Source of the DNA: a virus
Lineage: Duplodnaviria; Caudoviricetes
Length of the DNA stretch: 51,414 bases
IMG/VR virus record: IMGVR_UViG_3300008448_000127
Location: 1 to 51,414 of that record
Reading direction: 5' to 3' (one strand)
Within the stretch, counting starts at the first letter, position 1; each line of letters begins with the position of its first letter. The notes under the pieces are model-generated. The model ran no database searches. It saw only the letters and a list, made by a program, of their open reading frames with translations, and was not told the origin of the DNA. The position numbers and the translations under genes were made by a program. This document shows, in pieces, positions 1 through 51,414 of the stretch.

Positions 1-16
1 GGCATTGTGGTGAGAC

Positions 17-112
17 TACTGAACACGTAGTGAACACGTGCCTGTTTACTGTGCTACTATGCCCGTAGTTTTAGTACACTCTGTAGGCACCTACTGAACA
101 GCATACTGAACA
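17..112 (+). repeat. Four direct repeats TA(C/G)TGAACA, arranged as two pairs
   Basis: TACTGAACA at 17-25, 92-100 and 104-112; TAGTGAACA at 28-36. Spacing within pairs is 11 and 12 bp. Confidence 0.6.
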
Positions 113-260
113 GGCATCTGACCATATACCACAACGTATTGGGGTGTACCAGTCAGGGACCACAAGATATGGGATTCCTGTAATTGTGCTACGATTGGTA
201 CGCTGTTCGCTATATTGGTGGGGCAGGACAGTCGAACAACACTCAACAGGACAACGAACA

Positions 261-479
261 ATGACACAAAACAACAGCTACACTCGTGAATCGGTTCCTA
301 CGTTCAAACGTGAAGTATTCGATGGTTCGATCGAATATGTAAGTATTGACTACTTCCTACCCGCATGGGAGAACGTGGTGAACCATCCTACGTTCACTGG
401 AAAGAGTTATCCCGGACAGTCTCATAGTGTGAATCTGATGTATCGAAACGCTATGTTGTTGCTTTCTGCCGGATTCTAG
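261..479 (+). CDS. Hypothetical protein (72 aa)
   Basis: ATG at 261 after CAGGA. The leader TCAACAGGACAACGAACAATG nearly matches the leader of the gene at 4846. Confidence 0.55.
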   Translation: MTQNNSYTRESVPTFKREVFDGSIEYVSIDYFLPAWENVVNHPTFTGKSYPGQSHSVNLMYRNAMLLLSAGF

Positions 480-536
480 TGCATCCCCCCTCGATTCAAG
501 GTTTTTTGTTTTAACACTTTCTGAGGAGAAACAAAG

Positions 537-2417
537 ATGGAAGAGAACGAAGTGTGGTCGAGTGAACCAGCAGACATGGAAGAGGCTATCCTGAATGCTG
601 ATGGAAGAGTGTTTAAGGATAGGTCTAGTAAGATCGTTGATGACATACAGACGTATCACCCTGACGCATCGTGCACAGCAAGATTCCCAGCGTACTCAAC
701 TCATACGGGGTGGTATTATAAGACAAACGGTTTTTTGTATGACCATCAAGAAAGCCCGCACGATCTGGTTTCCGTCAAAATTGAAGCCAGGAAACCAGAG
801 CAGGAAGTCCCTGTTGAGTCTAGTGATAATCCTGATTTTTTACGGTTGTTGTCCTTTGCCAAAGACGAACAATCCGCCGAACTGATTCGGAAAGAGTATG
901 CGAGCTATCGACTACTCGAAACGCTGCACCTCAAGGCCCTGGGATTCACTGGCAAACGCAAAGCAGTAACATGGGAAGCGGCCAGTAAGTTAAAAACATT
1001 GTTGAACCTGGACGCTATGTGTGATTCTGTCCCCTGGGTTATTTCTGAAGGGGAAGACATACACGAAGTATTCGAGGAACACCGTCCTGGTAGCTGCATG
1101 CGAGATGGTTCAAAACACGAATTACGCCAATTGTACGCTTTGAATCCTGACAAGGTGAAGACTGCCCACCATGTTAAAGGGTCGCACGGCTTGCTTCAGT
1201 CCGCTATTTCATGCCTAGTATGGTACGGGAAAGATAAAGTGTATATTGACCGTCGATACACTGACGGTTATCTCCCGATGGTGAAGGAACCGTTAATACG
1301 ATCGCTGGCGAGACAATTGAAGGCTCAAACAGGTAAGGACGTGTTGCTAGTCTGGAAAGGTGACGATATCCCAGGGATTGACACCATCAGCAATGAAGTC
1401 AAATTCACGCTCAACAGGGATTCCGACTTGATGCCCTGGTGTGATTCTATTCGGTACGTGGTGGAATACGATGACGATACGGTTACGCTGTCAACGTCCG
1501 AGAAACGTGGTCGCATATGCTGTCAGGACCAATCTGGTACGGATATTACGGAAAGCCCTTGCAAGTGTTGTTCGTGCGCACGTTCGATTGACGAAGACAA
1601 TTCTAGAACCGACGAATCGGGCAGTGTATATTGCGACGATTGTTACTCTGAAGCCTATTCATACTGCAATTGGTACGAGGAAGACTATTCTGCCGACGAT
1701 GTTTCTGAGGTGAGAATCTATTCTTATGGTTCGGCGTATCAGCATAGACGTGTAACATCTATTCCGGGGTCTAGACATCGTGTGGCAACATGGCATACAA
1801 TACACATTAGTGAATCTGCGTTGTCCGATCATTTCACAGAACTCCAGGACGGGACATATTGCCACAATGATTTAGTTATTGAAGACAATCGTGGTAACTA
1901 TTATGCTCCTGACGATGAGGGGAACTACGTCGTGACAGAAGACGGGGAAACGTACCACCCGGACGACGTTTGTCAGACTGTTGACGATGAAATCCATCCG
2001 ATAGAGAATTGCCAGGAATTGCATGACGGCACATGGTGCCTCTCTGAGCATGCTGTAGAGATTGATGGGAAATGGTATTATGATGACGATCGTTCAGAAC
2101 CTGAACAGTCTTCAGAAGCATCTGATGATGATACTGAGGAACCACAACAGGAAGAACAACAACTGACGGACGGTGGATACGTGGTTCCGGACGGCTATCG
2201 TTTGGCTATTCCTGGTGAGATACTTCCTATAGGTTCCCGCTACTTGTTCGGTTACGGGTATAGTGCACAATGGGATTTAACTGTAGAAGCTGGAAAACCA
2301 TACGGTGAGACATCGTGGCGGCTTCAATTACCTTATATCATTCGGAATGATAGTGCGTCGGTCCCTACTGTAGCATCATTACCCGCCAACAAACTAGAAT
2401 CGAGCGTATCACGATGA
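537..2417 (+). CDS. Large multidomain phage protein: SCM...DRRY...PWCD core, double CxxC zinc ribbon, acidic beta-hairpin-like repeats
   Basis: 626-aa ORF with GAGGAG RBS. Motifs GSCMR, YIDRRY, MPWCDS, CCSC...YCDDC. Confidence 0.85.
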   Translation: MEENEVWSSEPADMEEAILNADGRVFKDRSSKIVDDIQTYHPDASCTARFPAYSTHTGWYYKTNGFLYDHQESPHDLVSVKIEARKPEQEVPVESSDNPDFLRLLSFAKDEQSAELIRKEYASYRLLETLHLKALGFTGKRKAVTWEAASKLKTLLNLDAMCDSVPWVISEGEDIHEVFEEHRPGSCMRDGSKHELRQLYALNPDKVKTAHHVKGSHGLLQSAISCLVWYGKDKVYIDRRYTDGYLPMVKEPLIRSLARQLKAQTGKDVLLVWKGDDIPGIDTISNEVKFTLNRDSDLMPWCDSIRYVVEYDDDTVTLSTSEKRGRICCQDQSGTDITESPCKCCSCARSIDEDNSRTDESGSVYCDDCYSEAYSYCNWYEEDYSADDVSEVRIYSYGSAYQHRRVTSIPGSRHRVATWHTIHISESALSDHFTELQDGTYCHNDLVIEDNRGNYYAPDDEGNYVVTEDGETYHPDDVCQTVDDEIHPIENCQELHDGTWCLSEHAVEIDGKWYYDDDRSEPEQSSEASDDDTEEPQQEEQQLTDGGYVVPDGYRLAIPGEILPIGSRYLFGYGYSAQWDLTVEAGKPYGETSWRLQLPYIIRNDSASVPTVASLPANKLESSVSR

Positions 2418-3361
2418 ATATCATAACACTGGAACAGTACACACACTTTTTGTGTCTGTTGTCTACTGACGACGTTTTCAACCACCTGGAAACAATAGGT
2501 TTTACAGTTCGCCATGCTACCAGCAAAACAAAACGCTATGCCGTTAAACAGGGTAGCAACAAAAACCGTCCGTTGTTGGTCGCACATGCTGATACAGTCC
2601 TGGAATCCAGGGCATACGAATACGATCCCAACACGGGTATTGTCGTATCGTCGGAGTTAGACGATCGTTTAGGTATCGCCATTATGCTGTGCCTGTTACT
2701 TGATGGTATCGACGTATCGTGCCTGATATGTGACAACGAAGAGACTGGCCGAACTACAGCAACACAGTTTATTCGTGAGACTGAATTGACTCCCGTTTGG
2801 TTGACCGAATTCGATCGTCGGGGAATAGACGTTGTTTGCTACGAATATGAAACTCCAATTTTGTGTTCCTTGCTGAAACATTGTGGTTTTACAATTGGTC
2901 AAGGTTCTTTCTCTGACATCAGTAGTATGGAAAGCCTAGGGGTTATTGGTTTTAATGTGGGTGTAGCATACCACAAAGAGCACAGCTTGAAATGCCATGC
3001 TAACCTAAACCAGACGTTAAGCCAGGTTGAACGCTGGTTGTTGTGGTTCGGTTGGTTGTCTAGTGTTCGTCTCGCCCACGAAGAAAAAACGTGGGGCAGG
3101 GCATCGTACGGAAAGTATTACGGATTGTCTACTCGTCTGGACAGCTATATCGTCGATGACTTCCGGGATAGATACGAAAGTAAGATTCTGGATAACCCCA
3201 GGGTAGATGATGCCTGGGACGATGACTTGTTCGATTCTGTAACCGGACTGGAATTGTGCGACCAATGTGGAAACTATTGCGATAGTGAAACAATGTGCGA
3301 CTATTCCGGCGGGACTGTTTGCGAGAACTGTATTGTTGACTTGAAGGGGATGAAATCATGA
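2414..3361 (+). CDS. Zn-dependent M28/M20-like peptidase with C-terminal zinc ribbon
   Basis: Metal-ligand motifs AHADT, LDDRLG, NEETG, EFDRRG, GSFSD, YHKEH. ATGA overlap with the upstream gene. Confidence 0.8.
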   Translation: MNIITLEQYTHFLCLLSTDDVFNHLETIGFTVRHATSKTKRYAVKQGSNKNRPLLVAHADTVLESRAYEYDPNTGIVVSSELDDRLGIAIMLCLLLDGIDVSCLICDNEETGRTTATQFIRETELTPVWLTEFDRRGIDVVCYEYETPILCSLLKHCGFTIGQGSFSDISSMESLGVIGFNVGVAYHKEHSLKCHANLNQTLSQVERWLLWFGWLSSVRLAHEEKTWGRASYGKYYGLSTRLDSYIVDDFRDRYESKILDNPRVDDAWDDDLFDSVTGLELCDQCGNYCDSETMCDYSGGTVCENCIVDLKGMKS

Positions 3362-3609
3362 CGATCATTCAGAATCAATATTGTGCCTCATACGGTCCTG
3401 ACGATACTCTACTGGCTAGTGTTGATGATATCCGGCAGTACGCTGGAAAGTCGGCATTGTCGGCTGTTGACACCCTGGACATTATTTTTGCAAGGAATAC
3501 GATATGGAAACCAAACAGGATTGGAAGCGAATTCACAGCGAGCATTATGCTAAGGGACCAACAACCGAAGAACGAATCGGTATCTTCCTGCTGTTCTTCG
3601 TGCCGATAG
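3358..3609 (+). CDS. Hypothetical protein
   Basis: ATGA-coupled to the peptidase gene; 83 aa. Confidence 0.6.
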   Translation: MTIIQNQYCASYGPDDTLLASVDDIRQYAGKSALSAVDTLDIIFARNTIWKPNRIGSEFTASIMLRDQQPKNESVSSCCSSCR

Positions 3610-3657
3610 TATGGTTGTCGTGCATTGCTTTTGAGTTGTTTGCATAGGGGGATTGTG

Positions 3658-3837
3658 ATGGAATCGGGATACTATTGGGCAAAGTGGAACCATGCCCGCA
3701 TGACGGAAATACTGGTTGTTTTTGTCTCCAGCAATGGTGATTGCTTTGTGTCAGGATCGGATCTACCCTACGATCAGGATTCATTTATTTTTCTTTCCGA
3801 CGAGATACAACCACCATGCAATACGTTGATTGGTTAG
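3658..3837 (+). CDS. Hypothetical protein (MESGYYWAKW...)
   Basis: ATG at 3658 after AGGGGG. The GYYW start is typical of small phage proteins. Confidence 0.6.
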   Translation: MESGYYWAKWNHARMTEILVVFVSSNGDCFVSGSDLPYDQDSFIFLSDEIQPPCNTLIG

Positions 3838-3897
3838 TGCGAATACGTTTATAGCAGGACTTCTCTTGTACCTGATTCTGGAATGAATCCTAGCTTT

Positions 3898-3930
3898 AAC
3901 CCGGACAACGTTTGTTGTCCGGGTTTCTTT
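3898..3930 (+). terminator. Intrinsic terminator
   Basis: Perfect 12-bp stem AACCCGGACAAC/GTTGTCCGGGTT with a 4-nt loop, followed by TCTTT. Confidence 0.8.
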
Positions 3931-4000
3931 ACGTCCTGGTGTTTGTCAATGTGGTCCTGATCTCTAATCGTGGGGATCGTCTGGGGCACACTGGCAAGCT

Positions 4001-4520
4001 CCAGGACGTTGTTCCGTTTGCTGTTCGGCCAATGTGTCGGACTGCTGACGGCATAACGTCCTGGTTGATTCTGGGGACAATAGAGCGAATTACTACGTAT
4101 ATCGTTTGAACAGTATCGGCTAGGGTACATGGGATATACGTCAACAATGACGTACGTCAACGGGAACGTACGTTTTGACTACGTACATCGTATGTACACT
4201 GAACAAAAGTGATCCTAGTCCAGGATCACATAGGACAGCGTATACGGGCCTCAAATTCTGGACGATACAATGGCCGGACAATAGGACGATAGGCTCGTGT
4301 AGACGATCCTGGAACGTTGTGGATCGTATTGTTGGCGTTTGGATATGCTGGTACGTCGTTTGCGATACGGAAACGCAATATATAGTGGGTGAAGGATAAC
4401 GGAACCACAATAGGTTGTGGTTTCAATGGGAACACTGACGGGACGATCCTATCGGTATCGTGTTCAGGATCGTTTTACGTACCGAACGAACAGTAGTGAA
4501 CAAACTATGAGCATAGTTGG
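4001..4520 (+). ncRNA. Candidate structured non-coding region (tandem hairpin array)
   Basis: About ten consecutive inverted repeats, with G-T pairs favouring the plus strand and no credible ORF. Confidence 0.4.
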
Positions 4521-4777
4521 TAGTTTAGGTAGGATGACGTTGAATAGTGGGATTGTGACGATTAGGTAAAATGGGTAAACATGTAACTTTCTGGGGAAAG
4601 AAATGGTATGTGTGGTAGGTGGCAGGAACAATGTAAGGCTGATCGAGTGGAGTCAGCAGGTAAGGATGTAACTTTCCATCCCAGAAATACAAAGTGGAAT
4701 TGTGGCTGGTTGGAGGGGGATGGGTGTAGAGGTTTTTTGAAGAAAGAATGGGCAGTACAATTCTGACACAATTACAG

Positions 4778-4805
4778 TTGACTCAGTGGCTGTAATCGCT
4801 AGACT
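4778..4805 (+). promoter_or_regulatory. Sigma70-type promoter TTGACT-N16-TAGACT, overlapped by inverted repeat ATTACAG...CTGTAAT
   Basis: -35 at 4778-4783 and -10 at 4800-4805. Palindrome arms at 4771-4777 and 4790-4796. Confidence 0.7.
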
Positions 4806-4845
4806 CCCCACATGAGATTTTTTAGGACTTCAACAGGACACGACA

Positions 4846-5097
4846 ATGCCGGTTACCTTTATGTGGATTGTGGCTGCTGACTACCTGACAACAGGAAAGA
4901 AGTATGAGAGTAACGTGCAGTTGTATCGAGACGCTGAAGGTTTACATCTGAAGGTTATCTGGTGTGCCAACAGTGCGTACACTGGGCGTGTTCTGAAGAA
5001 GAAGCATAATCGTACTGTGTGTGATGGTATGTTTGAACGTGTGATTGCTCAGTTGGAGAAAGCAGAATGCAGATTGAAGTTGGTAAAAGGTACGTAA
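4846..5097 (+). CDS. Hypothetical protein
   Basis: First ORF after the promoter, with CAGGA RBS. Confidence 0.65.
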   Translation: MPVTFMWIVAADYLTTGKKYESNVQLYRDAEGLHLKVIWCANSAYTGRVLKKKHNRTVCDGMFERVIAQLEKAECRLKLVKGT

Positions 5098-5612
5098 GGC
5101 GAGACGGGACAGTGAGTGGTGTAATACGAGCTCTCGACTCGGTAGATTATCCATTTCTGGACAAGGAACTTCTAGCTACTTATACCGCAGAAGGTATACG
5201 AGGCTTAAGGCCGGATCATTGGAGTGATTTGGTAGCAGAGTATGTAGAACCAGTATCCCCTTCAGAAGTTTCTGGAAAGGAAAGTACAGTGGAGTATGAT
5301 CTGAGTGGTATCCCAGCAGGGTATACCTTTGTGGGTTATCGACTTGTCAAAGTTGGTGACCAGTATGTGGGTAACGTGGGAGGGACTAAAGTTTTTGTTG
5401 CGACTAAGAGTGATGCTACAATGAAGAAGTTACGCCTCGTCGTTAAACCGATCGAAACTAAGCAGCGAACGGTGGTGATTCACAAGTGGCTGGTGTGGGA
5501 TCTTCTGGGTAAGGAAAGAATGGTGTTCGGTACCGAGAAGTATATTGGTGACTGTGGATTTTCTGATGCTGTGGATCTTGGTTTCTATGAGGAAGTGAAG
5601 GTGAATGTATGA
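5067..5612 (+). CDS. Hypothetical modular protein (GKRYVRRDG...DLVAEY domain plus YRL module)
   Basis: 181 aa with GGAG RBS. Shares modules with the 537..2417 and 49386..49940 products. Confidence 0.8.
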   Translation: MQIEVGKRYVRRDGTVSGVIRALDSVDYPFLDKELLATYTAEGIRGLRPDHWSDLVAEYVEPVSPSEVSGKESTVEYDLSGIPAGYTFVGYRLVKVGDQYVGNVGGTKVFVATKSDATMKKLRLVVKPIETKQRTVVIHKWLVWDLLGKERMVFGTEKYIGDCGFSDAVDLGFYEEVKVNV

Positions 5613-5902
5613 GACGGCACCCTACGTTCAGATATATGGTTGTGGTCGATGATCACTGGTATACCAACGCTGGGTGGGTGAACGCTGCTGATTACAATTC
5701 GCCCAACATAAGACATTGGTCTACGTACCAAAGGGTACCGACGTTCAAGAAAGCCTTGAAGGTTGTAGTCAAGTTGTGTGATGCTGGTCTTCCAGCCAGA
5801 TTGGAAGTCGATAAGAAGATGTGGGCACGTAAAAGTGCTCGACGTAAACAGTGGTGTGGGTATAAGACCTTGACTCTTATTTCGGAGGTTACTGCTCAAT
5901 GA
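5609..5902 (+). CDS. Hypothetical basic protein
   Basis: ATGA overlaps at both ends. Confidence 0.7.
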   Translation: MRRHPTFRYMVVVDDHWYTNAGWVNAADYNSPNIRHWSTYQRVPTFKKALKVVVKLCDAGLPARLEVDKKMWARKSARRKQWCGYKTLTLISEVTAQ

Positions 5903-6480
5903 CGAATCGATTACCAAAACAAGAACCAGAGATTGTTGATGTCCAGTCTTTCATGGAACACCATCTGGCTGACTTTATTAAGGAAAGGATTAAGGAAGGG
6001 CATAGTAAAGCTGAGGCTATTAAATGGGCTGCTGATAGGTTTCAGAAAGGTGCTAAGTATAATCTTCAGTCAGTGCGTTCACCGTTTCTGAAGAGAGATA
6101 CAGAAACAGGGATGATTACTTACTTCTGCTACGAAGAAGGGCAGGTGTACCAAGTTGCAGATGCTGATACCGTCACATTAGCGTTGATTGATATCGAGAA
6201 GGCATTCGATTGGGACGGTGCAGCACTCGATGCTCTTAATGATAAAGTCATGGAACTCCAGAAGTGCAGCATCATTATGATTTGGAGAATGTATACCGGA
6301 ATGCACTCGGTGGTTGATGGTGGCATCCAGATGATCAGTTATGTTGGTGGTGAAGAGACCGACACTGATGGTTCATCAGCAATGATGGAAGGTAGTCAGA
6401 CTGGTACGTTAATGGTGAGTGCGATGAACATTCTTGTTCAGCATGATATTTTGGAGTTGGTTGGAGAAGCAGGAAGATAG
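5899..6480 (+). CDS. Hypothetical protein
   Basis: 193 aa, GGAGG RBS, coupled to the upstream gene. Confidence 0.8.
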   Translation: MTNRLPKQEPEIVDVQSFMEHHLADFIKERIKEGHSKAEAIKWAADRFQKGAKYNLQSVRSPFLKRDTETGMITYFCYEEGQVYQVADADTVTLALIDIEKAFDWDGAALDALNDKVMELQKCSIIMIWRMYTGMHSVVDGGIQMISYVGGEETDTDGSSAMMEGSQTGTLMVSAMNILVQHDILELVGEAGR

Positions 6481-6489
6481 GAGAGTGTT

Positions 6490-6717
6490 ATGCCTTGTGT
6501 AGTGACGAAAGAGGAAGAGGAGTGGTACGAGCGAGAAGGTAACAAGAAGGAGTATGGTGTTGCTGATCTGGATGACAGGATCACAACGACTGTCGCCTGT
6601 GAGCTTGCTAAGATTCTGGAGAAACATGGACTGTTAAATGAGTGCAGTGCCGTGGCTAATAAGTGGATTAAGAAGCACAAGAAGGAGGATCGAGAGAGGA
6701 CTAAACGGACATTATGA
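6490..6717 (+). CDS. Hypothetical protein
   Basis: AGGAG RBS; ends just before a terminator. Confidence 0.75.
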   Translation: MPCVVTKEEEEWYEREGNKKEYGVADLDDRITTTVACELAKILEKHGLLNECSAVANKWIKKHKKEDRERTKRTL

Positions 6718-6721
6718 AACG

Positions 6722-6762
6722 AAGAAACCCCGGTCAGGTTGTCCTGCCGGGGTCTTTTTATT
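6722..6762. terminator. Bidirectional intrinsic terminator between convergent operons
   Basis: A-rich flank, stem ACCCCGG(T)CAGG/CCTGCCGGGGT, then CTTTTTATT. Confidence 0.8.
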
Positions 6763-6770
6763 GGTGGAGG

Positions 6771-7166
6771 TTACCAGTCACTTGGGCGTGGCGAACTGCC
6801 TATCGGTGTTTCTGGGGATGAAAAGTGGTAGCGATTCCAGAGCCACTTGATGACAGGGATAGTGAAGTTCTTGAAGAAGAACCAGGCCAACCATCCATAG
6901 CCCATCTTGAAACGAACGTCATTGATTGCGTCGTCAAGAGTTGCTGGTTGTTTATCTTCATCGTTGACGATCTCAATGAAGGCTTCAGCAATTTTCATCG
7001 CTCGTTCAGCGTTACGCTTATCGTGAATATGCCACTGTTTACGTTCAGTACGTTTACCATCACGAGTGGTAGAAGCCAGCACAATCTCTTCAGCGTATCC
7101 AAACTCGGTAAGCAGGTCTCTGGTTAAAGCAACTTGTTCGTTCAGTGTAAGGGGGTCGAATCTCAT
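6771..7166 (-). CDS. Hypothetical protein with C-terminal hydrophobic/aromatic segment
   Basis: 131 aa with AGGA RBS; segment GYGWLAWFFF...VIKWLW. Confidence 0.75.
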   Translation of the reverse strand: MRFDPLTLNEQVALTRDLLTEFGYAEEIVLASTTRDGKRTERKQWHIHDKRNAERAMKIAEAFIEIVNDEDKQPATLDDAINDVRFKMGYGWLAWFFFKNFTIPVIKWLWNRYHFSSPETPIGSSPRPSDW

Positions 7167-7173
7167 AGCAGTC

Positions 7174-8019
7174 CTACTTAAAATGTATTTGAAGATCAGG
7201 GATCATGACCTCTGGAGTGATGACAGTAACAGATTTGTAGTCGGGTGTAAAGGTAATTTCTGATATAGAAGCTGATGCGGTGATACCCAGCTTGCGGACA
7301 GATGCCTGAATGGCTGGCTGGAACTTAATGCTGGTCGTACCCAGCTTAATGGTTGGTTCACCAGGCCACTGCATGAGCAGTCCCAGCTTATCGTTCTTGT
7401 AGTTGCGATCCTTCATCAGTTTCTGGAAGATGAAAGGCACACTGTCAGGCAGGTTGATGTCGTACTCAAACCAACCGCTGTAGGTTACGTCTTCCTGTTT
7501 GGCATCAGATGCTGCTTTGTGAGCATTAGCGATTGCAGTCTGCTGAGACAGGTACTCTGCCAGAATGTAAACTATGGCTTCAGGTGATGCTTCGACATCA
7601 GCAGTTGCCGTAACAGTTTCTGGAGAAGAAGATACCGCTGGTTGGAACCAGTACTCAGAAGGAATGACTTTGATCTTCTGTCCGTGGTCACGGTTAGATA
7701 CTGACCAGTCAACGATGTTCTCAGGCTTTCCACCAGACTCAAGGAAGCGTTTTTTACCAGCAGGGCAGGCAGGGCAGTAGTCGCCAATAGCCAAGTAGCG
7801 TTCAGGCTGTGGTGCTGCTTTGACTGCTGTGCTGAAGGTGACTTGAGGGAGTGATGGTGATGGTTCGACGATAGGTGCGTCTGGAGGCACAGGAACCTCG
7901 TCAGACGGCTTGGGTTGTTCGATAGGTGGTTTGGGTTGGATCAGTTTCTCAAAGCGTTCTCGGGCATCCTGTGCGACCAGAGAGGGCGTGAGAAGAAGGA
8001 ACAGAAGGATGGTTCTCAT
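7174..8019 (-). CDS. Secreted protein: signal peptide, Pro-rich linker, thioredoxin-like CPAC motif
   Basis: N-terminus MRTILLFLLLTPSLVA; motif GDYCPAC. Confidence 0.75.
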   Translation of the reverse strand: MRTILLFLLLTPSLVAQDARERFEKLIQPKPPIEQPKPSDEVPVPPDAPIVEPSPSLPQVTFSTAVKAAPQPERYLAIGDYCPACPAGKKRFLESGGKPENIVDWSVSNRDHGQKIKVIPSEYWFQPAVSSSPETVTATADVEASPEAIVYILAEYLSQQTAIANAHKAASDAKQEDVTYSGWFEYDINLPDSVPFIFQKLMKDRNYKNDKLGLLMQWPGEPTIKLGTTSIKFQPAIQASVRKLGITASASISEITFTPDYKSVTVITPEVMIPDLQIHFK

Positions 8020-8020
8020 T

Positions 8021-8185
8021 TTAGTACCCCGACATTAAGAGGTCGTACAGTGTACGATTGAATGGTCTGAAGAAGTAGAAGGCGTTGGGGGATCGTTTAA
8101 GGATGTAGGCGAGTGTCTGGACATCGCGGACGGTGGGGGTTCGGTAGCCGTCGTTGTCCATGATCAGGAGGGTGGTTGTGATCAT
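8021..8185 (-). CDS. Small hypothetical protein (MITTTLL...)
   Basis: ATGA overlap with the protease stop codon; fills the gap. Confidence 0.5.
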   Translation of the reverse strand: MITTTLLIMDNDGYRTPTVRDVQTLAYILKRSPNAFYFFRPFNRTLYDLLMSGY

Positions 8186-9042
8186 GCGATCATTCCAGTA
8201 GATGGACTGAAGATATTGTCGGGGATGAACTTCAGTTCTCGGTCCCAATCGACCACTCGTGGTTCTGGGGAAGAAAGATCAGAGCAACCGATGGTTACAG
8301 TCCATTTGTCCTTGTCCTGTCCGTCGATGAATGATCTGGATTGGAAGCTAAAGCCGTTCTTGCCATAGTTAGCGTAGTGGCTGTTCGCTTCAACCAGGAA
8401 CACTTCACCGTTGATAGTGATCCAGTCAATGTACGCTCTTGCGTGACCACCTCCGCCGGAAACGAATCGTCGGCAGATACCGTTCGAGTCGGGTTTCCAG
8501 TTACCCCATGCTCCACCTACGACAACAGCACCTTGACCTGCCTGTAGGAAACGCAGGATCTGATCAAACCCATGCAATTCAAGAGAGTAACCAATCTTCC
8601 AGTTTGCTGCGATGTCCCAGCAGTCTCTGGGGAAAGGAAAGTTGTAATCGACTTTGTAGGGATACTCAGCGATACCGTTGTTGTCGATGTCTTCTGGAAG
8701 GAAACCTTTGGTCTTACCTGCCTGAACAACGCCGTGGATGGTGGCACCGTTATCTCCACGAATGTTAGAGACTTCCTGACCTCGACGATAGGACCACAGC
8801 GGATTGAACTGTCGCCACACGCCTGTCTTTAGGTAGTGTGTAACCTCTGCTGTACCAGTGACACCAAACCCAGCACATGAATTCATCTGGTGCTGGTCAT
8901 CTCGTCGCATCAAGTCTTTGATACCACGAGTCTCCGGTACATCACCACAGACAAGGGACATGATATCGAACTTGATACATTGAGCAGTCAATGCTGCACG
9001 TTCTTCTCGTCGTGGATCGTAGCCAGTGAAAGAGAATGCCAT
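8182..9042 (-). CDS. Papain-like (C1 family) cysteine peptidase
   Basis: Motifs DQHQMNSCAGF (Gln and catalytic Cys), GGGHA (His), EANSH...YGKNGF (Asn). Confidence 0.85.
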   Translation of the reverse strand: MAFSFTGYDPRREERAALTAQCIKFDIMSLVCGDVPETRGIKDLMRRDDQHQMNSCAGFGVTGTAEVTHYLKTGVWRQFNPLWSYRRGQEVSNIRGDNGATIHGVVQAGKTKGFLPEDIDNNGIAEYPYKVDYNFPFPRDCWDIAANWKIGYSLELHGFDQILRFLQAGQGAVVVGGAWGNWKPDSNGICRRFVSGGGGHARAYIDWITINGEVFLVEANSHYANYGKNGFSFQSRSFIDGQDKDKWTVTIGCSDLSSPEPRVVDWDRELKFIPDNIFSPSTGMIA

Positions 9043-9173
9043 TGTTTAGTCTCCGAATGACTCTGATGGTTGTGAAAGACGCAGCATTGTTGTAAGGTCG
9101 AACACTACGCAAGCATCGACCATCGAGGTGTAGTATCGTTTTTGATCGGGTACGTAGTAGACAAGTCCAACCA

Positions 9174-9653
9174 TCAGAACTTCCTGTCTTTAAGTTTCTG
9201 GGAAAGAGAAGTAGCGTCGGCAGGCTTGGCAGCAACAGCTTTAGCGTCGGTAATGTAAGCATCGTAGGCTGCTGTATACGCTGCCTGCTGAGCGTTGTTG
9301 AGCCACTGAAGACGTGCGTCATCGTCTTTCATGGAGGGTCCTTCAGTAGCGTAGGACTTCCATACTTCCGACAACAGATCACGATAATCGTCAGCACACT
9401 TGTCAAGACGGTCGGTGACCACTACAGGAGCAGGGTTTGGTTCAGGAGTGGGGCTTGGAGTTTCTGAGGAAAGAAGGAAGTAGATACTGACTGCTGGAAT
9501 GATTAGTGATCTGAAACTGAACTTACCAGTACTTGATGGTTTCAGTTTAGCGAGCCAGCCTTTAATGGTTTCCATGGAAGGTTTGGGTACTGTTGCCAGC
9601 ACCACAAGTGCAGCAACAATAATTGCCTTGGTTTGGTTATCGAGAGTGATCAT
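9174..9653 (-). CDS. Membrane protein with two hydrophobic segments and a Pro-rich linker
   Basis: ATG at 9653 after AAGGA; segments AIIVAALVVLA and LIIPAVSIYFLL. Confidence 0.75.
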   Translation of the reverse strand: MITLDNQTKAIIVAALVVLATVPKPSMETIKGWLAKLKPSSTGKFSFRSLIIPAVSIYFLLSSETPSPTPEPNPAPVVVTDRLDKCADDYRDLLSEVWKSYATEGPSMKDDDARLQWLNNAQQAAYTAAYDAYITDAKAVAAKPADATSLSQKLKDRKF

Positions 9654-9711
9654 GTTTGTTCCTTTGAGTCTTTCTGGAGTGAACAGTAAAGAAATGAGGG
9701 TGTTGTGATAT

Positions 9712-9882
9712 TCAGGCTTTCTTCTTGTCGAGCACTGACCAGATGACTCCGATTGCAGCGACCAACCCGCCGACGATGATATCGACGGTAGCACTATCGC
9801 TGAGTCCTTTGGATACAATGATTGCTCCACCGATAGAGGTTAGAGCGTGACGAACTAAACCTAGTACGACATCTTTACTCAT
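9712..9882 (-). CDS. Putative holin (56 aa, two TM helices); missed by the ORF track
   Basis: Manual translation: MSKDVVLGLVRHALTSIGGAIIVSKGLSDSATVDIIVGGLVAAIGVIWSVLDKKKA. GGAG RBS. The RHxLT...GG...WS pattern recalls small phage holins. Confidence 0.75.
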   Translation of the reverse strand: MSKDVVLGLVRHALTSIGGAIIVSKGLSDSATVDIIVGGLVAAIGVIWSVLDKKKA

Positions 9883-10094
9883 TTTTCATCTCCAGGTAGC
9901 CTTGGAATAAACGGGATGTACTCAGAGTCAGAGGAGCCAGCAGCATCTGTGAAGCGTGACAAGTACCATAGTTGTCCACAGTACTTACAAAACTTTAGTT
10001 TTAGTGCTGTGGGGATGGTGGTTGTTCCTTTGTAGGTTTGCAGGTCTTCCGAAGGGTGACAACATTCACGTTCTGTTGTGACTTTGATCTTCAT
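9879..10094 (-). CDS. Small Cys-containing hypothetical protein
   Basis: Motifs ECCH and FCKYCG; ATGA coupling. Confidence 0.7.
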   Translation of the reverse strand: MKIKVTTERECCHPSEDLQTYKGTTTIPTALKLKFCKYCGQLWYLSRFTDAAGSSDSEYIPFIPRLPGDEK

Positions 10095-10381
10095 GCTCGC
10101 TTCCTTCCTTCGTTCTCTTTCTGGGTCTTATCGTAGTGGCAGGTGATGCACAGGGTTTGGAGGTTTCCATCACAGTCAGGTCCGCCGTCTGCCAGTCCTA
10201 ACCTATGATCCACTTCTAGATTGTATTCAGGGTACGCTTCCTTACATATCTGACAAGTGTACTCATCTCTTTCGAGGATTCGGAATCGGTCTTTGGTTCG
10301 GCCTTTTCGTCGGGACAGGCCGGACTGGTGGGGTAGTGCTTTGTTCGGATTGGGTATCTTGACTGAAGGATAGAGTGACAT
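10091..10381 (-). CDS. HNH endonuclease (possibly terminase-associated)
   Basis: Pattern RDEYTCQIC...EVDH...GG...NLQTLCITCH...KT. Confidence 0.9.
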   Translation of the reverse strand: MSLYPSVKIPNPNKALPHQSGLSRRKGRTKDRFRILERDEYTCQICKEAYPEYNLEVDHRLGLADGGPDCDGNLQTLCITCHYDKTQKENEGRKRA

Positions 10382-11654
10382 TTTCTTCTACCAACCTAAA
10401 GGCATCACGAATCCACTTAGCACACTTCAGGGTTTGAATAGCACGACCACGAGCAGGACGGTTATCGGTATCGTTGGGGATGAAGATACCGAGACTGATC
10501 AGATCATCGATTCGTCTGCTGATTGTTTCCAGAGGGATGGAGCACTGGAAGCTGATAGCAGTCTTGGTCAGACCAGCAGCGGAAAGTGCCACTGTTCGAA
10601 TGATATTATGCTGACGAGAGAATGCTGTGTCCAGTGCAACCTTGGTGAGAAGTGTACGAATCTGCTGAGTAATGGAATCCGTACCCAGGACGTAGCATAG
10701 ACAAAGAGCAAGACGGGACAACTGTTTGACTACGCGAGTTGAGGCTTCTGGGCGAGCATCGTACAGTAGTTCAGAGTTGCCGAACTCTTTGCTCCGAGGT
10801 GCTTGGGCACGGCTACAGGCGATCATATCGGCTAACGCTTGAATGAGATCCACGTCCATGGTGGTATATTTTGGCCGCAGTACGTCATCAGTTCTGATTC
10901 TGGAGTGAAGGAAGCTAAGGAATCCTGCAGTATAGGCCCGTTGCTTCGGGAAGGATCGAGAGTCACCTGCGTCGTTTCCTTCGAAGTTGGTTCGTGCGGT
11001 GGATTCAAAGATAGACTGAACAGCCTTCGAGTTTCTTCTGGTTTCAACATCGCGAGTAGTCTCAAGGCGACAATGAAGGAAACGCTCTCCAAGGGCAGCC
11101 ATATTGAGAGAATAAATCCGTTCAGTAATTCCAATGACCATACCAAATGCGATATTGGTAAACGATGCTGAAACGCCGTTACGGTAATGAGCTTCGAGAC
11201 TGCCATCGAAGATATCACGCAACTCCCCATAAACGTTTGCCAGTTGCTGCGGAGTACTTTCCAGAAGGAGGGTGCCGTCTTTGACCACAACGCACTTTCC
11301 CTGGAGCATTGGTATGAGGTGAGATCCTTGTCGAGAGCCAGAAACCAGTCCGGTAAACTTCGACAGAGGGCGAGTATGCAGTTCATCAGAAGACAGCAGT
11401 TCGCATATAGTCGATTTACCACTGGAAGGTGCTCCTACTAAGTACATCCAAAGAGGGTCACCATCGAATGCAACAGCAATATGAACTGCCATACAAAGTG
11501 CCATACAATCTTCGAGTGACTGTGTAACGCTCATACCGGACTTGTACACTTCCATCAGTTTGTGGAAGGAGTCACAAGCCTGTGGCTGGACTGTTACCAC
11601 TTCGTCCAGTTTAACTTCTGAGAGGTAGGATTTGATCAGTTCGATGAAGTTCAT
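10263..11654 (-). CDS. AAA+ (MCM-like) replicative helicase with C-terminal winged-helix-like region
   Basis: Walker A GAPSSGKST, LRDIFDG, and LGERF (Arg-finger-like). Lies next to primase and PolA. Confidence 0.7.
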   Translation of the reverse strand: MNFIELIKSYLSEVKLDEVVTVQPQACDSFHKLMEVYKSGMSVTQSLEDCMALCMAVHIAVAFDGDPLWMYLVGAPSSGKSTICELLSSDELHTRPLSKFTGLVSGSRQGSHLIPMLQGKCVVVKDGTLLLESTPQQLANVYGELRDIFDGSLEAHYRNGVSASFTNIAFGMVIGITERIYSLNMAALGERFLHCRLETTRDVETRRNSKAVQSIFESTARTNFEGNDAGDSRSFPKQRAYTAGFLSFLHSRIRTDDVLRPKYTTMDVDLIQALADMIACSRAQAPRSKEFGNSELLYDARPEASTRVVKQLSRLALCLCYVLGTDSITQQIRTLLTKVALDTAFSRQHNIIRTVALSAAGLTKTAISFQCSIPLETISRRIDDLISLGIFIPNDTDNRPARGRAIQTLKCAKWIRDAFRLVEENVTLSFSQDTQSEQSTTPPVRPVPTKRPNQRPIPNPRKR

Positions 11655-12280
11655 CGTTTGCGTCCGTTCGTAAATTTCTGGGAAGGAATCAGTGATCCCC
11701 ACTGGTTAGCCATAGCTTCAGCAATACCGGAGTAAGTTATCGATCGTAGCTTACCTCTGTCTGGTGAAGGTGACATCTTCCAGATGTTCTGATCACGCCC
11801 TTCGACTATGTTTGTGGGGGTAAGTGGTGGTAGATTCTTCAACCAAAGGCAGGTTGCTTTTGTCTCACCATGACCGAACATCCAGGGTTGAATGATTTGA
11901 TCTGGTTTGCGATACAAGCGAGACATAATACCGATCGGGTTCTCGATACACAACCTATGGCATTTTAGTTGGGTGCATAACGTAAAGAAGTCAACACCTT
12001 GTTGTCGTAGGATCTGCCCTTCTTCGGCTGTGTACTTCTTGCAGCCATGGGTCATTGCTTTGTTGTTACTGACTGTGAGATACGTACAAGGTGGGTGAGC
12101 AATGATCAGGTGCCAGTGGAGGTTCAGTGCGATTAAACGCTCCAACGGCATCTCGAAGTGCTTCATCTCAAACTCAGACGGTTCTGAGGGTAAGATGTCA
12201 CACGACCAGGCATCGTGCCCACGTCTTCGGAAGGCGTCCCTCACAGCACCGCTGAACTCGCAGGCAACAAGTACACGCAT
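11651..12280 (-). CDS. Phage C5-cytosine DNA methyltransferase-like protein
   Basis: Motifs VLVACEFSG, SCD, HPPCTY (catalytic PC), IENP, QPWMFG. Confidence 0.8.
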   Translation of the reverse strand: MRVLVACEFSGAVRDAFRRRGHDAWSCDILPSEPSEFEMKHFEMPLERLIALNLHWHLIIAHPPCTYLTVSNNKAMTHGCKKYTAEEGQILRQQGVDFFTLCTQLKCHRLCIENPIGIMSRLYRKPDQIIQPWMFGHGETKATCLWLKNLPPLTPTNIVEGRDQNIWKMSPSPDRGKLRSITYSGIAEAMANQWGSLIPSQKFTNGRKR

Positions 12281-12281
12281 G

Positions 12282-13052
12282 TCACTTTCCTTGGGAGTTA
12301 TACAGATCGCGGATATCGAACTTGTCAGGAATTTCTGAGTGAGTAGGTACAGTCACCAGTGACCAGTCGATGTACTGGAGAGACTTGATTGTATGCCCTG
12401 ACGATTTCACTCGTCGGGCTACTGACTGCACACCAAGCCTTCCAGCTTCGTCGTTATCAAACAGCAGGACAACGTGCTTGTCTTCCAGCACATGGAGGTA
12501 AGAGCTACTGAAACCAGAGCCACACGTACCAAGGATGTCAGGTTTATCGTAACCTGCTGGTAGTCGTGACCCTGCTTGCTTCATGATCAGGTAGTCGCCA
12601 TGACCTTCAGCAACCCAGACTGTATCAGACCCAGATAATGTTGACAGACCCAAGATACTGCAATTCCAGGGCTTGGGCGAGGCGTAGATAATGCCTGTCG
12701 TGGTATCATATTTGTGGATAGCAACGATGTCGCCCTTCACGTTCCTGACTGGAAACATGAAGTTGGTTCCATCTGACTTGATCCCTTCTGAGCGGAGTAT
12801 AAATGGCTGGACTCCTTTCTTCAGAGTGCAGAAGCGTTTAGCCTGTTGCATCGTAAGTTCTGGGAGTTGAGAGTACCATTCACGCATCAGGGTTAAGGCG
12901 TTACCTGTCTGTTTGCATCGGTAACACTGAAAGACATGTCCTTCATCTTTGCTGACTGAAAGTTTATCTTCAGCACCACACCATAAGCACGACATGATGT
13001 AGTCTTTGTCGGTATCGTTATAGGAGAGTTCAAGGTGGTCAAGTAGTTTCAT
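12282..13052 (-). CDS. DNA primase (zinc finger plus TOPRIM)
   Basis: Motifs CLWC...CYRC, VAEGHGD, LFDNDEAG, DIRD. Confidence 0.88.
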   Translation of the reverse strand: MKLLDHLELSYNDTDKDYIMSCLWCGAEDKLSVSKDEGHVFQCYRCKQTGNALTLMREWYSQLPELTMQQAKRFCTLKKGVQPFILRSEGIKSDGTNFMFPVRNVKGDIVAIHKYDTTTGIIYASPKPWNCSILGLSTLSGSDTVWVAEGHGDYLIMKQAGSRLPAGYDKPDILGTCGSGFSSSYLHVLEDKHVVLLFDNDEAGRLGVQSVARRVKSSGHTIKSLQYIDWSLVTVPTHSEIPDKFDIRDLYNSQGK

Positions 13053-13285
13053 TAGATCATTCCTATGACTAAGCCGCATACGGCACAACGTCTGATATCC
13101 CATGCGTATGCTGGCGTGTCGTAAACTAGTAACTCTACCTGTTGATGGTTACAAGGTTTGCTCATGAACTCTGTTATTTCTTCGGGTGAGGCTTCACGGA
13201 TGTTTGCTGCTCCGCAGTTCCCATCAATTCTTCTAGGTTCATTTGCCGTTTCTATGAAGTACTTCGGTGTGCTAGCTACAGACAT
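13052..13285 (-). CDS. Small Cys-containing hypothetical protein
   Basis: Fills the gap between PolA and primase; CNH...CAVCG. Confidence 0.6.
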   Translation of the reverse strand: MSVASTPKYFIETANEPRRIDGNCGAANIREASPEEITEFMSKPCNHQQVELLVYDTPAYAWDIRRCAVCGLVIGMI

Positions 13286-15261
13286 ATCTTTGTTTCCTTA
13301 TCCCAGCGGTGAGTGATTAAGTTTGCTTCAACAGGGGCATGAATGCCGTATTCGCTTGCCGCCTGTTCCATAAGTGATACGAGGTTACGCACATGCTTCT
13401 TCGGCACACGAACAGGTACTTCGAAATCGACCTCGTCGTGAACTTGGAGTGCAATTCGCCCTTCAGGATATTCTGAGAGAAGATAGTCGTCGCATAGACG
13501 CATGGCACGTTTGACGATGACTCCTTCAGCACCCTGGACAATGTAGTTTACTCCAGCATGTGCCGCTTTCTCAATACGACCTGTCCACTTATTGACATGT
13601 TCTTTGAGTTCCAGTGGGTAGTCACCAAGTGTAAGTACGTATCCCTGTTCGTTGATTAGTTCCTTTGTTTGCTCGATGAAGGCGTGAGCATTAGGGAAGA
13701 GAGTCGTAACAGTGTCCCAGAGACCAGCGATTCCTGCCGTAGCTTCGATCTTCTTAGGAGACGCTCCGAAGACGAACCCGAAATTGACATTCTTCGCAAC
13801 ACGACGCTGGGCCTTTGTTGGTGACTGGCTGTCGGGTACATTGAATATCTTTCTGGCAACGAAGTCATGGGCGTCCCATCCTCTGTTGAAGGCATCCATC
13901 ATTTCCTGTTCATTGGTGACGTTAGCAAAGATACGTAGTTGTAGCTGGGAGTAATCCATTGTTAACCACCACTTGCCAGGAGGTGGTCCGAAGACTGATC
14001 GCATTGACGGTGAAGCCTGCAGCCACTTAGCAATGTCAGGTGCATCGTCTTCGTATGGGTTACCAGCCTTCGTGATATTCTGGGCGTTAGGATTGTTGCT
14101 GCTGAAGCGTGTGGTCTTGGTGCCCACGATGTTGAACGAAGGGTGGATGAAGCCTGATGAACTTCTGGCATGGTAGTACGACTGAAGAGAAGTTAGTTTC
14201 TTCTCATACTTCTTCTTGCTTAGATACGCTCCCAGGAATCGGTGTACAGGACTTCCCGGTTCTGCATCTTCATGCAGTGCGAGGATGGTTTTGGCATCGA
14301 CTGACGGACTTCCTGTTTTGGCTGACTTGGTGATGGGTTCGAGTTTAAGTTTACCGAAGAGGTATTCTCGGAGATTGTGGTCAGTAATGTGATCAATGCC
14401 TGAAAGTTTGCTAGTTTCGGCAGTGAGCAGTTGTATGAATCGTTCACAAGCATCAATTGACTCCTTCAGTTCAGGGATGTTGACCCACAGACCAATAGTT
14501 TCCATCTTCCAGGTAATGTGCTCTACCTGTTTGTTGATCTCCAGTAGTTCCGTAGTCTGTTCACCGTGACGAGATAGTAGTTCGTGGAAATACATTTCAG
14601 CCAGTTCAAACGTATTGACACAGTCCGCTTTAAGATAGCGAAGCATGACGTTCTTGAGGACTGAGTCCGGGAGTTTAGGTCTTCTGGGTTGCGGAATAAG
14701 TGCGAGTACTGCGTCAGGGAGCCAAAAGTCAGATCGGTTCCATTTGCTGGACGATCCGTACATCTTAAATGTTGGGTGATTTCCGTCACGTCTTGCAATG
14801 TCCCACCTGCTGCAGATATCCTGGAGTGCCTTGGTCTCGACGAGTCTTCGGCATTTATTAACGGCATTGATCAGTTCCTTATCTTCCGGGTAACCTTTAC
14901 CTAAGTATTTCTGAGTGAGAACATCAAGTGAAAGTTCGTCAGTGCTACAGTGGAGGTGGGCAAGGATAGTGGTGTCTACGATCCTTTTCCAGAACGAGGC
15001 TTCTGTTGGTTCTTGCCAGTCGTAGATTCCGGCTTCGCAGAGTGCTCTAAGGTCGAAGTGGGCGTTGTGGAAGGAGATGATGTCTGCGTTGTCAAAAGCG
15101 TTTCTAAGAGACTTCGGATGCTCTTTAGTTCTTCGACGAGTGACTGGATCAATTCCAACTGTTGACGATTTGAATGTGGTTCCATCGTAGATTCCAATAC
15201 TGAAGGTGGTGCAGCCATTTCTAAGCCAAAGACCCGTCGTCTCCGTATCTGCTGCAATCAT
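13276..15261 (-). CDS. polA: DNA polymerase family A with 3'-5' exonuclease
   Basis: ExoI DTETTG, ExoII HNAHFD, ExoIII YLKAD, TTRFSSNNPNAQNI, motif A DYSQLQLR, motif B RRVAKNVNFG, motif C VHDE. Confidence 0.95.
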   Translation of the reverse strand: MIAADTETTGLWLRNGCTTFSIGIYDGTTFKSSTVGIDPVTRRRTKEHPKSLRNAFDNADIISFHNAHFDLRALCEAGIYDWQEPTEASFWKRIVDTTILAHLHCSTDELSLDVLTQKYLGKGYPEDKELINAVNKCRRLVETKALQDICSRWDIARRDGNHPTFKMYGSSSKWNRSDFWLPDAVLALIPQPRRPKLPDSVLKNVMLRYLKADCVNTFELAEMYFHELLSRHGEQTTELLEINKQVEHITWKMETIGLWVNIPELKESIDACERFIQLLTAETSKLSGIDHITDHNLREYLFGKLKLEPITKSAKTGSPSVDAKTILALHEDAEPGSPVHRFLGAYLSKKKYEKKLTSLQSYYHARSSSGFIHPSFNIVGTKTTRFSSNNPNAQNITKAGNPYEDDAPDIAKWLQASPSMRSVFGPPPGKWWLTMDYSQLQLRIFANVTNEQEMMDAFNRGWDAHDFVARKIFNVPDSQSPTKAQRRVAKNVNFGFVFGASPKKIEATAGIAGLWDTVTTLFPNAHAFIEQTKELINEQGYVLTLGDYPLELKEHVNKWTGRIEKAAHAGVNYIVQGAEGVIVKRAMRLCDDYLLSEYPEGRIALQVHDEVDFEVPVRVPKKHVRNLVSLMEQAASEYGIHAPVEANLITHRWDKETKICL

Positions 15262-15317
15262 TTTACGTGCTTCCAAATTAGGCGTCTGTGTTTATTGTAA
15301 GGCACGGTAATACTCCG

Positions 15318-15347
15318 AAAAAGAAAGCCAGCGGATTAGGCTGGCTT
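15318..15347 (-). terminator. Intrinsic terminator downstream of SSB
   Basis: Stem AAGCCAGC/GCTGGCTT followed by TCTTTTT on the minus strand. Confidence 0.7.
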
Positions 15348-15374
15348 GGGTGTGAGTAATCAGTTCTTTCGTAT

Positions 15375-16193
15375 TTATGCTTCTGGCAGGATCAGATCAT
15401 CGAACTTGACGTTCTTGATTGTCTTACCAGCACGTTCCAGTGTCACTGTTCCTGCGTCGTCGTCAGCATCGACGACTTTGAAAGTGAGTGGTTTTGGTGC
15501 CTTGGCTGGCTTGTAATCGACTTCAAAGCCAATCCAATCAGACGGATTGAATTCTGCTTCAGCATCGTCCTCAGCAGGCACGTCTTCCTCAGCGAGTTCT
15601 TCTGACCATTCATCGTCATCGACCGGGACATCGTCAACCACATCTTCCTGTTCGGCTTCATCAGTTTCTGAGGAAGAATAATCTTCATCGCTATCGACGT
15701 GACCGATGATGTTGAAGTAGAAGCCATCCTTCTTTTTGTTAGGGGCAACACGGATCTTAAACTGTTCACCGATCAACTTCTTCAGTTCAGCATCGATCTG
15801 CTCAGTTGTCATGTCCGCAGTTGGTACACCGAGGCACTGAATGTCAACCATCAGACGGTCCAGAGCCTGTTCGATCGTGCTACGATCAGAGTCATTCAGG
15901 CTATGGAACACACCGATGCGAGCACCGTTGTGCTTTTCCTGTCCTGCCACAGTTCCGTCAACATTGAACTCAAGGATGTAGTAGGTCTTACCGTCCTTGA
16001 CAATAATGGACGGACCTTTGAACTTAGTAATGTACTCACCGGGTTCTCCAGCAAAGTCACGATTACCGACTGCCTTCTTAGCCACTTCGACGTGCTTCTT
16101 CAGTCGAGCGTTGGCTTTCATCAATTGTGCGAGTGAGGTTACTTCTGCCATTTTAACAGCTTTCTTCCAATCAGAGTCAGTGAAGTTGGTCAT
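15375..16193 (-). CDS. Putative single-stranded DNA-binding protein
   Basis: OB-fold-like N-terminal half (PGEY...), long acidic tract, position next to a Sak4-like ATPase and PolA. Confidence 0.65.
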   Translation of the reverse strand: MTNFTDSDWKKAVKMAEVTSLAQLMKANARLKKHVEVAKKAVGNRDFAGEPGEYITKFKGPSIIVKDGKTYYILEFNVDGTVAGQEKHNGARIGVFHSLNDSDRSTIEQALDRLMVDIQCLGVPTADMTTEQIDAELKKLIGEQFKIRVAPNKKKDGFYFNIIGHVDSDEDYSSSETDEAEQEDVVDDVPVDDDEWSEELAEEDVPAEDDAEAEFNPSDWIGFEVDYKPAKAPKPLTFKVVDADDDAGTVTLERAGKTIKNVKFDDLILPEA

Positions 16194-16543
16194 TGTTTAT
16201 CGGCACGATTAACGGCGTCTGCGTTGGTGTATTTCAATGAGGAATACCGCTTTGATAACTTTTGGATATTTGCTTCTAAGCACTGTTCGCGTGTAATTGA
16301 CAGCCCTTGGCGAATGCCTTCTAGATAGAACTCTAAGTCACCAAGTTCTTCAATGACGTTGTCGAGGTCTAAGGCCTTGCGGTAAATAACGCGTTTCTTT
16401 ATTGCATCGAGAAGTTCACCAGATTCGCCACTAACACCAATTGCCATGTGCATTAAGTGAGCATCTTGGTCAGTAATTTCTTTTGCAATTTGCTCTCCGG
16501 GTTTTACAAGAGCGGAAACAAGTTCAGGGTGTGTAATAGACAA
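16190..16543 (-). CDS. MazG-like nucleotide pyrophosphohydrolase
   Basis: Motifs GVSGESGELLDAIKK, EELGDLEFY, NIQKLSKRY. Confidence 0.9.
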   Translation of the reverse strand: MSITHPELVSALVKPGEQIAKEITDQDAHLMHMAIGVSGESGELLDAIKKRVIYRKALDLDNVIEELGDLEFYLEGIRQGLSITREQCLEANIQKLSKRYSSLKYTNADAVNRADKQ

Positions 16544-16545
16544 GT

Positions 16546-17526
16546 TTACTTCTCCATTCCAAGGACTTCAGCCAGTTTCTTATAAGTTGCGTCGGCTGAA
16601 TCACCGCAATCCAGTTCCGTAACACCTTCAGGGGTACACCAGGACTTGGCGAGGTAGTACGTTGTTGGTGCCATGCCGATGAATCGACGATCACCCATGG
16701 TTGTTTTCTTCTTGGTCTTTTGGTCAATAGCAACCATGATCTCCTGACCCATGAAGAACATACCGTGCAGGTCTTTACTTACGTACTTCAGAAAGCCCTT
16801 ATCTAGTTCTGGGCGATACTGATCGTAGTCAGGGCCATTAGCGTTCTGCACCGGCTTGAACGTACTGTGAGCAAGCAGGATGACATTCAGACCCTTGGCA
16901 ACAATCTCAAGGATCGTCTTCAGAATTTCTGAGGACCAGAATGCTTCAGCAGCTTTCGTGTAACCAGCGAAATAAGCAGTGAACTCCTTGCTGTCCATGT
17001 CACCATTGAACAGCATGCTGGCACAATGTTGATAGCAAAGATCCTGCAGACCGGAGACAGAGTCGATGACCATTGTCTCGTAGTTGTGCTTCAGGTCACG
17101 GAACCGTTCGAGTGCTAGTTTGCATCGAAGATAACCTGGATGACCTGTTCCTGCCGGAATCTGATCATGAGGAAAGAGCGGGTCAAGTTGAACGATCGGC
17201 ATGTCTTTGCTGACGAGACCCTTTTCCTTGTACAGGTAGATGCCCTGTTCGCCCGATGTCGTAACGAACGCACACTTAGGGAACTTGGCCGCAAGTGTAG
17301 TCTTCCCCATACCTGGAGGACCATAGAACATGATAAATCTGCCATGGGCAACTCGTTCCTCAATCATGTCCTCGAACAGGTTACAGATTCCTGCTTTGAT
17401 TGATGGCAGGTTCTTTAAGTTGTTTGCTGCACTAGGTACGGGCTTTGACGCTGGAGGTTTGTTTGTTGGAGCAGGACGTTGTGGTGGTGCCGGAGCACGT
17501 TTAGCGGGGCGTGTGGGTGTTGTCAT
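16546..17526 (-). CDS. Sak4-like/AAA_24 ATPase (recombination)
   Basis: Motifs YGPPGMGKTT, VIDS, ILLAH, AKS. Confidence 0.85.
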   Translation of the reverse strand: MTTPTRPAKRAPAPPQRPAPTNKPPASKPVPSAANNLKNLPSIKAGICNLFEDMIEERVAHGRFIMFYGPPGMGKTTLAAKFPKCAFVTTSGEQGIYLYKEKGLVSKDMPIVQLDPLFPHDQIPAGTGHPGYLRCKLALERFRDLKHNYETMVIDSVSGLQDLCYQHCASMLFNGDMDSKEFTAYFAGYTKAAEAFWSSEILKTILEIVAKGLNVILLAHSTFKPVQNANGPDYDQYRPELDKGFLKYVSKDLHGMFFMGQEIMVAIDQKTKKKTTMGDRRFIGMAPTTYYLAKSWCTPEGVTELDCGDSADATYKKLAEVLGMEK

Positions 17527-17666
17527 TTCACTTCCATTTCAATAATAGCATGAGTGTCGGGGATTCGCGATTTCAGTTTGTCTGATGCTTCTTTTGCTTT
17601 TTCTCGTGTGCTGTACAGTGCATACAAATCGTATCCACCGCAAGTGTACAAAGCGTAGACTATCAT
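17523..17666 (-). CDS. Small hypothetical protein (47 aa); missed by the ORF track
   Basis: MIVYALYTCGGYDLYALYSTREKAKEASDKLKSRIPDTHAIIEMEVK, with ATGA overlaps on both sides. Confidence 0.65.
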   Translation of the reverse strand: MIVYALYTCGGYDLYALYSTREKAKEASDKLKSRIPDTHAIIEMEVK

Positions 17667-18631
17667 CGGTAAGATACTTTCGGTCGAAGGCCAATGGTAG
17701 AACCAGTTAAACGGAAGTTTCGGAAACGCTCCAAAGTCCCTTCCATAAACGGATTGTAAAGCCCATAGGGGGTGGGCCAGTGAACTTTATTTACTTCATC
17801 CTTTCTCTGAGGGTGAGTCATGTACGTGTACCAGTCTAAGAATGCTTCGAGCATCGGATACAAGCACCCGTGCAGGAAACGCTGGAATCGTTCTTCGTCA
17901 GGTCTAATCCAGTATCTGAAGAAATGGTAACCACGATCGGTGTCGATTGCTTCAGCGATTCTGTTGCGGTACTCGGTGTCTGATTCCTTTGCTTTCTTAC
18001 GAGGTCCGCTGTAACCAAAACCCCCAGGTCGTCGTGAGTGCTGGTACCAGATCCTTTCAGGCAGACGACCATGTTTCGTAAAGAACATAAGCGTGTACAC
18101 ATTGACTTGAAGATTGAAGTCAATCTCTCTCGCCACATGTTGTTCATCCCATTCTCCACGACACTTGTGTTCAAAGATGATGTCAGAACCTTCCCCGTCA
18201 GTGTAACCGTTCAGGGTGATGGTGCGACCCGATGGGAGTATTACTTCGATCTTGTTCTTCGTTTCAGCCTCGGTGATACCGTACAGGTCGAAGTCTTTAC
18301 CGTATAGGTCAACAAAGGTCTTCACCTGAAGTTGAGCAAGTCCAGCCCACCATGTGATGTCATCGTATTCAGCGAACTTACTTAGTTGCTTCTGGCATTC
18401 ATTGTCGATGAACTTGGCAGCACCACGGACTTGACGAGTCTTAATGAACCCTTCAATGCCAGCACCTACTAGTGTACCGTACATCATGTTCTTGTTCCAT
18501 GGCTCAATTGCTTCCATGTCTCTGAGATAAGAGACTTCAAAAGCAATGCGATCGACTAGCCATAGTTCGAGTGCCGAGACGCTGAGACCATTAACTACGG
18601 GGTTCCAAAGAGGCTTCAATCTTACCATCAC
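17663..18631 (-). CDS. PD-(D/E)XK exonuclease (Cas4/RecB-like)
   Basis: Motifs LSVSAL, YGT, GYTD...FEHK, QVNVY. Confidence 0.75.
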   Translation of the reverse strand: MMVRLKPLWNPVVNGLSVSALELWLVDRIAFEVSYLRDMEAIEPWNKNMMYGTLVGAGIEGFIKTRQVRGAAKFIDNECQKQLSKFAEYDDITWWAGLAQLQVKTFVDLYGKDFDLYGITEAETKNKIEVILPSGRTITLNGYTDGEGSDIIFEHKCRGEWDEQHVAREIDFNLQVNVYTLMFFTKHGRLPERIWYQHSRRPGGFGYSGPRKKAKESDTEYRNRIAEAIDTDRGYHFFRYWIRPDEERFQRFLHGCLYPMLEAFLDWYTYMTHPQRKDEVNKVHWPTPYGLYNPFMEGTLERFRNFRLTGSTIGLRPKVSYR

Positions 18632-18938
18632 GAATATCCTGACAAAGTTGGGGGAAGTCTTTTAGGTGGATCACGACTAACGCATTTGATTTGTCTCCTA
18701 GTTCACCAAGGACGCAGACCGCTGTCTTCTTTTCGACAGCAGCTTTTTCACGTTCTTCGGCTACAAGTTTTCTGAGACCAAGATGATTTGATTGTGTGTA
18801 CTTGCAACTGATGAATAAATGAGGGTGTAATGAATCAGAGCGGGTCATCTTACTGTTCCCGCCACTTAGAGAGTTTCTGGTGGAGGAAAAGATACCTGCA
18901 ATGTAACGCTCAAATGCCTTCCAAGTTCCACGGTGCAT
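18591..18938 (-). CDS. Putative Holliday junction resolvase-like PD-(D/E)XK nuclease
   Basis: Pattern WKAFER...SGG...SD...FISCK. Confidence 0.65.
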   Translation of the reverse strand: MHRGTWKAFERYIAGIFSSTRNSLSGGNSKMTRSDSLHPHLFISCKYTQSNHLGLRKLVAEEREKAAVEKKTAVCVLGELGDKSNALVVIHLKDFPQLCQDIRDGKIEASLEPRS

Positions 18939-19120
18939 TGGTCTCGTCCATGAGTAAAAGGAGTGGGATTTCGCTGCAGTTCATCAGCATACCTGATAGA
19001 TTTGCCCACGATACGAATATGCTCCAACATTTACCCCTGTTGGACCGTCAACCAGCGACTCGGGTACTTCATCATTGCTGGACTGCCGTTTTGATGGGGA
19101 GGGACCGTCTGGGACGGTAA

Positions 19121-19192
19121 TTGACCGTTGTGGATTCGAACCACTTCGCTCCAGGATGCTTTACCATGTGGGCACTAGCCGCCTCCGGTCAA
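19121..19192 (-). ncRNA. tRNA-elbow-like RNA without an anticodon arm (copy A)
   Basis: 7-bp closing stem TTGACCG/CGGTCAA, hairpin with a TGGTA loop, and T-arm GTGG-TTCGAAT-CCAC. Confidence 0.55.
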
Positions 19193-19241
19193 CGACAGCC
19201 TTTTGATTGGCCGGACTGTCAGGGCATTCAAATGTCACATA

Positions 19242-20489
19242 CTACGATGGAAGTGTAGATGCTGTTTTTGGCTTTCGCTTAGGCCGAGGTCGCTTTGCAA
19301 CGGTTTCGGCCTGTGGTGCTTCGAAGGAGTCCTCCCCGGATTCATCATATGCCAATTCTGCTCCAGCTTCTTCGCCATGACTTCCATCGTCAGTTTCAGG
19401 CTTTGATTCTTTTTGTGCTGCTGTTTCAGCTTTCTTAGCAGCAGCACGTTCGAACTGAGCAGTATGGTAACCATCGAACATAATAGGAAATTCATTGTAT
19501 TCCTTCCGCTCTTTGGCGGTTAGAGAGACATCAGAAACTTTCAATCCAGTTCGGTCTTCCAGCAAAGCCTTAACAGCTTTGACGTAAGGACCAACCCAAT
19601 CACGATCACGATCCTTACTGCCTGGCTCAGCCGTCAGCTTGTTCCAGTAACCAGCGAGTACCCAAGCTGGGTCACCCTTCTCGTAACCAGTACCAACTGC
19701 CAGAGCGTTCAGGAAGGAATCGATCTTGTCTGACACTGACTCGTCAATAACGATATCGGCGTACTCAGTATCGATTGATGCAACGTATGACAGTGCTGCC
19801 AAGTAAGGTAGGCTCATTTTCAAACCCTTGTTCCCACCATCGCTGTCGTTTGCGTCCAGAACCATAGTCACGAACTTGTGTAGTTCCGTGTGAGTATTCT
19901 GGATGAAGGAAAGCATTTCCGAGATTAGGAACTTAGGGGCGGAAGACACCACAGCACCACCATCGATTAACCATACAAGACGGGCAGCACCAGCGAGGGT
20001 CTTCGTCCAAGCCTTACGCTTCGCAACAGTTTCATTCCAGGCTTCTGGGATGATACTGTCAACGTAAGGATCGCGGAACAGGACATCGCTGTGGGATCGA
20101 GCCTTTCCGGTGTCCACAGTATCGGCAGTGTCGTGAGGAACACCGCTGATGATAACTGCGTCCCATTCAGTCTGAGCAACAGGCCAATCAAAGCCTTTCT
20201 CAATTTCCTGTTGGGCAAAGATCAGACCTTGTAGGCGATGCTGACCGGAGATCAGGTGTTCGTTACCTTCTTCATCAATGCTGAAGATCAGTGGTTCACC
20301 GTTACACTTCCACTGTCCTCTGAGCATTTCGTTTGCGTACAACTTGGCAACACCCTTGGACATTGGACGGTTGCTGTTGTTCATGTTCTTCAGGCACTCC
20401 AGAGCAAACTTTGAGTTTACTCGGACTACCTTGGACTTGATTGGAGACTGTGACTTGTCGGCCTTTGAGAGTAATGTGTCAAGTTTCAT
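19242..20489 (-). CDS. ParB/Srx-like (DGQHR-type) domain protein
   Basis: Motifs NRP...YANEM..GQW..NGEPL...ISGQHRL...DTG..RS. Confidence 0.75.
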   Translation of the reverse strand: MKLDTLLSKADKSQSPIKSKVVRVNSKFALECLKNMNNSNRPMSKGVAKLYANEMLRGQWKCNGEPLIFSIDEEGNEHLISGQHRLQGLIFAQQEIEKGFDWPVAQTEWDAVIISGVPHDTADTVDTGKARSHSDVLFRDPYVDSIIPEAWNETVAKRKAWTKTLAGAARLVWLIDGGAVVSSAPKFLISEMLSFIQNTHTELHKFVTMVLDANDSDGGNKGLKMSLPYLAALSYVASIDTEYADIVIDESVSDKIDSFLNALAVGTGYEKGDPAWVLAGYWNKLTAEPGSKDRDRDWVGPYVKAVKALLEDRTGLKVSDVSLTAKERKEYNEFPIMFDGYHTAQFERAAAKKAETAAQKESKPETDDGSHGEEAGAELAYDESGEDSFEAPQAETVAKRPRPKRKPKTASTLPS

Positions 20490-20540
20490 GGGGGTCTTTC
20501 GTACAGGGTTAAAAATCGTTTTGTCGTTGCGACGGAGTGA

Positions 20541-20568
20541 AGTTTAGCGAATCAGGAAAGGGTGTCAA
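20541..20568 (-). promoter_or_regulatory. Sigma70-type promoter TTGACA-N16-TAAACT upstream of the replication genes
   Basis: Intergenic and near consensus; TCGC precedes the -10 box, as at 4800. Confidence 0.75.
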
Positions 20569-20576
20569 CAGTAGTT

Positions 20577-21326
20577 TCACAATTTTTCTGAGTCGAATGA
20601 TTTCGTACGTGTTCTTTGCGTCATGAAGTTTCTGAGAGAGGAAATACGTTGTTCGGCAAGTGGGTCTACAGTGCCGTCAAGGTACGGTGTTGAGCGACCG
20701 CACCAGTTGCGTCCTGCAGGTCCAAGATGAAGGCATTCGAACGGTGGGCGTAGCTTGTGCTGCTTTGGCCAGAGTTGCTGAAAGAAGCTATCAGCACCAC
20801 CAGCGTGCCGCCAGTTTGTTTGATGCCATGGAGCCTGTGGCAGGTGCGGGTCGTTAGCATGGAAGATTTGAGTGTACCCTGCCCATTCAACTTGCTGTGG
20901 ATGGAGCGGATAAGACTTCCAGTAAGGCTCTTGGGGGATTCCTGCAGACAGATCCTCGCACATACGGCGAAGTGGTGTGTAAAGGTAACCTGGAGTTAAT
21001 GTGCCTCCACGATCTTGGTCACATAGTGAAGGGACAAACTTAGGCCAGAGTACATCAGCGTCCATGATACACAACCAACCATGGCGACCGAATTCGTCCA
21101 AGCCTTCTTCTAAGGCTTTGAATTTGTTAAACACAGCACCGTTGTCGTAGAATGCCTCGGTCATATGCACGCGAGCATTGTTTTGTAGGCCGATGTGTAC
21201 TGTACTCAGATCGCGTGGTGTTGTGACGATCATGACTTCAGCGAAGTGGTGTCGGTTGTACGCGAGAGTAATGGCAAGTAGATCGGAGTAATTAACGCAG
21301 ACGATGATAGCACGAAGGGGTGTCAT
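20577..21326 (-). CDS. GT-A fold glycosyltransferase
   Basis: Motifs IIVCVNYSD, FNKFKAL, IMDADV (DxD), GYTQIF, LHLG. Confidence 0.8.
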   Translation of the reverse strand: MTPLRAIIVCVNYSDLLAITLAYNRHHFAEVMIVTTPRDLSTVHIGLQNNARVHMTEAFYDNGAVFNKFKALEEGLDEFGRHGWLCIMDADVLWPKFVPSLCDQDRGGTLTPGYLYTPLRRMCEDLSAGIPQEPYWKSYPLHPQQVEWAGYTQIFHANDPHLPQAPWHQTNWRHAGGADSFFQQLWPKQHKLRPPFECLHLGPAGRNWCGRSTPYLDGTVDPLAEQRISSLRNFMTQRTRTKSFDSEKL

Positions 21327-21333
21327 GGTGACC

Positions 21334-21927
21334 TCATGGCTTATGAATGACGTAGGACCAGGGCATGTACGAAACAATTTCTGAGATGAAATATACATCC
21401 AGACCTTGGGACTCTGCGAACTTAAATACGGCAGGCTGGATGTACTGAGACCATCCATGGTTTACTTCATTGACGCACACAATATCATGACCAGCAAGCA
21501 ATCCACCAGATTTTATCTTAGGCCACCACAGATTGATATCTTCTGTGACGAATGGTTCTTCGTGGTTCCCGTCAAGGTATACGAAGTCCAGTTCGCCGTC
21601 CTCAAATAACTGTTCTGCTGCTCGTTTCGATGTCATTCGAAAGCCGCAGCATCGTGGGTTGTATGGCGTAATCAGTTCTTTGAAGTGCTGGAAGTCTTGG
21701 TTTCTATCAACGCTATCCCACAGGTACTTAGCCTGCTCCTTGTACTCCGGCAGATTTTCCCAAGGGTCCACACAGTATAGATTTCCTTCCGTCCAGTGCT
21801 CAAGTATTTTAGCGGCGAACTCTCCACGATGTGTTCCCACTTCAACACCAGTACCGTGGAGACCCAGCTTGTTGAGGTACAGCCCGAACTGATCACGACT
21901 GTCGATTTCAATCTTAGATATGATCAT
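21334..21927 (-). CDS. Class I SAM-dependent methyltransferase (Methyltransf_24-like)
   Basis: Motifs VEVGTHRG, VDPW, DFVYLDGNH, WWPKIKSGGLLAGHD. Confidence 0.9.
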   Translation of the reverse strand: MIISKIEIDSRDQFGLYLNKLGLHGTGVEVGTHRGEFAAKILEHWTEGNLYCVDPWENLPEYKEQAKYLWDSVDRNQDFQHFKELITPYNPRCCGFRMTSKRAAEQLFEDGELDFVYLDGNHEEPFVTEDINLWWPKIKSGGLLAGHDIVCVNEVNHGWSQYIQPAVFKFAESQGLDVYFISEIVSYMPWSYVIHKP

Positions 21928-22670
21928 TAGGATATCCTACAAACAAATTCTGGGATGAGACTTCCAAGATGGCGACGATGAATCTTGTTGTGTCGATCTC
22001 TGACAATAACGTATGTTGGTGAGGTTTCCTTACCGTCATGTTCTTCAATAAAGATTTCCCCACCATCCGAGAACACACGCAACCCATGACCAAAATAACT
22101 TCGAGCAAACTCAATCTTAGTCGGATCATGGTTTGATTGAGCTTCTGGGCTGAAGCAGTACGTATACAGTACTTCGCTTATGTGGTACCTTGAAGGTTTA
22201 CATATCTTAAGCAGTGGTCGGTACCATAACTGATCGTCTGCATAGCCTAGCTTGTCAGACCAGGCTACTCTGGTAGCAACACTTTTCTTCCAGGCACACA
22301 GATGGTTGGAAGACATATGCCCTATTTCAGGTTTGTCTTCATCGCTATCAAGAATCCACATTTCACTAAACTTAGGAGCGTGCCTTGCCATGTTGAAGCT
22401 AACTACATCAGCATTAGATTTGATGCCTTCGAGTAGTAGCTGTACGTACCAAGCACTAACAAAGTCGTCATCATCAACGAACGCAATGTACTCTCCTTGT
22501 GCTTCCTGAGTTAGATGATTACGTTTTGCACCGCTGGTTAGAGTACCAGCATCAGCAAACCAAAGAACTTCTACATCACCAACAAATCGGAGTGCTTGAT
22601 GCTGAAGTTCTTTGATCAGTGGAGCGTAGTGGCGTGATTCTAAGCACGGCACAAGGATGGATAGCTTCAT
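21927..22670 (-). CDS. Family 2 glycosyltransferase
   Basis: Motifs LSILVP, GAKRN, GEYIAFVDDDD, ADD. Confidence 0.9.
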   Translation of the reverse strand: MKLSILVPCLESRHYAPLIKELQHQALRFVGDVEVLWFADAGTLTSGAKRNHLTQEAQGEYIAFVDDDDFVSAWYVQLLLEGIKSNADVVSFNMARHAPKFSEMWILDSDEDKPEIGHMSSNHLCAWKKSVATRVAWSDKLGYADDQLWYRPLLKICKPSRYHISEVLYTYCFSPEAQSNHDPTKIEFARSYFGHGLRVFSDGGEIFIEEHDGKETSPTYVIVRDRHNKIHRRHLGSLIPEFVCRIS

Positions 22671-22671
22671 G

Positions 22672-23136
22672 TCAGCGTCTTGAATTTCTTCTTTGAGTTA
22701 CCCTGTCTGCCCAGCGACAGTTTTCTGGGCAGTAGTTACCATTGTTATCAATGCGATCGAGCGTCAGATTGGAGGGTCGCAACCCCATATCAGCAAAAAA
22801 GTTTTCAAATACTAACCATCGTTCACAGACCGTAATACCTCTTTCGCCATAGTGTTTATAGTCAGGGCATTTTTTGTTACGGCACCGCGACAGCATATTC
22901 ATCCATATGGTGTACTCGGTACTTCGTTTAGTCTTTACAGAACCTGACATTCCGTGGGTAGTAATTTTATCTAAATGGTAGCATCCACAAGAGGATGTAT
23001 TGCCGCTGGTCAGTGCGTACTTCGGAGCATATGTGACGCCTCCGCAAAGGCACTCGCATTTCCAAAGCAAGTGTCTGCCTTTTGTTTTTCCCTCTTGTGC
23101 AACAACAGTTAGCCTACCGAAAGTTTGACCAAGCAT
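22672..23136 (-). CDS. HNH homing endonuclease
   Basis: Motifs [50 protein letters not shown]. Confidence 0.9.
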
Positions 23137-24060
23137 TTACTTCCCCAAGTATTGAACCACGATCCTATCCTTCTCCGGGGATAAGGTAGCAATATCTTCA
23201 AGTATGTGCAATAAATGCTTACTATTTTTCAGCTTAAAATTAGACATTTCTTCTGTGACGTGCGTTGCACTTTCATTTTGTGCAAGAGATCCGTGCCCGT
23301 TTAGAGGGACCAGGCAACGGTGACAATGGAACTCGACTTGTTTCTCGAAGTCCTGCATTGGTTTACGCCACCAACCTTTAGTTACTGACATACCTGTGTC
23401 TGGGTAATCAGGATTGTGCTGGTTCAGTATGGCTTGACTACCAGCGATCTCGCAAAAGAATGCTCGTAGCTCACCACGGAACTGGCACAGCATTGCACTC
23501 CAATGCCGATTGATAGGGCAGTTGCTGATTAGCTTCCAGCGTTCAGATTCTTCTGGGACGAACTTAGACATGTTGCCGTGGACTGGTGAGTGACGTGAGT
23601 CCTTGTCTAAACCAAATGGATGGGATTCTGGCCAGTCCTTTAGAAACTCGTGAAACGCTTCGTACTTCAAGTGTACGTTGAGGTTAGACATCGATGGATT
23701 GAATGTCTTCCTCATGACGGCACCATTACCACGAGGATGGTTACACCAAATACCGCATTTCTCTTTCGGAAAGTAGTTGCGGAGAATTGCACAGATATCT
23801 TCAAACTGTGGATGGAGTGCGGGATTTCCTCCAAAGATACCGATCAGTCCGAAGTATCCTTCCATGGACTGGAGTGCCAGTTCGAAGTTCTGGAGAGTAA
23901 TGAAGTCAGACTTTCCACCGAACTGTGAACCTTGTGTGCAGTTGCTGCACCCCAGATCGCAGGCACGGTTGAGATGGATCTGCATAACGCCGTTCATCCA
24001 TTTGCCCGGTCGTTGTGTTCCAGGAGGAATCATTTGTGCCAACGCTTCATGCTTGTTCAT
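23137..24060 (-). CDS. Radical SAM enzyme
   Basis: CDLGCSNC (CxxxCxxC), FGGNPALHP, and C-terminal cysteines including CHRC. Confidence 0.85.
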   Translation of the reverse strand: MNKHEALAQMIPPGTQRPGKWMNGVMQIHLNRACDLGCSNCTQGSQFGGKSDFITLQNFELALQSMEGYFGLIGIFGGNPALHPQFEDICAILRNYFPKEKCGIWCNHPRGNGAVMRKTFNPSMSNLNVHLKYEAFHEFLKDWPESHPFGLDKDSRHSPVHGNMSKFVPEESERWKLISNCPINRHWSAMLCQFRGELRAFFCEIAGSQAILNQHNPDYPDTGMSVTKGWWRKPMQDFEKQVEFHCHRCLVPLNGHGSLAQNESATHVTEEMSNFKLKNSKHLLHILEDIATLSPEKDRIVVQYLGK

Positions 24061-25108
24061 TGTAGATGTTCCTTAGTGCGTCAATTTGTTCAGTGAGCAG
24101 GAGGGTTTGAACTTTGTAGTCGTAGATGTTGCGAGCGTTACTTGCGTAGTGCCATTGGTGTTCGGGGTTCCAATGGGCAATGCAATCGAGGATTATCTTA
24201 CGTAGGTCAGACATTTCAATGTCAGGATGGACTCTTACCAGATTACCGTCGATTCCCGGCATAACGTCGTCGGCAGGTAGGTCAGTAATCACGATGCAAC
24301 CAGCAGCAGTTGCTTCGATAATCTTTCTGAGAGTGTAACCGTACATGCTGGACGTGCAGATGGCGACCTTAAACTCACTGAGGGTCTTCAGGTACTCTGG
24401 CGTGTTGCTTCCTCTACGATGGTATCCGGGGTGCTGCATATTAACAATAGGCATGTTGCGTTCAGCAAGGATACGCTTGCGTAGAGGGTAGGCACTAGAC
24501 ACTGCACCGGACATTAAGCAGCCACCTACACGCTCCGTATTGAATTCTGGAACAATCAACGGATCAAGTGTGTGGTACGTACGAATCAGATGCTGCTTGC
24601 GAGTGTACGGTGCCAGATGGTTGACAATGTCTTCGTGGTAGTAACATATCCACGCATGGCAACCCATTTCAGCAGCAGCCTCCGAGTGCCAGGCTGGACC
24701 TTGGTGCGAATCCTTTAGGATAGTCAATTTGAAGATATCGCTACGTTCAGCGAGGTAGTTGACATTGTGGAAGCGAGCGTTATGATCCCTGAAGTTTCTG
24801 GGATCGAAATGCCACTCACGTTTGTCCTGAATGACGAGCGTGTTGGGTGGGTATGCAGTTACCAATTTTCGAACGTCTGTGCATTCAATTGGTAAGGCAT
24901 AACCACAGTGTAGGTACCCGTTCTGGGCAAGACCGTGAGTGATCTGCCATCCTTCATCGGTCATGTGGTCCTTCATGGAGGCGACTCCGAGGACCAGACG
25001 GTGCTCACCAGCATTTAGTACTTCGGAGTACTTCGGTGCTGGTAGTTCAGGCGTAGCAGGTTTGGGCAGGGACGCGATAACGTCCGCAACTGTGCGAGGG
25101 GGCAGCAT
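24047..25108 (-). CDS. GT-B fold glycosyltransferase-like protein
   Basis: Pattern SGAVSSAYPLR, HPGY, EYLKTL..FKVAICTSS...RKIIEATAAGC. Confidence 0.75.
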   Translation of the reverse strand: MLPPRTVADVIASLPKPATPELPAPKYSEVLNAGEHRLVLGVASMKDHMTDEGWQITHGLAQNGYLHCGYALPIECTDVRKLVTAYPPNTLVIQDKREWHFDPRNFRDHNARFHNVNYLAERSDIFKLTILKDSHQGPAWHSEAAAEMGCHAWICYYHEDIVNHLAPYTRKQHLIRTYHTLDPLIVPEFNTERVGGCLMSGAVSSAYPLRKRILAERNMPIVNMQHPGYHRRGSNTPEYLKTLSEFKVAICTSSMYGYTLRKIIEATAAGCIVITDLPADDVMPGIDGNLVRVHPDIEMSDLRKIILDCIAHWNPEHQWHYASNARNIYDYKVQTLLLTEQIDALRNIYNEQA

Positions 25109-25122
25109 GGGGATGCTTTCTG

Positions 25123-26448
25123 TCAGGACATAAAATCAGGATCGAAACACTTGGATAGAGGGTGCTTGCGGTTACCGATAGACGACACTTCACCAGTATG
25201 CTGCACAAGTGAAGGATTATGTACGTACTCAGTCCACCCAGCATGGTGCATGGCAGTTACGACAGCACCGTCAATCGACTTAAAGCCTTTCTGTGAGTCA
25301 TAAACTCTTGTCTTCATGTGCGGGCTATTGAGAAGTACCTGAACGGCTTCATGACTGAACACCAGGGCAACTGCACCTCGACCAAGTTGGTACCCTTGTG
25401 GAGCACGAGCAGCAGGTACCCATCCCTTTGTCTTTACCTGCTGAACCATATCGTCATTCTCCATGAATGTAAATAGGTTCCAGTATCCTTTTTCGGGATA
25501 CGTGCATTTTGTCAAATAGGCACGTAAATTGCGTACGCACACAAAGTCATCCTGGAAGATAGCGTAGTACTGACACCATGGATCTCGAAGGTACATCTCC
25601 TGAAGAGTCAAGTACCAGTGAGCATAAGGTCCAATGTTGCTTCCACGGTAAGCGTACGTGTAACCCTGAAGCCAGTCAAATGACCCATCGTTTGGTCCGT
25701 CAACTGCAATAACAGGATCGTCGAAACCAGCAGCTTCCAGACTTTCCAGTGTAGATGGCAGCGAGTTGATTCTGGTCGGAACAGTAGTTACAGAGTACGT
25801 CCAGCGACCTGTAACCCACGGTACGGTAGTTGTAATTCTTTCGAGACCACCATTGACAAACTTGATCTCTTTACGAACCAATTCTTCGTAATCAGTGGTT
25901 GTAATGATTCTGCGATCAAAGTGCGGACTGAGGTTACCTAGTTTAATTGGGATATTAGAGGGTTTTGCCCAGGATTGAATACGCTTGACGTTTCCTTCAT
26001 GGACTGTGCCTACGACAACTTCTGAGGCAGGAACTTGTACTGGTGCCATCATTCGTATCTCACAGGCTTCTACGATCCATGAACGTACGATTTGAGAGGC
26101 AAGTGAAGGAGCGAGACGAGCAGCAAGCCTTTGGTACCACTTTGCTGCAATACGCTGCCCTCTGGCAACAATGCTATCGGCTAGTGGAATTGCTTGCCGT
26201 AACACCTGAGCAGGTGTCATGTAGTCAAGACGATCGATTTCTGCTTTACAGTCTGAGCACGGTACTTCGTTGCCGGTTTCTCGTTTGATAATTGCGTGCA
26301 GGCGAGTACCGATACCGCTGGGCGTCCGTACAAGGGTCTCTGCCTTTGGTGGCACGTTCCAACCTGCTAAAGCTGCTTTGTAGGCTTCAGCTTTGGGTCC
26401 GCCTTTATCGATCTCGTCTTGCCACACTTTGGGGATTTTGCGTTGCAC
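25123..26448 (-). CDS. GT-A glycosyltransferase with an N-terminal CxxC-containing domain
   Basis: Motifs VTTVPTR, IFQDDF, GAVALVF, PSLVQHTGEVS; N-terminal GIGTRL...CSDC. Confidence 0.75.
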   Translation of the reverse strand: MQRKIPKVWQDEIDKGGPKAEAYKAALAGWNVPPKAETLVRTPSGIGTRLHAIIKRETGNEVPCSDCKAEIDRLDYMTPAQVLRQAIPLADSIVARGQRIAAKWYQRLAARLAPSLASQIVRSWIVEACEIRMMAPVQVPASEVVVGTVHEGNVKRIQSWAKPSNIPIKLGNLSPHFDRRIITTTDYEELVRKEIKFVNGGLERITTTVPWVTGRWTYSVTTVPTRINSLPSTLESLEAAGFDDPVIAVDGPNDGSFDWLQGYTYAYRGSNIGPYAHWYLTLQEMYLRDPWCQYYAIFQDDFVCVRNLRAYLTKCTYPEKGYWNLFTFMENDDMVQQVKTKGWVPAARAPQGYQLGRGAVALVFSHEAVQVLLNSPHMKTRVYDSQKGFKSIDGAVVTAMHHAGWTEYVHNPSLVQHTGEVSSIGNRKHPLSKCFDPDFMS

Positions 26449-26450
26449 GG

Positions 26451-26618
26451 TTACTCTTCCTCAAGGACCGCTACTTGTTGTGCCTGAGCGTACGCTTCGT
26501 GCCTATCTCTGATTTCCAGAACGGCTTCAATCTGCTCTGAGGTGAAACCACTTAATGCGTACTGCAAGTGCTGGGATATTACAACGGCAAGGATACTAAC
26601 CAGAATAACGTATCTCAT
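26451..26618 (-). CDS. Small membrane or secreted protein (55 aa); missed by the ORF track
   Basis: MRYVILVSILAVVISQHLQYALSGFTSEQIEAVLEIRDRHEAYAQAQQVAVLEEE; ATGA-coupled. Confidence 0.55.
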   Translation of the reverse strand: MRYVILVSILAVVISQHLQYALSGFTSEQIEAVLEIRDRHEAYAQAQQVAVLEEE

Positions 26619-27196
26619 AGTGTCTCATATACCAAAAAGCTGAGGCATATCGTCGGGTGCTGGATTGGCGGTTGTGGTGGTACTGCCGGGAACACAACAC
26701 TTGACATGCCGGGAAGAAAGCAAACAGTACCGGCTAGAAGGATAGGATTGCAACTGACTCGTGTCAAGAGACTGTCAGACGGAATGAAATCAGGGCTTGG
26801 AGTTCCGACACTGGCACAGCGTCTGAATTCAATACCCCATCCATTTCCTGGTGTACATTGGATGGCAACTTGAAAACAAAAGTACCAAGTTGCTGTCATT
26901 GTCGAATTTGTGGGGTCAAGCCAAACGCATGTTGCATTGATTGTACCAAGACCCCAACGACCATTAGCTACGAGAGTAACCGTAGTGCTACCTTCGAAGC
27001 AACCGTACGTGGTGTCATCGGTCGTCATTTCAATTGTTAAAGTATTTGGTAGTGGATTCTCTGACGGGTCTCCTGTACAAGTTGGTTCTTCGGCAGAGTG
27101 AACCGACCCCGGATAACAACGACTAGGGCAGCATGTCGCTTCTTCTCCACAACCGCAACCGCACAGCAATATCGCTTCAAGTTGGTTTGATGGCAT
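26615..27196 (-). CDS. Cys-rich putative tail-tip/virion protein
   Basis: Starts MPSNQLEAILLCGCGCG; third gene downstream of the tape measure gene. Confidence 0.65.
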   Translation of the reverse strand: MPSNQLEAILLCGCGCGEEATCCPSRCYPGSVHSAEEPTCTGDPSENPLPNTLTIEMTTDDTTYGCFEGSTTVTLVANGRWGLGTINATCVWLDPTNSTMTATWYFCFQVAIQCTPGNGWGIEFRRCASVGTPSPDFIPSDSLLTRVSCNPILLAGTVCFLPGMSSVVFPAVPPQPPIQHPTICLSFLVYETL

Positions 27197-28170
27197 CAGG
27201 GGGTTCCTGTACCTACAGGGCAAGATGTTTGGACACCAGGACAGTACACACCTTCTGTAATATACGTGTCGCAGCGAACCAGTTTTACTGACTGTGCACC
27301 ATTCAATGTGCAGCACTCGTAAAATCTGTCTGGGATTCCAATGAGATCGTAGCCACCTGATACAATCATCCATACGGATACTTGAGGTATCGCAGTGCCC
27401 GTACCAGTTCCGGGTACAGGAGCAGGATCGTCTGCAGTATCGCCTAAATCGGATACGATGATGTGTGCACCGATCGGCAGTAATAGTTTTCTGGGATCAT
27501 AGACGTAAATTAAGCTACCGTCACCATCAACAACAGTTCGTGTTGGTTGGACAAGCGTACCACATACGGCATCGCCGTCGTTAGCAGCCGTACCGACAGG
27601 TAGCTCATTCTCTCCGTACAGCAAACTGCACAGGTCGCATTCGTTCGTCAGGGCACTGCCCGTACCAACACCAGATATAGTGCCTGTACCAGTTTCTGAG
27701 AAGGAAGGGATTGTGAACCGTGGGTTGGCAGACAGATTTGCGGTATAGTAACCATTACCCAGGCACTGAGTAATGCGGGCGTGACGGTTGTTGCCTGACG
27801 CAGCGGTTATAGGTGACCATTCTGACTCGTTTCGTATAACAAGTATTACGTCGTTAATTGCTGCAGAAAAGGTTGGGAATCGGTTTGTTACATCGATCAA
27901 ACCTTCATCTGTTGTGGAGTCCTCCATATCAAGGCTGTCGGTTAAGACAGGCTGAAGGTATCGGAGGATTCTACCTTGTGCAGTAGTGTAACCTGTACGT
28001 GGATCAGTCGCAGCAGCGAGACTCTCTGTAAGAACCACATAGTACAAGTCGTTATGGATTGTTTTGTCACGGGTGTTGTCCGCTAGAGGTTGTCGGTACC
28101 TATTACCTAAGACACGGCGACCGATCTCGATCGTGTCTTCCAGCGTAAAGATTCCAAGTTCTCTGGTCAT
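27196..28170 (-). CDS. Putative minor tail protein with GTGTG motifs
   Basis: Position after the tape measure gene; Thr/Gly-rich with a Cys-rich C-terminus. Confidence 0.7.
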   Translation of the reverse strand: MTRELGIFTLEDTIEIGRRVLGNRYRQPLADNTRDKTIHNDLYYVVLTESLAAATDPRTGYTTAQGRILRYLQPVLTDSLDMEDSTTDEGLIDVTNRFPTFSAAINDVILVIRNESEWSPITAASGNNRHARITQCLGNGYYTANLSANPRFTIPSFSETGTGTISGVGTGSALTNECDLCSLLYGENELPVGTAANDGDAVCGTLVQPTRTVVDGDGSLIYVYDPRKLLLPIGAHIIVSDLGDTADDPAPVPGTGTGTAIPQVSVWMIVSGGYDLIGIPDRFYECCTLNGAQSVKLVRCDTYITEGVYCPGVQTSCPVGTGTP

Positions 28171-29258
28171 GGTATTGCCAAACTGTGAGTTTCAATAAAC
28201 CCTGTAAGGTCAGCTTCTTCTGGGAATAACGGATCAATAATGAAGAAATCTGTTTCTGGATCGGCAGCGTTCATCAAATTGAAAGGGTATGCTGTTCCAT
28301 CTGGTTGCAGCGGCCAAGGTGCTTTAGCTAAGTCACCACGGTTATTGATGGGGATTGGTCCGTAGGCTACAGCACCACCTGCCCCCGCAACGAGTTGCTG
28401 CGTGTGCATCGACACTCTTCGATTGGCTTCTCTAAAGTAACCTTCTGGTGATTCTACAGCGGTTCTATCATCAACAACAAACACAGCAGTTATGGTGATG
28501 TAATGCCATGTTCCGTTTGATCCTGCTTGCCCTGCAGGGATAGCAACTCCTGTAGTACGATAATTCTCAACGCAGCTTATTGATTCACAGAACACATGCT
28601 TGATTGGGGCATCGTAAAAGTCGTCTACAGCTGCTTCATTTATTTTTCCAATATAGGGGTCGATATCGGTCTTATAGTTGAATCCTGTCGCTTGGACATT
28701 CCAAGTAAACTGGTGTACCTGCAACTGTAGAGGAAGGTCAATGCCTTCAGTTAGTGGTAGGAAGTTAGCGTGTACAAGTGGGGCACCTGTTGAGTCCTTG
28801 TACCGTGTTGTTGAGACTTGTCTTGTAGACGAGTGCCAAATAACAGGTTCTTCCCACGGGCGTATTACAACTTGCTTAGGAGTTGCTGTTCCTGTCGAGT
28901 CGATGACTCTTGTAGGTACCCTTCCAATGGCTCCTGGAGGAGAAGTATTAAGGAAGTTTGCTGTCTCGTACTCAAGCTCAACAAGCCAGTAGGGCCTTCC
29001 TTCTGTATGTTCTTTAACAGAGGGTGCTGACTTCAGAATTAAATCGGATCTTTCTGGGTGGTAACTTAATCCGATTGTAAAGGTAGGCTCTGGAGTCGTA
29101 CCGAAATCGTACGCAGGTAAAGCTGCCTGAACGTCTACGATGTCCTCCAGTGGTGAGTCCATCTCGATTAGGCAGGTTTCACGAATACGAACAACGCCCC
29201 AAGTCGCAGATAGCACTTGCGGTTGCAGTAAAAACCCATGAATAGTTTTAAGGCCCAC
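28167..29258 (-). CDS. Putative distal tail/hub protein
   Basis: Immediately downstream of the tape measure gene; 363 aa; GTG start with GGAGG RBS. Confidence 0.7.
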   Translation of the reverse strand: MGLKTIHGFLLQPQVLSATWGVVRIRETCLIEMDSPLEDIVDVQAALPAYDFGTTPEPTFTIGLSYHPERSDLILKSAPSVKEHTEGRPYWLVELEYETANFLNTSPPGAIGRVPTRVIDSTGTATPKQVVIRPWEEPVIWHSSTRQVSTTRYKDSTGAPLVHANFLPLTEGIDLPLQLQVHQFTWNVQATGFNYKTDIDPYIGKINEAAVDDFYDAPIKHVFCESISCVENYRTTGVAIPAGQAGSNGTWHYITITAVFVVDDRTAVESPEGYFREANRRVSMHTQQLVAGAGGAVAYGPIPINNRGDLAKAPWPLQPDGTAYPFNLMNAADPETDFFIIDPLFPEEADLTGFIETHSLAIP

Positions 29259-29259
29259 A

Positions 29260-31755
29260 CTAACCTCCTGGGACTACGTTGACTCGTGGTGCCTGAGCAC
29301 CCTGCTCCACGAGTTGCCGTTGGATTTCTATGAGAGTATCGAGTCGTTCAACTTGGGCATCACGCGGACCAAATTGTGCTTTGAACATCTGCTCAAATGC
29401 TTTAGCTTGAGCTTCGTACGTGTTTTGCTCCAGACCTTGTGCGTACCCTGGTTTCCTAAGTTGATCGATCTCTTTTTGCACTTGCTCCAACTGCTGGTTC
29501 ATAAACTCTTGAGTAAACGCTTCTTCGCTTATCGGCAGTTGAGGCCCAACAAATGCAGTATCGATTCCAGAGAACGCAGCTTGCTCGTCTCTGATACGCT
29601 TCATTTCCCGTTCCGCTTCAGACATACGCATACTCTCAAGTTCTTCACGCATACGCTGTTGGCGTTCGCGGGTTGCCATACCTTCAATCTCCACTGCTCT
29701 TTGGTTAGCAAGGAGTAATTGGTTGGCAATCTCCAGTTGCTTCTTACGCTCCTCAGTCATATGCTCTTGTTGACTGATTAGCTCTTCAGCAATCTTCTTT
29801 TGCAACTCCATGTTTTCTTGCAGGTCAGTAACATTAGGATGGTATATCTCCTGTAGAGCATTGAGGAGATCAGGATCTGTCAGTTTGCCCTTAAGATTTT
29901 CAAGAGCACTGACATCCATTACCTGGTTGTAATCGCCAAAAAAGTCAGAGATACCTTTGTCTGGTCCAGTCATAATGTCGTGCATGTTGCGAAGTCTTGC
30001 CAACATTACTTGCTCGTTACCGGCAATGGCGGCTTCTCTTGCAGCAGCATACTGAGCCTTAAGTTCTATCGCAGCTTCTTTTTGACCTTGTGTGCCATCT
30101 ATGATCATATTATTGATGCGACGCTGAAAGTCAAATACAGCTTCCTGACCTCCCATAAGGCCTTCAAAGTATGCAGCATTGGCACCTTCACGTTTCATTT
30201 CCTCTTGAGCCATGATCTCATCGAGGCGTGCTTGTTCCTTTTTTAACTCTGTTATTTTTTGTTCAACCTCTTCGCGAGACTGCATATCCTGAATAGCGGT
30301 TGCTTCGTCTTCGAATTGATGACGTAGTTTAGTCATCTCTCCAAGACGTTCTGTTTCTTTACGAAACTCTTCTAATGCTTTGGTTGCTTTATCTGCAGCA
30401 TCTTCAGTGTCCATCAGGTAACGAGTAAGCAAGCCGATGCCAATAAGAACTGCAGGTACACCAAATCCAGCAAGGGCACCCATTGCAGCGTTAGCACCAA
30501 ATACAGATCGAGCAACCATAGATAGGTTGTTCGATGCTGACATGAGTGCCATGTTCATGCCGCCGCCCATGCTAAGAACTTGGATGAAGTCTTCAGCAGC
30601 ATAGGATGCTTGAGTAATAGCAGCACCAGCACCACCAAAACCGCCAGCAGATGCCTGAGCAATTCTGGTAGAGTAAGCTACGGCATCAGCATGTTCCTGC
30701 TGGGTGATGATGTTTCTGGAGAGCATTGCGTCATACTCAACCAGTCGAGCAGTGTGTAATTGCTCTGCTGTCATTAGTTGACGACGAAGACCGATAGCCT
30801 CACGTTCAAGACGGTTCGCTTCTTCCACATCATCTACGTACGCTCGTACTGTTCTCAGAGTATTTTCTGAGACAGGAATACGTCCGCCAACTGTTGAAGC
30901 CTGCATGTCTCCAGCATTCGCACCGGCACGGAATCGGGCAGCATCTTCTTCAATACGCTTTTGTGCTTTGAAGGCAGCAGCTACACGTCGATTCTGCTGC
31001 TCAGTGTAATGCTCAGCTTCTTCTTCCGTTAAGCGTTGCTGCTCAACTGCAGCACGAGCACGGGCCTGAATATCTTCCCGCAATGCCTTAATACGATCGG
31101 CTTCCTGTTGCTCCTGGTACTTGCGTTCCTGTTCGGTAACGCGAAGTGTGTGAGCAGCAGACTCTGATGCCAGGCGATCCTTCTCAGCGTAGAAAGCTTC
31201 CAGTGTTTGGCGTTGCTGGTTAACAATACGGTTCCAAGCAGCGTCCATGAAGCCTTGCGTTTCCGCATCAGCTTTATTGACAGCAGCTTCTTCAGCAGCG
31301 TCCTGTGCAGCGTAGCGAGCAACAACGGCTTCCTGCAGCATTCTGGAGAATGCAATCTGCTTTTGCGTCTCTTCCTCGATCGCAGTTGTTAGCCTGCGTT
31401 CGTTAGATACTGCTTCGTTGTACGTATTGATGTTAGCCTGCTGAACAGCAACAGCAGTCTCACGAGCAATTCGTTCACGGGTAGCAGCTTCTTCCTGAAG
31501 GACATTCTCCTTCTGCTGTTCCAGTTTGTACCAAGCCTGGAACTCACGTTCATTTTCGGTAGCATACCATTTGTTGAACTTCTCTTCAGCTTCCATTTTT
31601 TGCTGAAGGTTGATTTCACGCTCTACTGCTTCGGCTTTAGCGATCTCACGCTGTGACTGAAGAATGACGGCATTGGCTGCAGCCATACCTGTAGCAACGC
31701 CGGTAGCGTCAACGCCAAGTTTGATCGCGAAATCATTGATGCTTTCGCTTGCCAT
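29260..31755 (-). CDS. Tail tape measure protein
   Basis: 831 aa, Ala/Glu/Gln helical composition with a hydrophobic Gly/Ala segment; follows the frameshifted chaperone pair. Confidence 0.88.
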   Translation of the reverse strand: MASESINDFAIKLGVDATGVATGMAAANAVILQSQREIAKAEAVEREINLQQKMEAEEKFNKWYATENEREFQAWYKLEQQKENVLQEEAATRERIARETAVAVQQANINTYNEAVSNERRLTTAIEEETQKQIAFSRMLQEAVVARYAAQDAAEEAAVNKADAETQGFMDAAWNRIVNQQRQTLEAFYAEKDRLASESAAHTLRVTEQERKYQEQQEADRIKALREDIQARARAAVEQQRLTEEEAEHYTEQQNRRVAAAFKAQKRIEEDAARFRAGANAGDMQASTVGGRIPVSENTLRTVRAYVDDVEEANRLEREAIGLRRQLMTAEQLHTARLVEYDAMLSRNIITQQEHADAVAYSTRIAQASAGGFGGAGAAITQASYAAEDFIQVLSMGGGMNMALMSASNNLSMVARSVFGANAAMGALAGFGVPAVLIGIGLLTRYLMDTEDAADKATKALEEFRKETERLGEMTKLRHQFEDEATAIQDMQSREEVEQKITELKKEQARLDEIMAQEEMKREGANAAYFEGLMGGQEAVFDFQRRINNMIIDGTQGQKEAAIELKAQYAAAREAAIAGNEQVMLARLRNMHDIMTGPDKGISDFFGDYNQVMDVSALENLKGKLTDPDLLNALQEIYHPNVTDLQENMELQKKIAEELISQQEHMTEERKKQLEIANQLLLANQRAVEIEGMATRERQQRMREELESMRMSEAEREMKRIRDEQAAFSGIDTAFVGPQLPISEEAFTQEFMNQQLEQVQKEIDQLRKPGYAQGLEQNTYEAQAKAFEQMFKAQFGPRDAQVERLDTLIEIQRQLVEQGAQAPRVNVVPGG

Positions 31756-32101
31756 TCTTCAGTTCCTTCGCGGCGTTCAGTATAGCAAAAAACCCGCTTC
31801 TGATAGCAGAGACGGGTTTCTGGACGAGATGAGATAGACGGAAGGTGTAGTCACGCTGAGTAGTCCACTGCTTTAACATCCACGGTTTGACTGTGGACTT
31901 CGGAGCAGAGACCTTCATGTGATGGGCAAGAGCCATTGCTTGTAAGTCATCGTTCATTCCCCATCGGAACTCAGTCCAGAAGTGCCAGTGCTGATAGAAC
32001 TCATTCACTGGCAGTTCATCAATTTCAGCGAGTGACTTTCCCCAACGACTGCAGAGGAACAATTTGAACCACTGCGGGCCGTCAGGGGTTAGCCGTTTTT
32101 T
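31733..32101 (-). CDS. Tail assembly chaperone extension (gpT-like), expressed via -1 frameshift
   Basis: The -1 frame continues from the slippery site and lacks an independent RBS or ATG. Confidence 0.8.
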   Translation of the reverse strand, partial: KKRLTPDGPQWFKLFLCSRWGKSLAEIDELPVNEFYQHWHFWTEFRWGMNDDLQAMALAHHMKVSAPKSTVKPWMLKQWTTQRDYTFRLSHLVQKPVSAIRSGFFAILNAAKELKNGKRKHQ

Positions 32102-32511
32102 TCCGCTACATCGACCCACAACTGCTTGCGGATAATTCCCTGAAACTGTTCAAGCTGCGATGCTGTCAGGTTGTCAAGGAAGTAATCCAGTACACGAGTC
32201 AGATACGAACCGTCAAGGTCTTCGAGAGTCTGACGGATACTTACGTTTTCTTCGACAGTAATCGGCCAAACTGCTGGGTCGGTTTCATGGAGCGAGTTGA
32301 CCAACTGTGGAAGGAACGGTCTGCCGTTGTCGTGCAAGCAGATCAAGGTACGAAGACCGCTGAAGTACGAACCGCTGACACGACCTTCAGTGACCTGCGG
32401 TAGAGCCTGGAGAGCAATAGCAAATGCTGTTGCTGTACCTGCTGATGGCTCAACCAATTCAGCCGTTGAAGATTCTGGGACAGGAACTCGTTTAAGCGGG
32501 CGGAGCAGCAT
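32089..32511 (-). CDS. Tail assembly chaperone (gpG-like)
   Basis: Lies between tail tube and tape measure genes and ends at the slippery site. Confidence 0.8.
   Translation of the reverse strand: MLLRPLKRVPVPESSTAELVEPSAGTATAFAIALQALPQVTEGRVSGSYFSGLRTLICLHDNGRPFLPQLVNSLHETDPAVWPITVEENVSIRQTLEDLDGSYLTRVLDYFLDNLTASQLEQFQGIIRKQLWVDVAEKNG
32095..32102 (-). other. Programmed -1 ribosomal frameshift site A AAA AAC
   Basis: GAA AAA AAC GGC TAA at the 3' end of the chaperone gene; canonical lambda G/GT position. Confidence 0.85.
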
Positions 32512-32550
32512 GATTAGACCTTAATGAAAGAGGGTTGGGGGATAAAAGCT

Positions 32551-32578
32551 GACACCGTAAGCGAGTACCTACGGTGTC
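32551..32578 (-). terminator. Hairpin/terminator after the major tail gene
   Basis: Stem GACACCGTA/TACGGTGTC followed by AGCTTTT. Confidence 0.55.
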
Positions 32579-32613
32579 GGTATCGTTTCCACGCTTGGTG
32601 GATCGACTCAGAA

Positions 32614-33123
32614 TTATACTGGAGCAGTTACGTCAATACCACTCAATCGGAATACAATTTCTGCCATGCTTCGGGCAGCGTTACCTTCTGAGAGAACAGT
32701 ACCCTGTGGTGTGAACTTGTTGACGTAGCCTGTCAGCACAAGGATCGGGCCAGTTGTTTCACCAGATGCAGCAGGGAATTCAACGAGCAAGTTACCAGAG
32801 CGACCGTCGAAGAACGCGGCCATCTCTCGACCGCCCCAAGTGTCATCTGGATCCCAATCGACAGTGAAAGTGACAGTACCCAGATCAACAATGGCACCGG
32901 CACGGAATGAACGGATCAGGTTACCCCAAGCGTCCAGAGTCGTGTTGGAGCAAGTCGTCTCAACGTCACCACGAGTGAACCCGGACCAGTTAGGCCCATC
33001 GGTTACACAGGCGTAGACATCGCTTGCTGCGTCCACAGCGTCAGGTGCAGCACCTGTACCTGTTGGGACAGTGGTCTGTTCATACCACTTGATCTTAATT
33101 CTTGATGCGTCTCGATTTGACAT
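32614..33123 (-). CDS. Major tail (tube) protein
   Basis: Pattern GFTRGDVETT...GAIVDLGTVTFTVDWDP...GYVNKF...FRLSG; GGAGG RBS. Confidence 0.85.
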   Translation of the reverse strand: MSNRDASRIKIKWYEQTTVPTGTGAAPDAVDAASDVYACVTDGPNWSGFTRGDVETTCSNTTLDAWGNLIRSFRAGAIVDLGTVTFTVDWDPDDTWGGREMAAFFDGRSGNLLVEFPAASGETTGPILVLTGYVNKFTPQGTVLSEGNAARSMAEIVFRLSGIDVTAPV

Positions 33124-33132
33124 GTTTACCTC

Positions 33133-33600
33133 CTAACAAGTGGCCTTACCAGAAAACGACAGGACAAGCATTGTCAAATCAGGATTGGACTGTCCTGTTT
33201 TTAACGACGAAACTTCTTCCTGCGAATCCAGTCGAAGGAAGTTTATGAAGACAGAAGTTCCGGTCACAGTGTAGGAGGTGAGTTGTGTTCGTCGCCCAGC
33301 AACGATAGGTTGCAGAACTGCGAGCACACTTGTGACCAGTGCTTTCCTCTGAGTATTAGAATGGGCAACACAGGCTACGTCAAGAGAAAACTCCATAACT
33401 TCCAAGCCATTAGCTTCCGCCATACCTTCTGAGGAATGAAGAGGCGTGCATTCGCTAATGTCGAAGTAGACGTAACCGGCTGATGTTGTCTTGAGATCGA
33501 GAGCGGGTAGGAAGTCGATCTTGCTGACAGTAATGGAAGTTCCCAAAGCTGTTGTGAGTAGCTTTTGGATTCCGTCATCGATTGGGTATGGTGAACTCAT
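33133..33600 (-). CDS. Tail terminator/completion protein
   Basis: Synteny and size (155 aa). Confidence 0.65.
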   Translation of the reverse strand: MSSPYPIDDGIQKLLTTALGTSITVSKIDFLPALDLKTTSAGYVYFDISECTPLHSSEGMAEANGLEVMEFSLDVACVAHSNTQRKALVTSVLAVLQPIVAGRRTQLTSYTVTGTSVFINFLRLDSQEEVSSLKTGQSNPDLTMLVLSFSGKATC

Positions 33601-34247
33601 CCGAATACCCTTTTGAAGTGTTCCAGGATTTTAGCACGGAATATCTGTTGGGCTTCAGCCTGAGTCTCTGAGCGTACTTGCTCAATGATGTTATGACCTT
33701 TGAACGATCTTGTTCGCCTTCCTGCCCACGGTCCTTTACGGTCCGTAGCACTGAACCCATAGTTCAACAGGTGCCAGTACTTGTTAGGCCAACGAAGACG
33801 AAGTGTTCCTGTTTTCTTTCTGAGGGTAGACTTAACTTCTTTGCGAGGGTATCGCTTACTGAAGACTTCTGCACCGTTACGCAAACGACGTTTAATGCCG
33901 AACGATACTTGGCGTTGTGCTGGAGCGTAGTCTGGCGATGTTCCAGGAGCAATTGCTTCTTTCAGCTTACGGTTAACTCCGACGATGCCGTAGAACACGT
34001 ACTCGTAGGACTTGTGTTGCTTGTACTTGGAAGTAATCGCTCTTGCTGTCGCACCTGACGATTGACGACTGTTAGTTGCAAGGCCAAGTACTTTAGCCTT
34101 TAATGAATTCTTTGCGGGTAACATGGCACTACGAATTGCTTCGCGAATGACATGCTTCTTCATCCTGTCCAACAGCTTAGGGAACCCGTCACGTATTTCC
34201 GTGGGGATAACGAACTGCATTACAATTTGAGTTCGCTTCTTTGCCAT
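33597..34247 (-). CDS. HK97 gp10-like neck protein
   Basis: Basic protein with SGATARAI and KYWHLLNYG; synteny. Confidence 0.7.
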   Translation of the reverse strand: MAKKRTQIVMQFVIPTEIRDGFPKLLDRMKKHVIREAIRSAMLPAKNSLKAKVLGLATNSRQSSGATARAITSKYKQHKSYEYVFYGIVGVNRKLKEAIAPGTSPDYAPAQRQVSFGIKRRLRNGAEVFSKRYPRKEVKSTLRKKTGTLRLRWPNKYWHLLNYGFSATDRKGPWAGRRTRSFKGHNIIEQVRSETQAEAQQIFRAKILEHFKRVFG

Positions 34248-34642
34248 TAGATTAGAGAAGGGATCAATTGAATTGTGATGGGTTGTGCCACGTTGTCGAT
34301 GACCATGATCTCAATCTTCTTCCTGTCGCCCCAAGGGTCTGTTGCTGGTCCGATGACCGCGAACACTTTCTGGAGAGAAGGAACTACACAGAACATTCCG
34401 CCAGTGACTGTGGCGACCAGCGAGCACCATTGACCAACCAAATGGAATCGTTGCTCAGATTGAACTCGGTTATCAGACTGGATCTCGATCGGTGTGCGTG
34501 GTCGCTCCATGGAAAATGGACCACGATACACCAAGTCGAATGATTGTTCCAGTTCACCGCTCGCTGTTGCAGTTGTGGACGGTACCCAGAACTCGCAGGT
34601 ATAGCGAAGATTCGGGCGTGACTTACGGTTGTATTTGTTCAT
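34247..34642 (-). CDS. Head closure/head-tail adaptor
   Basis: Synteny; LR...F.....ASGE pattern. Confidence 0.7.
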   Translation of the reverse strand: MNKYNRKSRPNLRYTCEFWVPSTTATASGELEQSFDLVYRGPFSMERPRTPIEIQSDNRVQSEQRFHLVGQWCSLVATVTGGMFCVVPSLQKVFAVIGPATDPWGDRKKIEIMVIDNVAQPITIQLIPSLI

Positions 34643-34907
34643 GCTCTTGGCCTAACGGAGTCAAGGCTTCATCTAGACACTGTGAGTATGCTGCTTGGAA
34701 TGCTTCATTGTAAGTCTTTGAGCCGTAAGCAAAAGAACCAGTCCAGTTCTTTTCCCAATCGACGATATGCTTAAGGATATCTTTATTGGTGAACCAACCT
34801 TCAGGCCAAAGATTACGCAGGTATCGAATACCGAATTTCACCATTTCGTCTGCAGAGTCAGCAGACACAAAAACAGTAGAGGGTGATGTTCGTTCAAACT
34901 TGAGCAT
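34623..34907 (-). CDS. Hypothetical protein inserted in the neck module
   Basis: ATG at 34907 after GAGG; lies between connector and closure genes. Confidence 0.6.
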   Translation of the reverse strand: MLKFERTSPSTVFVSADSADEMVKFGIRYLRNLWPEGWFTNKDILKHIVDWEKNWTGSFAYGSKTYNEAFQAAYSQCLDEALTPLGQEHEQIQP

Positions 34908-34908
34908 G

Positions 34909-35571
34909 TTAGCCTCTACTAATCTTCGACCAGTCATCCACGATGTACTGAATGGCTCTGCGGTCGTTAAGCATGTTGTGGTCCCGCAAAGCACAATAGC
35001 CTTGTGGGAGTTCTGATACCGATCCATCACTAATGGCGTCTCGGTACTCAAACAGATGGTAGGCAAGAATCTTCAAAGCACGAACTGTGCTCTTGGGTAC
35101 TTCTGAGAAGGAAGAGTAGCCAGTCGTGTATGTGATTGTGATCGGGTACGGTTGAATGTCATTGATGTCTTCAAACAATGCTGTCCAGTCTTCACACCAC
35201 AACTTGCTGGGTTCATGAGAGTAAAGCGTGTAATCGGATGAGTCAACCGTGCCAGTGGTCAGGTCAGATTTGACGTAGGAGAATGAAGAAATGGATGCGA
35301 CACGACCAAAGGGCAGGAAGAAACATCCGTCACGTTCCAGGAATGCTTCATACGGCAGACTGAGGTTAATAGTCTTTCGCAGGATGAACCGCCACTGTTC
35401 CCTTTCACAAATCTGAATGCACTCATGCAGCAGTTCTGTGATGTCCACAGGGAGCATGTCGTCAGGAGTTTCTGGGTCGAAACCAATGTTACGCTTGACA
35501 GCATTCAGGAAGTCATCAGACACGATTGACGTGACTGCGGCTTCTGTCGATAGGTCAATGTACATCGGCAT
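34909..35571 (-). CDS. Head-tail connector (gp6/gp15-like)
   Basis: Motif ITITYTTGY...VP..VRALKILAYHLFEYR. Confidence 0.85.
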   Translation of the reverse strand: MPMYIDLSTEAAVTSIVSDDFLNAVKRNIGFDPETPDDMLPVDITELLHECIQICEREQWRFILRKTINLSLPYEAFLERDGCFFLPFGRVASISSFSYVKSDLTTGTVDSSDYTLYSHEPSKLWCEDWTALFEDINDIQPYPITITYTTGYSSFSEVPKSTVRALKILAYHLFEYRDAISDGSVSELPQGYCALRDHNMLNDRRAIQYIVDDWSKISRG

Positions 35572-35582
35572 GATTGACTCCC

Positions 35583-35713
35583 AAAAACAAACCGCAGTCC
35601 AGCCACCCCCGAAACTGAACTGCGGCTGTCACCACCGAAGTGGATATTAAAACCCGCTGAGAGGCACGTCATTCTGGAGACACTTTATCTGTCAGAAGAG
35701 AGGTGCAGCGGGT
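35583..35713 (-). terminator. Tandem hairpins and terminator after the capsid genes
   Basis: ACCCGCTG/CAGCGGGT plus TTT, a CCAC-TTCG-GTGG tetraloop, and GCCGCAGTTCAGT/GCTGGACTGCGGT plus TTGTTTTT. Confidence 0.7.
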
Positions 35714-35719
35714 AAGTTA

Positions 35720-36151
35720 CTACGTCAACGCTCCAGTACCAGTTGCGGTCAGGTCTCCATACTGATTAAACTTGGTTACCTGCACTGCAGCCTTAACGGT
35801 GTCTGTGTTGGTGCCCGTCAGGCGGAAGACCGTTGACAGAAACACTACGCCTGCTTGGTCCTGAGCGTACGATACTTCTTCGGAGTCAACTTCGACGGAC
35901 ATGTCGTCAGTGTGCTGGTTGAACACAACAGTCTTAATGGTCGTGAAGCTGGACGTACCAGCGAGCACAGTTGAACCGACGACAGTAACCGTAAGTGATC
36001 CGGTCAGGGCAGCATCGTTCAGAACCAGCATCGCTTTGTCGAACGGACCAGCGATAACGTAGGCGTTACCGATTGAGCCGTTCATGGTGAGTGTCCCGAG
36101 AGCCTTGATCAGACTCTTGCTGGACAAATGAGTAAACTTCTGAGTAGCCAT
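35720..36151 (-). CDS. Putative head decoration/cement protein
   Basis: Directly after the capsid gene; beta-rich 143 aa; GAGG RBS. Confidence 0.65.
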   Translation of the reverse strand: MATQKFTHLSSKSLIKALGTLTMNGSIGNAYVIAGPFDKAMLVLNDAALTGSLTVTVVGSTVLAGTSSFTTIKTVVFNQHTDDMSVEVDSEEVSYAQDQAGVVFLSTVFRLTGTNTDTVKAAVQVTKFNQYGDLTATGTGALT

Positions 36152-36246
36152 TATAGAATCCTCACAAGGAATTTCTGGGAAGGAAGACAAAGCTGATGGG
36201 CGGGGTTCAGGCGGCACTTACTACCCGCCCATCAAACCTGCATGAA

Positions 36247-37707
36247 TTATGCAGTCGTCTTGGACAGTACGACGAATGGGGACAGAGTCAGACCCGCCTT
36301 GGCAGGGTACATAACGTCTCTCCACCATGGGCGAGCATCGTCGAAGGACGTGAACAAGAAGACTTCTTCTCGCTCCAGGAATCGTACGTGGATGCTGCGA
36401 GTCAGAGTACCAGTTCCACGCTCACCGTACAACATCTGAGTGGGGTTAACGCAAGCGAGGAAGTTATCGTTCCATTCGCTGATTGCGTTTCCGTCCTGAC
36501 CGCTGGTGATACCGTTCATGTACTCGGTCCAGATAATTGGACGACCCAGCAGGAAGTCAGGTCGGTCACCAGACTCAGACGGATTGAACAACTTCACCAG
36601 ACCAGCGTTGTTTGGTGACTCGATGTGCAGAGTAGCGATCGTAGGATACAAGTCCTGAGGCGCCAACCACACAGCGTTGTCGTAACCCCAGACACGCTGA
36701 CGCATCTTGAGTACGTTGGTACCGTTGACAATGACGGAAGTTGACTGGCCGTTCTCTCGGAGGACTGTGAGCAGCGATGGGTTGGCACTGTTCAACATGC
36801 CGAGTGGACGACCGATACCGTTACCATTCAACAGTTCGTTGATGCGGTAAGATCGAGCTTCCTGACGAAGACCAGTATCAATCAGAGCAGCAATGGACAG
36901 CGGGCTGTCGGACATCAATTGGTTGGTTGCTGCAGCAGCACCATTCAGTTCATGTGCCTTCAGACTGATGACTTCCATCTCTGACTTGCTCAGAGTAGGA
37001 GCCTGGGTTTCCTTACCTCGGTAGACTCGGAACCCACCAGTCACTGAGGTACGGTGGTCTCTGTCAACACGAGCAGGAATATCGACGACTGGAGCGGTCA
37101 TCGGGATACGGGTCAGGCGGCTGGTCAACTGGTCAGCTTCTGGTTCCATCTGCATAATGCTGTTGATGAAACCGCGAGGTACAGTGACTCCGAGAGATTC
37201 CCAATTCGCCTTGGAGAACTCGTCAGAACCAACTGCGTCCATGACCACTGCTTTCAGGCGAGGATCAATAGCATCAGGGTTGTGCTTGTTCTTGTAAGCG
37301 TTGATGACCGCACCGAGGTAATCCTGCTGGTTACGAAAACCGAACTTCTCTTTGTCATCTTCCCATGCAGGGCGAACAGTAACACCCCTGGAGAAGTCAA
37401 AGGTTAGCCCACTTGTGGCGTTGGCGATACGAGACGTTGCGAGCAGGGCAGCTTTTCGTTCTGCCAAACCGACGTTCGTTTTGCTCATAGCATTGACGAC
37501 TACTTCGAGTCGGTCAACAGCTTCTGAGTACTGTGTCAGTTCGTTTTGAGCCAGCTTATCGCCCTTGGCTTCAAAACCTTCCGTGAGAGTAATCAGGCGA
37601 GTTCGCTCGTCCTGAAGTTGGTTGACGGTCATCTTGGACACGTCTTCGTGTTTGACAGGTGTATCGTTAAAAGCACGGTACACGCGAGTAGCGATGGCAG
37701 AAGCCAT
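36247..37707 (-). CDS. Major capsid protein (HK97 fold) with N-terminal scaffold-like region
   Basis: AGGAGG RBS; motifs GVTVP, LLNGNGIGRPLGML, LLGRPIIWTE, SPFVVL. Confidence 0.93.
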   Translation of the reverse strand: MASAIATRVYRAFNDTPVKHEDVSKMTVNQLQDERTRLITLTEGFEAKGDKLAQNELTQYSEAVDRLEVVVNAMSKTNVGLAERKAALLATSRIANATSGLTFDFSRGVTVRPAWEDDKEKFGFRNQQDYLGAVINAYKNKHNPDAIDPRLKAVVMDAVGSDEFSKANWESLGVTVPRGFINSIMQMEPEADQLTSRLTRIPMTAPVVDIPARVDRDHRTSVTGGFRVYRGKETQAPTLSKSEMEVISLKAHELNGAAAATNQLMSDSPLSIAALIDTGLRQEARSYRINELLNGNGIGRPLGMLNSANPSLLTVLRENGQSTSVIVNGTNVLKMRQRVWGYDNAVWLAPQDLYPTIATLHIESPNNAGLVKLFNPSESGDRPDFLLGRPIIWTEYMNGITSGQDGNAISEWNDNFLACVNPTQMLYGERGTGTLTRSIHVRFLEREEVFLFTSFDDARPWWRDVMYPAKAGLTLSPFVVLSKTTA

Positions 37708-37788
37708 GACAAAACCTCCTGTGATGTTGAGTGGCATCTGGCTGCTGCTTATATGCGTTGCTGTGGGCATAGCCGTTGACTATTGAGT

Positions 37789-37817
37789 AATGTAAAGGGG
37801 CAGATTTGAAATGTCAA
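37789..37817 (-). promoter_or_regulatory. Sigma70-type promoter TTGACA-N17-TACATT upstream of the capsid gene
   Basis: Intergenic and near consensus. Confidence 0.7.
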
Positions 37818-37818
37818 A

Positions 37819-38538
37819 CTAATTTAGACATTTTTTGCGTAGATTAAGAGCCTTAAGTTTTAGGGCTGTCAAGTCTGGAGAAACAATTTGTACGTCGGAT
37901 TTGTTCCGTACAATTTCTGGGATAGAAAGACAGTTAAGGATTGCTGTGTCGGGGCGAGCGTTGCGGACAGAATTGAACAGACCTTTAGCCACTGCTTCAG
38001 GTGCGGACATGTAAGTTTCCGCTTCCATCAGATTCTTCACGTCGTCAGCTTTCATAGGCGTTCTGGTAGTGAAGATATCAACGATACTGTCTCGGTGGGA
38101 CTCCCAGCGGTTGCGGACGTTATCTACTTCCTTGAGCGAGTCGATCTTGGCGTACAAATAAGGGTTGTGCATCATGAACAGACCACCATTGCAGATTTGT
38201 CTGTCTTCACCAGCAAGAGCCAGCCAACCCGCAGAACTGAAAGCGTATCCATCTACGATAGTTGTGACCTTACCCTTGTGTTCAAGCAATCGGTTGTAAA
38301 TCGCCAGAGCAGACCCAACTTCACCACCAGATGAGTTGATGCGTACGTTGAGGTCGGCAGGAGCGTCTTTCATGAAGTCCATGACTTCTGCAGGAGTAAC
38401 CGAAGTGTCACCTTCAAACCATTTATGAGGCATGATGATATCATAGATCATCAATTCGTTAGCTTGGTTGAAGGTGACTTTGCTTTCCAGTACTTCACCA
38501 GAAGGCAACTGCTTACGATTCAGTACAAGTGATTTCAT
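37819..38538 (-). CDS. ClpP-like head maturation protease
   Basis: Motifs RINSSGGEV, DGYAFSSA, MMHNP, ETYMSAPEAVAKG. Confidence 0.93.
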   Translation of the reverse strand: MKSLVLNRKQLPSGEVLESKVTFNQANELMIYDIIMPHKWFEGDTSVTPAEVMDFMKDAPADLNVRINSSGGEVGSALAIYNRLLEHKGKVTTIVDGYAFSSAGWLALAGEDRQICNGGLFMMHNPYLYAKIDSLKEVDNVRNRWESHRDSIVDIFTTRTPMKADDVKNLMEAETYMSAPEAVAKGLFNSVRNARPDTAILNCLSIPEIVRNKSDVQIVSPDLTALKLKALNLRKKCLN

Positions 38539-40321
38539 TTTCAATTCCTTCAGGTAATTTCTGGGAAGACAACCATTCAGGGATGAGATCGTCGAGAGGC
38601 TTGTTGTTGACCTGTATCAAGTCTTTCCATGAGAACAATTGATCCTGCAGCATGACGTGAAACTTACCGTTCAGAGCATAAAACTCCTGAACAGCAGATT
38701 CGTAGTCATCAGGTCGGGACTGCTTCTTTTGATCCAGTACACGGGTTTCGTACTGCTTCAAGCCATTTACGACATTCATGAAAGCGTTACGAATCCGCTT
38801 GTCAATGTTTGCCTTGGACGGTGATTTGTCCATCTTACCCGATGTTGGTTCAGACTTAGCAGCAGCCTTTTCCTGGAGTGCTTCATGTTCTTCACCCGAC
38901 ACCATTCCTTCATTGGCTTTGACAGTAGACTCTGTTTGAGCCTCGGTCATCTTGTTAGCCAACTCAGCACCTTTCTCAAGGAGTAACGAGTGGTCAACAG
39001 TCATGATGTTAACTGGAACGTACCTTGGATTGGCTGCTGGGTCGGACGGATCAATGTGTAGACCGAGCAAAGCACGCCCTTCGACGCGGTCGATCATACC
39101 GATCTCAAACAGGTTTCTAAGAGAAGTAGTAAACTTGTCGATAACGTTGCGGTAGAGGTACAGGGTCTCGAACTCAAACCCAAACAACATCTGCGAAGGA
39201 AGAGGTAGGAGTTCTTGACGAAACTGAGACTGGAGGCGTGACAAGAATGGACCAATACCTGTTTGGACGAACAGGGCAATTGCTTGAGCTAAGTCTGTAC
39301 CGCCAGCGTCTGTACCCATGTAGCTATGGAGCAGGACAGGAGGTACATTAAGGCCACGAGCAACATCTTCAACGCTGAATGCACGAGTTTCGATAAACTG
39401 AAGTTGCTGCATCGGAGTACCGACGTTAACAGGCTTCAAGTTCTGCTCAAGAATACGTGTACGAAACAATGCGTCGAGTGAATCGTTCGGGTTCTCTTCG
39501 AAGGAGGCCTCAAGGCGTTTAAGCACTTCTGGTGCAAGACGATGCTCAGTTGTCAGCCATGTCTGTGACGCATGACCTTTGGTGTAGTACTTACGTGCGT
39601 ATTCTTCAGCAGCAGAGTACAACTCGTTGCTTTTTGTGGACATGGCGATAAAGCCGTGGGCACGGTGAAACTCAGAGTCAAGTACCTTACCTTTGAAGTG
39701 GGCTATTTCACTACGCAGGAGTAACAGAGGACGGGCGTCAACGTCACGGGCACGATCACCCGTATCGATGCGGTAGACAAGTTCTCCCGGTACAGTTCTA
39801 CGCCCGTTGGATAGCTGATCCCCACCTTGTGAGCGGTAGATGTTACCTCTTGGAATGCGTGTTGGATGGACATAGTATAGCCTGGATAATCTACCCTGAG
39901 CATCGTTCTCTCGGATGAAGTAACAGTTACCATCCATCAGTACGTCATAGATGATCGTAATCAGTGCATCGTCTGCACTGAGTTCTGGGTGGTAGTAATG
40001 CGAGAATATGCGGGACGCTGGATGGTCAGTGGTTGCAACGATACGCTGCTTAGCACCAGTACCTGCTTCCAGTGCGTACATACGTCTAGGCAGAGAACCA
40101 ATCATCCCTGTGTAGATGTCAATTGCACATTTGACAGCAGAGAGTTTTAGAGCGGCGTCTGCGTTGTTGGCGTACATGTGCTCGTGGTTCAAAACCCCGA
40201 ACAAGTCTTTCCAGGACAGTGCAGATGCCTGGTTCAACACGTCATGGACGATGTCCACAAACTTTGAGATTGCGGAACGTGACGGTTCTTGCTGTTGCTT
40301 TTTCCATGGTAGCCACGCCAT
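38513..40321 (-). CDS. Portal protein (HK97 family) with C-terminal extension
   Basis: Motifs SAVKCAI, DGNCY, QFIETRAFSVEDVARGLNVPP; located between terL and the protease. Confidence 0.92.
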   Translation of the reverse strand: MAWLPWKKQQQEPSRSAISKFVDIVHDVLNQASALSWKDLFGVLNHEHMYANNADAALKLSAVKCAIDIYTGMIGSLPRRMYALEAGTGAKQRIVATTDHPASRIFSHYYHPELSADDALITIIYDVLMDGNCYFIRENDAQGRLSRLYYVHPTRIPRGNIYRSQGGDQLSNGRRTVPGELVYRIDTGDRARDVDARPLLLLRSEIAHFKGKVLDSEFHRAHGFIAMSTKSNELYSAAEEYARKYYTKGHASQTWLTTEHRLAPEVLKRLEASFEENPNDSLDALFRTRILEQNLKPVNVGTPMQQLQFIETRAFSVEDVARGLNVPPVLLHSYMGTDAGGTDLAQAIALFVQTGIGPFLSRLQSQFRQELLPLPSQMLFGFEFETLYLYRNVIDKFTTSLRNLFEIGMIDRVEGRALLGLHIDPSDPAANPRYVPVNIMTVDHSLLLEKGAELANKMTEAQTESTVKANEGMVSGEEHEALQEKAAAKSEPTSGKMDKSPSKANIDKRIRNAFMNVVNGLKQYETRVLDQKKQSRPDDYESAVQEFYALNGKFHVMLQDQLFSWKDLIQVNNKPLDDLIPEWLSSQKLPEGIENEITCTES

Positions 40322-40322
40322 A

Positions 40323-42221
40323 TTATTGTGCCTTCAGTCCGCGAATGTCTGTGATCGTCTCAAACTCGGGGTAGAGCCATGCACCAATAGCCATGAGACC
40401 AGCAACAATCCCATCGATCTTATTAGTGGATTTTGACTTGTCGGGTCGTATTTGTCCATCCCGATTGGTCATAATTACAACATTTCCTACCATCCAGTCT
40501 AAGACAGGATGCCCACCATGACTAAATTGGTGATCTGTTACCATGGCTTCTGTGCGACGACATGGTTCATTCATACCGTTAAAGTTCTGAGGGTATTGTC
40601 TTGCAGGAAGACCATACTGATGAAGTGCTTTGTAGATGTACTCAACATTCCATCGGTCAAAGGCTATGCAGCGAACATCTCTGAAGTAAGTGAATAGGCC
40701 AGGGTGGTCATCTTTACCAATCATGGCATCAACGATGCCTTGCTGGTCAATTGTTTTGCCGGGAGACGTTGAGTTGATTAATCCAGCTTCCCACCAAATG
40801 TTGTACGGAAGGTTTTGTTCCTGTGAACGTTGATAGATCGATTCGGCTGGAACCCAACCCCAATGCAGCATGACACCGTACTTAGGGAACCACAAGTTAA
40901 CCGATGCGATGTCACTGACTACAGCATTATCGAATCCAGCGTAGCACTCTTCGTCTCTCAAGAACTCCATCTGCCGAATGTACCATGACCAGTACAGTTG
41001 GTACCGACCAATATAAACATCGACGGATGTCGATCCTCTAAACTTTTCTGAGGAAGCAATGTTATGCCACATCCAGTGACGTGACATCCACTCTTTGATC
41101 GCTTCTATTGACAGTAACGGAGTTTCAGGAGAAGCATTACCATTAGCCCAAACGTAAGAAGGAATCCATGCTGTTTCTGTTTTGGTTCTGATGTTGAGGT
41201 GAAGGCGTAGAAAACGATTCAGCTCAACAGGATTGTTAGCGGCATTACGGACGAGTCTCTGGAAGTAATCTCTGGTGATGGACTTACCATAATTAGGATT
41301 AGCTTTCATCCAGACCTTCTCTGAACGAAAGTCGTCAGACAGATCAGCCTCGTAGATCACCGGCAGGAATGTAGGCTCCCACTGACGATCTGTGGCTATT
41401 GCTTTGGCTTTTTCGTACAGAGTGTTACAAACAGATGGTCGATCGTAATCAGCCGTTGTCGTGTACACAATCAAAGGTTGGCGTCGTGCTCCAGTACCCG
41501 TGAGCATAACGTCAATGAGTTCACTGTTGGGGTGAGCGTGAACTTCATCAATGTACACAAAGTTTGGTGATAACCCGTGCTTAGTATCCGCTACTGACGA
41601 CAGTACCTTGTACATGGAGCCATCAGTGTGCTCAAAAGAACGAGTAGAGCGAAATACTTTCTTGTCTCGCAACCGTCCAATAAGCCTTGGGTTGTTCTCG
41701 ATCATGTACTGTGCGTGTCTAAAGTTGTTAGTAGCCTGCTCAATATCAGCAGCACAGCAAAATGATTGAGCACGTTTCTCCTTGTCAACGAAGAACATAA
41801 TTAAGGATATGATAGCCCCAAATGCCGTAGTTTTCCCGTTTTTTCGTGCTACAAATATGAAGCATTCTCGGTATCTGCGGTAGTCTGTACCTTCTTGTTT
41901 CCAGCAGAATAAGTTTGCGTAGATACAGGACTGCCATTCTTCGGGAATAAACGGAAGACCTGTACTTTCAGCTTCTGGGTAGCAACACTCGTTAACTATA
42001 AATGCAATAATACGATCCCATTCAGCACAGTCAAAGTAGTAACCTTTGGCTGAGACAAATGGATCATATAGCGGTAGTCCACGCAGAAAATCAACAGTCC
42101 TGACTTCTTTCCACTTCCAACCAACCAGTTTGTCATTTTCATACAAAGGTTCGGGAATGTTAAGTTTAGCAGGACCACGTATGTACGCTGACTCCGGTAT
42201 AGTTTCTAGTGGCAGGTCCAT
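40323..42221 (-). CDS. terL: Terminase large subunit
   Basis: Motifs ARKNGKT, YIDEVH, TTA, ANPNYG, FDRW, KIDGIVA. Confidence 0.96.
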   Translation of the reverse strand: MDLPLETIPESAYIRGPAKLNIPEPLYENDKLVGWKWKEVRTVDFLRGLPLYDPFVSAKGYYFDCAEWDRIIAFIVNECCYPEAESTGLPFIPEEWQSCIYANLFCWKQEGTDYRRYRECFIFVARKNGKTTAFGAIISLIMFFVDKEKRAQSFCCAADIEQATNNFRHAQYMIENNPRLIGRLRDKKVFRSTRSFEHTDGSMYKVLSSVADTKHGLSPNFVYIDEVHAHPNSELIDVMLTGTGARRQPLIVYTTTADYDRPSVCNTLYEKAKAIATDRQWEPTFLPVIYEADLSDDFRSEKVWMKANPNYGKSITRDYFQRLVRNAANNPVELNRFLRLHLNIRTKTETAWIPSYVWANGNASPETPLLSIEAIKEWMSRHWMWHNIASSEKFRGSTSVDVYIGRYQLYWSWYIRQMEFLRDEECYAGFDNAVVSDIASVNLWFPKYGVMLHWGWVPAESIYQRSQEQNLPYNIWWEAGLINSTSPGKTIDQQGIVDAMIGKDDHPGLFTYFRDVRCIAFDRWNVEYIYKALHQYGLPARQYPQNFNGMNEPCRRTEAMVTDHQFSHGGHPVLDWMVGNVVIMTNRDGQIRPDKSKSTNKIDGIVAGLMAIGAWLYPEFETITDIRGLKAQ

Positions 42222-42236
42222 GGGGATGGATCAGTT

Positions 42237-43406
42237 CTAGGTCTCGAACGTGATTGTGCCTGTTTCGAATGTCATCACTTCAGCATCTGTTCCAGTACCG
42301 ACATAAGGCCAAGTGAACGTGAGTAAACCTGTGTAGCGATACTTCACAAGCCCTTTGGCAGTTTCTGAGGAAGGAATCTCAATAAGGGCGTATGGTGCAT
42401 CTCCTGTACCTGTGCCTGGTGGATCAACAAAAACTGCTGTACCAGTAATTATGCGGGAAGATTCTGTGTCATTGGCACGTTTAATGACAAAGGTCGCTAT
42501 AGCGTCTGCAAAGTTCTTGTTACCTGCAGACGTTAGGGCTACTCCGTCCGTATCAACAATTGGTAGCTGAATACCCCGACCGATTGCATCTGTGTATGAG
42601 TCGCCTACCCTAAGTGTTTCTGGGAAGGAAGTAATGGTTCCTGGTTCCAGTACAGACGCTGCAAGTAGTTGGGTTGCACCGGCTGCAGTGCCAATCAAGT
42701 CTGTCTTAGCTTTTACTGCAAGAAGTGTTGCTTGTGAAGCATCACCTCCGCTGGACGGAGCGAGTTCAAGCATGTTGGCCGTAAACTGGTGGACCAACCC
42801 ATCTTGCACCAGACCCGTGTCGATCTTGTCGAGAATGGTTTTTGCTAGAGCGAGGTTTGCTGCAGTCGCAGGGGCGTAGTCAGGCTGCGTTGCGTCGAGC
42901 TTCACACGAGCATTGGAGTCCAGTTCCGCGTTTACTTTTTCTCCGAAAGTCCCGGCTGTGACGTGTCCAGATCGAGCCTCGTCCCAGACCGCGTCTGCAT
43001 TGGCTGCAGCAGTCGGTGGCGTTGTTGTGTTGGCTCCAAACGCTGCCGTCTGATAGTCCACGGTATCCAACTCAATATAGATATTTACCGGGACCATGTT
43101 CGCGGCCCCTCTCAACTGGATAGCACATTCGTTTCCGCCATCCAGAGCAGCATTCGGAATGCCGATTTCGTACCAGCCAGGCATGTTGGTATTGTCGACA
43201 GCGACGAATCCGCCGCTTGCCCACGTTCCGAGCGTTGCTGTAGCCAGAGTGATCTGTACTTCGTTGGACAGATCCCCCGCGAAGTAGTACGCAACCAGAC
43301 TGCTTGTGTTGTAAACAAGATTTGCCAATCCAGCCCCAACCGTACTGGTTGAATCAGCGATAAAGATCAGGCGACGAACTGAGGTAGAGCCTCGTTTAAG
43401 TTTCAT
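42237..43406 (-). CDS. Putative virion fibre/structural protein
   Basis: Ala/Thr/Gly-rich, with PGWYE, ADAVWDE and GTGTG motifs. Confidence 0.6.
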   Translation of the reverse strand: MKLKRGSTSVRRLIFIADSTSTVGAGLANLVYNTSSLVAYYFAGDLSNEVQITLATATLGTWASGGFVAVDNTNMPGWYEIGIPNAALDGGNECAIQLRGAANMVPVNIYIELDTVDYQTAAFGANTTTPPTAAANADAVWDEARSGHVTAGTFGEKVNAELDSNARVKLDATQPDYAPATAANLALAKTILDKIDTGLVQDGLVHQFTANMLELAPSSGGDASQATLLAVKAKTDLIGTAAGATQLLAASVLEPGTITSFPETLRVGDSYTDAIGRGIQLPIVDTDGVALTSAGNKNFADAIATFVIKRANDTESSRIITGTAVFVDPPGTGTGDAPYALIEIPSSETAKGLVKYRYTGLLTFTWPYVGTGTDAEVMTFETGTITFET

Positions 43407-44164
43407 TATTGATCAGCTCCCCCTCTGACGTTCACCATTCGCACACCGCCTCCACTGGCCGGTGCGTAAGTCCCGCCACGACTTGCCGATACTTCTGCAA
43501 CTTCTCCGGCTGTCGCGATTCGTAGCAAAGCCCTGACATCATCGACTCGACCGCTTCCATAAGTCAGAGTCGGAGCCATGACAGCCCCGACAATCACCTT
43601 CGAGCCAGATGCGGTTGGCAGCGTTGTTGGAATTGAACCCGAAAACGTGAGCGTCTTCTCAACTCCGTCCAAATATGCTTTAAGCCGATCCGCGTTAGTC
43701 GCTCCATTGCCGTTGAAGTTGACAATTAACGAATGCCAGTTCGTGTCATTCGTCGCGAAGTATCCAAACGCAGTCGAACCAACAACGATGTAGACATTTC
43801 CGTCTGAAAACACGTTGACAGAAAATCGCGTGGTGTTGTCGTTATTCGCTGCAGCCCACGCCAGCCCTGGTGCTGTGGTGTTGATTGCCGACCGCTTAAA
43901 CCAATACATCAGAGAGGCACATTTCGCCGCTGCCGATGGAGTGTTAGCTGTTAACACATGGTCGTTCGTGCCGTCGAAATCCAGAGCTTTCGTACCACCA
44001 GATCCAGTGTCAGAGAGCCAATCTGTTGCCGCGTCCATGTTCGTTAGCGTACCGTTGGATACGCCGACAAAGTCCGTCAAAGTCGTCGTGCCATCGCCTG
44101 CCGTGTCTTTTGACGGACACATTGCACAGACGGAGCCTGCCCAAATCGTGCTTGCGTAAGACAT
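43406..44164 (-). CDS. LamG/concanavalin A-like domain protein
   Basis: Motifs NGTLTNM, ALDFDGTNDHV, WHSL, YLDG, GRVDDVR. Confidence 0.85.
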   Translation of the reverse strand: MSYASTIWAGSVCAMCPSKDTAGDGTTTLTDFVGVSNGTLTNMDAATDWLSDTGSGGTKALDFDGTNDHVLTANTPSAAAKCASLMYWFKRSAINTTAPGLAWAAANNDNTTRFSVNVFSDGNVYIVVGSTAFGYFATNDTNWHSLIVNFNGNGATNADRLKAYLDGVEKTLTFSGSIPTTLPTASGSKVIVGAVMAPTLTYGSGRVDDVRALLRIATAGEVAEVSASRGGTYAPASGGGVRMVNVRGGADQ

Positions 44165-44685
44165 CAGCCAGCCTCCAGCGTGTCGGCAGCCGAACGCAGG
44201 GCAGCAATCAGTGTGGCTCGATTGTTGGCCGATGGATTGATCGATTCGTTCTGCAGCGTGCTCCACTGCTCAGACAATTGGAGTGACTCGTAGGCCGATT
44301 GGCACTGCTCGGCAGTCGTCGAAACGACGGGAACTGATCTCACGCCGAGAGCCTTAACCGCCGCGACTGCTTCCGATGGAAGGCCAGATCCGATGGATTC
44401 AATCATCGCCTGTCGTTCGCTTGTGTGCAGTTGCAGCCCGGTCGTTGAAAATGCGATGAATGCCGATTCCATCAATGGATTGACGGACGCAGCAGTTTTC
44501 ACCGCAGCAGCGATTCCCAAAACCAATTCCTGTGGCAATTGCCCTTGGCTCATCATTAGTCCGAACGACCAGTGCGTTTGATCGACTACATTGGATCGCA
44601 GTGCGTTCAAAGTCTCTGCAACAGCATCCCACCTGCCCGCCTGAGCGTCAGTCAAAGCGTGTTCTCGAATCAGGCCTGCGAGCAT
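44164..44685 (-). CDS. Hypothetical protein
   Basis: 173 aa with GGGGG RBS; coupled to the LamG gene. Confidence 0.75.
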   Translation of the reverse strand: MLAGLIREHALTDAQAGRWDAVAETLNALRSNVVDQTHWSFGLMMSQGQLPQELVLGIAAAVKTAASVNPLMESAFIAFSTTGLQLHTSERQAMIESIGSGLPSEAVAAVKALGVRSVPVVSTTAEQCQSAYESLQLSEQWSTLQNESINPSANNRATLIAALRSAADTLEAG

Positions 44686-44892
44686 GTTTCCCCCAATGAG
44701 CAGCGGAGTCTTTTTCTCCGCGTTTGTGCCGTGTATTTGCTTCTTCTGCCGTCCGCAACCACATGAGGAGCGGGCTACTTAACCGTGTGTACAAAAGATA
44801 AAACCCACAGGGATTCAAAGTCTCCTTGAGCAACCTGCTTATGGTGTCGAGACTGAATGTGTGGGTGTTATCTAGAGAGGCTTCATAGAAAA

Positions 44893-44998
44893 GAATGGTG
44901 TAGACCCCTGTACTGCCCAGCTATGGAGTCGAACCAAGCACACTGTCTACCGCTCTCACCGTTGAGCTATCCAATGACAGTACAGACTTTTACCATTC
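44893..44998 (-). ncRNA. tRNA-elbow-like RNA without an anticodon arm (copy B)
   Basis: TAGCTCAACGGTGAGAGC (D-arm) and TGGTTCGACTCCA (T-arm), enclosed by stems CTGTACTGTC/GGCAGTACAG and GAATGGT/ACCATTC. Confidence 0.65.
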
Positions 44999-45009
44999 CA
45001 ATGCGTAGG

Positions 45010-45270
45010 TTAAGCAGATTCTTCGCTGATGTCAACCTGATTCTTATCATTTTTCTCTTGATACGAGGTAAGACGGCCTTCCAACTTACCTACAGCTCTC
45101 GACACGTCCTTCAATTCAACGTGGAGTTCTTCAATCTTCACCAGAGCCTTGCCGTGCTCATTCTTGCACTCGTCAAGTGCCTTCATGATAAATTTACCAG
45201 CCCATGTACCTGCTGCACCAATCCCGCCAAGGACTGTTGTGACGAGTGTAATGATAATCGATTGATCCAT
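45010..45270 (-). CDS. Single-TM coiled-coil membrane protein (holin/anti-holin-like)
   Basis: Segment IIITLVTTVLGGIGAAG followed by a heptad-like region. Confidence 0.7.
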   Translation of the reverse strand: MDQSIIITLVTTVLGGIGAAGTWAGKFIMKALDECKNEHGKALVKIEELHVELKDVSRAVGKLEGRLTSYQEKNDKNQVDISEESA

Positions 45271-45322
45271 TGTGCTTGCCCTGTTGCTATGTTGTCGCTA
45301 TGGTACCAACAAGGGGGTTACT

Positions 45323-45709
45323 ATGAGCCGACTTAGCCGAAAGATAATCAGACCTAAGAGAAAATGCAAGATCGCTACTGATGCCTTTGCACATTTTCTG
45401 AGGAAGAATCCAACTAAGGCTGAAGCCTACTTCTGGAAACACCTGAAAAAGAGGCAGAAAGAATGGCAACACCAGTTTGTACAACAGGCTGTTGTTTACG
45501 GTTACATACCTGACTTGTACTGCGAGTCACTACACTTGATTGTAGAGATTGATGGACTGATCCATAAACGCAAAGACGTTAAGCGTCGTGATGCTCTGAG
45601 GACAAGAAGATTAAAGAAGCACGGCATTACTGTGGTGCGGTTCACCAACTCACAAGTGTTTGGCAACCCACATGCTCTCATCAGTCTTCTGGAAGAAGTA
45701 TGCGATTAA
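45323..45709 (+). CDS. DUF559/Vsr-like endonuclease
   Basis: Motifs LRKNPTKAE..FW, YIPDLYC, IVEIDG..H, RD..R...L...G.TVVRFTN. Confidence 0.88.
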   Translation: MSRLSRKIIRPKRKCKIATDAFAHFLRKNPTKAEAYFWKHLKKRQKEWQHQFVQQAVVYGYIPDLYCESLHLIVEIDGLIHKRKDVKRRDALRTRRLKKHGITVVRFTNSQVFGNPHALISLLEEVCD

Positions 45710-45981
45710 GTGCGTCGATAACCTACTGACCACAATTGCGTTGCCAGGCCGCTGACCACAGCTTCTTCGGCATTTTCTGGGAGAAGAGATGTTAGTCCGG
45801 TCTCGAACAGGATCGCGTGCAGGATCTCGTGTAATTCGATCAGATCGGCAGGAATGTTGGAGTGCTTTTCCAGCGTCTTGTCGATGCTGATTACTCCCGT
45901 TGCCGGTTCGCATAAGCCGAAGTTGTCACCGATGTCTGCTCGCTTGATCGTATAGTTTCTACCACAAATTTTGAGTTTCAT
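45706..45981 (-). CDS. Small HExxH metallopeptidase-like phage protein
   Basis: Motifs LHEILHA and EEAVV. Confidence 0.75.
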   Translation of the reverse strand: MKLKICGRNYTIKRADIGDNFGLCEPATGVISIDKTLEKHSNIPADLIELHEILHAILFETGLTSLLPENAEEAVVSGLATQLWSVGYRRT

Positions 45982-46658
45982 AGCGGCATCCTTTCGATGT
46001 AGGCTGTTTGCGAATCGATCACTACTCCACAGGAAATGATCGGTTTAGCGGAGAACTTTGTTCCATACTCCAACTGCATGTGCTTACGGTCTATGCCGGT
46101 GCCGACCTGCATACCGAAGATAATGTTCGCTTCGTTAGCGTGGTACCATAGCCCGCCCTGAGAGTGGTGGTGTCCTTGCACTACAGAGCAAAACTCAGCT
46201 TGAGCATTCTTCAGTGCGGCTTGTTGTCCACCTTTGCCTTGGTCGCCATGCTGGTACAGCACACCATCGAGCACAAGTTTGTGGTATCTCGGATAGACTT
46301 GCCAACCTCGTGGTAACTCGAACAGGTCTTTGAAGTCGCGCAGTAATCGCTGTGGTAACCCAGCGGTTGTGGCTTGGCGTTGGGCAAGACTGTCGTGGTT
46401 GCCCAGGAGTAGATGAGCCTTAGGGAATCTGTCTGTGAGTAATCGAATCTGCTCAATTGCCTCGTCAATTTCTGAGGAAGAACATGATTCAGGTGATTTC
46501 TCGTGATAACTGATGCAGTGGTTATCGACCAAGTCACCGATGTGAATAACACGTTTGCAGTTGTACTTGTCTGCTATTTTTACCAAGAAGTCAGGATACT
46601 CAGGTAGCATTGCTGGTGCATGACAGTCTCCGATGATGAGAGTAACAGTACTTCTCAT
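45978..46658 (-). CDS. Calcineurin-like metallophosphoesterase
   Basis: Motifs GDCH, GDLVD, GNHD, QHG, GHHH. Confidence 0.9.
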   Translation of the reverse strand: MRSTVTLIIGDCHAPAMLPEYPDFLVKIADKYNCKRVIHIGDLVDNHCISYHEKSPESCSSSEIDEAIEQIRLLTDRFPKAHLLLGNHDSLAQRQATTAGLPQRLLRDFKDLFELPRGWQVYPRYHKLVLDGVLYQHGDQGKGGQQAALKNAQAEFCSVVQGHHHSQGGLWYHANEANIIFGMQVGTGIDRKHMQLEYGTKFSAKPIISCGVVIDSQTAYIERMPL

Positions 46659-46740
46659 GATTACCTCAAGGGGATGAAGTAATGTTTGGTACAAGTGGTA
46701 ACACTTGTGACTGTTGCATAACCCCTCTATCCCCACGAGC

Positions 46741-46952
46741 AATAAAAACAAGCCTTTACTGGCTTGTCTTGTTTTGATGCTGGTGAGTTGGGCTACACAA
46801 CGTCGTTGTGACTGTTGGCATGTTACCTCGCATCATGTTGCTTTACATCGTTGATGCGACAAGTCATTGCTCTTGCCTCTTCCGATGGTGCACGGCTTTT
46901 CTATACCGTGGGGATCACTAGTAGCCGTTCAAGCACGGCAAACACGCTGTGT
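46741..46952 (-). ncRNA. Candidate ~210-nt structured small RNA or leader ending in an intrinsic terminator
   Basis: Upstream promoter, four hairpins, then ACAAGCC/GGCTTGT plus TTTTATT; no ORF of 60 aa or more. Confidence 0.5.
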
Positions 46953-46958
46953 GGCTGA

Positions 46959-46987
46959 ATCATGGTCGAACGGTCAGGTTCTGTCAA
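46959..46987 (-). promoter_or_regulatory. Sigma70-type promoter TTGACA-N17-CATGAT
   Basis: Located in the divergent intergenic region. Confidence 0.6.
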
Positions 46988-47150
46988 TGGATTCTCTGGA
47001 TATTTGCTGTAATCGCACAGATTGGCCCGTAAACGCATAGTTTTGCTCAGGATGACCTTAGACTCATCTTGCCGCGTGGAGGCTCTCTACGGGCCTGTAA
47101 TGCGTTTGTGCTGTACAGAATGGTGTACAAAGAATCTTGATACAGTTCTG

Positions 47151-47178
47151 TTGACATGTGCCACAGATTGGTTACAGT
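47151..47178 (+). promoter_or_regulatory. Sigma70-type promoter TTGACA-N16-TACAGT
   Basis: About 40 nt upstream of the first gene of the thyX operon. Confidence 0.65.
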
Positions 47179-47215
47179 GCTGGTGGTTTTACTTCAAATG
47201 TTTCTGGAGAAAGAG

Positions 47216-47563
47216 ATGACAGAAGATAGTAAGGTACCAATCAAGCTACACGTTAATGGTCAGTTTGTTGGGTACATCGAAAAGTTGGAGTATGAACGGC
47301 CAGTGCAGGAATTGCCGTCTGTGGACGGTTATGCCCGGTTTGCTCCTGGTAATGAGATCAGGCTAAGTGTTGAACTTACTACGCCAGTAAGTTTGCAGGA
47401 AAAGTGGAGGTTGGTGGAAAAGGGTGAGGAAGTACGGGACACAGACGAGTGGTATAGTGTAGTAGAAATGCAATGGTATCCGCTGTCTATGTTCTATCCA
47501 AACATTGATTGTAAACTGGCTGATGACGATCTTTACCGTAGAAAGGTTCTGGTGTGTGTATGA
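47216..47563 (+). CDS. Hypothetical protein with C-terminal WRL..GE...DEW module
   Basis: GGAG RBS and ATG at 47216. Confidence 0.75.
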   Translation: MTEDSKVPIKLHVNGQFVGYIEKLEYERPVQELPSVDGYARFAPGNEIRLSVELTTPVSLQEKWRLVEKGEEVRDTDEWYSVVEMQWYPLSMFYPNIDCKLADDDLYRRKVLVCV

Positions 47564-48396
47564 CGTTTAACGCAAAGATACTGGCAGACAGTACCAACAC
47601 GCTTGGTAACCGTTTGCTCACAATGGAAATGACTTATCCTCGGTTTGTTCATGCAGAGCATCTGAGGCATAGGATGTTTTCGTTCAACGTAGCATCCAGT
47701 AGGGCTATCCCTGTGGAGAAGATGATTGAGCAGGTAGAGAAGAATCCTGTCATTCCGATTCATTGGGGCAAGGCTCAGCGGGGGATGCAGGCTTACGAGC
47801 AGTTTACTGGTGTTGATGCGAATGAGTGTGTAGATCGATGGTTAACCGCCAGAGACTATGCTCTCGGTGCAGCAGAAGGGATGCTCGATCAAGGTCTGCA
47901 CAAACAGATCATCAATCGCATTCTGGAACCGTGGATGTGGTGTACCGTCATCTGTACCGGCAACATTGGTGCTTGGAATAACTTCTGGGCACTAAGGTGT
48001 CATCCAGAAGCTGAACCGCATATCAGGAAGATTGCGGAAATGACTGAAGGCATTGCTCGAAACAACGTCAGTCATCAACTTGCTGAAGGTGAATGGCATC
48101 TGCCATTGATTGGGTTTGACGGTGACGGTGAACTCAGCTTTGAGGACGCTGTGAAGGTGTCTGCTGGTCGTTGTGCTCGGGTTAGCTACTTAACGCACGA
48201 CGGCCAGAGAGATGTTCAGGCTGATATTGCTTTGCATGATCGATTGATTGCATCAAAGCATTTTAGTCCTACTGAGCACCAGGCACAGAATGTGAGCAAC
48301 TTGGCTTATGGTGCATGGGCTAATGGTAGTCTTGGTGATGGGTGGATGCAGTACAGAAAGACTCTGAAAGGAGAGTATCAGAATGAAAGTAGGTGA
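47560..48396 (+). CDS. thyX: FAD-dependent thymidylate synthase
   Basis: Motifs RHRMFSFNVASSR (RHRx7S), HKQ..NR, LR.HPEA.P.I, H.SP.EH. Confidence 0.92.
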   Translation: MTFNAKILADSTNTLGNRLLTMEMTYPRFVHAEHLRHRMFSFNVASSRAIPVEKMIEQVEKNPVIPIHWGKAQRGMQAYEQFTGVDANECVDRWLTARDYALGAAEGMLDQGLHKQIINRILEPWMWCTVICTGNIGAWNNFWALRCHPEAEPHIRKIAEMTEGIARNNVSHQLAEGEWHLPLIGFDGDGELSFEDAVKVSAGRCARVSYLTHDGQRDVQADIALHDRLIASKHFSPTEHQAQNVSNLAYGAWANGSLGDGWMQYRKTLKGEYQNESR

Positions 48397-49015
48397 TGGG
48401 TATAGACAATTGATGCGAAGTGACATAATTAGCGAAGGTGATGAGTGGTATGACTCTTTCGGTATATGGCACCCTGTAAGTGGAAGTACGATAGGTCAGG
48501 GGTATTGGACCTATGCAGGACGCTGCATAAGACGTAAAACGGAAAATAAAGTTGAGACTTCTCCTGCACCAGAACATACTAAGGAATCCAATCCGAAGGA
48601 TGCCATCGGTAGTACCAAGCCTCCAATTGCCAATGTTCCTCTCTCAGTACTTTCTGAGGTAGGAATGGCACTGGCTGAAGGTCAGTACAAGTATGGAGGG
48701 TACAACTGGCGTGTGATCGGGGTAAGGGCATCAGTCTATTGGGATGCCACATTCCGTCATATCAAGGCTTGGTGGGAAGGTGAGGACGTTGATCCAGACA
48801 GCAAGCTGAGCCATATCACAAAGGCTATCAGTGCTCTGATGGTTTTACGTGATGCTATGATTCAGGATAACTGGACTGATGATCGTCCTCCCAGAAGTAA
48901 GCAGAAGCCTGAAGAGGTTGCTGCGATGTACAAAGAAATGTTGGAACGGTTGAAAAGTCTTCAGCCTGATCCGGTACCGGGATATACTCAGAAAGGAATT
49001 GAAGATGTCAAGTGA
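48383..49015 (+). CDS. DUF5664 (dATP/dGTP diphosphohydrolase-type) domain protein with N-terminal YR...DEW module
   Basis: Pattern NPKDAIG..K.P...VP...G..KYG.YNWR...RH...W..GED.DPDS.LSH. Confidence 0.85.
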   Translation: MKVGDGYRQLMRSDIISEGDEWYDSFGIWHPVSGSTIGQGYWTYAGRCIRRKTENKVETSPAPEHTKESNPKDAIGSTKPPIANVPLSVLSEVGMALAEGQYKYGGYNWRVIGVRASVYWDATFRHIKAWWEGEDVDPDSKLSHITKAISALMVLRDAMIQDNWTDDRPPRSKQKPEEVAAMYKEMLERLKSLQPDPVPGYTQKGIEDVK

Positions 49016-49202
49016 TGAAGGTGCATCGTTTTTACTAGGTGCTGCTTTAATGGGCGTGCTAGTGCTGGTAGTTTGTTCAATCGTACACAAAGGTAGTATG
49101 AACGCTTGGGAGAAGCAGTGCATCGAGTATGGAGCAGCACAGTACAGCCCAACAACAGGTGAATTTGAATGGAAAGAGAAGGTTGAAGATGGCTCGAAAT
49201 GA
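49005..49202 (+). CDS. Small single-TM membrane protein
   Basis: Segment FLLGAALMGVLVLVVCSIV. Confidence 0.7.
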   Translation: MSSDEGASFLLGAALMGVLVLVVCSIVHKGSMNAWEKQCIEYGAAQYSPTTGEFEWKEKVEDGSK

Positions 49203-49389
49203 TGGAGACACAGCAGTGTATGGTGTCAGTGCCCTGAAGACTTTCTGGGCAAAAGCAGATGAAGTAGCTGACGAAATGGGTTTGTCTCGATCAGCAGCCA
49301 TTGTGGATGCCTGTATGAAGCAATGGAAGACAAAGGGTTTAGGGTCAAAAGGTCCAGGTCGTCCTAAGAAGAAAGTGGTGAAGAAATGA
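49189..49389 (+). CDS. Ribbon-helix-helix-like DNA-binding protein with basic GRPKK tail
   Basis: Pattern VYGVS...ADEVADEMGLSRSAAI. Confidence 0.7.
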   Translation: MARNDGDTAVYGVSALKTFWAKADEVADEMGLSRSAAIVDACMKQWKTKGLGSKGPGRPKKKVVKK

Positions 49390-49940
49390 CACAGTACAGA
49401 TTGTTGGATAACACCGTTGATATTATTGAAGCGACTGATGAGTTTTGGGATACTGCAGTACGTAAATGGAAAGTGGTACCGCACCATTTTGTTGGCGAAA
49501 GGTTCTACGCGGTTATCCCGTATCGACGGGCTATTCCTGACCCAGAAAATATTGAGCAAGAATCTGCTGTAGCCCCAGGTGAAGACTGGAGGCTGGTCAA
49601 AGATGATGAGATTGTTCTACCTACCGATGAAAGGAGGTTTGTGAACAACCCCAGGGGGAACTGGTCGTTAGTTACTCCAGGTACTACCTTGCGATCGTTC
49701 ATTGAAGGCGAGTCTGTTACGTACGCACAGATTAAAGAACGGCCTGTATGGAGGTCTGTTGTATTCAGGCGACGTGCTACGAAGAAGATTGTACTCAAGG
49801 AATACCTTGAACGGTACGGTGAGCATTACAGGACTGAATGGCATAATGGGAATGTAGAGAACTGCAAAGGTGCAGGGTTCATTATGCCTGATGAGTCGTG
49901 GCCAACAGGTCAGGAAAGAGAGATTGAGATTACTGCCTAG
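49386..49940 (+). CDS. Hypothetical protein with two tandem YRL/WRL...DE modules
   Basis: Internal repeat is visible in the translation. Confidence 0.8.
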   Translation: MTQYRLLDNTVDIIEATDEFWDTAVRKWKVVPHHFVGERFYAVIPYRRAIPDPENIEQESAVAPGEDWRLVKDDEIVLPTDERRFVNNPRGNWSLVTPGTTLRSFIEGESVTYAQIKERPVWRSVVFRRRATKKIVLKEYLERYGEHYRTEWHNGNVENCKGAGFIMPDESWPTGQEREIEITA

Positions 49941-49950
49941 TTCAAGGCAT

Positions 49951-49996
49951 AAATAAACCCCGCTCAGACTTATTATCTGGCGGGGTCTTTTTGTTT
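49951..49996. terminator. Bidirectional intrinsic terminator
   Basis: Stem ACCCCGC(T)CAGA/TCTGGCGGGGT followed by CTTTTTGTTT; same design as the terminator at 6722. Confidence 0.8.
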
Positions 49997-50252
49997 AGTC
50001 AACCTTGTCAACTGTTCCAGTGTAGTATCGGTGTCCTCCTGGTTGGCACATGAAACCTGCTGAGTCCTTTGCCATGAGTGTACGGCACTTGACTCGTGAA
50101 CCATAGACCTGTTGATGGTAGCAGTGGTTTTGGTAAGCATCCCAGACCATAGCATGTATCTCCTTGTGTATTTCTGGGATGACATTGGTACGGAAGTCGA
50201 TTGATTCTTGAAGTATACGTTGGGCACGTTCCACTGGTGTTTCCTCTATCAT
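49995..50252 (-). CDS. Hypothetical protein
   Basis: AGGA RBS; ends at the terminator. Confidence 0.6.
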   Translation of the reverse strand: MIEETPVERAQRILQESIDFRTNVIPEIHKEIHAMVWDAYQNHCYHQQVYGSRVKCRTLMAKDSAGFMCQPGGHRYYTGTVDKVD

Positions 50253-50262
50253 GATTAAGATC

Positions 50263-50772
50263 CTATCGTTTACCGTGTATTGGTGAAAAGCCGTGCTGAT
50301 GTTCTGCTTTTAGTCGGGCGTTAACTGCGGCACGTAAGGATTTGAATCTGCCAAGTTTAATTTGTTGTCTGTCAACGTAGATGTAAGCCAACCATTTGGT
50401 GTGTTGCTTATCCCAAGTAACACCTACGTGCCCAGAAGTGTTGTTGGAGTACAAAGGCATATTCTTCGTATTTTCTTGACGACAAACGTCTCTCAGGTTG
50501 CTTACGCAATTGTTCAACGTGTTTCCGTCTGTATGGTCAATTTCTATGGAAGGCCATTCACCGTGTTCTACAAGCCACACAAGCCTGTGAACTGCGTAGT
50601 TCTTACCAAGTATCTTCATACGCAGATATGGTTTACCTGATTTGTGATCGTAATTCTTACTTCCAAGGGGCTTTAAACCATTTTTCAGTCTACGGTAGAA
50701 CATGCCTTCCTCTTTGAAGTAAGCGTATCTGTTTTCTATCCACTGCAGTATTTGAACGTGTGTAGTCATCAC
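50263..50772 (-). CDS. HNH homing endonuclease with AP2-like domain
   Basis: Motifs HRLVW, IDHTDGNTLNN..SNLR, NTSGHVGV.W...KW.A.I...LG.F. Confidence 0.9.
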   Translation of the reverse strand: MMTTHVQILQWIENRYAYFKEEGMFYRRLKNGLKPLGSKNYDHKSGKPYLRMKILGKNYAVHRLVWLVEHGEWPSIEIDHTDGNTLNNCVSNLRDVCRQENTKNMPLYSNNTSGHVGVTWDKQHTKWLAYIYVDRQQIKLGRFKSLRAAVNARLKAEHQHGFSPIHGKR

Positions 50773-50780
50773 TACTCCTT

Positions 50781-51275
50781 CTACCTAAAATAGGTAATAC
50801 CTTTAATTTCATTTGTTTTAGCGTCAAGTACTTCAAGAGAAACTGCTTCAGGATTCGCCAAATAGTGTATGTCTTTCGGACTCATACCGATCTTCTCCAG
50901 AAGTTTGATCAGCATTGGTTGTTGTTTGGACAGGATGCTGAACCAGGCAGATGGAGCAGAGCCGAGGTAGTTACCTTCATCATCGTATCTGTGTACTACT
51001 TCTCCTTCCTCAGAAAGTTTACGACGGCATTTGTCCAGCAGGACAACGACTTCAACAAGTTCTGAGATGAGAAGTGTGTAAGTGCTAGAGAGGCAGTTGC
51101 GGTTTTCCATGTCAGCGACAATGAAATCCCAGAGTTGCTTCTTTACAGGGTCCGATGCGATACGTTCAGGTAATGTCATGTTCTGGGCAGTACATAGCTC
51201 AGTGCCCGGATCTGGTAAAGGGATACCTGAGAAGTAGTACAGTTCTGTAGCGGACTTACGTTTGGGGCGTGCCAT
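50781..51275 (-). CDS. terS: Terminase small subunit (P27 family-like)
   Basis: Pattern MARPKRK...LW...EEG.V...P.A.......LLEKIGMSP; AGGAG RBS. Confidence 0.8.
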   Translation of the reverse strand: MARPKRKSATELYYFSGIPLPDPGTELCTAQNMTLPERIASDPVKKQLWDFIVADMENRNCLSSTYTLLISELVEVVVLLDKCRRKLSEEGEVVHRYDDEGNYLGSAPSAWFSILSKQQPMLIKLLEKIGMSPKDIHYLANPEAVSLEVLDAKTNEIKGITYFR

Positions 51276-51414
51276 GATATCTCCTATGAAATGGTAGCAG
51301 GATTGTCCCAAGTGAGCACGAATGGTAATGGAATGAGAGGATCTGTCAATGGTATGTTTGCATTGTAGCACAATAATCATTAAACTCGTGGTAAGATTAG
51401 AATTTACGTGAAGG

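Follow-up and report, generated by a model that had tools for sequence, protein, structure and literature searches.

The window examined here, the whole 51,414-nt stretch of phage DNA, carries a short word that is frequent on one strand and far rarer on the other, which raises the question of whether the word is a signal in the DNA itself or a by-product of the genes in which it lies and, if it is a signal, what reads it. Few DNA signals give a moving enzyme its direction; Chi and KOPS are two of them, and to our knowledge the only polar words documented in phages are Chi accumulations and nick consensus sites.

RESULTS

A word confined largely to one strand

The 7-mer core TTCTGRG occurs 68 times on the plus strand and 9 times on the minus strand of the whole window (Table 1), giving a plus-strand density of about 1.3 copies per kb; the longer form TTTCTGRG occurs 37 and 4 times, respectively. 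The core sits within a 16-nt consensus (A-N-T-TTCTGRG, four purine-rich positions, and R-A), and a PWM scan at 11 bits returned 68 plus-strand and 5 minus-strand hits, with a null expectation of 5.5 per strand. The two most frequent plus-strand octamers are TTTCTGAG (20 copies) and TTTCTGGG (17 copies). TTTCTGRGRARG, expected at 0.04 copies on average from 100 dinucleotide shuffles, is present 10 times on the plus strand and once on the minus strand, within terS, the single exact reverse copy that the original prediction had reported; all of the coordinates given there for motif copies hold. Two further minus-strand cores have good flanks, and the flanks of the remaining six are at background level.

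Core copies are distributed along the whole window (4, 5, 12, 4, 11, 5, 5, 8, 5, 6, and 3 in successive 5-kb bins), with a spacing more even than random (coefficient of variation [CV], 0.73 versus 0.97; reached by 0.3% of random placements). No switch of polarity along the 51 kb was seen in the core list or the PWM scan, the word was associated neither with hairpins or start codons nor with any particular part of a gene, and the word sites showed no secondary structure. At least 58 of the 68 plus-strand copies fall within ORFs called in this analysis. The record end adjoins terS in four linear records; repeats at 18-112 are compatible with either packaging direction.

Table 1. Positions of the word and of phage genes relevant to it in the window
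Feature	Position	Strand	Evidence or remark
TTCTGRG field, 68 copies	519..51187	+	Core list, logo, shuffles, PWM scan
TTCTGRG core starts 1-17	519, 1703, 4069, 4589, 5503, 6810, 8263, 9196, 9462, 10119, 10746, 11616, 11676, 12182, 12333, 12786, 12858	+	
TTCTGRG core starts 18-34	13471, 14078, 14682, 14909, 15666, 16807, 16927, 18770, 20043, 20586, 20630, 21379, 21948, 22143, 22723, 23551, 24325	+	
TTCTGRG core starts 35-51	24796, 24921, 26020, 27489, 27694, 28218, 29052, 30865, 32473, 32686, 33427, 33818, 35101, 35470, 36138, 36173, 37522	+	
TTCTGRG core starts 52-68	37915, 38559, 39983, 40585, 41046, 41973, 42363, 42618, 45396, 45775, 46470, 47983, 48652, 49243, 50172, 51060, 51181	+	
Exact 12-mer TTTCTGAGGAAG	15665-15676, 41045-41056, 42362-42373, 45395-45406, 46469-46480	+	Also once on -
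TTTCTGGGAAG	11675, 36172, 38558, 42617		
Reverse copy, well formed, inside terS	51005..51016	-	
Two further reverse copies with good flanks (cores)	4680-4686, 49541-49547	-	
P-loop protein, 479 aa, Walker A at residue 90	10263..11702	-	Adjoins primase
Primase, 273 aa, candidate reader	12282..13103	-	PHROG 47/239; Pfam Toprim_2; weak dnaG match
Family A DNA polymerase with 3'-5' exonuclease	13276..15276	-	Profile matches
Sak4-like (AAA_24) single-strand annealing protein	16546..17526	-	Profile matches
Resolvase-like ORF	18591-18938		PHROG match
HNH endonucleases	22672-23136; 50263-50772		Profile matches
Large terminase subunit (TerL)	40323..42221	-	Profile match
DUF559 endonuclease	45272-45709		Profile match
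Small terminase subunit (terS)	50781..51380	-	34 nt from the record's right end

The word is selected at the nucleotide level

TTCTGRG, within its 16-nt consensus, is a selected nucleotide-level signal that is independent of reading frame and gene direction. When synonymous codons were permuted within genes and the proteins kept, the plus strand retained 21.9±3.5 copies (maximum, 32 in 300 shuffles) versus the 68 observed, which leaves an excess of about 46 copies and places the observed count 13 SD above the expectation; the minus strand was expected to hold 7.6±2.0 copies and holds 9. Whole-codon permutation gave 14.9±3.1 copies on the plus strand. With about 80% of the genes on the minus strand, coding therefore accounts for part of the raw strand bias (about 22 versus 8).

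Codon usage and common dipeptides (Pro-Glu and Ser-Glu) in genes lying mostly on one strand could in principle produce such a bias: 41 of the 58 copies in minus-strand genes share the frame xxC-YCA-GAA, protein-keeping shuffles still yield the difference between strands just given, and in wider relatives (TerL 55 to 70% identical) TTTCTGR occurs at 0.25 to 0.73 per kb, near the codon-based expectation (0.5 per kb or less in 10 of 25 such loci). Against this, all three reading frames are enriched (7, 10, and 41 copies observed versus 1.0, 5.4, and 8.3 expected), and the flanking A residues at -3 and +12 are frame independent, each being present at 16 of 26 sites off the main frame, where wobble would predict 28%. 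The choice of synonymous codon is also context specific: the base before an in-frame YCA-GAA is C at 40 of 55 occurrences, compared with 28% overall and 18% before YCA-nonGAA, and many TTCTGGG sites in the window amount to silent T-to-C substitutions next to a Pro-Glu that is conserved. Enrichment in plus-strand genes, moreover, follows the genome strand and not the coding strand. These genes hold 6 plus-strand copies versus 2.6 expected (reached in 2 of 500 shuffles) and 3 minus-strand copies versus 1.6, and the minus-strand genes hold 59 plus-strand copies versus 14.8 (reached in none of 500). A PWM trained only on sites from the minus-strand gene blocks found 11 plus-strand and 4 minus-strand hits in the 10.9 kb outside those blocks (null, about 1.2), and the flank model carries over to the sites in the plus-strand region and to relatives. 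With five genomes pooled, TTTCTGR occurred on the motif strand 22 times versus 8.4 expected in plus-strand genes and 126 times versus 52.8 in minus-strand genes; the corresponding values for the other strand were 10 versus 7.9 and 21 versus 27.8. We consider a pure coding by-product very improbable. The original prediction had proposed a directional DNA signal rather than a codon pattern and had named the codon-preserving shuffle beforehand; its proposal is borne out by the shuffles, frames, flanks, and wobble choice and by the plus-strand copies in genes of both directions, small as the numbers in plus-strand genes are.

The word persists in relatives while its sites turn over

With the large terminase subunit as the anchor for finding relatives, related IMG/VR phages proved to carry the same polar word at about 0.5 to 1 copy per kb on one strand; judged from their sequences, the word marks one strand across an entire family of freshwater phages, all uncultured. 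TTTCTG, and with it CTG, is constant across lineages and the bases that follow are lineage specific, the conserved word being at least 7 nt long. The seventh base is G in the window, A in relative G313, and mixed in G001, and it differs between phages whose TerL proteins are 76% identical; such variation among close relatives suggests a fast-evolving, hence phage-encoded, reader. TTT-CTGR was polar in all seven tabulated sources with a primase at least 55% identical (the window and six loci), and polarity was absent from two loci with a primase 47% identical (L092 and L093). Even spacing was not found in G002, G003, G004, G007, or G009.

Conservation in relatives, which the original prediction had suggested testing at synonymous positions, extends to the polar word and to few of its sites: 4 of 38, 5 of 30, 4 of 21, 2 of 23, 2 of 21, and 4 of 17 were positionally conserved in comparisons with six relatives. 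Since few positions are conserved while the word persists, it is the density that is maintained, not the individual sites, and word sites turn over fast.

DISCUSSION

A word held on one strand regardless of gene direction points to a signal for an enzyme that moves along, or copies, the strand bearing it, with the phage primase as the likeliest candidate. Among the candidate readers listed in the original prediction, a primase or a Chi-like system fits best. If a ParB-like or RHH protein, also on that list, simply bound the duplex, the near-uniform orientation of the copies would be left unexplained; the putative ParB-like ORF (19242-20489) had no match in Pfam or NCBIfam at the thresholds used.

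We tentatively favor the possibility that the phage's zinc-finger/Toprim primase uses the word, on the lagging-strand template, as its starting point. The 273-aa primase has an N-terminal zinc-binding motif, CxxC (39-42)...CxxC (60-63), and a Toprim domain and is conserved in relatives; with the family A polymerase and the adjoining 479-aa P-loop protein, it counts in favor of a reader in the phage's own replisome. The P-loop protein, a putative replicative helicase, had no family match in profile searches (PHROG, Pfam, and NCBIfam) and is 62 to 73% identical in relatives. At the word, this primase would begin the primers of the lagging strand, for which the marked strand would serve as template, and replication would run one way through the whole genome, from a terminal origin or by rolling circle. 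In this model, initiation would take place at the invariant trinucleotide CTG, whose 3' G would be cryptic; the preceding TTT would be copied into the opening bases of a primer beginning AGAAA, and the purine-rich 3' flank may be contacted by the zinc-binding domain and coevolve with it. A recognition word of this length is rare by chance, so the phage would have to write it into its own genes, at roughly the spacing of Okazaki fragments.

Each element of this proposed anatomy has a counterpart in known primase sites, which are strand specific and read on a single-stranded template. Proteobacterial DnaG is reported to initiate at d(CTG), from the middle base, with specificity set by the zinc-binding domain (ZBD) (PMC2978363), and the T7 gp4 primase is described as recognizing 5'-GTC-3' with a cryptic 3' base, copying the 5' neighbors into the primer, and needing additional 3' nucleotides for optimal recognition (PMC2910064). 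An 8-nt recognition sequence is given for the PrimPol of phage NrS-1 (PMC8718748). Characterized ZBD/Toprim primases, however, require only a trinucleotide (PMC2910064 and PMC2978363); known sites of the class, with the pentamer forms of T7 included, span 3 to 5 nt. No enrichment would then be required, and the word here is longer and is a candidate site only.

At 4-fold degenerate sites of the close clade, the motif strand has more G than C in both gene directions (0.07 to 0.29), a skew that in replication typically marks the strand spending more time single stranded; the 4-fold GC skew of the less closely related G312 and G313 tracks the genes and not the motif strand. We know of no precedent for an 8- to 16-nt site in the ZBD/Toprim class, nor of a genome-wide written word tied experimentally to such primases. 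No covariation of ZBD residues with the motif variant was found among 23 primases, and no replication origin was identified in the window. Observations that speak against a primase are that the implied fork would run head-on to about 80% of the genes, together with the missing polarity in L092 and L093, the gene-bound skew in G312 and G313, and the lack of even spacing in five relatives. In its strongest form, which we offer as a doubtful extension, a T7-type zinc-finger/Toprim primase would have evolved a word of at least 8 nt, written genome-wide at about Okazaki spacing, that limits lagging-strand priming to phage DNA (self/nonself discrimination), with word and primase coevolving between lineages.

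Another reading, which we find distinctly doubtful, is that a host helicase-nuclease of the RecBCD/AddAB type recognizes TTCTGRG or its complement CYCAGAA, a single orientation serving to halt degradation of linear or rolling-circle DNA and to promote recombination-dependent growth. The closest documented precedent points this way: coliphage LLS is reported to have 23 Chi sites, 20 of them actively oriented, at one per 1.86 kb, and Pseudomonas phage MD8 to have 32 in one direction and none in the other, with Chi as its commonest octamer (PMC12315714). As there, the word is short, asymmetric, and present once per 1 to 2 kb in one orientation across genes; it yields the two commonest octamers, is kept against codon shuffles, and maintains its density at fairly even spacing while sites turn over. 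The G-rich strand carries the word here, as the G-rich leading strand carries Chi in bacteria. Those phages, as described, use the known Chi of their host, cluster it toward one end, and lack recombination genes, Chi-rich lambdoids being presented as a class without a Rec module (PMC12315714), whereas here the copies are not piled toward one end, the Sak4-like protein and the resolvase match give the phage recombination genes of its own, and the word drifts among close relatives, its seventh base changing at a pace beyond any known for Chi specificity. A search of candidate hosts, suggested in the original prediction, brought no support: the sole pointer to a host is a metagenome-assembled genome (MAG) titled Caulobacter into which a contig of a relative was binned, and in this MAG the word shows no enrichment (384/326 versus 315/303 for the control), and none of 301 Pseudomonadota genomes comes near the phage density (maximum, about 0.14 per kb). 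The putative Caulobacter Chi is GCGGTGGT (PMC5443536).

It is unlikely that the word is recognized by a phage nicking enzyme that interrupts one virion strand, as in T5, phiKMV-like, and tf/LUZ24-like phages. In phage tf, 14 nicks are reported, all on the top strand and within TACT/RTGMC, in a genome whose genes form two convergent sets; its relatives have 8 or 9 sites on one strand only, and nickase-site coevolution was proposed (PMC3517423). The word shares with these interruptions a one-strand consensus (7 to 19 nt in the known cases) that varies between relatives and, as in the tf group, disregards gene direction, and the window encodes two HNH endonucleases and a DUF559 endonuclease. In contrast, the known cases have 4 to 14 major nicks at conserved positions, similar between phages in the LUZ24 group (PMC3517423), while 68 putative sites would cut the strand into pieces of about 0.75 kb and turn over rapidly, with 4 of 38 kept. 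A high, even density of nicks would bring no benefit that we know of.

A polar roadblock seems similarly improbable, in which a phage protein on an asymmetric 16-bp site would block or guide a one-way machine in a stoperator- or Ter-like manner, for example, by silencing rightward transcription altogether, early and antisense alike. Information spread over about 16 bp, with the A at +12 about one helical turn from the core, would suit a two-groove contact; the sites lack secondary structure, and several copies in the plus-strand arms lie just before plus-strand gene starts (519, before the ATG at 537, and 47202). Nearly all sites, however, are within coding sequence and in every frame, a costly arrangement for a regulator; regulators usually need few sites, and no candidate binding protein was found. 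Stoperators of Cluster A mycobacteriophages are asymmetric, mostly intergenic, and oriented with transcription; the word does not fit this repressor type, as at least 58 of the 68 copies are in ORFs and orientation follows the genome strand. KOPS/SRS, which orient the DNA translocases FtsK/SpoIIIE, are likewise polar and purine/G rich, but on a chromosome replicated in both directions they are described as flipping at its origin and terminus, and as being read by a gamma domain (PMC3384302); no flip occurs over the 51 kb, and a scan of 57 ORFs of the window brought up no FtsK-like or gamma-domain match.

The word differs from the documented Chi and nick consensus words, and it shows measurable synonymous-site selection together with lineage-specific drift. 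If a host nuclease reads it, the word would predict the Chi of the host and aid host assignment of metagenomic phages. If the primase reads it, a 273-aa protein and a 12- to 16-nt oligonucleotide would offer an experimentally easy handle on how primases come by long specificity, and the direction of replication of uncultured phages could be deduced from their genomes alone; should a long-word primase prove true, strand-polar genome words would be a general trait, hitherto undescribed, among phages with a primase of their own.

A strand-polar word in the viral genome

An unbiased k-mer count gave the heptamer TTCTGRG as the repeated unit, with 68 copies on the plus strand of the window and 9 on the minus strand; the two commonest plus-strand octamers were TTTCTGAG and TTTCTGGG. 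All coordinates listed in the original prediction, which had proposed a directional DNA signal, proved correct on recount. In a logo of the 68 sites, the word reaches about 16 nt, with A at position -3 in 41 sites and T at -1 in 37; the 3' side is purine-rich from +7 to +10, with R at +11 in 57 and A at +12 in 46. The 68 copies are spaced more evenly than random (CV, 0.73 versus 0.97), a regularity reached by 0.3% of 5,000 placements; among related viral records, the same test was marginal in G001, G315, and G312 and showed no effect in five others. Clustering at gene ends was ruled out by the flat counts per gene decile (5, 9, 3, 8, 2, 4, 7, 5, 5, and 10). No hairpins were found beside the sites, where folding energies were the same as random, and a role as ribosome-binding sites for antisense open reading frames (ORFs) was rejected, as an ATG lay 9 to 20 nt downstream of 0.29 of sites versus 0.21 for random positions and the ORFs were short.

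Selection on the sequence itself

Coding accounts for a 22-to-8 strand bias but not for the remainder. When synonymous codons were permuted within genes, keeping the proteins, the plus strand held 21.9±3.5 copies, with a maximum of 32 in 300 runs, against 68 observed; the word is enriched beyond the codon-preserving expectation, the check by which the original prediction was to stand or fall. Whole-codon permutation gave 14.9±3.1 plus-strand copies. In minus-strand genes, where the word reads CYCAGAA, 7, 10, and 41 copies began at codon positions 1, 2, and 3, versus 1.0, 5.4, and 8.3 in the protein-preserving shuffle, so that every frame is enriched. The favored frame, xxC-YCA-GAA, is the cheapest spelling of the word. 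The base preceding in-frame YCA-GAA was C in 40 of 55 cases, while C occupies 28% of all wobble positions and precedes YCA in 18% of cases when a codon other than GAA follows. In orthologue alignments, many window sites read xxC-CCA-GAA where relatives have xxT-CCA-GAA, without a change of amino acid (His, Asp, Ile, or Arg). The flanking A at -3 and that at +12 were equally frequent outside the main frame (16/26 each), and wobble T in minus-strand genes, which is A on the plus strand, stands at only 28%. It is the DNA (or RNA) sequence that is under selection, and a pure coding artifact is scarcely credible as the source of the bias.

The polarity tracks the genome strand. In plus-strand genes of the window, TTCTGRG occurred 6 times on the plus strand versus 2.6 expected (6 was reached by 2 of 500 shuffles) and 3 times on the minus strand versus 1.6. 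For TTTCTGR, pooled over the window and the four relatives possessing plus-strand arms, plus-strand genes held 22 copies on the motif strand (the window plus strand, opposite terL) and 10 on the opposite strand, where 8.4 and 7.9 were expected; the minus-strand genes held 126 and 21, versus 52.8 and 27.8 expected, respectively. Two models were trained on sites in the minus-strand blocks. The flank-only model gave the nine plus-strand sites outside those blocks an average score of +4.1 bits, positive in eight of them, against a background of -3.7; the nine minus-strand copies averaged -1.1, with just three well formed (4680, 49541, and 51009). The full position weight matrix matched 57 plus-strand positions and 1 minus-strand position within the blocks; in the remaining 10.9 kb it matched 11 and 4, respectively, against a null of 5.5 per strand genome-wide. 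Polarity is purer in the minus-strand block (98%) than in the plus-strand arms (73%). That polarity follows the genome strand speaks against a signal acting on mRNA or on the template strand. The general inference of a directional DNA signal stands: the word is real, selected, and strand-polar.

Orientation bias can also arise from avoidance of type III restriction, as in T7 and EcoP15I. This does not explain the over-representation, and the opposite orientation is not depleted (9 versus 7.6 expected and 4 versus 4.0).

Conservation and turnover among relatives

A TerL search recovered 27 IMG/VR loci at 74 to 81% identity, and in their 311 kb the word occurred 210 times opposite the terL strand and 59 times on the other. 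Whole-record counts (motif/other strand) were 37/9 in G001, 21/4 in G002, 27/5 in G003, 24/4 in G004, 26/6 in G005, 28/7 in G007, 10/4 in G008, 18/2 in G009, and 7/2 in G010. For the minus-strand genes of G001, G003, and G004, the observed count was reached by none of 200 protein-preserving shuffles each; the effect was weak in G002 (14 versus 8.9). Under the window-trained flank model, motif-strand sites in relatives scored +0.3 to +2.6, and opposite-strand copies scored -3 to -8. Among wider relatives (TerL identity, 55 to 70%), the bias weakens and approaches the level expected from codons.

The sites turn over, and their density is maintained. Only 4 of 38 alignable window sites are kept in G001, and 5/30, 4/21, 2/23, 2/21, and 4/17 are kept in five other relatives at 63 to 69% nucleotide identity. 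Few sites fall in alignment gaps (3/38 in G001, 0/30 in G002, 0/21 in G003, 2/23 in G004, 1/21 in G007, and 0/17 in G009), which indicates that sites arise through substitution; an origin by mobile 12-mer insertion was rejected on this ground. TTTCTG is constant across lineages, and the later bases vary: in the window, GAG and GGG endings are used equally (32/4 and 36/5), in the G001 group GAG is joined by GGA and GAA, and the ending is GAAG in G313 and loci L074 and L075 and GGG in L088.

Other words were noted as well. In the more remote L074, L075, L088, L089, L091, and G313, the strand that carries TTTCTG also bears a second polar word, GATTTTTTGG. GATTTTTT is found 7 to 10 times per locus, and never on the other strand, in distant relatives (8/0 in G313); the window has 2/0, and the close clade (the window with G001 to G004, G007, G009, G314, and G315) is nearly without it. 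In G002 and locus L068, one strand carries some 20 copies of GATGGCAGTGGC and the k-mers overlapping it (GGCAGTGG, 21/1), which probably belong to a repetitive coding segment. The strong strand bias of CAGCAGC (G001, 30/8; G004, 19/2; G007, 14/4) probably comes from repeated Leu/Ala codons on the coding strand.

The candidate relative G006 was rejected, as it has ThyX alone in common and no bias (10/8). Three distant primase homologues (L094, L104, and L096; 22 to 31% identity) have TTCTGG-like polar words in 10 to 20 kb; they were not counted because the whole-record bias is regional and common to the reversed control.

Genome content of the window

The 51,414-bp record is classed as linear, with a CheckV completeness estimate of 98%. 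A crude ORF call places about 39 kb of coding sequence on the minus strand and about 9 kb on the plus strand; PHROG, Pfam, and NCBIfam scans covered 49, 35, and 12 ORFs, respectively.

Principal features of the window
Feature	Position	Strand	Remarks
Long minus-strand block	6771-46751	-	Replication and structural genes
P-loop protein	10263-11702	-	Replication genes, minus-strand block
Methyltransferase	11651-12280	-	PHROG 757; no Pfam or NCBIfam match
Primase	12282-13103	-	273 aa; CxxC...CxxC, then Toprim
PolA	13276-15276	-	Replication genes, minus-strand block
MazG	16190-16543	-	Replication genes, minus-strand block
Sak4-like protein	16546-17526	-	Replication genes, minus-strand block
Resolvase-like protein	18591-18938	-	Replication genes, minus-strand block
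Cassette	21927-24060		GT2 glycosyltransferase, HNH endonuclease, radical-SAM protein; in minus-strand block
Major head protein	36247-37770	-	Structural genes, minus-strand block, with protease and portal
TerL	40323-42221	-	Structural genes, minus-strand block
Plus-strand arms	144-6480, 44857-45709, 47156-49940	+	Peptidase, DUF559 endonuclease, ThyX, dATP/dGTP diphosphohydrolase-like protein
TerS	50781-51380	-	Right end, beside an HNH endonuclease

ThyX and the PF18909 dATP/dGTP diphosphohydrolase-like protein (47554-49015), along with MazG, GT2, and the radical-SAM protein, suggest that nucleotide pools are altered or that the DNA is modified; none of the ORFs scanned gave a PurZ-like (adenylosuccinate synthetase) match. 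The methyltransferase, flanked by the P-loop protein and primase genes, had a tblastn counterpart in none of 11 relative records. The window has the highest motif density of the genomes and is the sole close-clade member rich in TTCTGGG. Its cassette region (20577-25108) has the top local density (11 copies in the 20- to 25-kb bin), is missing from the rest of the close clade, and is found in the distant G312 and G313 at 49 to 60% identity. A tRNA scan of the window found none, megablast of 8 kb of it against the INPHARED phage collection gave no match, and a 626-aa ORF had no relatives in viral contigs. Window DNA occurs in 20 sequencing runs, all as Logan contigs with shares of ≤0.11; none of the runs listed is of RNA.

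Strand asymmetry and record ends

At 4-fold degenerate sites of the window and close clade, the motif strand has G>C in both plus-strand (0.14 to 0.26) and minus-strand (0.07 to 0.29) genes; AT skew flips with gene direction. In the established reading of replication skew, a strand with G>C is the one more often single-stranded, which in one-way replication is the lagging-strand template, and the motif strand is read accordingly as more often single-stranded. GC skew goes with the genes instead in G312 and G313, which are more distant.

Four independent linear records (the window, G001, G002, and G313) stop about 35 to 150 nt upstream of terS; those of G003 and G312 read through that end point. 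Four of the 10 window copies of A(C/G)TGAACA lie in the first 112 nt (18, 29, 93, and 105). Judging from these sequence features, a packaging site or physical terminus probably lies at the window end near terS or at 18 to 112. Comparison of the first 1,500 nt with the last 1,500 nt showed no terminal repeat.

Candidate readers of the word

We tentatively favor the phage primase as the protein that reads the word. It has a CxxC...CxxC motif followed by a Toprim domain, an architecture in which template reading is described as the task of the zinc-binding domain (PMC2910064, PMC2978363). An 8-nt site is on record for the NrS-1 phage PrimPol (PMC8718748). Known sites of this primase class are, however, just 3 to 5 nt long. 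Nor did zinc-finger residues covary with the word variant; polar bias was missing at two loci whose primase is 47% identical, and a fork running in the implied direction would collide head-on with most transcription. The primase and packaging modules travel together in every relative found, so that the word may track either.

A Chi-like signal of the host is unlikely, although by density, rank, and orientation the nearest documented parallel is the Chi-rich phages LLS and MD8; these are described as lacking recombination genes and having Chi piled up at one end (PMC12315714), and the present phage differs on both counts. The only hint of a host is a relative's contig binned in a metagenome-assembled genome titled Caulobacter, where the word is not enriched; for Caulobacter itself, another word is the putative Chi (PMC5443536). 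Among 301 Pseudomonadota genomes, none came near the phage density. In several such genomes (e.g., G215, G304, G135, G277, and G283), the first 13 TTTCTGRG copies among the matches listed all lie on one strand over hundreds of kilobases, and strand totals are balanced; it is there a strongly replichore-polar, G+T-rich word that is not over-represented.

Nick sites are improbable: in T5, tf, and phiKMV-type phages the nick consensus is likewise a one-strand word, but its sites are described as few and positionally conserved (PMC3517423). Recognition by a polar binding protein is equally doubtful.

Were the primase the reader, the TTT of the word would template the primer, CTG would be the initiation trinucleotide with a cryptic G, and the 3' flank would follow. 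Such an anatomy would parallel the pentamer sites of T7 and the d(CTG) at which proteobacterial DnaG initiates, and a primase of the G313 type would prefer TTCTGAAG.

Follow-up and report, generated by a model that had tools for sequence, protein, structure and literature searches.

To our knowledge, phages and bacteria seldom carry large conserved non-coding RNAs, and every one found so far has led to new biology. Each RNase III site of T7 is one hairpin of about 50-60 nt lying between early genes, and the put RNA of HK022, about 70 nt with two stem-loops, lies upstream of the terminators that it overrides. Long imperfect duplexes of 25-30 bp are bound by double-strand-RNA-binding proteins and RNase III-type enzymes, and in sponges of the CsrB/RsmZ type GGA (A.GGA) motifs are numerous, well in excess of expectation, and usually sit in hairpin loops. 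In origins of the ColE1 RNA II type, a promoter some hundred nucleotides before the point where DNA synthesis begins yields a G-rich transcript that can stay hybridised to the template, under the control of an antisense RNA. The injection stop signal of T5 is a large non-coding block with repeats, palindromes and DnaA boxes, roughly 8% from the genome end. According to three reports, the origins of extrachromosomal cluster A mycobacteriophage prophages use non-coding RNA (PMC7157519), GOLLD and ROOL are large ornate RNAs of bacteria and phages (PMC12286853), and covariation in intergenic regions has yielded 10,006 candidate structured RNAs from IMG/VR viral contigs (PMC10690425).

The window analysed in this study, the whole stretch of 51,414 nucleotides in IMG/VR record IMGVR_UViG_3300008448_000127, derives from an uncultivated freshwater tailed phage. 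In the rightward early gene block of its early region, a gene-free block at about 3838-4845 takes up ~2% of the compact genome (Table 1). Judging from its sequence, we consider the chances about even that this block is a new phage structured RNA locus that acts as RNA and belongs to a family outside Rfam. Because the block is non-coding and conserved, forms hairpins on one strand (the plus strand) that have undergone compensatory changes, and matches no Rfam family, the undescribed phage RNA proposed in the first-pass annotation is the best reading. If the RNA is an effector, it would point to RNA-based host takeover or anti-defence.

Table 1. Features of the gene-free block, with positions in the window
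Feature	Position	Strand	Details
Hairpin Hb	3874..3889	+	GATTC / loop TGGAAT / GAATC; just 5' of T
Terminator-like hairpin T	3898..3930	+	12-bp stem without mismatches, loop of 4 nt, TTTCTTT tail; 60 nt past the stop at 3837
Long imperfect helix H1 with apical sub-hairpin	3931..4009	+	Begins directly after the T tail; 30-nt arms, 77%
Long helix H2	4008..4058	+	Abuts H1 (0-1 nt between); G-U-rich
Insert, window's own lineage only	4077..4200		Hairpins on ACGT palindromes TGACGTACGTCA (4147-4158) and AACGTACGTT (4165-4174)
Middle domain	4219..4313	+	9-bp long-range closing helix 4219-4227/4305-4313, 100%; encloses conserved TTCTGGACGATACAAT (4256-4271)
Candidate sigma-70-type promoter P2	4389..4416	+	GTGAAG, 16 nt, TAGGTT; predicted only, read from alignments
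Hairpin GAACCACAA/TTGTGGTTT	4402..4423	+	Over conserved block CACAATAGGTTGTGG; first-pass stem, in the MFE fold
G-rich, C-poor tail	4521..4732	+	Poorly conserved, little predicted structure
T6 tract then G, A/T-rich patch	4733..4738	+	TTTTTTG at the homologous place in 6/6 full-length sequences
Sigma-70-like promoter, downstream operon	4778..4805	+	TTGACT-16-TAGACT; promoter scan, 9 of 12

Like the T7 sites, the locus lies between early cistrons and forms long imperfect hairpins on the sense strand that relatives retain; unlike them, it has two abutting helices behind a terminator, followed by ~800 nt more of non-coding sequence, and cleavage is only putative here. With HK022 put it shares two stem-loops with almost no spacer on a predicted early transcript, but H1 and H2 span ~130 nt and are downstream of T; since they do not lie upstream of it, they cannot suppress it. 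The resemblance to the T5 stop signal consists in a large non-coding block with repeats and palindromes and possibly in its position, 7.5-9.4% from the left end of the record; unlike that signal, the block has no DnaA boxes, its pairing is strand-asymmetric and compensatory, and the partial annotation of the phage includes no T5-named family. A protein sponge of the known CsrB form, as the first-pass annotation had envisaged, finds no backing in the motif counts, where GGA was mildly enriched in the window's block (33 versus 24.7 +/- 3.3 expected) and A.GGA was not (4 versus 6.4 +/- 2.4), with five relatives being similar.

Comparison with the cited systems shows a similar mixture of likeness and difference. 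Like ColE1 RNA II and the origins described in PMC7157519, the locus is a non-coding block of several hundred nucleotides, which would work by way of a folded transcript, with a structured 5' part, G-rich sequence downstream and a family-A polymerase available; unlike them, it belongs to a phage rather than a plasmid or prophage, shows no Rfam or sequence similarity to them, and is known here from sequence alone. GOLLD and ROOL (PMC12286853) resemble it in that the candidate RNA is at least 0.5 kb long, has many helices, is phage-associated and comes from environmental sequence. It differs from them in the missing Rfam match (GOLLD and ROOL included, if they are in release 15), in firm covariation limited to ~220 nt, in the lack of nearby tRNA genes (ARAGORN found nothing) and in a narrow distribution of 10 sequences. 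That the block is one autonomous early RNA of ~550-880 nt, its conserved helices and single-stranded blocks forming a defined 3D particle that acts in trans on a host machine, appears doubtful; such an RNA may, for example, divert an RNA-sensing defence or a ribonuclease as a decoy, and with it the large phage non-coding RNAs would gain a new class alongside GOLLD and ROOL. The evidence is of the same kind, and from the same data source, as that for the candidates in PMC10690425, and overlap with that list is possible.

The block extends from the last upstream ORF, with its stop at 3837, to the first ATG of the downstream operon at 4846, as read from the ORF table of the window, and the plus strand is the sense strand of both flanking operons. 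The upstream gene at 2414-3361 has a peptidase-like PHROGs match, while for the other neighbouring proteins no function emerged from Pfam, PHROGs, the ESM Atlas or sequence searches of the PDB. Homologues of the peptidase-like protein with 62-88% identity (P0002-P0009) lie on ENA or Logan contigs. The first-pass annotation had called ~620 nt (3898-4520) ORF-free; the block is in fact wider and contains ORFs of up to 103 aa on the minus strand and 74 aa on the plus strand, but the description as non-coding holds, as the block does not code for protein. Mismatches within the element were flat by position modulo 3 in 15 of 15 pairwise tests (p 0.12-0.96), whereas the peptidase-like gene used as a control showed periodicity in 5 of 5 (p 1e-19 to 4e-30, also quoted as <= 3e-19). 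No credible family was found for ten ORFs of the block, the best E values being 0.17 (Pfam) and 0.045 (PHROGs), the 5' part has indels of 1, 2 and 4 nt, and a 104-aa ORF common to two relatives (L049 and L054) had 12, 13 and 13 mismatches at the three codon positions. A small peptide ORF in the relatives' 3' part (MW..FLDQ.QEVLAG) was rejected, being truncated or frame-shifted in L058, L030 and L052, absent from the window and without codon bias. The block is also the largest non-coding one of the genome, as had been stated, the next gap in our reading of the ORF table being 46752-47155 (404 nt). Rfam 15, whose families include ribozymes, 6S RNA, tmRNA and sRNAs, gave no matches at gathering scores over all 51,414 bases, in keeping with an undescribed family; at E <= 10, eight chance-level rows fell within 3600-5000, all far under gathering (best E 0.059, 24.6 bits versus 88, a microRNA model).

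Nine related contigs contain the element, five of them named L030, L052, L058, L049 and L054 and four with cut copies (L048, L069, L051 and L063), so that the sample is small, comprising 10 sequences in two clades. The element is syntenic in all 10, following the peptidase-like gene and small ORFs, and the flanking proteins of the window and its relatives are 29-46% identical. No nucleotides of the leftmost 7.2 kb are better conserved than the 5' ~220 nt, which surpass any neighbouring early gene, with 3871-4059 giving the strongest blastn match of that region (97.8 bits, 74% identity over 193 nt). Within this part, Hb, T, H1 and H2 are kept through compensatory changes, and only with plus-strand pairing. 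Across nine sequences and 60 pairs, 93.3% of cells were paired and 18 pairs had changed on both sides, compared to 9.0 +/- 2.2 in shuffles, none of 500 of which reached 18; the structure was predicted on the same alignment, and the shuffles ignore kinship. When partners were slid by 1-3 columns, 37.5-47.7% of cells paired and 2-8 pairs changed on both sides. In Hb, both partners had changed in 6 of its 7 pairs, and 80.6% of cells were paired in nine sequences, its helix being partly misaligned by MAFFT; the hairpin occurs as GATTC/GAATC, GACTG/CAGTC, GATGG/CCATC and GATCAG/CTGATC. T (11 pairs, 96% paired) and H1 (22 pairs, 94-98% paired) each had four pairs changed on both sides, with one U-G pair of H1 invariant in 9/9 sequences. 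In H2 (17 pairs, 89-96% paired) three pairs had changed on both sides and 12 varied on one side, mostly from G-U to G-C or A-U.

The first-pass remark that mismatches are mostly G-T, as when one strand folds, is borne out in the 5' part, where 118 G-U cells versus 12 A-C cells, of 534, indicate that only the plus strand folds. The plus-strand alignment folded alone at -120.0 kcal/mol with 71 pairs, compared to -74.7 kcal/mol, 51 pairs and loss of H2 for its reverse complement, and the plus strand was the more stable in 9/9 single sequences. Folding of 3898-4520 was far beyond dinucleotide shuffles on both strands and stronger on the plus strand, which confirms the hairpins noted at first (plus strand -250.8 kcal/mol versus -191.9 +/- 5.4, z -10.95, 20 shuffles; minus strand -196.0 versus -150.7 +/- 7.8, z -5.79). 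The weaker minus-strand fold is neutral as to an antisense RNA. The homologous block in L030 had a folding z of -5.06. In a genome scan of 257 non-overlapping 200-nt windows, noisy at 10 shuffles each, 3801-4600 was the sole run of four consecutive windows with plus-strand z <= -3 (z -4.54, -4.25, -3.23 and -3.71), three of which ranked 4, 5 and 7. All eleven stems listed in the first-pass annotation are in the sequence, seven as inverted repeats in a repeat search (including 4001-4027/4038-4064, 4095-4103/4133-4141 and 3898-3909/3914-3925) and the remainder in the MFE fold, but the outer 4001-4010/4055-4064 stem and 4209-4229 are specific to the window and are not conserved pairings.

T has the sequence features of a Rho-independent terminator, with a G+C-rich stem-loop, a U-rich tract and a same-strand operon upstream, and its stem base AACCCGG/CCGGGTT and T-rich tail are kept in 9/9 sequences; 3898-3925 with TTTCTTT thus looks like the intrinsic terminator of the upstream operon. 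It was missed by a simple terminator scan because the tail rule of that scan is 5 T in 8, 0-2 bases past the stem. A riboswitch-like switch, with T pairing with H2 and involving the ACGTCCTGG repeat, was considered and dropped, as the alternative pairings are not conserved in relatives. The promoter scan gave no convincing candidate from T to H1 and, in the window, none ahead of Hb, and an RNA over H1 and H2 is therefore assumed to need read-through. In the mechanism that we propose, the upstream early operon would end at T, and host RNA polymerase would read through T or start at another promoter, possibly P2 for the 3' part. The resulting RNA would be G/U-rich and C-poor, a composition that would make it a poor Rho substrate, and it would act as RNA via H1, H2 and the conserved middle blocks. 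These would most likely be recognised by a protein, and the RNA could affect its own transcript or act in trans.

Downstream of H2, the support for structure becomes less uniform. The insert of the window's lineage includes a 16-nt tandem repeat (units 4137-4152 and 4153-4168), of which a ~90%-identical relative from freshwater DNA run X1 has one extra unit; other relatives have another, short hairpin at this position. In the middle domain, the TTCTGGACGATACAAT block is identical in L030, and the homologous closing helix AGGAU/AUCCU of six relatives has one pair that varies between U-A, U-G and C-G. The X1 relative, known from short, low-depth DNA contigs with few usable variant positions, shows a 4212 A>C change within the competing local hairpin 4209-4229 and no change in the long-range arms among the differences listed. 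In this relative, again at low depth, 4247 G>A together with 4295 T>C turns a G-U pair into A-C within the window's MFE helix 4243-4251/4291-4299. The interior of the domain has a consensus energy of only -5.75 kcal/mol, and in another weak consensus fold of the domain 2 of 32 pairs had changed on both sides. Even so, sequence blocks of 15-17 nt in the middle 250 nt are unchanged between phages whose neighbouring proteins have diverged to the extent given above. Relatives conserve the CACAATAGGTTGTGG block and have two copies of it, and as compensation of the GAACCACAA/TTGTGGTTT pairing is not clear, the stem may be less important than the sequence.

The tail could not be aligned between the window and its relatives, and no consensus structure was found among the relatives. 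The covariation check thus succeeded for the 5' ~220 nt, was weak in the middle and gave no consensus structure in the 3' third; likewise, the tandem hairpin array of the first-pass annotation is well supported over the 5' ~220 nt and partly in the middle, while the 3' third is unstructured and G-rich. Given the weak middle consensus and the lack of one at the 3' end, one large RNA is not demonstrated and the block may be composite. P2 has a spacing of 16 nt in 6/6 full-length sequences, with -35-like hexamers TTGACA, TTGACA, CTGATA, TTGAGG, TTGTGG and GTGAAG and -10-like hexamers TATGTT, TACGTT and, four times, TAGGTT. The promoter scan reported it in the L030 copy only (10 of 12) and not at the window's site, where P2 is weak. 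The promoter of the downstream operon has equivalents in L030 (TTGACT-17-TACATT) and, as read from the alignment, in L049 and L058 (TTGCAA-16-TACAGT). The T6 tract may be a terminator or an UP-element, but the stems upstream are weak and not conserved, and it was rejected as a terminator.

There are several potential explanations other than a locus that acts as RNA, among them the replication origin and the entry signal that the first-pass annotation had listed. It is possible, though unlikely, that the block is an RNA-primed origin, in which a transcript from within the block (e.g., from P2) would form a persistent RNA-DNA hybrid over the G-rich tail and be extended by PolA, with the folded 5' part shaping or controlling the primer; this would mean that a phage that has replication genes of its own starts replication in the ColE1 style. 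The phage encodes PolA (13276-15276) and a protein resembling primases (Toprim and DnaG zinc ribbon), and 4521-4845 has the highest GC skew of the blocks measured (+0.40), followed by the conserved T6 tract and A/T-rich patch. In addition, the GC skew steps up between two co-oriented gene blocks at the element in 5/5 genomes (left plus-strand genes +0.095 to +0.105, element +0.21 to +0.26, right plus-strand genes +0.155 to +0.30), the copy-variable repeat and perfect palindromes of the window's lineage are iteron-like, and PMC7157519 provides a precedent of phage origins that require non-coding RNA. However, the skew step can be explained otherwise, since a second high-skew plus-strand block at 47156-49940 (+0.24) merely begins a plus-strand operon, and AT skew gives no support for an origin at the element. 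The iteron-like repeats are missing in the other clade, P2 is weak in the window and missed there by the scan, and the position of H1 and H2 directly behind a terminator is left unexplained. Of 55 DnaA-box-like sites in the genome (TTWTNCACA, <= 1 mismatch), none lies between 3838 and 4846, which counts against an origin and also against a signal of the T5 kind. A modest probability also attaches to a composite cis-regulatory spacer between the two early operons, not one functional RNA, which would be made up of T, of H1 and H2 as RNase III-type processing or stabilising sites or a put-like antitermination signal, and of one or two promoters (P2 and 4778-4805) with an A/T-rich element upstream. 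In sequence, T is in every respect like an intrinsic terminator and is conserved in 9/9, H1 and H2 are long imperfect duplexes lying 0-1 nt apart, a sigma-70-like promoter stands right before the next gene in both the window and L030, and the poorly conserved 3' third is spacer-like; by analogy, the architecture would resemble that of the T7 early-mRNA RNase III sites and HK022 put RNA. Nevertheless, in a compact genome such signals would hardly be expected to take up ~1 kb, the middle blocks are unchanged despite the divergence of the neighbouring proteins, and H1 and H2 are 3' of the only clear terminator.

A DNA-level signal, such as an entry pause, protein-binding palindromes, cruciforms or a packaging site, acting on double-stranded DNA or through plus-strand single-stranded DNA hairpins in replication, seems quite improbable. 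If the record ends are the true genome ends, the block would be near the T5 pause point. The density of ACGT in 3898-4700 is 4.4-fold the genome-wide value, GATC is 2.3-fold denser in the block region, 7-mers are concentrated here (e.g., 3 of the genome's 6 GGACGAT), and there are perfect palindromes at 4147-4174. Additionally, pairing statistics are the same for plus-strand single-stranded DNA as for RNA and do not separate the two. On the other hand, the helices switch to different base pairs, beyond keeping a consensus half-site, and about one fifth of the paired cells are G-U on the plus strand, equivalent to A-C mismatches on the other strand, which makes a symmetric double-strand signal or cruciform unlikely; the terminase genes are also sited elsewhere. 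It is barely credible that the block has no function, being either the remains of a decaying element or inverted repeats clustered by chance, which could account for the poorly conserved 3' third and the window-specific hairpins but is contradicted by conservation exceeding that of the coding neighbours, by the compensatory changes, by folding z-scores far past shuffles and by synteny in 10 sequences.

The distribution of the element as a structured RNA locus is narrow, with one copy per genome. The covariance model R1 brought up neither additional members nor a second copy when run on 67 sources (359,371 bases), and it found nothing on the ends of the related long contigs G001-G003, of which G001 and G002 lack the entire left ~6 kb. 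A nucleotide search of INPHARED phage records gave no match, two flanking proteins used as single-protein locus queries in IMG/VR found nothing, and a degenerate motif brought no new loci from IMG/VR or from 185,579 species genomes. Exact-motif scans of IMG/VR returned nine loci besides L030's own contig; these were rejected, since blastn with the window's block matched none of them and, with L030's block, matched L037 alone, over 22 nt and at chance level (E 0.007). The sequencing-run search listed no RNA run and two freshwater DNA runs with small shares, which have no bearing on expression. With a defined sequence and R1 in hand, the element is searchable in lake metatranscriptomes, and in vitro work without the host is feasible. 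As for the phage itself, no integrase or partition genes were seen in its partial annotation, and the left end of the record has no clear coincidence with that of L030. The right end is common, to the base, to three independent contigs.

The block between the peptidase-like gene's operon and the next rightward operon holds a conserved non-coding element with base pairing on a single strand: a hairpin resembling a terminator, then two helices that covary; no Rfam family matches it, and no tRNA or tmRNA was found. The first-pass annotation had placed an ORF-free hairpin array at 3898-4520. That stretch was confirmed as gene-free, but the true span is wider, from the stop codon of a small ORF to the ATG at 4846 (~3838-4845), and every stem listed is present in the sequence. 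Within 3898-4520, folding reaches -250.8 kcal/mol on the plus strand (z -10.95, 20 dinucleotide shuffles) and -196.0 kcal/mol on the minus strand (z -5.79). When the genome was scanned in all its 257 non-overlapping 200-nt windows, each against 10 shuffles, only at 3801-4600 did four consecutive windows reach z <= -3 on the plus strand. Folding also exceeds shuffles on both strands at 49801-50000 (z -5.3/-5.1) and 46601-46800 (z -3.7/-5.5); both sites fall where gene blocks meet and are probably bidirectional terminators. The term ORF-free needs qualification: the block contains ORFs of up to 103 aa, mostly on the minus strand, which is poor in G, yet none of ten tested had a credible family match. 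Among relatives, substitutions in the peptidase-like gene cluster at a single codon position (p 1e-19 to 4e-30), and the three parts of the element show no codon-position bias in 15 of 15 pairwise tests (p 0.12-0.96). Indels of 1, 2 and 4 nt occur in the element, and in a 104-aa ORF common to two related contigs, L049 and L054, the mismatches are split 12, 13 and 13 among the three codon positions.

Features of the element and its 3' border (window coordinates)
Feature	Position	Remarks
Ha, small hairpin		RNAalifold; absent from window
Hb, hairpin	3874-3889	RNAalifold
T, terminator-like hairpin	3898-3925 + TTTCTTT	RNAalifold
H1, long helix	3931-4009	abuts H2
H2, long helix	~4008-4058	abuts H1
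Lineage-specific insert	4077-4200	ACGT-based palindromes and 16-nt tandem repeat
Long-range helix	4219-4227 with 4305-4313	encloses TTCTGGACGATACAAT
Sigma-70-like promoter	4778-4805 (+)	directly precedes ATG 4846

A profile search with the peptidase-like protein encoded upstream identified relatives, as syntenic loci in IMG/VR (L030) and JGI metagenomes. By blastn and covariance model, five carry the element at full or near-full length (L030, L052, L058, L049 and L054), and in four it is cut by contig ends (L048, L069, L051 and L063). Each has the same gene order: a large protein, the peptidase-like gene, small ORFs, a gap of ~0.85-1 kb and the next rightward operon. Despite flanking proteins only 29-46% identical to those of the window, the best nucleotide matches of the left 7.2 kb are 3871-4059 and 4214-4271. 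The covariance model finds one copy per genome, and motif scans of IMG/VR and of 185,579 species (one genome each) gave no further copies. All nine relatives share an unchanged ACATAAC motif (mostly TGACATAAC), a few bases past the upstream stop codon and just 5' of Ha (3556-3566 in L030 and equivalents in the other eight). The motif is partly promoter-like (TTGACA), but a good -10 at suitable spacing is missing; neither the motif nor Ha occurs in the window.

Covariation bears out the structure of the 5' part (3858-4080), which was folded with RNAalifold from nine sequences. Of the cells in its 60 pairs, 93.3% are paired, a share that falls to 37.5-47.7% when partners are slid by 1-3 columns. 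Two-sided change is seen in 18 of the 60 pairs, compared to 9.0 +/- 2.2 in 500 shuffles (0/500 reached 18), with the structure predicted from the same alignment and only nine sequences, related to each other. Paired cells include 118 G-U but 12 A-C, and the minus strand would therefore pair in 73.4% of cells. Independent alignment folds gave -120.0 kcal/mol and 71 pairs for the plus strand, compared to -74.7 kcal/mol and 51 pairs, with H2 lost, for the reverse complement; the plus strand is also the more stable in nine of nine single sequences, and only there does T have its T-rich tail. The pairing asymmetry, fold energies and tail together argue that the element works as a plus single strand.

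In the middle part, the TTCTGGACGATACAAT block is identical in L030, and one pair of the homologous AGGAU/AUCCU helix varies among U-A, U-G and C-G in six relatives. A local hairpin at 4209-4229 that the first-pass annotation listed, the rival of the long-range helix, carries an A>C change at 4212 in a close relative. Alignment and folding of the domain's interior gave no resolved fold. In the CACAATAGGTTGTGG block (4402-4423 hairpin), sequence is more conserved than pairing; as a TTGACA-like hexamer lies exactly 16 nt upstream in 6/6 sequences, the two could, judged by sequence, form a promoter (P2), of which a promoter scan reported only the L030 copy. The insert's 16-nt repeat (4137-4174, TACGTCAAC...GACG) has two copies with the perfect palindromes TGACGTACGTCA and AACGTACGTT, and could be a protein-binding array. 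A third unit is present in a ~90%-identical relative from a single DNA run, and the other clade lacks the repeat, with a different short hairpin at the insert site. Over the final 300 nt the sequence is rich in G and poor in C (GC skew +0.40) and not alignable between clades, and it closes with a conserved T6 tract ahead of the downstream promoter.

Since both flanking operons have the plus strand as their sense strand, the element is most simply read as RNA, although sequence alone would also fit single-stranded plus DNA. We give even chances to the element being transcribed rightward and acting as RNA via protein recognition; transcription would either read past T or start at a promoter yet to be mapped, and the protein would recognize H1, H2 and the middle part's conserved blocks. 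The protein sponge suggested by the first-pass annotation is not borne out in its CsrB form, there being no CsrB-like GGA array. An RNA-primed origin is rather unlikely, whether in the style of ColE1 RNA II or like the non-coding-RNA origins that PMC7157519 describes for some mycobacteriophage prophages. GC skew rises at the element in all five measurable genomes, from ~+0.10 in the rightward genes on its left to +0.16 to +0.30 in those on its right, a step kept in four relatives. This step fits either a replication-direction change or a more strongly transcribed unit, and AT skew gives no help in reading it. In the window, skew is +0.10 in the rightward genes at 144-3837, +0.24 to +0.35 at 4081-7127 and in the equally high second rightward block (47156-49940), and +0.02 to +0.05 in leftward genes. 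The gene-free block around the element contains no DnaA-box-like sites.

Just as doubtful is a composite spacer, in which a terminator and promoters would be combined with hairpins for processing or antitermination. A DNA-level signal, set beside the ACGT palindromes and the plus-strand bias in pairing, is improbable, and an absence of function, set beside the covariation, highly improbable. We file the element as a phage structured non-coding RNA locus. A large structured-RNA screen of IMG/VR has been published (PMC10690425) and may already include the locus; full-text literature searches gave no description of such an element.

The window is a linear, whole virus record estimated to be 98% complete. 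It encodes a large terminase, portal and major head protein, a family-A DNA polymerase, a primase-like protein, an AAA_24 ATPase, a PD-(D/E)XK nuclease, thymidylate-synthase-like and MazG-like proteins, an HNH endonuclease and, by a weak match, a small terminase; searches with the neighboring proteins gave no functional lead. Terminase identity is only ~33% to the closest named phages and 74-81% to ~27 IMG/VR contigs. Genes at 144-7127, the block containing the element, run rightward, and the majority of the remainder leftward. The right end (51150-51414) stops at the same homologous base as 1-270 of L078 and of L080 (contigs G001 and G002), with terminal bases ..CGTGAAGG, ..CGTAAAGG and ..CGTCACGG, adjoining the small-terminase-like and HNH endonuclease genes. 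Since this end coincides to the base in two independent related contigs, the record ends may be real, which suggests a fixed terminus, cos-type or with defined ends, and would put the rightward early genes leftmost in the packaged DNA. The left end shows no clear coincidence with that of L030. G001 and G002 (contigs of L012 and L024; 85-87% complete) run from the shared terminus to approximately window 6000-6400 and lack the whole left early block, element included; G003, another long related contig, ends within the peptidase-like gene, and several short metagenome contigs end within the element. At 6825-6907, where the rightward early block joins leftward genes, a 43-60-nt stretch has 85-86% identity to L058 and L030 in otherwise unalignable DNA. 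Within the second high-skew block, the thymidylate-synthase-like and MazG-like pyrophosphohydrolase genes adjoin (47554-49015), possibly as a nucleotide-pool or base-modification module.

Follow-up and report, generated by a model that had tools for sequence, protein, structure and literature searches.

The 51,414-nucleotide stretch of IMG/VR record IMGVR_UViG_3300008448_000127 analyzed here (the window) encodes a family A DNA polymerase (PolA) whose active site departs from that of Klenow fragment at three positions. Glutamine stands at the steric gate (Gln446, Klenow Glu710), phenylalanine replaces the O-helix tyrosine (Phe503, Klenow Tyr766), and glutamate replaces an alanine of motif 6 (Glu584, Klenow Ala852). 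The protein is a member of a large Pol I branch of uncultured phages that has gone undescribed, and the triad, written Q-F-E in the order 710-766-852, appears to be a second natural version of the pocket rather than a sign of modified DNA. On balance we lean toward a compensated rebuild of the sugar-sensing pocket, in a large uncultured subfamily of dNTP-selecting replicases, as the best explanation, with PolA as the phage's replicative DNA polymerase. The features on which the argument rests are as follows.

13276..15276, minus strand: PolA gene encoding 666 aa, a family A polymerase with a 3'-5' exonuclease (ORF; Pfam PF01612 and PF00476)
15241..15249, minus strand: Exo I motif D10-x-E12, intact (ORF; clade alignment)
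13933..13956, minus strand: motif A DYSQLQLR, D441-R448, with catalytic Asp441 (sequence; alignment to Klenow)
13939..13941, minus strand: codon CAA for Gln446, the steric-gate position, Klenow E710 (sequence; alignment to Klenow)
13765..13806, minus strand: motif B / O-helix RRVAKNVNFGFVFG, R491-G504 (sequence; alignment to Klenow; helix 488-502 in the AF2 model)
13768..13770, minus strand: codon TTC for Phe503, the Klenow Y766 position (sequence; alignment to Klenow; MAFFT alignment)
13522..13548, minus strand: motif 6 NYIVQGAEG, N577-G585, in the long palm helix 572-602, with N577 = N845 and Q581 = Q849 (alignment to Klenow; AF2 model)
13525..13527, minus strand: codon for Glu584, the Klenow A852 position and covarying third site (position by Klenow alignment; coordinates from the ORF start)
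13432..13440, minus strand: motif C H613-D614-E615, Klenow H881-D882-E883, intact (alignment to Klenow; clade alignment)

PolA is a family A DNA polymerase, with both domain profiles above their curated cut-offs: 200.6 bits against 34.3 for PF00476 (DNA_pol_A), and 35.8 bits against 23.6 for PF01612 (DNA_pol_A_exo1), the 3'-5' exonuclease domain that forms the N-terminus. The AF2 model (pLDDT 91.1, pTM 0.91) has a Klenow-like fold, its best Foldseek matches being G20c Pol I, Klenow, and Bst at probability 1.00. Pol I large fragments (Klenow, Bst BF, KlenTaq) share this two-domain fold, with Foldseek TM 0.74-0.81 on the target, and are also the top sequence matches among solved structures (E 2.7e-30). 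Common to both are the catalytic Asp/Asp/Glu, the residues equivalent to R754, K758, F762, N845, Q849, and H881, and the exonuclease motifs, while overall identity is only about 20% and PolA differs in having Gln for E710, Phe for Y766, and Glu for A852. Unlike canonical bacterial Pol I, it has no 5' nuclease domain, and it falls well short of the NCBIfam Pol I equivalog models NF004397 (225.5 bits against 720) and TIGR00593 (179.6 against 600). PolA accounts for the one PF00476 match in the record, which is 98% complete, and a profile search of the same record gave no match to the polymerase families PF00136 and PF03175, so that no other DNA polymerase is recognizable there.

Motifs A and B align to the Klenow fragment chains in the HMMER alignment, with "dysqlqlr" opposite "dysqielr" and "rrvaknvnfgfvfg" opposite "rrsakainfgliyg", which makes Gln446 the equivalent of E710 and Phe503 that of Y766. 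Motif B reads R491-R-V-A-K495-N-V-N-F499-G-F-V-F503-G, in which F499 aligns to Klenow F762 and is kept, as are R491 and K495. The paired substitutions reported by the first-pass annotation are therefore real at the level of codons and alignment, and its statement that they sit beside intact catalytic and exonuclease residues is borne out as well. D441, D614/E615, R491, and K495 align to Klenow D705, D882/E883, R754, and K758 and are invariant in the clade, as are exonuclease residues D10, E12, D75, Y214, and D218 in a 38-sequence alignment; R390, N577, and Q581 (motif 6) are also kept. What PolA does not have, with Gln446 and Phe503 in place, is a glutamate steric gate hydrogen-bonded to the O-helix tyrosine. 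That Glu-Tyr pair is a conserved trait of family A, and it forms no part of the profile definition.

We took the best 150 of approximately 24,000 PolA matches, and the MAFFT alignment of relatives holds 260 rows, 258 of them readable, the other two being fragments without the motifs. Motif A carries Gln in all 121 sequences made up of the query and its 120 best relatives, at identities down to 32%. At positions 710, 762, and 766, the readable rows are distributed as Q-F-F in 224, E-F-Y in 19, E-F-F in 10, Q-Y-F in four, and H-L-Y in one; the last, P0254, has His-Leu-Tyr-Glu at 710/762/766/852. The Gln gate thus occurs in 228 of 258 rows, always with Phe766 and never with Tyr766, and 224 of the 228 retain the "gate assistant" F499 (Klenow F762). 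Reading IMG/VR loci by regular expression missed 9 of 71 altogether and motif 6 in 18 more, and these are reading failures rather than contrary cases. A single hint of a host was seen, L073, on a contig from a Caulobacter-labelled metagenome-assembled genome (MAG). The Gln/Phe pair is neither chance nor a sequencing error; how far it spreads, a question attached to the original observation, has the answer that it is a clade trait.

The same alignment brought out the third site, which the first-pass annotation had overlooked. Glu584 is present in 227 of the 228 Gln/Phe rows, the remaining one having a gap, while position 852 is Ala in all 29 rows with a Glu gate (10 of 10 with Phe766 and 19 of 19 with Tyr766). 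Neither Gln710 with Tyr766, whatever the residue at 852, nor Gln710 with Phe766 and Ala852 (Q-F-A) was found among the 258 readable rows. To judge from this covariation, the closer partner of Gln446 is Glu584 and not Phe503. The first-pass suggestion of co-adaptation between Gln446 and Phe503 therefore holds insofar as the two are coupled, and fails insofar as Phe503 is not the tightest partner. The AF2 model places Gln446 in the opening turn of helix 445-454 and assigns Glu584 to the long helix 572-602. We propose a contact between the two side chains, though judging by where it lies on its helix Glu584 might point toward the DNA or R390 instead.

Intermediate states can be recognized among the phage relatives and in prokaryote genomes. 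Clustering at 50% identity gave 148 representatives, of which 117 are Q-F-E, 19 E-Y-A, 10 E-F-A, one H-Y-E, and one Q-F-gap; among 80 loci from prokaryote genomes, 37 are E-F-A, 21 E-F-D, 20 E-F-E, and one Q-F-E. Phe766 thus stands beside Glu710 in 78 of the 80 prokaryote-genome loci as well as in some of the phage relatives. The states E-Y-A, E-F-A, E-F-(E/D), and Q-F-E are all present, so every step of the path from E-Y-A to Q-F-E occurs in nature. The Pol I sequences of Myxococcota and Patescibacteria-type MAGs (L074-L152), which we propose as intermediate states, come from contigs labelled cellular, the longest 3.3 Mb, and are 27-35% identical to the window's PolA in the polymerase domain. 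Like it they have a natural Phe766, and half have Asp or Glu at 852, but they retain Glu710 where PolA has Gln. Because Patescibacteria-type Pol I can have an acid at 852 alongside Glu710, that acid is not simply a replacement for Glu710.

A tree built with IQ-TREE after removal of the three trait columns leaves the deep branches unresolved, but its well-supported branches force at least three changes of the Q-F-E label. P0247, which is E-Y-A, is the sister of P0250, which is Q-F-E (SH-aLRT 100), and its nearest 19 relatives are all Q-F-E. Holding Q-F-E together without P0247 cost 67 lnL units, with p-AU 0.0045 in an AU test on a 29-row set under LG+G4 without a mixture model, the group having been chosen with the tree already in view. 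That value supports reversion at all three sites in the P0247 lineage, nested as it is among Q-F-E kin. P0247 keeps the motif context of its kin, and the switches therefore look like point changes rather than a swapped domain. Another Q-F-E row sits within the E-F-A / E-Y-A set. The two best-placed switches are single sequences, P0247 (on one contig of 4,177 bases) and P0243.

These placements bear on the possibility that the three residues are a frozen accident, fixed once in an ancestor and inherited with neither functional coupling nor consequence. The bulk of the Q-F-E sequences do form one radiation, the unresolved backbone would allow one main origin, and a test of correlated change is not significant: supported branches carry three independent pairs, of which 2.7 on average show the partner changing in the same direction and none in the opposite one, giving p 0.25 in an underpowered sign test. 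Against such an accident stand the absence of exceptions at the three sites down to approximately 30% identity (one gap at 584 apart), the joint reversal in P0247 together with the Q-F-E row inside the E-F-A / E-Y-A set, and the strongly deleterious effect of the single change E710Q in Klenow (PMC3715850). We regard simple inheritance of an accident as quite unlikely.

Published work on Klenow, cited here from excerpts of the papers, indicates what each substitution does singly. On its own, E710Q incorporates nucleotides slowly and acts as a mutator (Hohlbein 2013, PMC3715850), its Kd2 for the correct dNTP being 230 uM against 0.83 uM for wild type, while Y766F is wild-type-like; on rUTP, E710Q closes no better than wild type (K2 0.056 against 0.083; Table 1 of the same paper). 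By these data it is Gln, and not Phe, that calls for compensation, and Gln alone leaves the gate shut, which leads us to a compensated sugar-pocket rebuild in a normal replicase. The long palm helix, which carries motif 6, interacts with both E710 and Y766 (Meli 2016, PMC4882331). Whereas each laboratory mutant carries one change, the natural Q-F-E enzymes carry both together with Glu852, a combination for which we found no Klenow construct in the literature searched.

Under the compensated rebuild, Gln446 would be an isosteric, uncharged stand-in for the gate glutamate, the tyrosine hydroxyl being lost with Phe503. The new invariant carboxylate, Glu584, one turn past the minor-groove-reading Gln581 in the long palm helix, would take over the role of the Glu710 carboxylate, holding and orienting the gate side chain and preserving the pocket's charge. 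The shape of Gln446 would still exclude a 2'-OH, and the enzyme would stay an ordinary proofreading polymerase that selects dNTPs; normal substrate choice by Q-F-E enzymes is our assumption. The likely order of events would be Tyr to Phe, a near-neutral step, then Ala to Glu, and then Glu to Gln.

Two other readings take the Gln gate as a change of function. In one, the enzyme would be a deliberately error-prone or slow replicase that raises the phage mutation rate, as the mutator phenotype and low kpol of Klenow E710Q might suggest (PMC3715850). The proofreading residues are invariant, however, the strict co-occurrence of Glu584 points to compensation, and PolA is the sole polymerase of a genome of approximately 50 kb; we consider this reading very unlikely indeed. 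In the other, sugar selectivity has changed as an adaptation to host pools or defences, so that rNTPs or 2'/3'-modified nucleotides are tolerated or chain terminators are rejected more strictly. Positions 710, 762, and 766 of Klenow reportedly determine rNTP and ddNTP discrimination in family A, a result attributed to Astatke in 1998, and all three pocket changes are strongly conserved. Gln is nevertheless isosteric with Glu, the gate assistant F499 is retained in nearly the whole clade, and the rUTP measurements on Klenow E710Q (PMC3715850) run against a loosened gate. We hold changed selectivity to be improbable, and the same goes for its structural version, in which moving the carboxylate from motif A to the motif-6 helix would alter the sugars accepted or rejected, with 2'-substituted sugars tolerated or chain terminators excluded more tightly.

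The first-pass annotation had favored altered selectivity, possibly for a modified dNTP, and had tied it to three other genes of the window, recognized by profile matches.

16190-16543: MazG
47554-48396: ThyX-like protein
48383-49015: dGTP_diPhyd_N protein (DUF5664)

On that reading the pocket is fitted to a dNTP modified in base or sugar, made or favored through MazG, the DUF5664 pyrophosphohydrolase, and ThyX, much as DpoZ works with the Z-cluster. The window also encodes a glycosyltransferase and a radical-SAM protein, and the presence of Phe at Tyr766 in DpoZ, mentioned in the first-pass annotation, is in print as the one change common to both DpoZ clades (Czernecki 2023, PMC10201439; Czernecki 2021, PMC8599892; both cited from excerpts). 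The phiVC8-like and Wayne-like DpoZ (clusters #18 and #19 among the 19 PolA clusters of Czernecki 2023) resemble the window's enzyme in being phage PolA with an intact exonuclease and that Phe (B4). They are said to differ from other PolA by the Phe only (PMC8599892), which implies a Glu gate where the window's PolA has Gln, and they are accompanied by PurZ where it is not. Pol I from MAGs of Myxococcota and Patescibacteria, chromosomal by appearance, has Phe766 too, and in the excerpts of PMC10201439 the DpoZ authors themselves judge Phe unlikely to select Z over A.

Genes of known modification pathways, together with ThyX, dGTP_diPhyd_N, and MazG, were looked for in 24 related phage records, each 40 kb or longer; 15 of these records are 90% complete or better. 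Neither the window nor any of the 24 has PurZ (PF00709), while a control search was positive in 14 of 14 genomes; ThyA-family proteins (hydroxymethylases) and TGT/DpdA are likewise found in none of the 24. ThyX occurs in seven, dGTP_diPhyd_N in six, and MazG in at least seven, since short matches in six-frame translations score weakly and several records have a sub-threshold candidate. Several related genomes that are 100% complete have none of the six. The NCBIfam models phage_DpoZ_1 and phage_DpoZ_2 give PolA 78.6 bits against a cut-off of 500 and 59.5 against 350. We reject a Z-genome, or identity with DpoZ, on the absence of PurZ from the window and the 24 records and on these scores; a link to ThyX, DUF5664, and MazG as a clade property, on their presence in only six or seven records each; and the hydroxymethyl-pyrimidine and 7-deazaguanine pathways, on the lack of ThyA-family and TGT proteins in the 24. 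The proposal of a modified dNTP, with its tie to the three genes, is not upheld, and we now rate it as quite unlikely.

No polymerase of the Gln-Phe type in a cultured phage was found by tblastn among 50,697 deposited phage records. Whole-protein identity to the window's PolA is at most 25% among the matches listed; for P0181 and P0185 the corresponding values are at most 30% and 29%, and P0176 has no match at E 1e-30 in the same records. Over the stretch from motif A to motif B, identity is at most 45.1% among the matches listed, and all 722 matching records lie below 60%. Literal searches of papers for the motif strings gave no match, and no description of a polymerase with a Gln-Phe gate was found in the literature searched.

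The Glu710-Tyr766 pair is held invariant in the polymerase literature, being termed invariant or universally conserved in excerpts of PMC3715850 and PMC4882331, and models of fidelity and of sugar discrimination give it a central place. Here a large natural clade has Gln at the gate, always with Phe766 and Glu852 (one gap), though E710Q alone wrecks Klenow. The clade and its natural intermediates amount to a ready-made epistasis map of the pocket. Two printed statements are corrected, in that Phe766 is not confined to DpoZ and is not missing from other polymerases, and it is therefore unfit as a marker for Z-genome polymerases. The Q-F-E triad offers a new starting scaffold for engineering sugar selectivity. 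If sugar selectivity has in fact changed, the enzyme would give this whole uncultured phage lineage something that canonical Pol I lacks, either in its replication chemistry or in resisting host defences based on nucleotides.

A single DNA polymerase, PolA, was found in the window, an IMG/VR virus contig estimated to be 98% complete whose structural genes (terminase, portal, protease, HK97-type capsid) mark it as a tailed phage. The gene belongs to a replication module that also includes a helicase-like ATPase, a methyltransferase, a Toprim primase, MazG, an AAA_24 ATPase, a PD-(D/E)XK nuclease and a resolvase. The features that concern us are:

13276-15276, minus strand: PolA, 666 aa, 3'-5' exonuclease domain and family A polymerase domain
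13939-13941, minus strand: Gln446, codon CAA in motif A, DYSQLQLR
13768-13770, minus strand: Phe503, codon TTC in motif B, RRVAKNVNFGFVFG

A HMMER alignment with Klenow fragment chains places Gln446 at the gate residue E710 and Phe503 at Y766, and shows identical residues at Klenow D705, R754, K758, F762, N845, Q849 and H881-D882-E883. An AlphaFold2 model built from 38 relatives is confident (pLDDT 91.1, pTM 0.91); its best Foldseek matches are Thermus phage G20c Pol I, Klenow and Bst.

Directly upstream of PolA, a 272-aa ORF (15375-16193, minus strand) without a Pfam or PHROG match has a strongly acidic C-terminal third; this tail and the ORF's position recall a single-strand-binding protein. 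A 209-aa protein (11651-12280, minus strand), encoded between the helicase-like ATPase and the primase, matches PHROG 757 (DNA methyltransferase) and has no Pfam match. The window (1-51414) contains no tRNA or tmRNA genes. A block at 21927-26448 on the minus strand separates the replication and structural modules:

21927-22670, minus strand: family-2 glycosyltransferase
22672-23136, minus strand: HNH endonuclease-like protein
23137-24060, minus strand: radical-SAM protein, weak match
24047-25108 and 25123-26448, minus strand: two large ORFs without a family match

The first-pass annotation singled out the Gln/Phe pair, and alignment with PolA sets shows substitutions that are real and stronger than claimed, being clade-wide, coupled, and spread over three sites. 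In a 5.8-billion-protein collection, motif A Gln is present in all 121 of the sequences comprising the query and its 120 best relatives, at identities down to 32%; the contigs of these relatives are mostly about 45-53 kb. When 1.84 billion cluster representatives were scanned in full with HMMER, 467 proteins reached E 1e-30 or better, and the best 150 of these were used. States at Klenow positions 710/762/766 in a MAFFT alignment of 260 rows, two of them fragments without the motifs, are Q-F-F (224), Q-Y-F (4), E-F-F (10), E-F-Y (19) and H-L-Y (1); Gln710 is thus joined to Phe766 in 228 rows and to Tyr766 in none. Among 71 related IMG/VR loci fetched, all 62 that were readable carry Gln and Phe, and all 44 readable at motif 6 carry Glu there, the 18 unread at motif 6 and the 9 unread altogether being pattern misses. 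No cultured phage with such a polymerase was found among the matches listed from deposited phage records.

Column comparison between groups found one further position that follows the gate perfectly. This is Glu584 of motif 6 (NYIVQG-A-E-G), three residues past the minor-groove Gln581 and aligned by HMMER to Klenow A852. Of the 228 Gln/Phe rows, 227 have Glu at this position and one has a gap; the residue is Ala in 10/10 Glu/Phe and 19/19 Glu/Tyr rows. Written as residues at Klenow 710-766-852, the triads of 148 cluster representatives are Q-F-E (117), Q-F-gap (1), E-Y-A (19), E-F-A (10) and H-Y-E (1). One relative, P0254, has His at the gate, Leu762, Tyr766 and Glu852, with motif A DFQQMHPR, another pocket variant. 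Ten clade members (P0086, P0091, P0118, P0120, P0130, P0140, P0158, P0188, P0213 and P0226) are 920-1014 residues long and align with the query in 2-5 separate stretches, which suggests that their polymerases carry inserted elements, perhaps inteins or homing-endonuclease domains; in P0086 and P0091, no single contiguous string for motif B was found.

Trees were built after removal of the trait columns, with FastTree for 148 rows and with an IQ-TREE site-mixture model for 69. Although resolution along the backbone is poor, the branches that are well supported require the Q-F-E label to change at least three times. The clearest case is the E-Y-A sequence P0247, which is sister to the Q-F-E sequence P0250 (SH-aLRT 100) within a supported group that holds 21 Q-F-E rows; in a dedicated search its 19 closest relatives (52-32% identity) were all Q-F-E, and the local context of its motifs is that of its Q-F-E kin. 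Holding Q-F-E together without P0247 costs 67 log-likelihood units (p-AU 0.0045; 29 rows, LG+G4, the group named only once the tree had been seen). Therefore all three sites changed together in one lineage. A second case is the Q-F-E sequence P0243, which falls among E-F-A and E-Y-A rows in a supported group; P0247 and P0243 are single sequences each. A correlated-change test had only three independent pairs, in which the partner changed in the same direction in 2.7 on average and in the opposite direction never (p 0.25).

Intermediate forms occur in prokaryote genomes. The scan took one genome per prokaryote species with patterns derived from the Q-F-E alignment, and its counts show existence, not frequency. 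It returned a single Q-F-E polymerase (locus L073, 68% identical to the query), on a 13-kb contig binned with a MAG labelled Caulobacter sp., the sole host hint. Pol I-like genes with a Glu gate and Phe766, some on contigs up to 3.3 Mb, account for 78 of the 80 best loci; their residue at position 852 is Ala in 37, mostly Myxococcota, Glu in 20 and Asp in 21, and the Glu and Asp forms come mainly from Uhrbacteria or Patescibacteria and from MAGs labelled Gammaproteobacteria. MAG labels across loci L074-L152, which have Phe766 with Glu710 and, in about half, Asp or Glu at the A852 position, include Myxococcota/Polyangia, Uhrbacteria/Patescibacteria, Gammaproteobacteria, Oscillospiraceae and Verrucomicrobiota. 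With canonical E-Y-A counted, each step of Y766F, then A852E, then E710Q is observed in nature; Q-Y-x and Q-F-A were not observed among the relatives and prokaryote loci read.

Phe at the Y766 position in DpoZ, the PolA of aminoadenine phages, had been pointed out in the first reading and is indeed in print: Czernecki et al. 2023 (PMC10201439) describe 19 PolA clusters and report Phe at B4 as unique to the two DpoZ clusters, and Czernecki et al. 2021 (PMC8599892) call the B4 Tyr strictly conserved otherwise. Judged by these sequences, Phe766 in L074-L152 contradicts that claim. The window's PolA is itself rejected as a DpoZ, scoring 78.6 and 59.5 bits on two DpoZ models with cut-offs of 500 and 350.

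Altered nucleotide selectivity, possibly for a modified dNTP, had been proposed from the pair and from the phage's MazG, DUF5664 and ThyX genes. We counted gene partners in those 24 of the 71 loci whose phage records reach 40 kb or more; all 24 were read as Gln/Phe, and 15 are at least 90% complete.

Gene partners in 24 related phage records
PurZ: 0/24
ThyA-family enzymes: 0/24
TGT/DpdA: 0/24
ThyX: 7/24
dGTP_diPhyd_N (DUF5664): 6/24
MazG: at least 7/24 (lower bound)

Several complete genomes among the 24 have none of these six families. The functional proposal is not supported, and the patchy counts make MazG, DUF5664 and ThyX accessory to this particular phage rather than partners of the polymerase type. 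The DUF5664 protein (48383-49015, plus strand) itself carries conflicting library annotations, with a best match to phrog_2252, 'endolysin; inhibits RNA polymerase' (E 3.4e-56), and a weaker one to a dATP/dGTP pyrophosphohydrolase PHROG. For the ThyX-like protein (47554-48396, plus strand), the match to the Pfam and TIGR profiles is confined to their C-terminal two-thirds, and its score of 53.1 bits falls short of the NCBIfam equivalog cut-off of 87.9; by these matches it is a divergent ThyX.

For Klenow, Hohlbein et al. 2013 (PMC3715850) describe E710Q as a mutator with a low incorporation rate, an overall Kd for correct dNTP of 230 uM vs 0.83 uM for wild type, and no better closing with rUTP; Y766F is close to wild type, and the E710-Y766 hydrogen bond is termed invariant across the family. 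Both residues are called universally conserved by Meli et al. 2016 (PMC4882331), who also describe an interaction of the long palm helix with the two. Neither a natural Gln gate nor these motif strings turned up in the literature searched, which does not extend to most subscription journals or to about 1.7 million PMC articles.

We propose that Gln446 would retain the shape of the gate, while Glu584, on the neighboring palm helix, would supply the carboxylate that Klenow requires; the Tyr hydroxyl, whose sole known partner is that gate carboxylate, would then be dispensable. We infer the Gln446-Glu584 contact from covariation, from helix positions in the AlphaFold2 model, and from the palm-helix statement (PMC4882331). 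Most likely, the enzyme works as an ordinary replicase that proofreads and selects dNTPs, with a pocket that is wired differently. It is a variant form within a known enzyme family, one that contradicts the assumed invariance of the gate and is open to direct bench tests.

Follow-up and report, generated by a model that had tools for sequence, protein, structure and literature searches.

In mycobacteriophages, capsid and tail tube subunits are reported to carry glycans at their C-termini (Freeman et al., 2023, as cited in PMC12619734; this virion glycosylation is also summarised in PMC13313380). As far as these summaries describe it, the system belongs to tailed phages encoding their own glycosyltransferases and methyltransferases, a property shared by the phage analyzed here, in which C-terminal candidate tags reside on the tip and putative decoration proteins. 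Differences lie in the phage lineage and probably also in the host group, as distant cellular homologs of the candidate enzyme stem from Planctomycetota and Verrucomicrobiota metagenome-assembled genomes, in a GT-A family for which no Pfam model exists, and in the acceptor, which is proposed on sequence grounds to be alternating (GT)n, mainly in tail-tip and fibre proteins. In the Bacillus exosporium protein BclA, collagen-like Gly-X-Thr repeats are glycosylated; threonine is the O-glycan acceptor and deoxy-amino-sugar genes are involved. In both cases threonine stands beside glycine in a repetitive region, which in BclA is exposed; the BclA repeat, however, has a period of three and forms a collagen triple helix, whereas the phage tags in our wider set of loci have a period of two and are mostly four to nine residues long. 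Glycine-rich low-complexity linkers of phage fibres share linker or loop location, variable length and low predicted order with the runs described below, and numerous further proteins of viruses contain (GT)n linkers. The present runs differ in being invariant at fixed positions, threonine-specific, often terminal and clustered beside a transferase gene.

The DNA studied here (the window, 51,414 nucleotides) is a near-complete (98%) genome of an uncultivated siphovirus-like phage. We consider the chances about even that the (GT)n stretches in its virion proteins are O-glycosylation tags, i.e. candidate sugar-attachment sites.

Alternating glycine-threonine runs in virion proteins

A GTGT(G) motif recurring in virion proteins and rare elsewhere had been described in the original prediction, and every peptide quoted there was found again in the translated minus-strand ORFs (Table 1). 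The virion module (17 ORFs from 27196 to 44266, 5,014 aa, TerL left out) contains eight alternating G/T runs of at least four residues and twelve GTG tripeptides. In 1000 within-protein shuffles that kept the composition of each protein, the means were 0.41 and 2.35, and the observed numbers were never reached (0/1000 each). The remaining 49 ORFs (11,237 aa) contain one run, located in TerL, a count reached by 261 of 1000 shuffles and hence at chance level, so that both recurrence and rarity hold. With the two richest proteins removed from the module, three runs are left versus 0.21 expected, a count reached by 3 of 1000 shuffles. GT is also the most frequent pair among XYXY tetrapeptides of the module (12), followed by AT (3). 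The two richest proteins also have high contents of G and T (10.2% and 11.7%; 9.5% and 12.6%), and one might thus ascribe the motif count to chance in G- and T-rich structural proteins. This idea, to which we assign next to no probability, is refuted by the shuffles, including those of the wider set (248 runs observed versus 22.6 ± 4.7 in 200 shuffles), and by alignments in which the sites are conserved in position among homologs. As codons vary between sites and between homologs, the motif resides at the protein level, just as had been stated.

Table 1. Features of the window discussed in the text, with positions counted from its first nucleotide
Feature	Position	Strand	Remarks
Class I SAM methyltransferase (Methyltransf_24), 197 aa	21334..21927	-	PF13578, E 7.3e-17
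GT2-family glycosyltransferase, 247 aa	21927..22670	-	PF00535, E 2e-7, 31.5 bits (over 23.3 cut-off)
HNH endonuclease, inserted in island	22672..23136	-	phrog_374, E 1.1e-58
Radical SAM-like protein, 307 aa	23137..24060	-	PF04055, E 1.5e-5, 25.7 bits (under 29.5 cut-off)
GT-B-like, CgeB-like putative glycosyltransferase, 353 aa	24047..25108	-	
Candidate writer, 441 aa	25123..26448	-	predicted GT-A-fold domain in C-terminal ~225 aa
Tail-distal (tip) protein, 324 aa	27196..28170	-	final tail-module gene, after tape-measure-sized ORF and 28167-29258; ETGTGTISGVGTGS, VPGTGTGTAIP and C-terminal VGTGTP in translated ORF
GTGT, tip residues 320-323	27202..27213	-	one residue before C-terminus; T321, G322 nearly invariant
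GTGTGT, tip residues 254-259	27394..27411	-	C-terminal-domain loop; predicted coil between strands 236-247 and 263-272
GTG, tip residues 169-171	27658..27666	-	inter-domain linker; G169 invariant, T170 and G171 nearly so
TGTGT, tip residues 160-164	27679..27693	-	inter-domain linker; T160, G161 nearly invariant in 39 homologs
TGT in DSTGTATP (STGTAT), protein 28167-29258	28887..28895	-	weak site
TGTG in VPTGTGAAP, putative tail tube protein 32614-33123	33052..33063	-	near N-terminus
TGTG in TATGTGALT, putative head decoration protein 35720-36217	35732..35743	-	three residues from C-terminus
GTGT in RGTGTLT, HK97-type major capsid protein 36247-37770	36406..36417	-	variable loop
TGTG in LTGTGAR, TerL	41490..41501	-	
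Fibre-like protein, 389 aa	42237..43406	-	two tags in C-terminal domain
GTGT in WPYVGTGTDAE, fibre-like protein	42288..42299	-	
GTGTG in DPPGTGTGDAPY (PPGTGTGDAP), fibre-like protein	42402..42416	-	

In the tip protein, a G/T linker connects two beta-rich domains, and nine cysteines are invariant. The protein has 80 homologs and no match in Pfam or PHROGs; comparison of its AF2 model (mean pLDDT 75.6) with the PDB by Foldseek yielded nothing at E ≤ 0.001. Residues 159-176 are predicted as coil with pLDDT below 50, the block containing GTGTGT reaches 59 and the C-terminal block 47, and mapping on the predicted structure thus places all four sites in low-confidence coil (block pLDDT 37-59). Residues G256, T257, G258 and T259 do not vary among 39 homologs that share 36-93% identity, although the length of their loop does. 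Nearly all long tip homologs end in CPGTG(T/S), and all 41 contain runs. In the related phage G001, the C-terminal half of the tip protein is unrelated, yet it features five runs of at least four residues and nine GTG tripeptides. The original prediction had situated the motif often in proline-flanked loops or at termini. The preference for predicted coil, linkers and termini stands; proline, on the other hand, precedes only 25 of the 283 runs in the wider set.

These locations bring up the main rival to O-glycosylation tags, according to which the (GT)n stretches are unmodified and serve plainly as flexible linkers, as hinges or as tails, in a low-complexity "dialect" specific to the lineage, and the neighboring glycan island acts on another target, be it Ser/Thr sites elsewhere, the envelope of the host or some small molecule. 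We hold this to be possible though rather doubtful. The inter-domain linker is exactly where the first two tip sites are found, and indels vary the run lengths in a linker-like manner. For a linker, however, invariance would not be needed, and GTGT is the same in all 39 tip homologs. Furthermore, the wider set includes 23 terminal tails among its 283 runs, situated no more than five residues from the C-terminus, where there is nothing for a linker to link, and short single tags occur in loops of single-domain proteins, namely the capsid protein and a family of about 140 aa.

Sites outside the tip are conserved to different degrees. At the site in protein 28167-29258, relatives align PGTGQP or PGTGEP, and TGTG is present in three of nine family members from loci with the GT-A domain. 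The tube site reads PTGSGAAP in relatives G001 to G004, indicating that T and S interchange, while the decoration site is kept as TPTGTGVTA in G002, G003, G004, G041 and G042, and a partial homolog in G001 (L102:7-372) contains TGTGT. We retain "tail tube" and "decoration protein" as putative names, as gene order is their sole basis and neither ORF matches PHROGs or Pfam. The capsid protein (PF05065, E 3.5e-22) has its GTGT retained in G002 to G004 and G041, changed to GTGN in G001 and absent from G042; GTGT or TGTG occurs in this loop in none of 136 distant representatives, and the alignments mark the site as lineage-specific. The fibre-like protein, which has no Pfam or PHROG match, shares its N-terminal domain (residues 1-138) with 75 loci and retains both tags in G001 to G004, G041 and G042. 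As this last tagged gene extends to 43406, the end of the motif-bearing span originally set at 42425 needs correction. The TerL site, which is TGTAAR in the G041 and G042 homologs, is probably incidental and outside the system. Altogether, the tags, (GT)n with n of about 2-3, occur in linkers, surface loops and tails at the C-terminus; they belong to the tip, fibre-like, putative decoration and capsid proteins and, weakly, to the tube protein. With one site each in capsid, decoration and tube proteins, the earlier picture of a system that "coats head, tail tube and tip" was overstated.

The candidate writer and the adjoining glycan island

The glycan island directly follows the tail genes on their downstream side, with the replication module on one side of it and the structural module on the other, and as had been predicted its glycosyltransferase genes (GT-A-fold, GT-B-like and GT2) adjoin those for the motif proteins. 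Sequence and HMM searches with the candidate writer against Pfam and the PDB gave no match. The protein has 495 homologs, the majority of which match the C-terminal half only; the N-terminal ~215 aa are lineage-specific and carry a PCSxCK motif. QDD and PSLxQH motifs are invariant in the alignment of the GT-A-fold domain, with QDD kept in 80 of 80. In Foldseek, the AF2 domain model (pLDDT 85) finds GT-A enzymes as best matches (E 2e-7 to 2e-4, the best at 2.3e-7), among them the protein-glycosylating enzymes Mimivirus R655 and human COLGALT1, POMGnT1 and GalNAc-T2. With GT-A-fold protein glycosyltransferases of solved structure (human COLGALT1/GLT25D1, POMGnT1 and GalNAc-T2, Mimivirus R655 and R699), the phage protein shares the predicted fold (TM ~0.55), an Asp-Asp motif of the metal-binding type (here QDD) as well as a C-terminal His motif that is conserved; sequence identity to them is 9-15%. 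Nucleotidyltransferases also appear lower in the Foldseek list. No transmembrane segment was found (KD19 maximum 1.26), and we take the protein to be soluble, an enzyme with a predicted GT-A fold whose family had not been described. The neighborhoods of its distant cellular homologs are devoid of tags.

The other island genes are more sporadic. The GT-B-like protein has no Pfam match at E ≤ 0.01; its ESM Atlas feature and structure neighbors are Glyco_trans_1_2/CgeB clusters (TM 0.67-0.79), an assignment that we take as a lead only, and homologs occur in 15 of 80 loci with the GT-A domain. The corresponding numbers are 21-22 for the radical SAM-like protein (phrog_16999, E 8.7e-5), ten for the methyltransferase and merely two for the GT2 protein (phrog_8858, E 1.3e-22). 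The HNH endonuclease, for which G001 contains no homolog, is probably a mobile gene outside the pathway. Additional glycan genes are present in 63 of the 80 loci; those of relatives encode sugar 4,6-dehydratase, DegT aminotransferase, C-methyltransferase and GT-B/GT2-like proteins.

Since hypermodification of DNA with glycans by phage transferases has been described (work cited in PMC12619734) and the island borders the replication module on one side, it may be asked whether the island serves to glycosylate the DNA of the phage and has nothing to do with the protein motif. We regard this as very improbable. The 98%-complete genome encodes neither PF00303 (thymidylate-synthase-like hydroxymethylase) nor PF01702 (TGT/DpdA), the deoxy-amino-sugar pathway genes of relatives are typical of surface glycans, and in the 72 loci scored the enzyme gene comes after tagged tail genes and shares their strand.

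Enzyme and runs across viral loci

In 80 viral loci with the GT-A domain we counted 283 runs in 449,024 aa, with at least one run in 73 loci, versus 52 runs in 294,308 aa of 73 control loci. De-duplication and removal of the two extreme loci left 198 runs in 363,097 aa versus 41 in 222,841 aa, and runs of at least six residues amount to 79 versus none in the controls. Clustering the GT-A domains at 70% identity yields a tagged locus for 59 of 65 clusters. GT is the sole enriched XYXY pair in GT-A loci (13.4 per 10k aa; the next pair reaches 1.3). In control loci, GT, GS, AG and AT alternations are nearly equal (1.9-2.6 per 10k aa), which speaks for mere linkers; GT, however, is raised 6.5-fold in GT-A loci while GS and AG are not (0.76 and 1.16 versus 2.08 and 2.58 in controls). 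Run density is highest beside the enzyme gene, reaching 33 per 10k aa within 2 kb upstream of it versus 0.8 downstream on the same strand, which likewise speaks against linkers. Seven of the 80 loci, on the other hand, have no run within 10 kb, a point in favor of linkers; L009 and L010 possess the GT-A domain and lack a run.

The 80 loci were picked by the GT-A domain and 65 of them contain the tip-protein family, so enzyme and tags may be co-inherited. In the sub-clade of the window, a tagged long tip and a GT-A protein with a long N-terminal region coincide in ten of ten phages; the tip is short and untagged in L096, L097, L098 and L099, and the GT-A protein is about 130 aa shorter in the first three, a co-variation that involves at most two lineages.

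It is also conceivable, but in our view improbable, that the tags are recognized by another enzyme (radical SAM, GT-B-like, GT2 or one of the host) and that the GT-A protein extends the glycan or acts elsewhere. The window does contain three transferase genes and a radical SAM gene, radical SAM and GT-B-like homologs recur in the frequencies given above, and universality of the GT-A domain in the 80 loci is there by construction. Each of the remaining island genes is, however, found in a minority of tagged loci. Tags are kept in G001 without GT2, HNH and methyltransferase genes and in G002 to G004 without radical SAM and CgeB-like genes, whereas the GT-A gene is present in all relatives whose contigs cover the region and is the only island gene common to all tagged relatives examined.

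Long (GT)n runs are also common in viral contigs apart from these enzymes. DNA encoding (GT)4 is present in at least 80 loci of viral contigs, in frame in 61 among the matches listed. Among these matches, none of the at least 80 loci has the GT-A domain, and in one of 80 a homolog was detected when 14 glycan-island proteins were compared. For 35 whole contigs from the matches listed, with runs in ORFs no shorter than 150 aa, GT-A domain, PF00535 and PF00534 were detected in one, two and two cases, respectively, on four contigs altogether, and the five contigs of 81% or more completeness contain none of the three. The motif alone is therefore no proof of a phage-encoded writer, and (GT)n can probably occur without these enzymes as a linker.

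A possible route to O-glycosylated virions

For the phage in the window, over-representation in virion proteins together with the adjoining conserved enzyme gene makes the (GT)n stretches good candidates for sugar attachment. In our proposal, the GT-A enzyme would work in the cytoplasm of the infected cell and put the first sugar on (GT)n threonines, and the other transferases would then lengthen and decorate the glycan. Virions would thus leave the cell O-glycosylated, most of all on the tail tip and fibres and also at single sites on head proteins, and the glycan may serve in shielding, stability or adsorption.

Gly-Thr runs and gene layout in the window

The 51,414-base window represents an entire IMG/VR virus record with an estimated completeness of 98%, and no near-identical DNA was found in the phage collection. 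Its head-and-tail module is encoded on the minus strand, starting at about 44.3 kb and reaching down to 27.2 kb, and is followed by an island of glycan genes; beyond the island reside replication genes for a PD-(D/E)XK nuclease, AAA_24, DNA polymerase A and primase.

Head, tail and island genes of the window
Feature	Coordinates	Strand	Match or remark
'Virion structural protein'	43406-44266	-	PHROG match
Fibre-like protein	42237-43406	-	
TerL	40323-42221	-	
Portal	38513-40321	-	
HK97-type capsid protein	36247-37770	-	PF05065
Smaller head and tail genes	between capsid and tape-measure-sized ORF	-	
Putative decoration protein	35720-36217	-	gene order alone; no PHROGs/Pfam match
Putative tail tube	32614-33123	-	gene order alone; no PHROGs/Pfam match
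Tape-measure-sized ORF	29260-31755	-	
Two tail-distal proteins	28167-29258, 27196-28170	-	
GT-A protein	25123-26448	-	no Pfam match; downstream of tail genes
GT-B-like (CgeB-like) protein	24047-25108	-	no Pfam match
Radical SAM-like protein	23137-24060	-	PF04055, weak match
HNH endonuclease	22672-23136	-	phrog_374, E 1e-58; within glycan island
GT2 (glycosyltransferase family 2)	21927-22670	-	PF00535, 31.5 bits
Methyltransf_24 protein	21334-21927	-	

The original prediction had quoted a series of G/T-rich peptides from virion proteins, all of which are present in the ORFs, including ETGTGTISGVGTGS, PGTGTGTAIP and VGTGTP. The codons vary among the tag sites of the window, pointing at a motif on the protein level. 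When maximal runs of alternating G and T with four or more residues were counted and compared with 1000 within-protein shuffles, the virion module (17 ORFs with 5,014 aa, TerL left out) yielded eight runs versus a shuffle mean of 0.41, and eight runs were reached in none of the 1000 shuffles. The proposed rarity outside virion proteins also held, as the remaining 49 ORFs (11,237 aa) contain a single run, located in TerL and within chance (261 of 1000 shuffles). Upon removal of the two richest proteins, three runs are left versus 0.21 expected (3 of 1000 shuffles). Among XYXY tetrapeptides in the virion module, GT is the commonest by far with 12 occurrences, followed by AT with three. Chance or composition as the source of the runs is excluded by the shuffles in the window and in the wider set of loci described below, and a DNA-level repeat as their cause in the window and its relatives is ruled out by the differing codons. 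Proline flanking, which had been suggested as a component of the motif, is not general. The names tail tube and decoration protein were assigned by gene order only, and neither ORF matches PHROGs or Pfam; both names are used here as putative.

Some neighbouring genes deserve mention. Two small overlapping ORFs (32089-32511 and 31733-32119) separate the putative tube gene from the tape-measure-sized ORF, a layout that, taken by itself, is typical of tail assembly chaperones with a programmed frameshift. TerL comprises 632 aa in the window and 984-987 aa in two related phage contigs (G001:38977-41940 and G004:27035-29989) with about 500 residues aligning, and the longer proteins likely contain inserted sequence, for instance an intein or homing-endonuclease domain. 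Two proteins without assigned function, 19242-20489 (phrog_5931) and 20577-21458 (no family), are encoded between the island and the replication genes. Homologs of the former occur in 14 and of the latter in 22 of 80 viral loci containing the GT-A gene, and both may be part of the same module as the island.

Conservation and placement of the tags in virion proteins

Five related loci bearing the tip protein, i.e. the 324-residue product of the last tail-module gene (27196-28170), were compared and further stretches of six related contigs (G001-G004, G041 and G042) were then taken in. A database search yielded 80 tip homologs. All 41 homologs of at least 270 aa carry at least two runs, and runs are present in two of the 39 shorter ones, one of the two being a fragment of the long form. 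In an alignment of 39 rows with 36-93% identity, G256, T257, G258 and T259 are invariant and T160, G161, G169-G171, T321 and G322 vary little or not at all, with the loops around the tags varying in length and synonymous codons at the tag sites differing between homologs. The candidate acceptor hydroxyl is conserved, Thr being invariant or near-invariant at the tip sites. The tip protein of the more distant contig G001 (97% complete) is alignable over its N-terminal 133 residues only; its C-terminal half is unrelated, yet features five runs of at least four residues and nine GTG tripeptides.

In the fibre-like protein, both sites (DPPGTGT and GTGTD) are retained in all six related contigs. The C-terminal TGTG of the putative decoration protein is retained in G002-G004, G041 and G042, and the partial homolog from G001 has TGTGT. 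In the capsid protein, GTGT occupies a loop that has the conserved blocks YLxG and SxHVR on either side. G002-G004 and G041 retain it, G001 shows GTGN instead, and in G042 it has been lost. Of 136 distant capsid representatives with this loop, not one has GTGT or TGTG in it; the motif is therefore a lineage-specific insertion in a variable loop. At the tube site, relatives have TGSG, corresponding to a T/S exchange.

An AlphaFold2 model of the tip protein based on the 39-row alignment (mean pLDDT 75.6) places the first two tags (residues 159-176) in a linker that joins two beta-rich domains and is predicted as coil (pLDDT below 50); the tag at 254-259 falls into a coil flanked by two strands (block pLDDT 59), and the C-terminal tag is unstructured (block pLDDT 47). 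In the model, this placement fits exposed, flexible sites. It also calls to mind a plain flexible linker in which (GT)n remains unmodified; such a function fails to account for the invariance of the tags, for the exclusive use of Thr and for the terminal tails. A fold search with the tip model gave no PDB match at E<=0.001 and weak OB-fold-like hits only.

The tip protein is rich in cysteine, with nine invariant residues including a CC pair. The product of the adjacent ORF 26615-27373 is also Cys-rich (CGCGCG plus many more Cys); the ORF overlaps 27196-28170 by about 178 bases, which renders its start uncertain. Residues 1-138 of the fibre-like protein are common to many otherwise different phage contigs at 73-89% identity. 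We found 75 loci with this N-terminal domain, about 18 of them in that identity range, and the C-terminal parts differ; judging from the sequences, the domain looks like a conserved anchor to which exchangeable distal parts are attached.

The candidate writer and the glycan island

The protein encoded at 25123-26448 (441 aa) has 495 database homologs, most of which align to the C-terminal half alone with about 48-50% identity. The alignment of this domain of about 225 residues (A3) features the motifs VTTVPxR, FQDD and NPSLVQHTG. An AF2 model of the domain (pLDDT 85, pTM 0.87) yielded 97 Foldseek matches in the PDB at E<=0.001 with GT-A enzymes on top, the best being Mimivirus R655, human collagen galactosyltransferase COLGALT1 and POMGnT1, with LH3, GnT-I and GalNAc-T2 at lower ranks. 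The modelled domain has the single Rossmann-like alpha/beta/alpha nucleotide-sugar-binding fold of GT-A enzymes. A DxD-type metal-/nucleotide-binding motif is present as F298 Q299 D300 D301, invariant in a 27-row alignment (A7), and QDD occurs in 80 of 80 viral GT-A homologs. No Pfam family matches the protein at E<=0.01, a Pfam search with 20 members of the domain family gave nothing but noise at E<=1, and the domain profile found no PDB chain at E<=10. Sequence searches of the PDB with 25123-26448 and 24047-25108 returned noise only. The C-terminal domain is thus a predicted GT-A glycosyltransferase of a family that is unnamed as judged by Pfam and PDB. The lineage-specific N-terminal region contains a conserved PCSxCKxEIxRL stretch at residues ~60-75. 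Prediction of a complex between the full GT-A protein and the tip protein gave a score of 0.00, which speaks neither for nor against binding.

As to the other island enzymes, the GT2 protein exceeds the PF00535 gathering cut-off of 23.3 bits (E 2e-7) over profile positions 67-130 of 168 and matches PHROG glycosyltransferase families at E 1e-22. For 24047-25108, neither PF13524 nor any other Pfam family was matched at E<=0.01. Its ESM Atlas neighbours are Glyco_trans_1_2/CgeB clusters (features 0.97-0.99; structure TM 0.67-0.79, model versus model), and a resemblance to CgeB-like GT-B proteins is taken as a lead only. The radical SAM-like protein scores 25.7 bits against PF04055, under the cut-off of 29.5, and carries CDLGCSNC near residue 33, fitting the CxxxCxxC cluster motif. 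The HNH gene is probably a mobile insertion; a homolog is absent from G001. Every island protein lacks hydrophobic stretches of membrane-span strength, and the enzymes should therefore act in the cytoplasm, the site of virion assembly. That the island glycosylates DNA instead is unlikely, because the genome contains no thymidylate-synthase-like or TGT-like gene.

Island content varies in relatives. In G002-G004, the GT-A gene directly follows the tail genes and precedes genes for a sugar C-methyltransferase, a 4,6-dehydratase, GT-B, GT2-like and GT-D-like proteins, a methyltransferase and a DegT aminotransferase; a similar island is found in the more distant locus L129. G001 has kept the GT-A, GT-B-like and radical SAM genes and lacks those for GT2, HNH and methyltransferase. 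Among the relatives examined, the GT-A gene is the only one shared by all tagged genomes.

Association of enzyme and tags beyond the window

A locus search with the single protein 25123-26448 returned no loci and domain alignment A3 was used instead, providing 80 viral loci with the enzyme gene in a central position and up to 10 kb on either side. The control set comprised 73 loci retrieved by means of the fibre N-terminal domain. The GT-A loci contain 283 runs in 449,024 aa, with at least one run in 73 of 80, compared to 52 runs in 294,308 aa in the controls. With one locus per 90%-identity enzyme cluster and two extreme loci dropped, 198 runs in 363,097 aa stand against 41 in 222,841 aa (controls L025-L081). 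When only runs of at least six residues are counted, the GT-A loci have 79 and the controls zero, and the motif is 3- to 6.5-fold enriched in the GT-A loci. Alternation of GT reaches 13.4 per 10k aa in GT-A loci, with the next pair at 1.3; in the controls, GT, GS, AG and AT are alike (1.9-2.6 per 10k aa). Further glycan genes are present in 63 of 80 GT-A loci versus 1 of 71 control loci.

The runs are also unevenly placed. Same-strand ORFs upstream of the enzyme gene hold 248 runs versus 22.6 +/- 4.7 in shuffles, nine are found downstream and none within the enzyme itself, and the density rises to 33 per 10k aa within the 2 kb immediately preceding the enzyme gene, a peak that a mere linker does not account for either. 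Altogether, 51 protein families contain the runs, among them a family of ~140 aa with a single conserved loop (RLSRNLxxEY-GTGTGT), and 23 of the 283 runs lie within five residues of the C-terminus. A tagged locus exists in 59 of 65 enzyme clusters (70% identity). Members of the tip family can be extreme, with 22 tandem TGTGS units in L174:7910-9238 (codons vary between the nine units compared), 14 TGTG[S/E] units in L146:9104-9976 and a C-terminal (TG)9T tail in L106:6662-7537.

The GT-A loci were selected by the enzyme itself, which introduces circularity, and 65 of the 80 share the tip-protein family, so that shared descent may be what keeps enzyme and tags together. No enzyme-less clade member was detected among the relatives examined (the related contigs and the loci of the ~140-aa family). 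For that family, a search with alignment A5 found 38 loci; wherever the family and at least 6 kb downstream were covered, the GT-A gene was there or on a contig known to have it, except for L239, and a clean set lacking the glycosyltransferase gene was not obtained from the 38 loci.

In the reverse direction, viral contigs were searched for (GT)4-encoding DNA. At least 80 loci were found, at least 61 of them with the run in frame, and none of the listed matches with an in-frame run had the GT-A enzyme in the locus. Thirty-five whole contigs among the matches listed have such runs in ORFs of at least 150 aa: one has a GT-A domain, two have PF00535 and two PF00534, four contigs altogether. Five of the listed (GT)4 contigs are at least 81% complete and none of these has a GT-A domain, PF00535 or PF00534, the three transferase types scored; (GT)4 contigs are often fragments. 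Long (GT)n runs clearly exist without the GT-A/island system, and this result keeps the linker explanation alive, although we consider it less likely than glycosylation. The runs found elsewhere are more repeat-like, neighbouring codons for the same residue being identical in 48% of cases versus 33% in GT-A loci. In-frame (GT)n runs of 10-17 residues are also present in at least three giant-virus MAG contigs (GVMAG; L249, L257 and L266) among the matches listed.

In seven of the 80 enzyme loci, QDD is intact and runs are absent within 10 kb. On the whole contigs G041 and G042 (two of these seven, plus L098) the tip is short and untagged, and decoration and fibre tags are present; these run-less loci at least do not derive from tag-less phages. 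Within the window's sub-clade, the long enzyme form occurs in 10 of 10 phages that have a tagged long tip. In L096, L097 and L098, a short untagged tip is combined with an enzyme that is N-terminally shortened by about 130 residues and devoid of the PCSxCKxEIxRL region; L116 contains both forms, and L099 has a short untagged tip, its enzyme sequence being missing from the comparison. This co-variation of tip tags and enzyme length is suggestive and comprises at most two lineages. Cellular homologs of the GT-A domain (L179-L204) share 25-35% identity and reside on large chromosomal contigs, mostly from Planctomycetota and Verrucomicrobiota MAGs, with one Gemmatimonadota MAG fragment (L180) at 46% over a partial match; the closest 'genome' matches (L176-L178) are phage contigs binned into MAGs. 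No tags were found near the distant cellular homologs, whose taxonomy hints at the hosts of the phage clade.

From the sequence comparisons, the chances of the tags being glycosylated appear about even. Our fuller proposal, held tentatively and rated slightly below even, is that (GT)n constitutes a portable, sequence-defined O-glycosylation sequon read by an undescribed phage GT-A family, with its gene closing the tail module. A large uncultivated siphovirus-like clade, with hosts probably among Planctomycetota, Verrucomicrobiota and neighbours, would thereby coat tail tips, fibres and head decorations with glycans containing unusual methylated deoxy-amino sugars, and tags would be gained, lost or expanded (up to 22 tandem TGTGS) to tune the coat.

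The nearest described system is virion glycosylation in mycobacteriophages, and the present case would be of the same kind. Passages in PMC12619734 and PMC13313380 describe phage-encoded transferases that attach glycans to capsid and tube subunits at their C-termini; those in PMC12619734 report protein glycosylation of phage particles for mycobacteriophages only and an effect on virion recognition. Compared by description, the phage lineage differs, the GT-A family is unnamed here, and the proposed acceptor is a defined alternating motif centred on tail tip and fibres; in the window, the capsid tag is internal whereas decoration and tip tags are C-terminal. Collagen-like G-X-Y repeats of the BclA type have a period of three, unlike the phage tags with a period of two. 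Searches of full-text literature brought up no paper describing Gly-Thr tags for phage proteins, and the word 'phage' is absent from a review on viral O-glycosylation (PMC11139210).

If the tags are only linkers, the finding reduces to a compositional quirk of one phage clade. If they are acceptors, virion glycosylation would extend to a large and diverse group of environmental phages, genomes could be searched for glycosylated phage proteins with a simple sequence rule, a compact writer-plus-tag pair would be at hand for glyco-engineering of phage particles or other proteins, and a conserved, nameless enzyme domain with all its homologs would gain a function.
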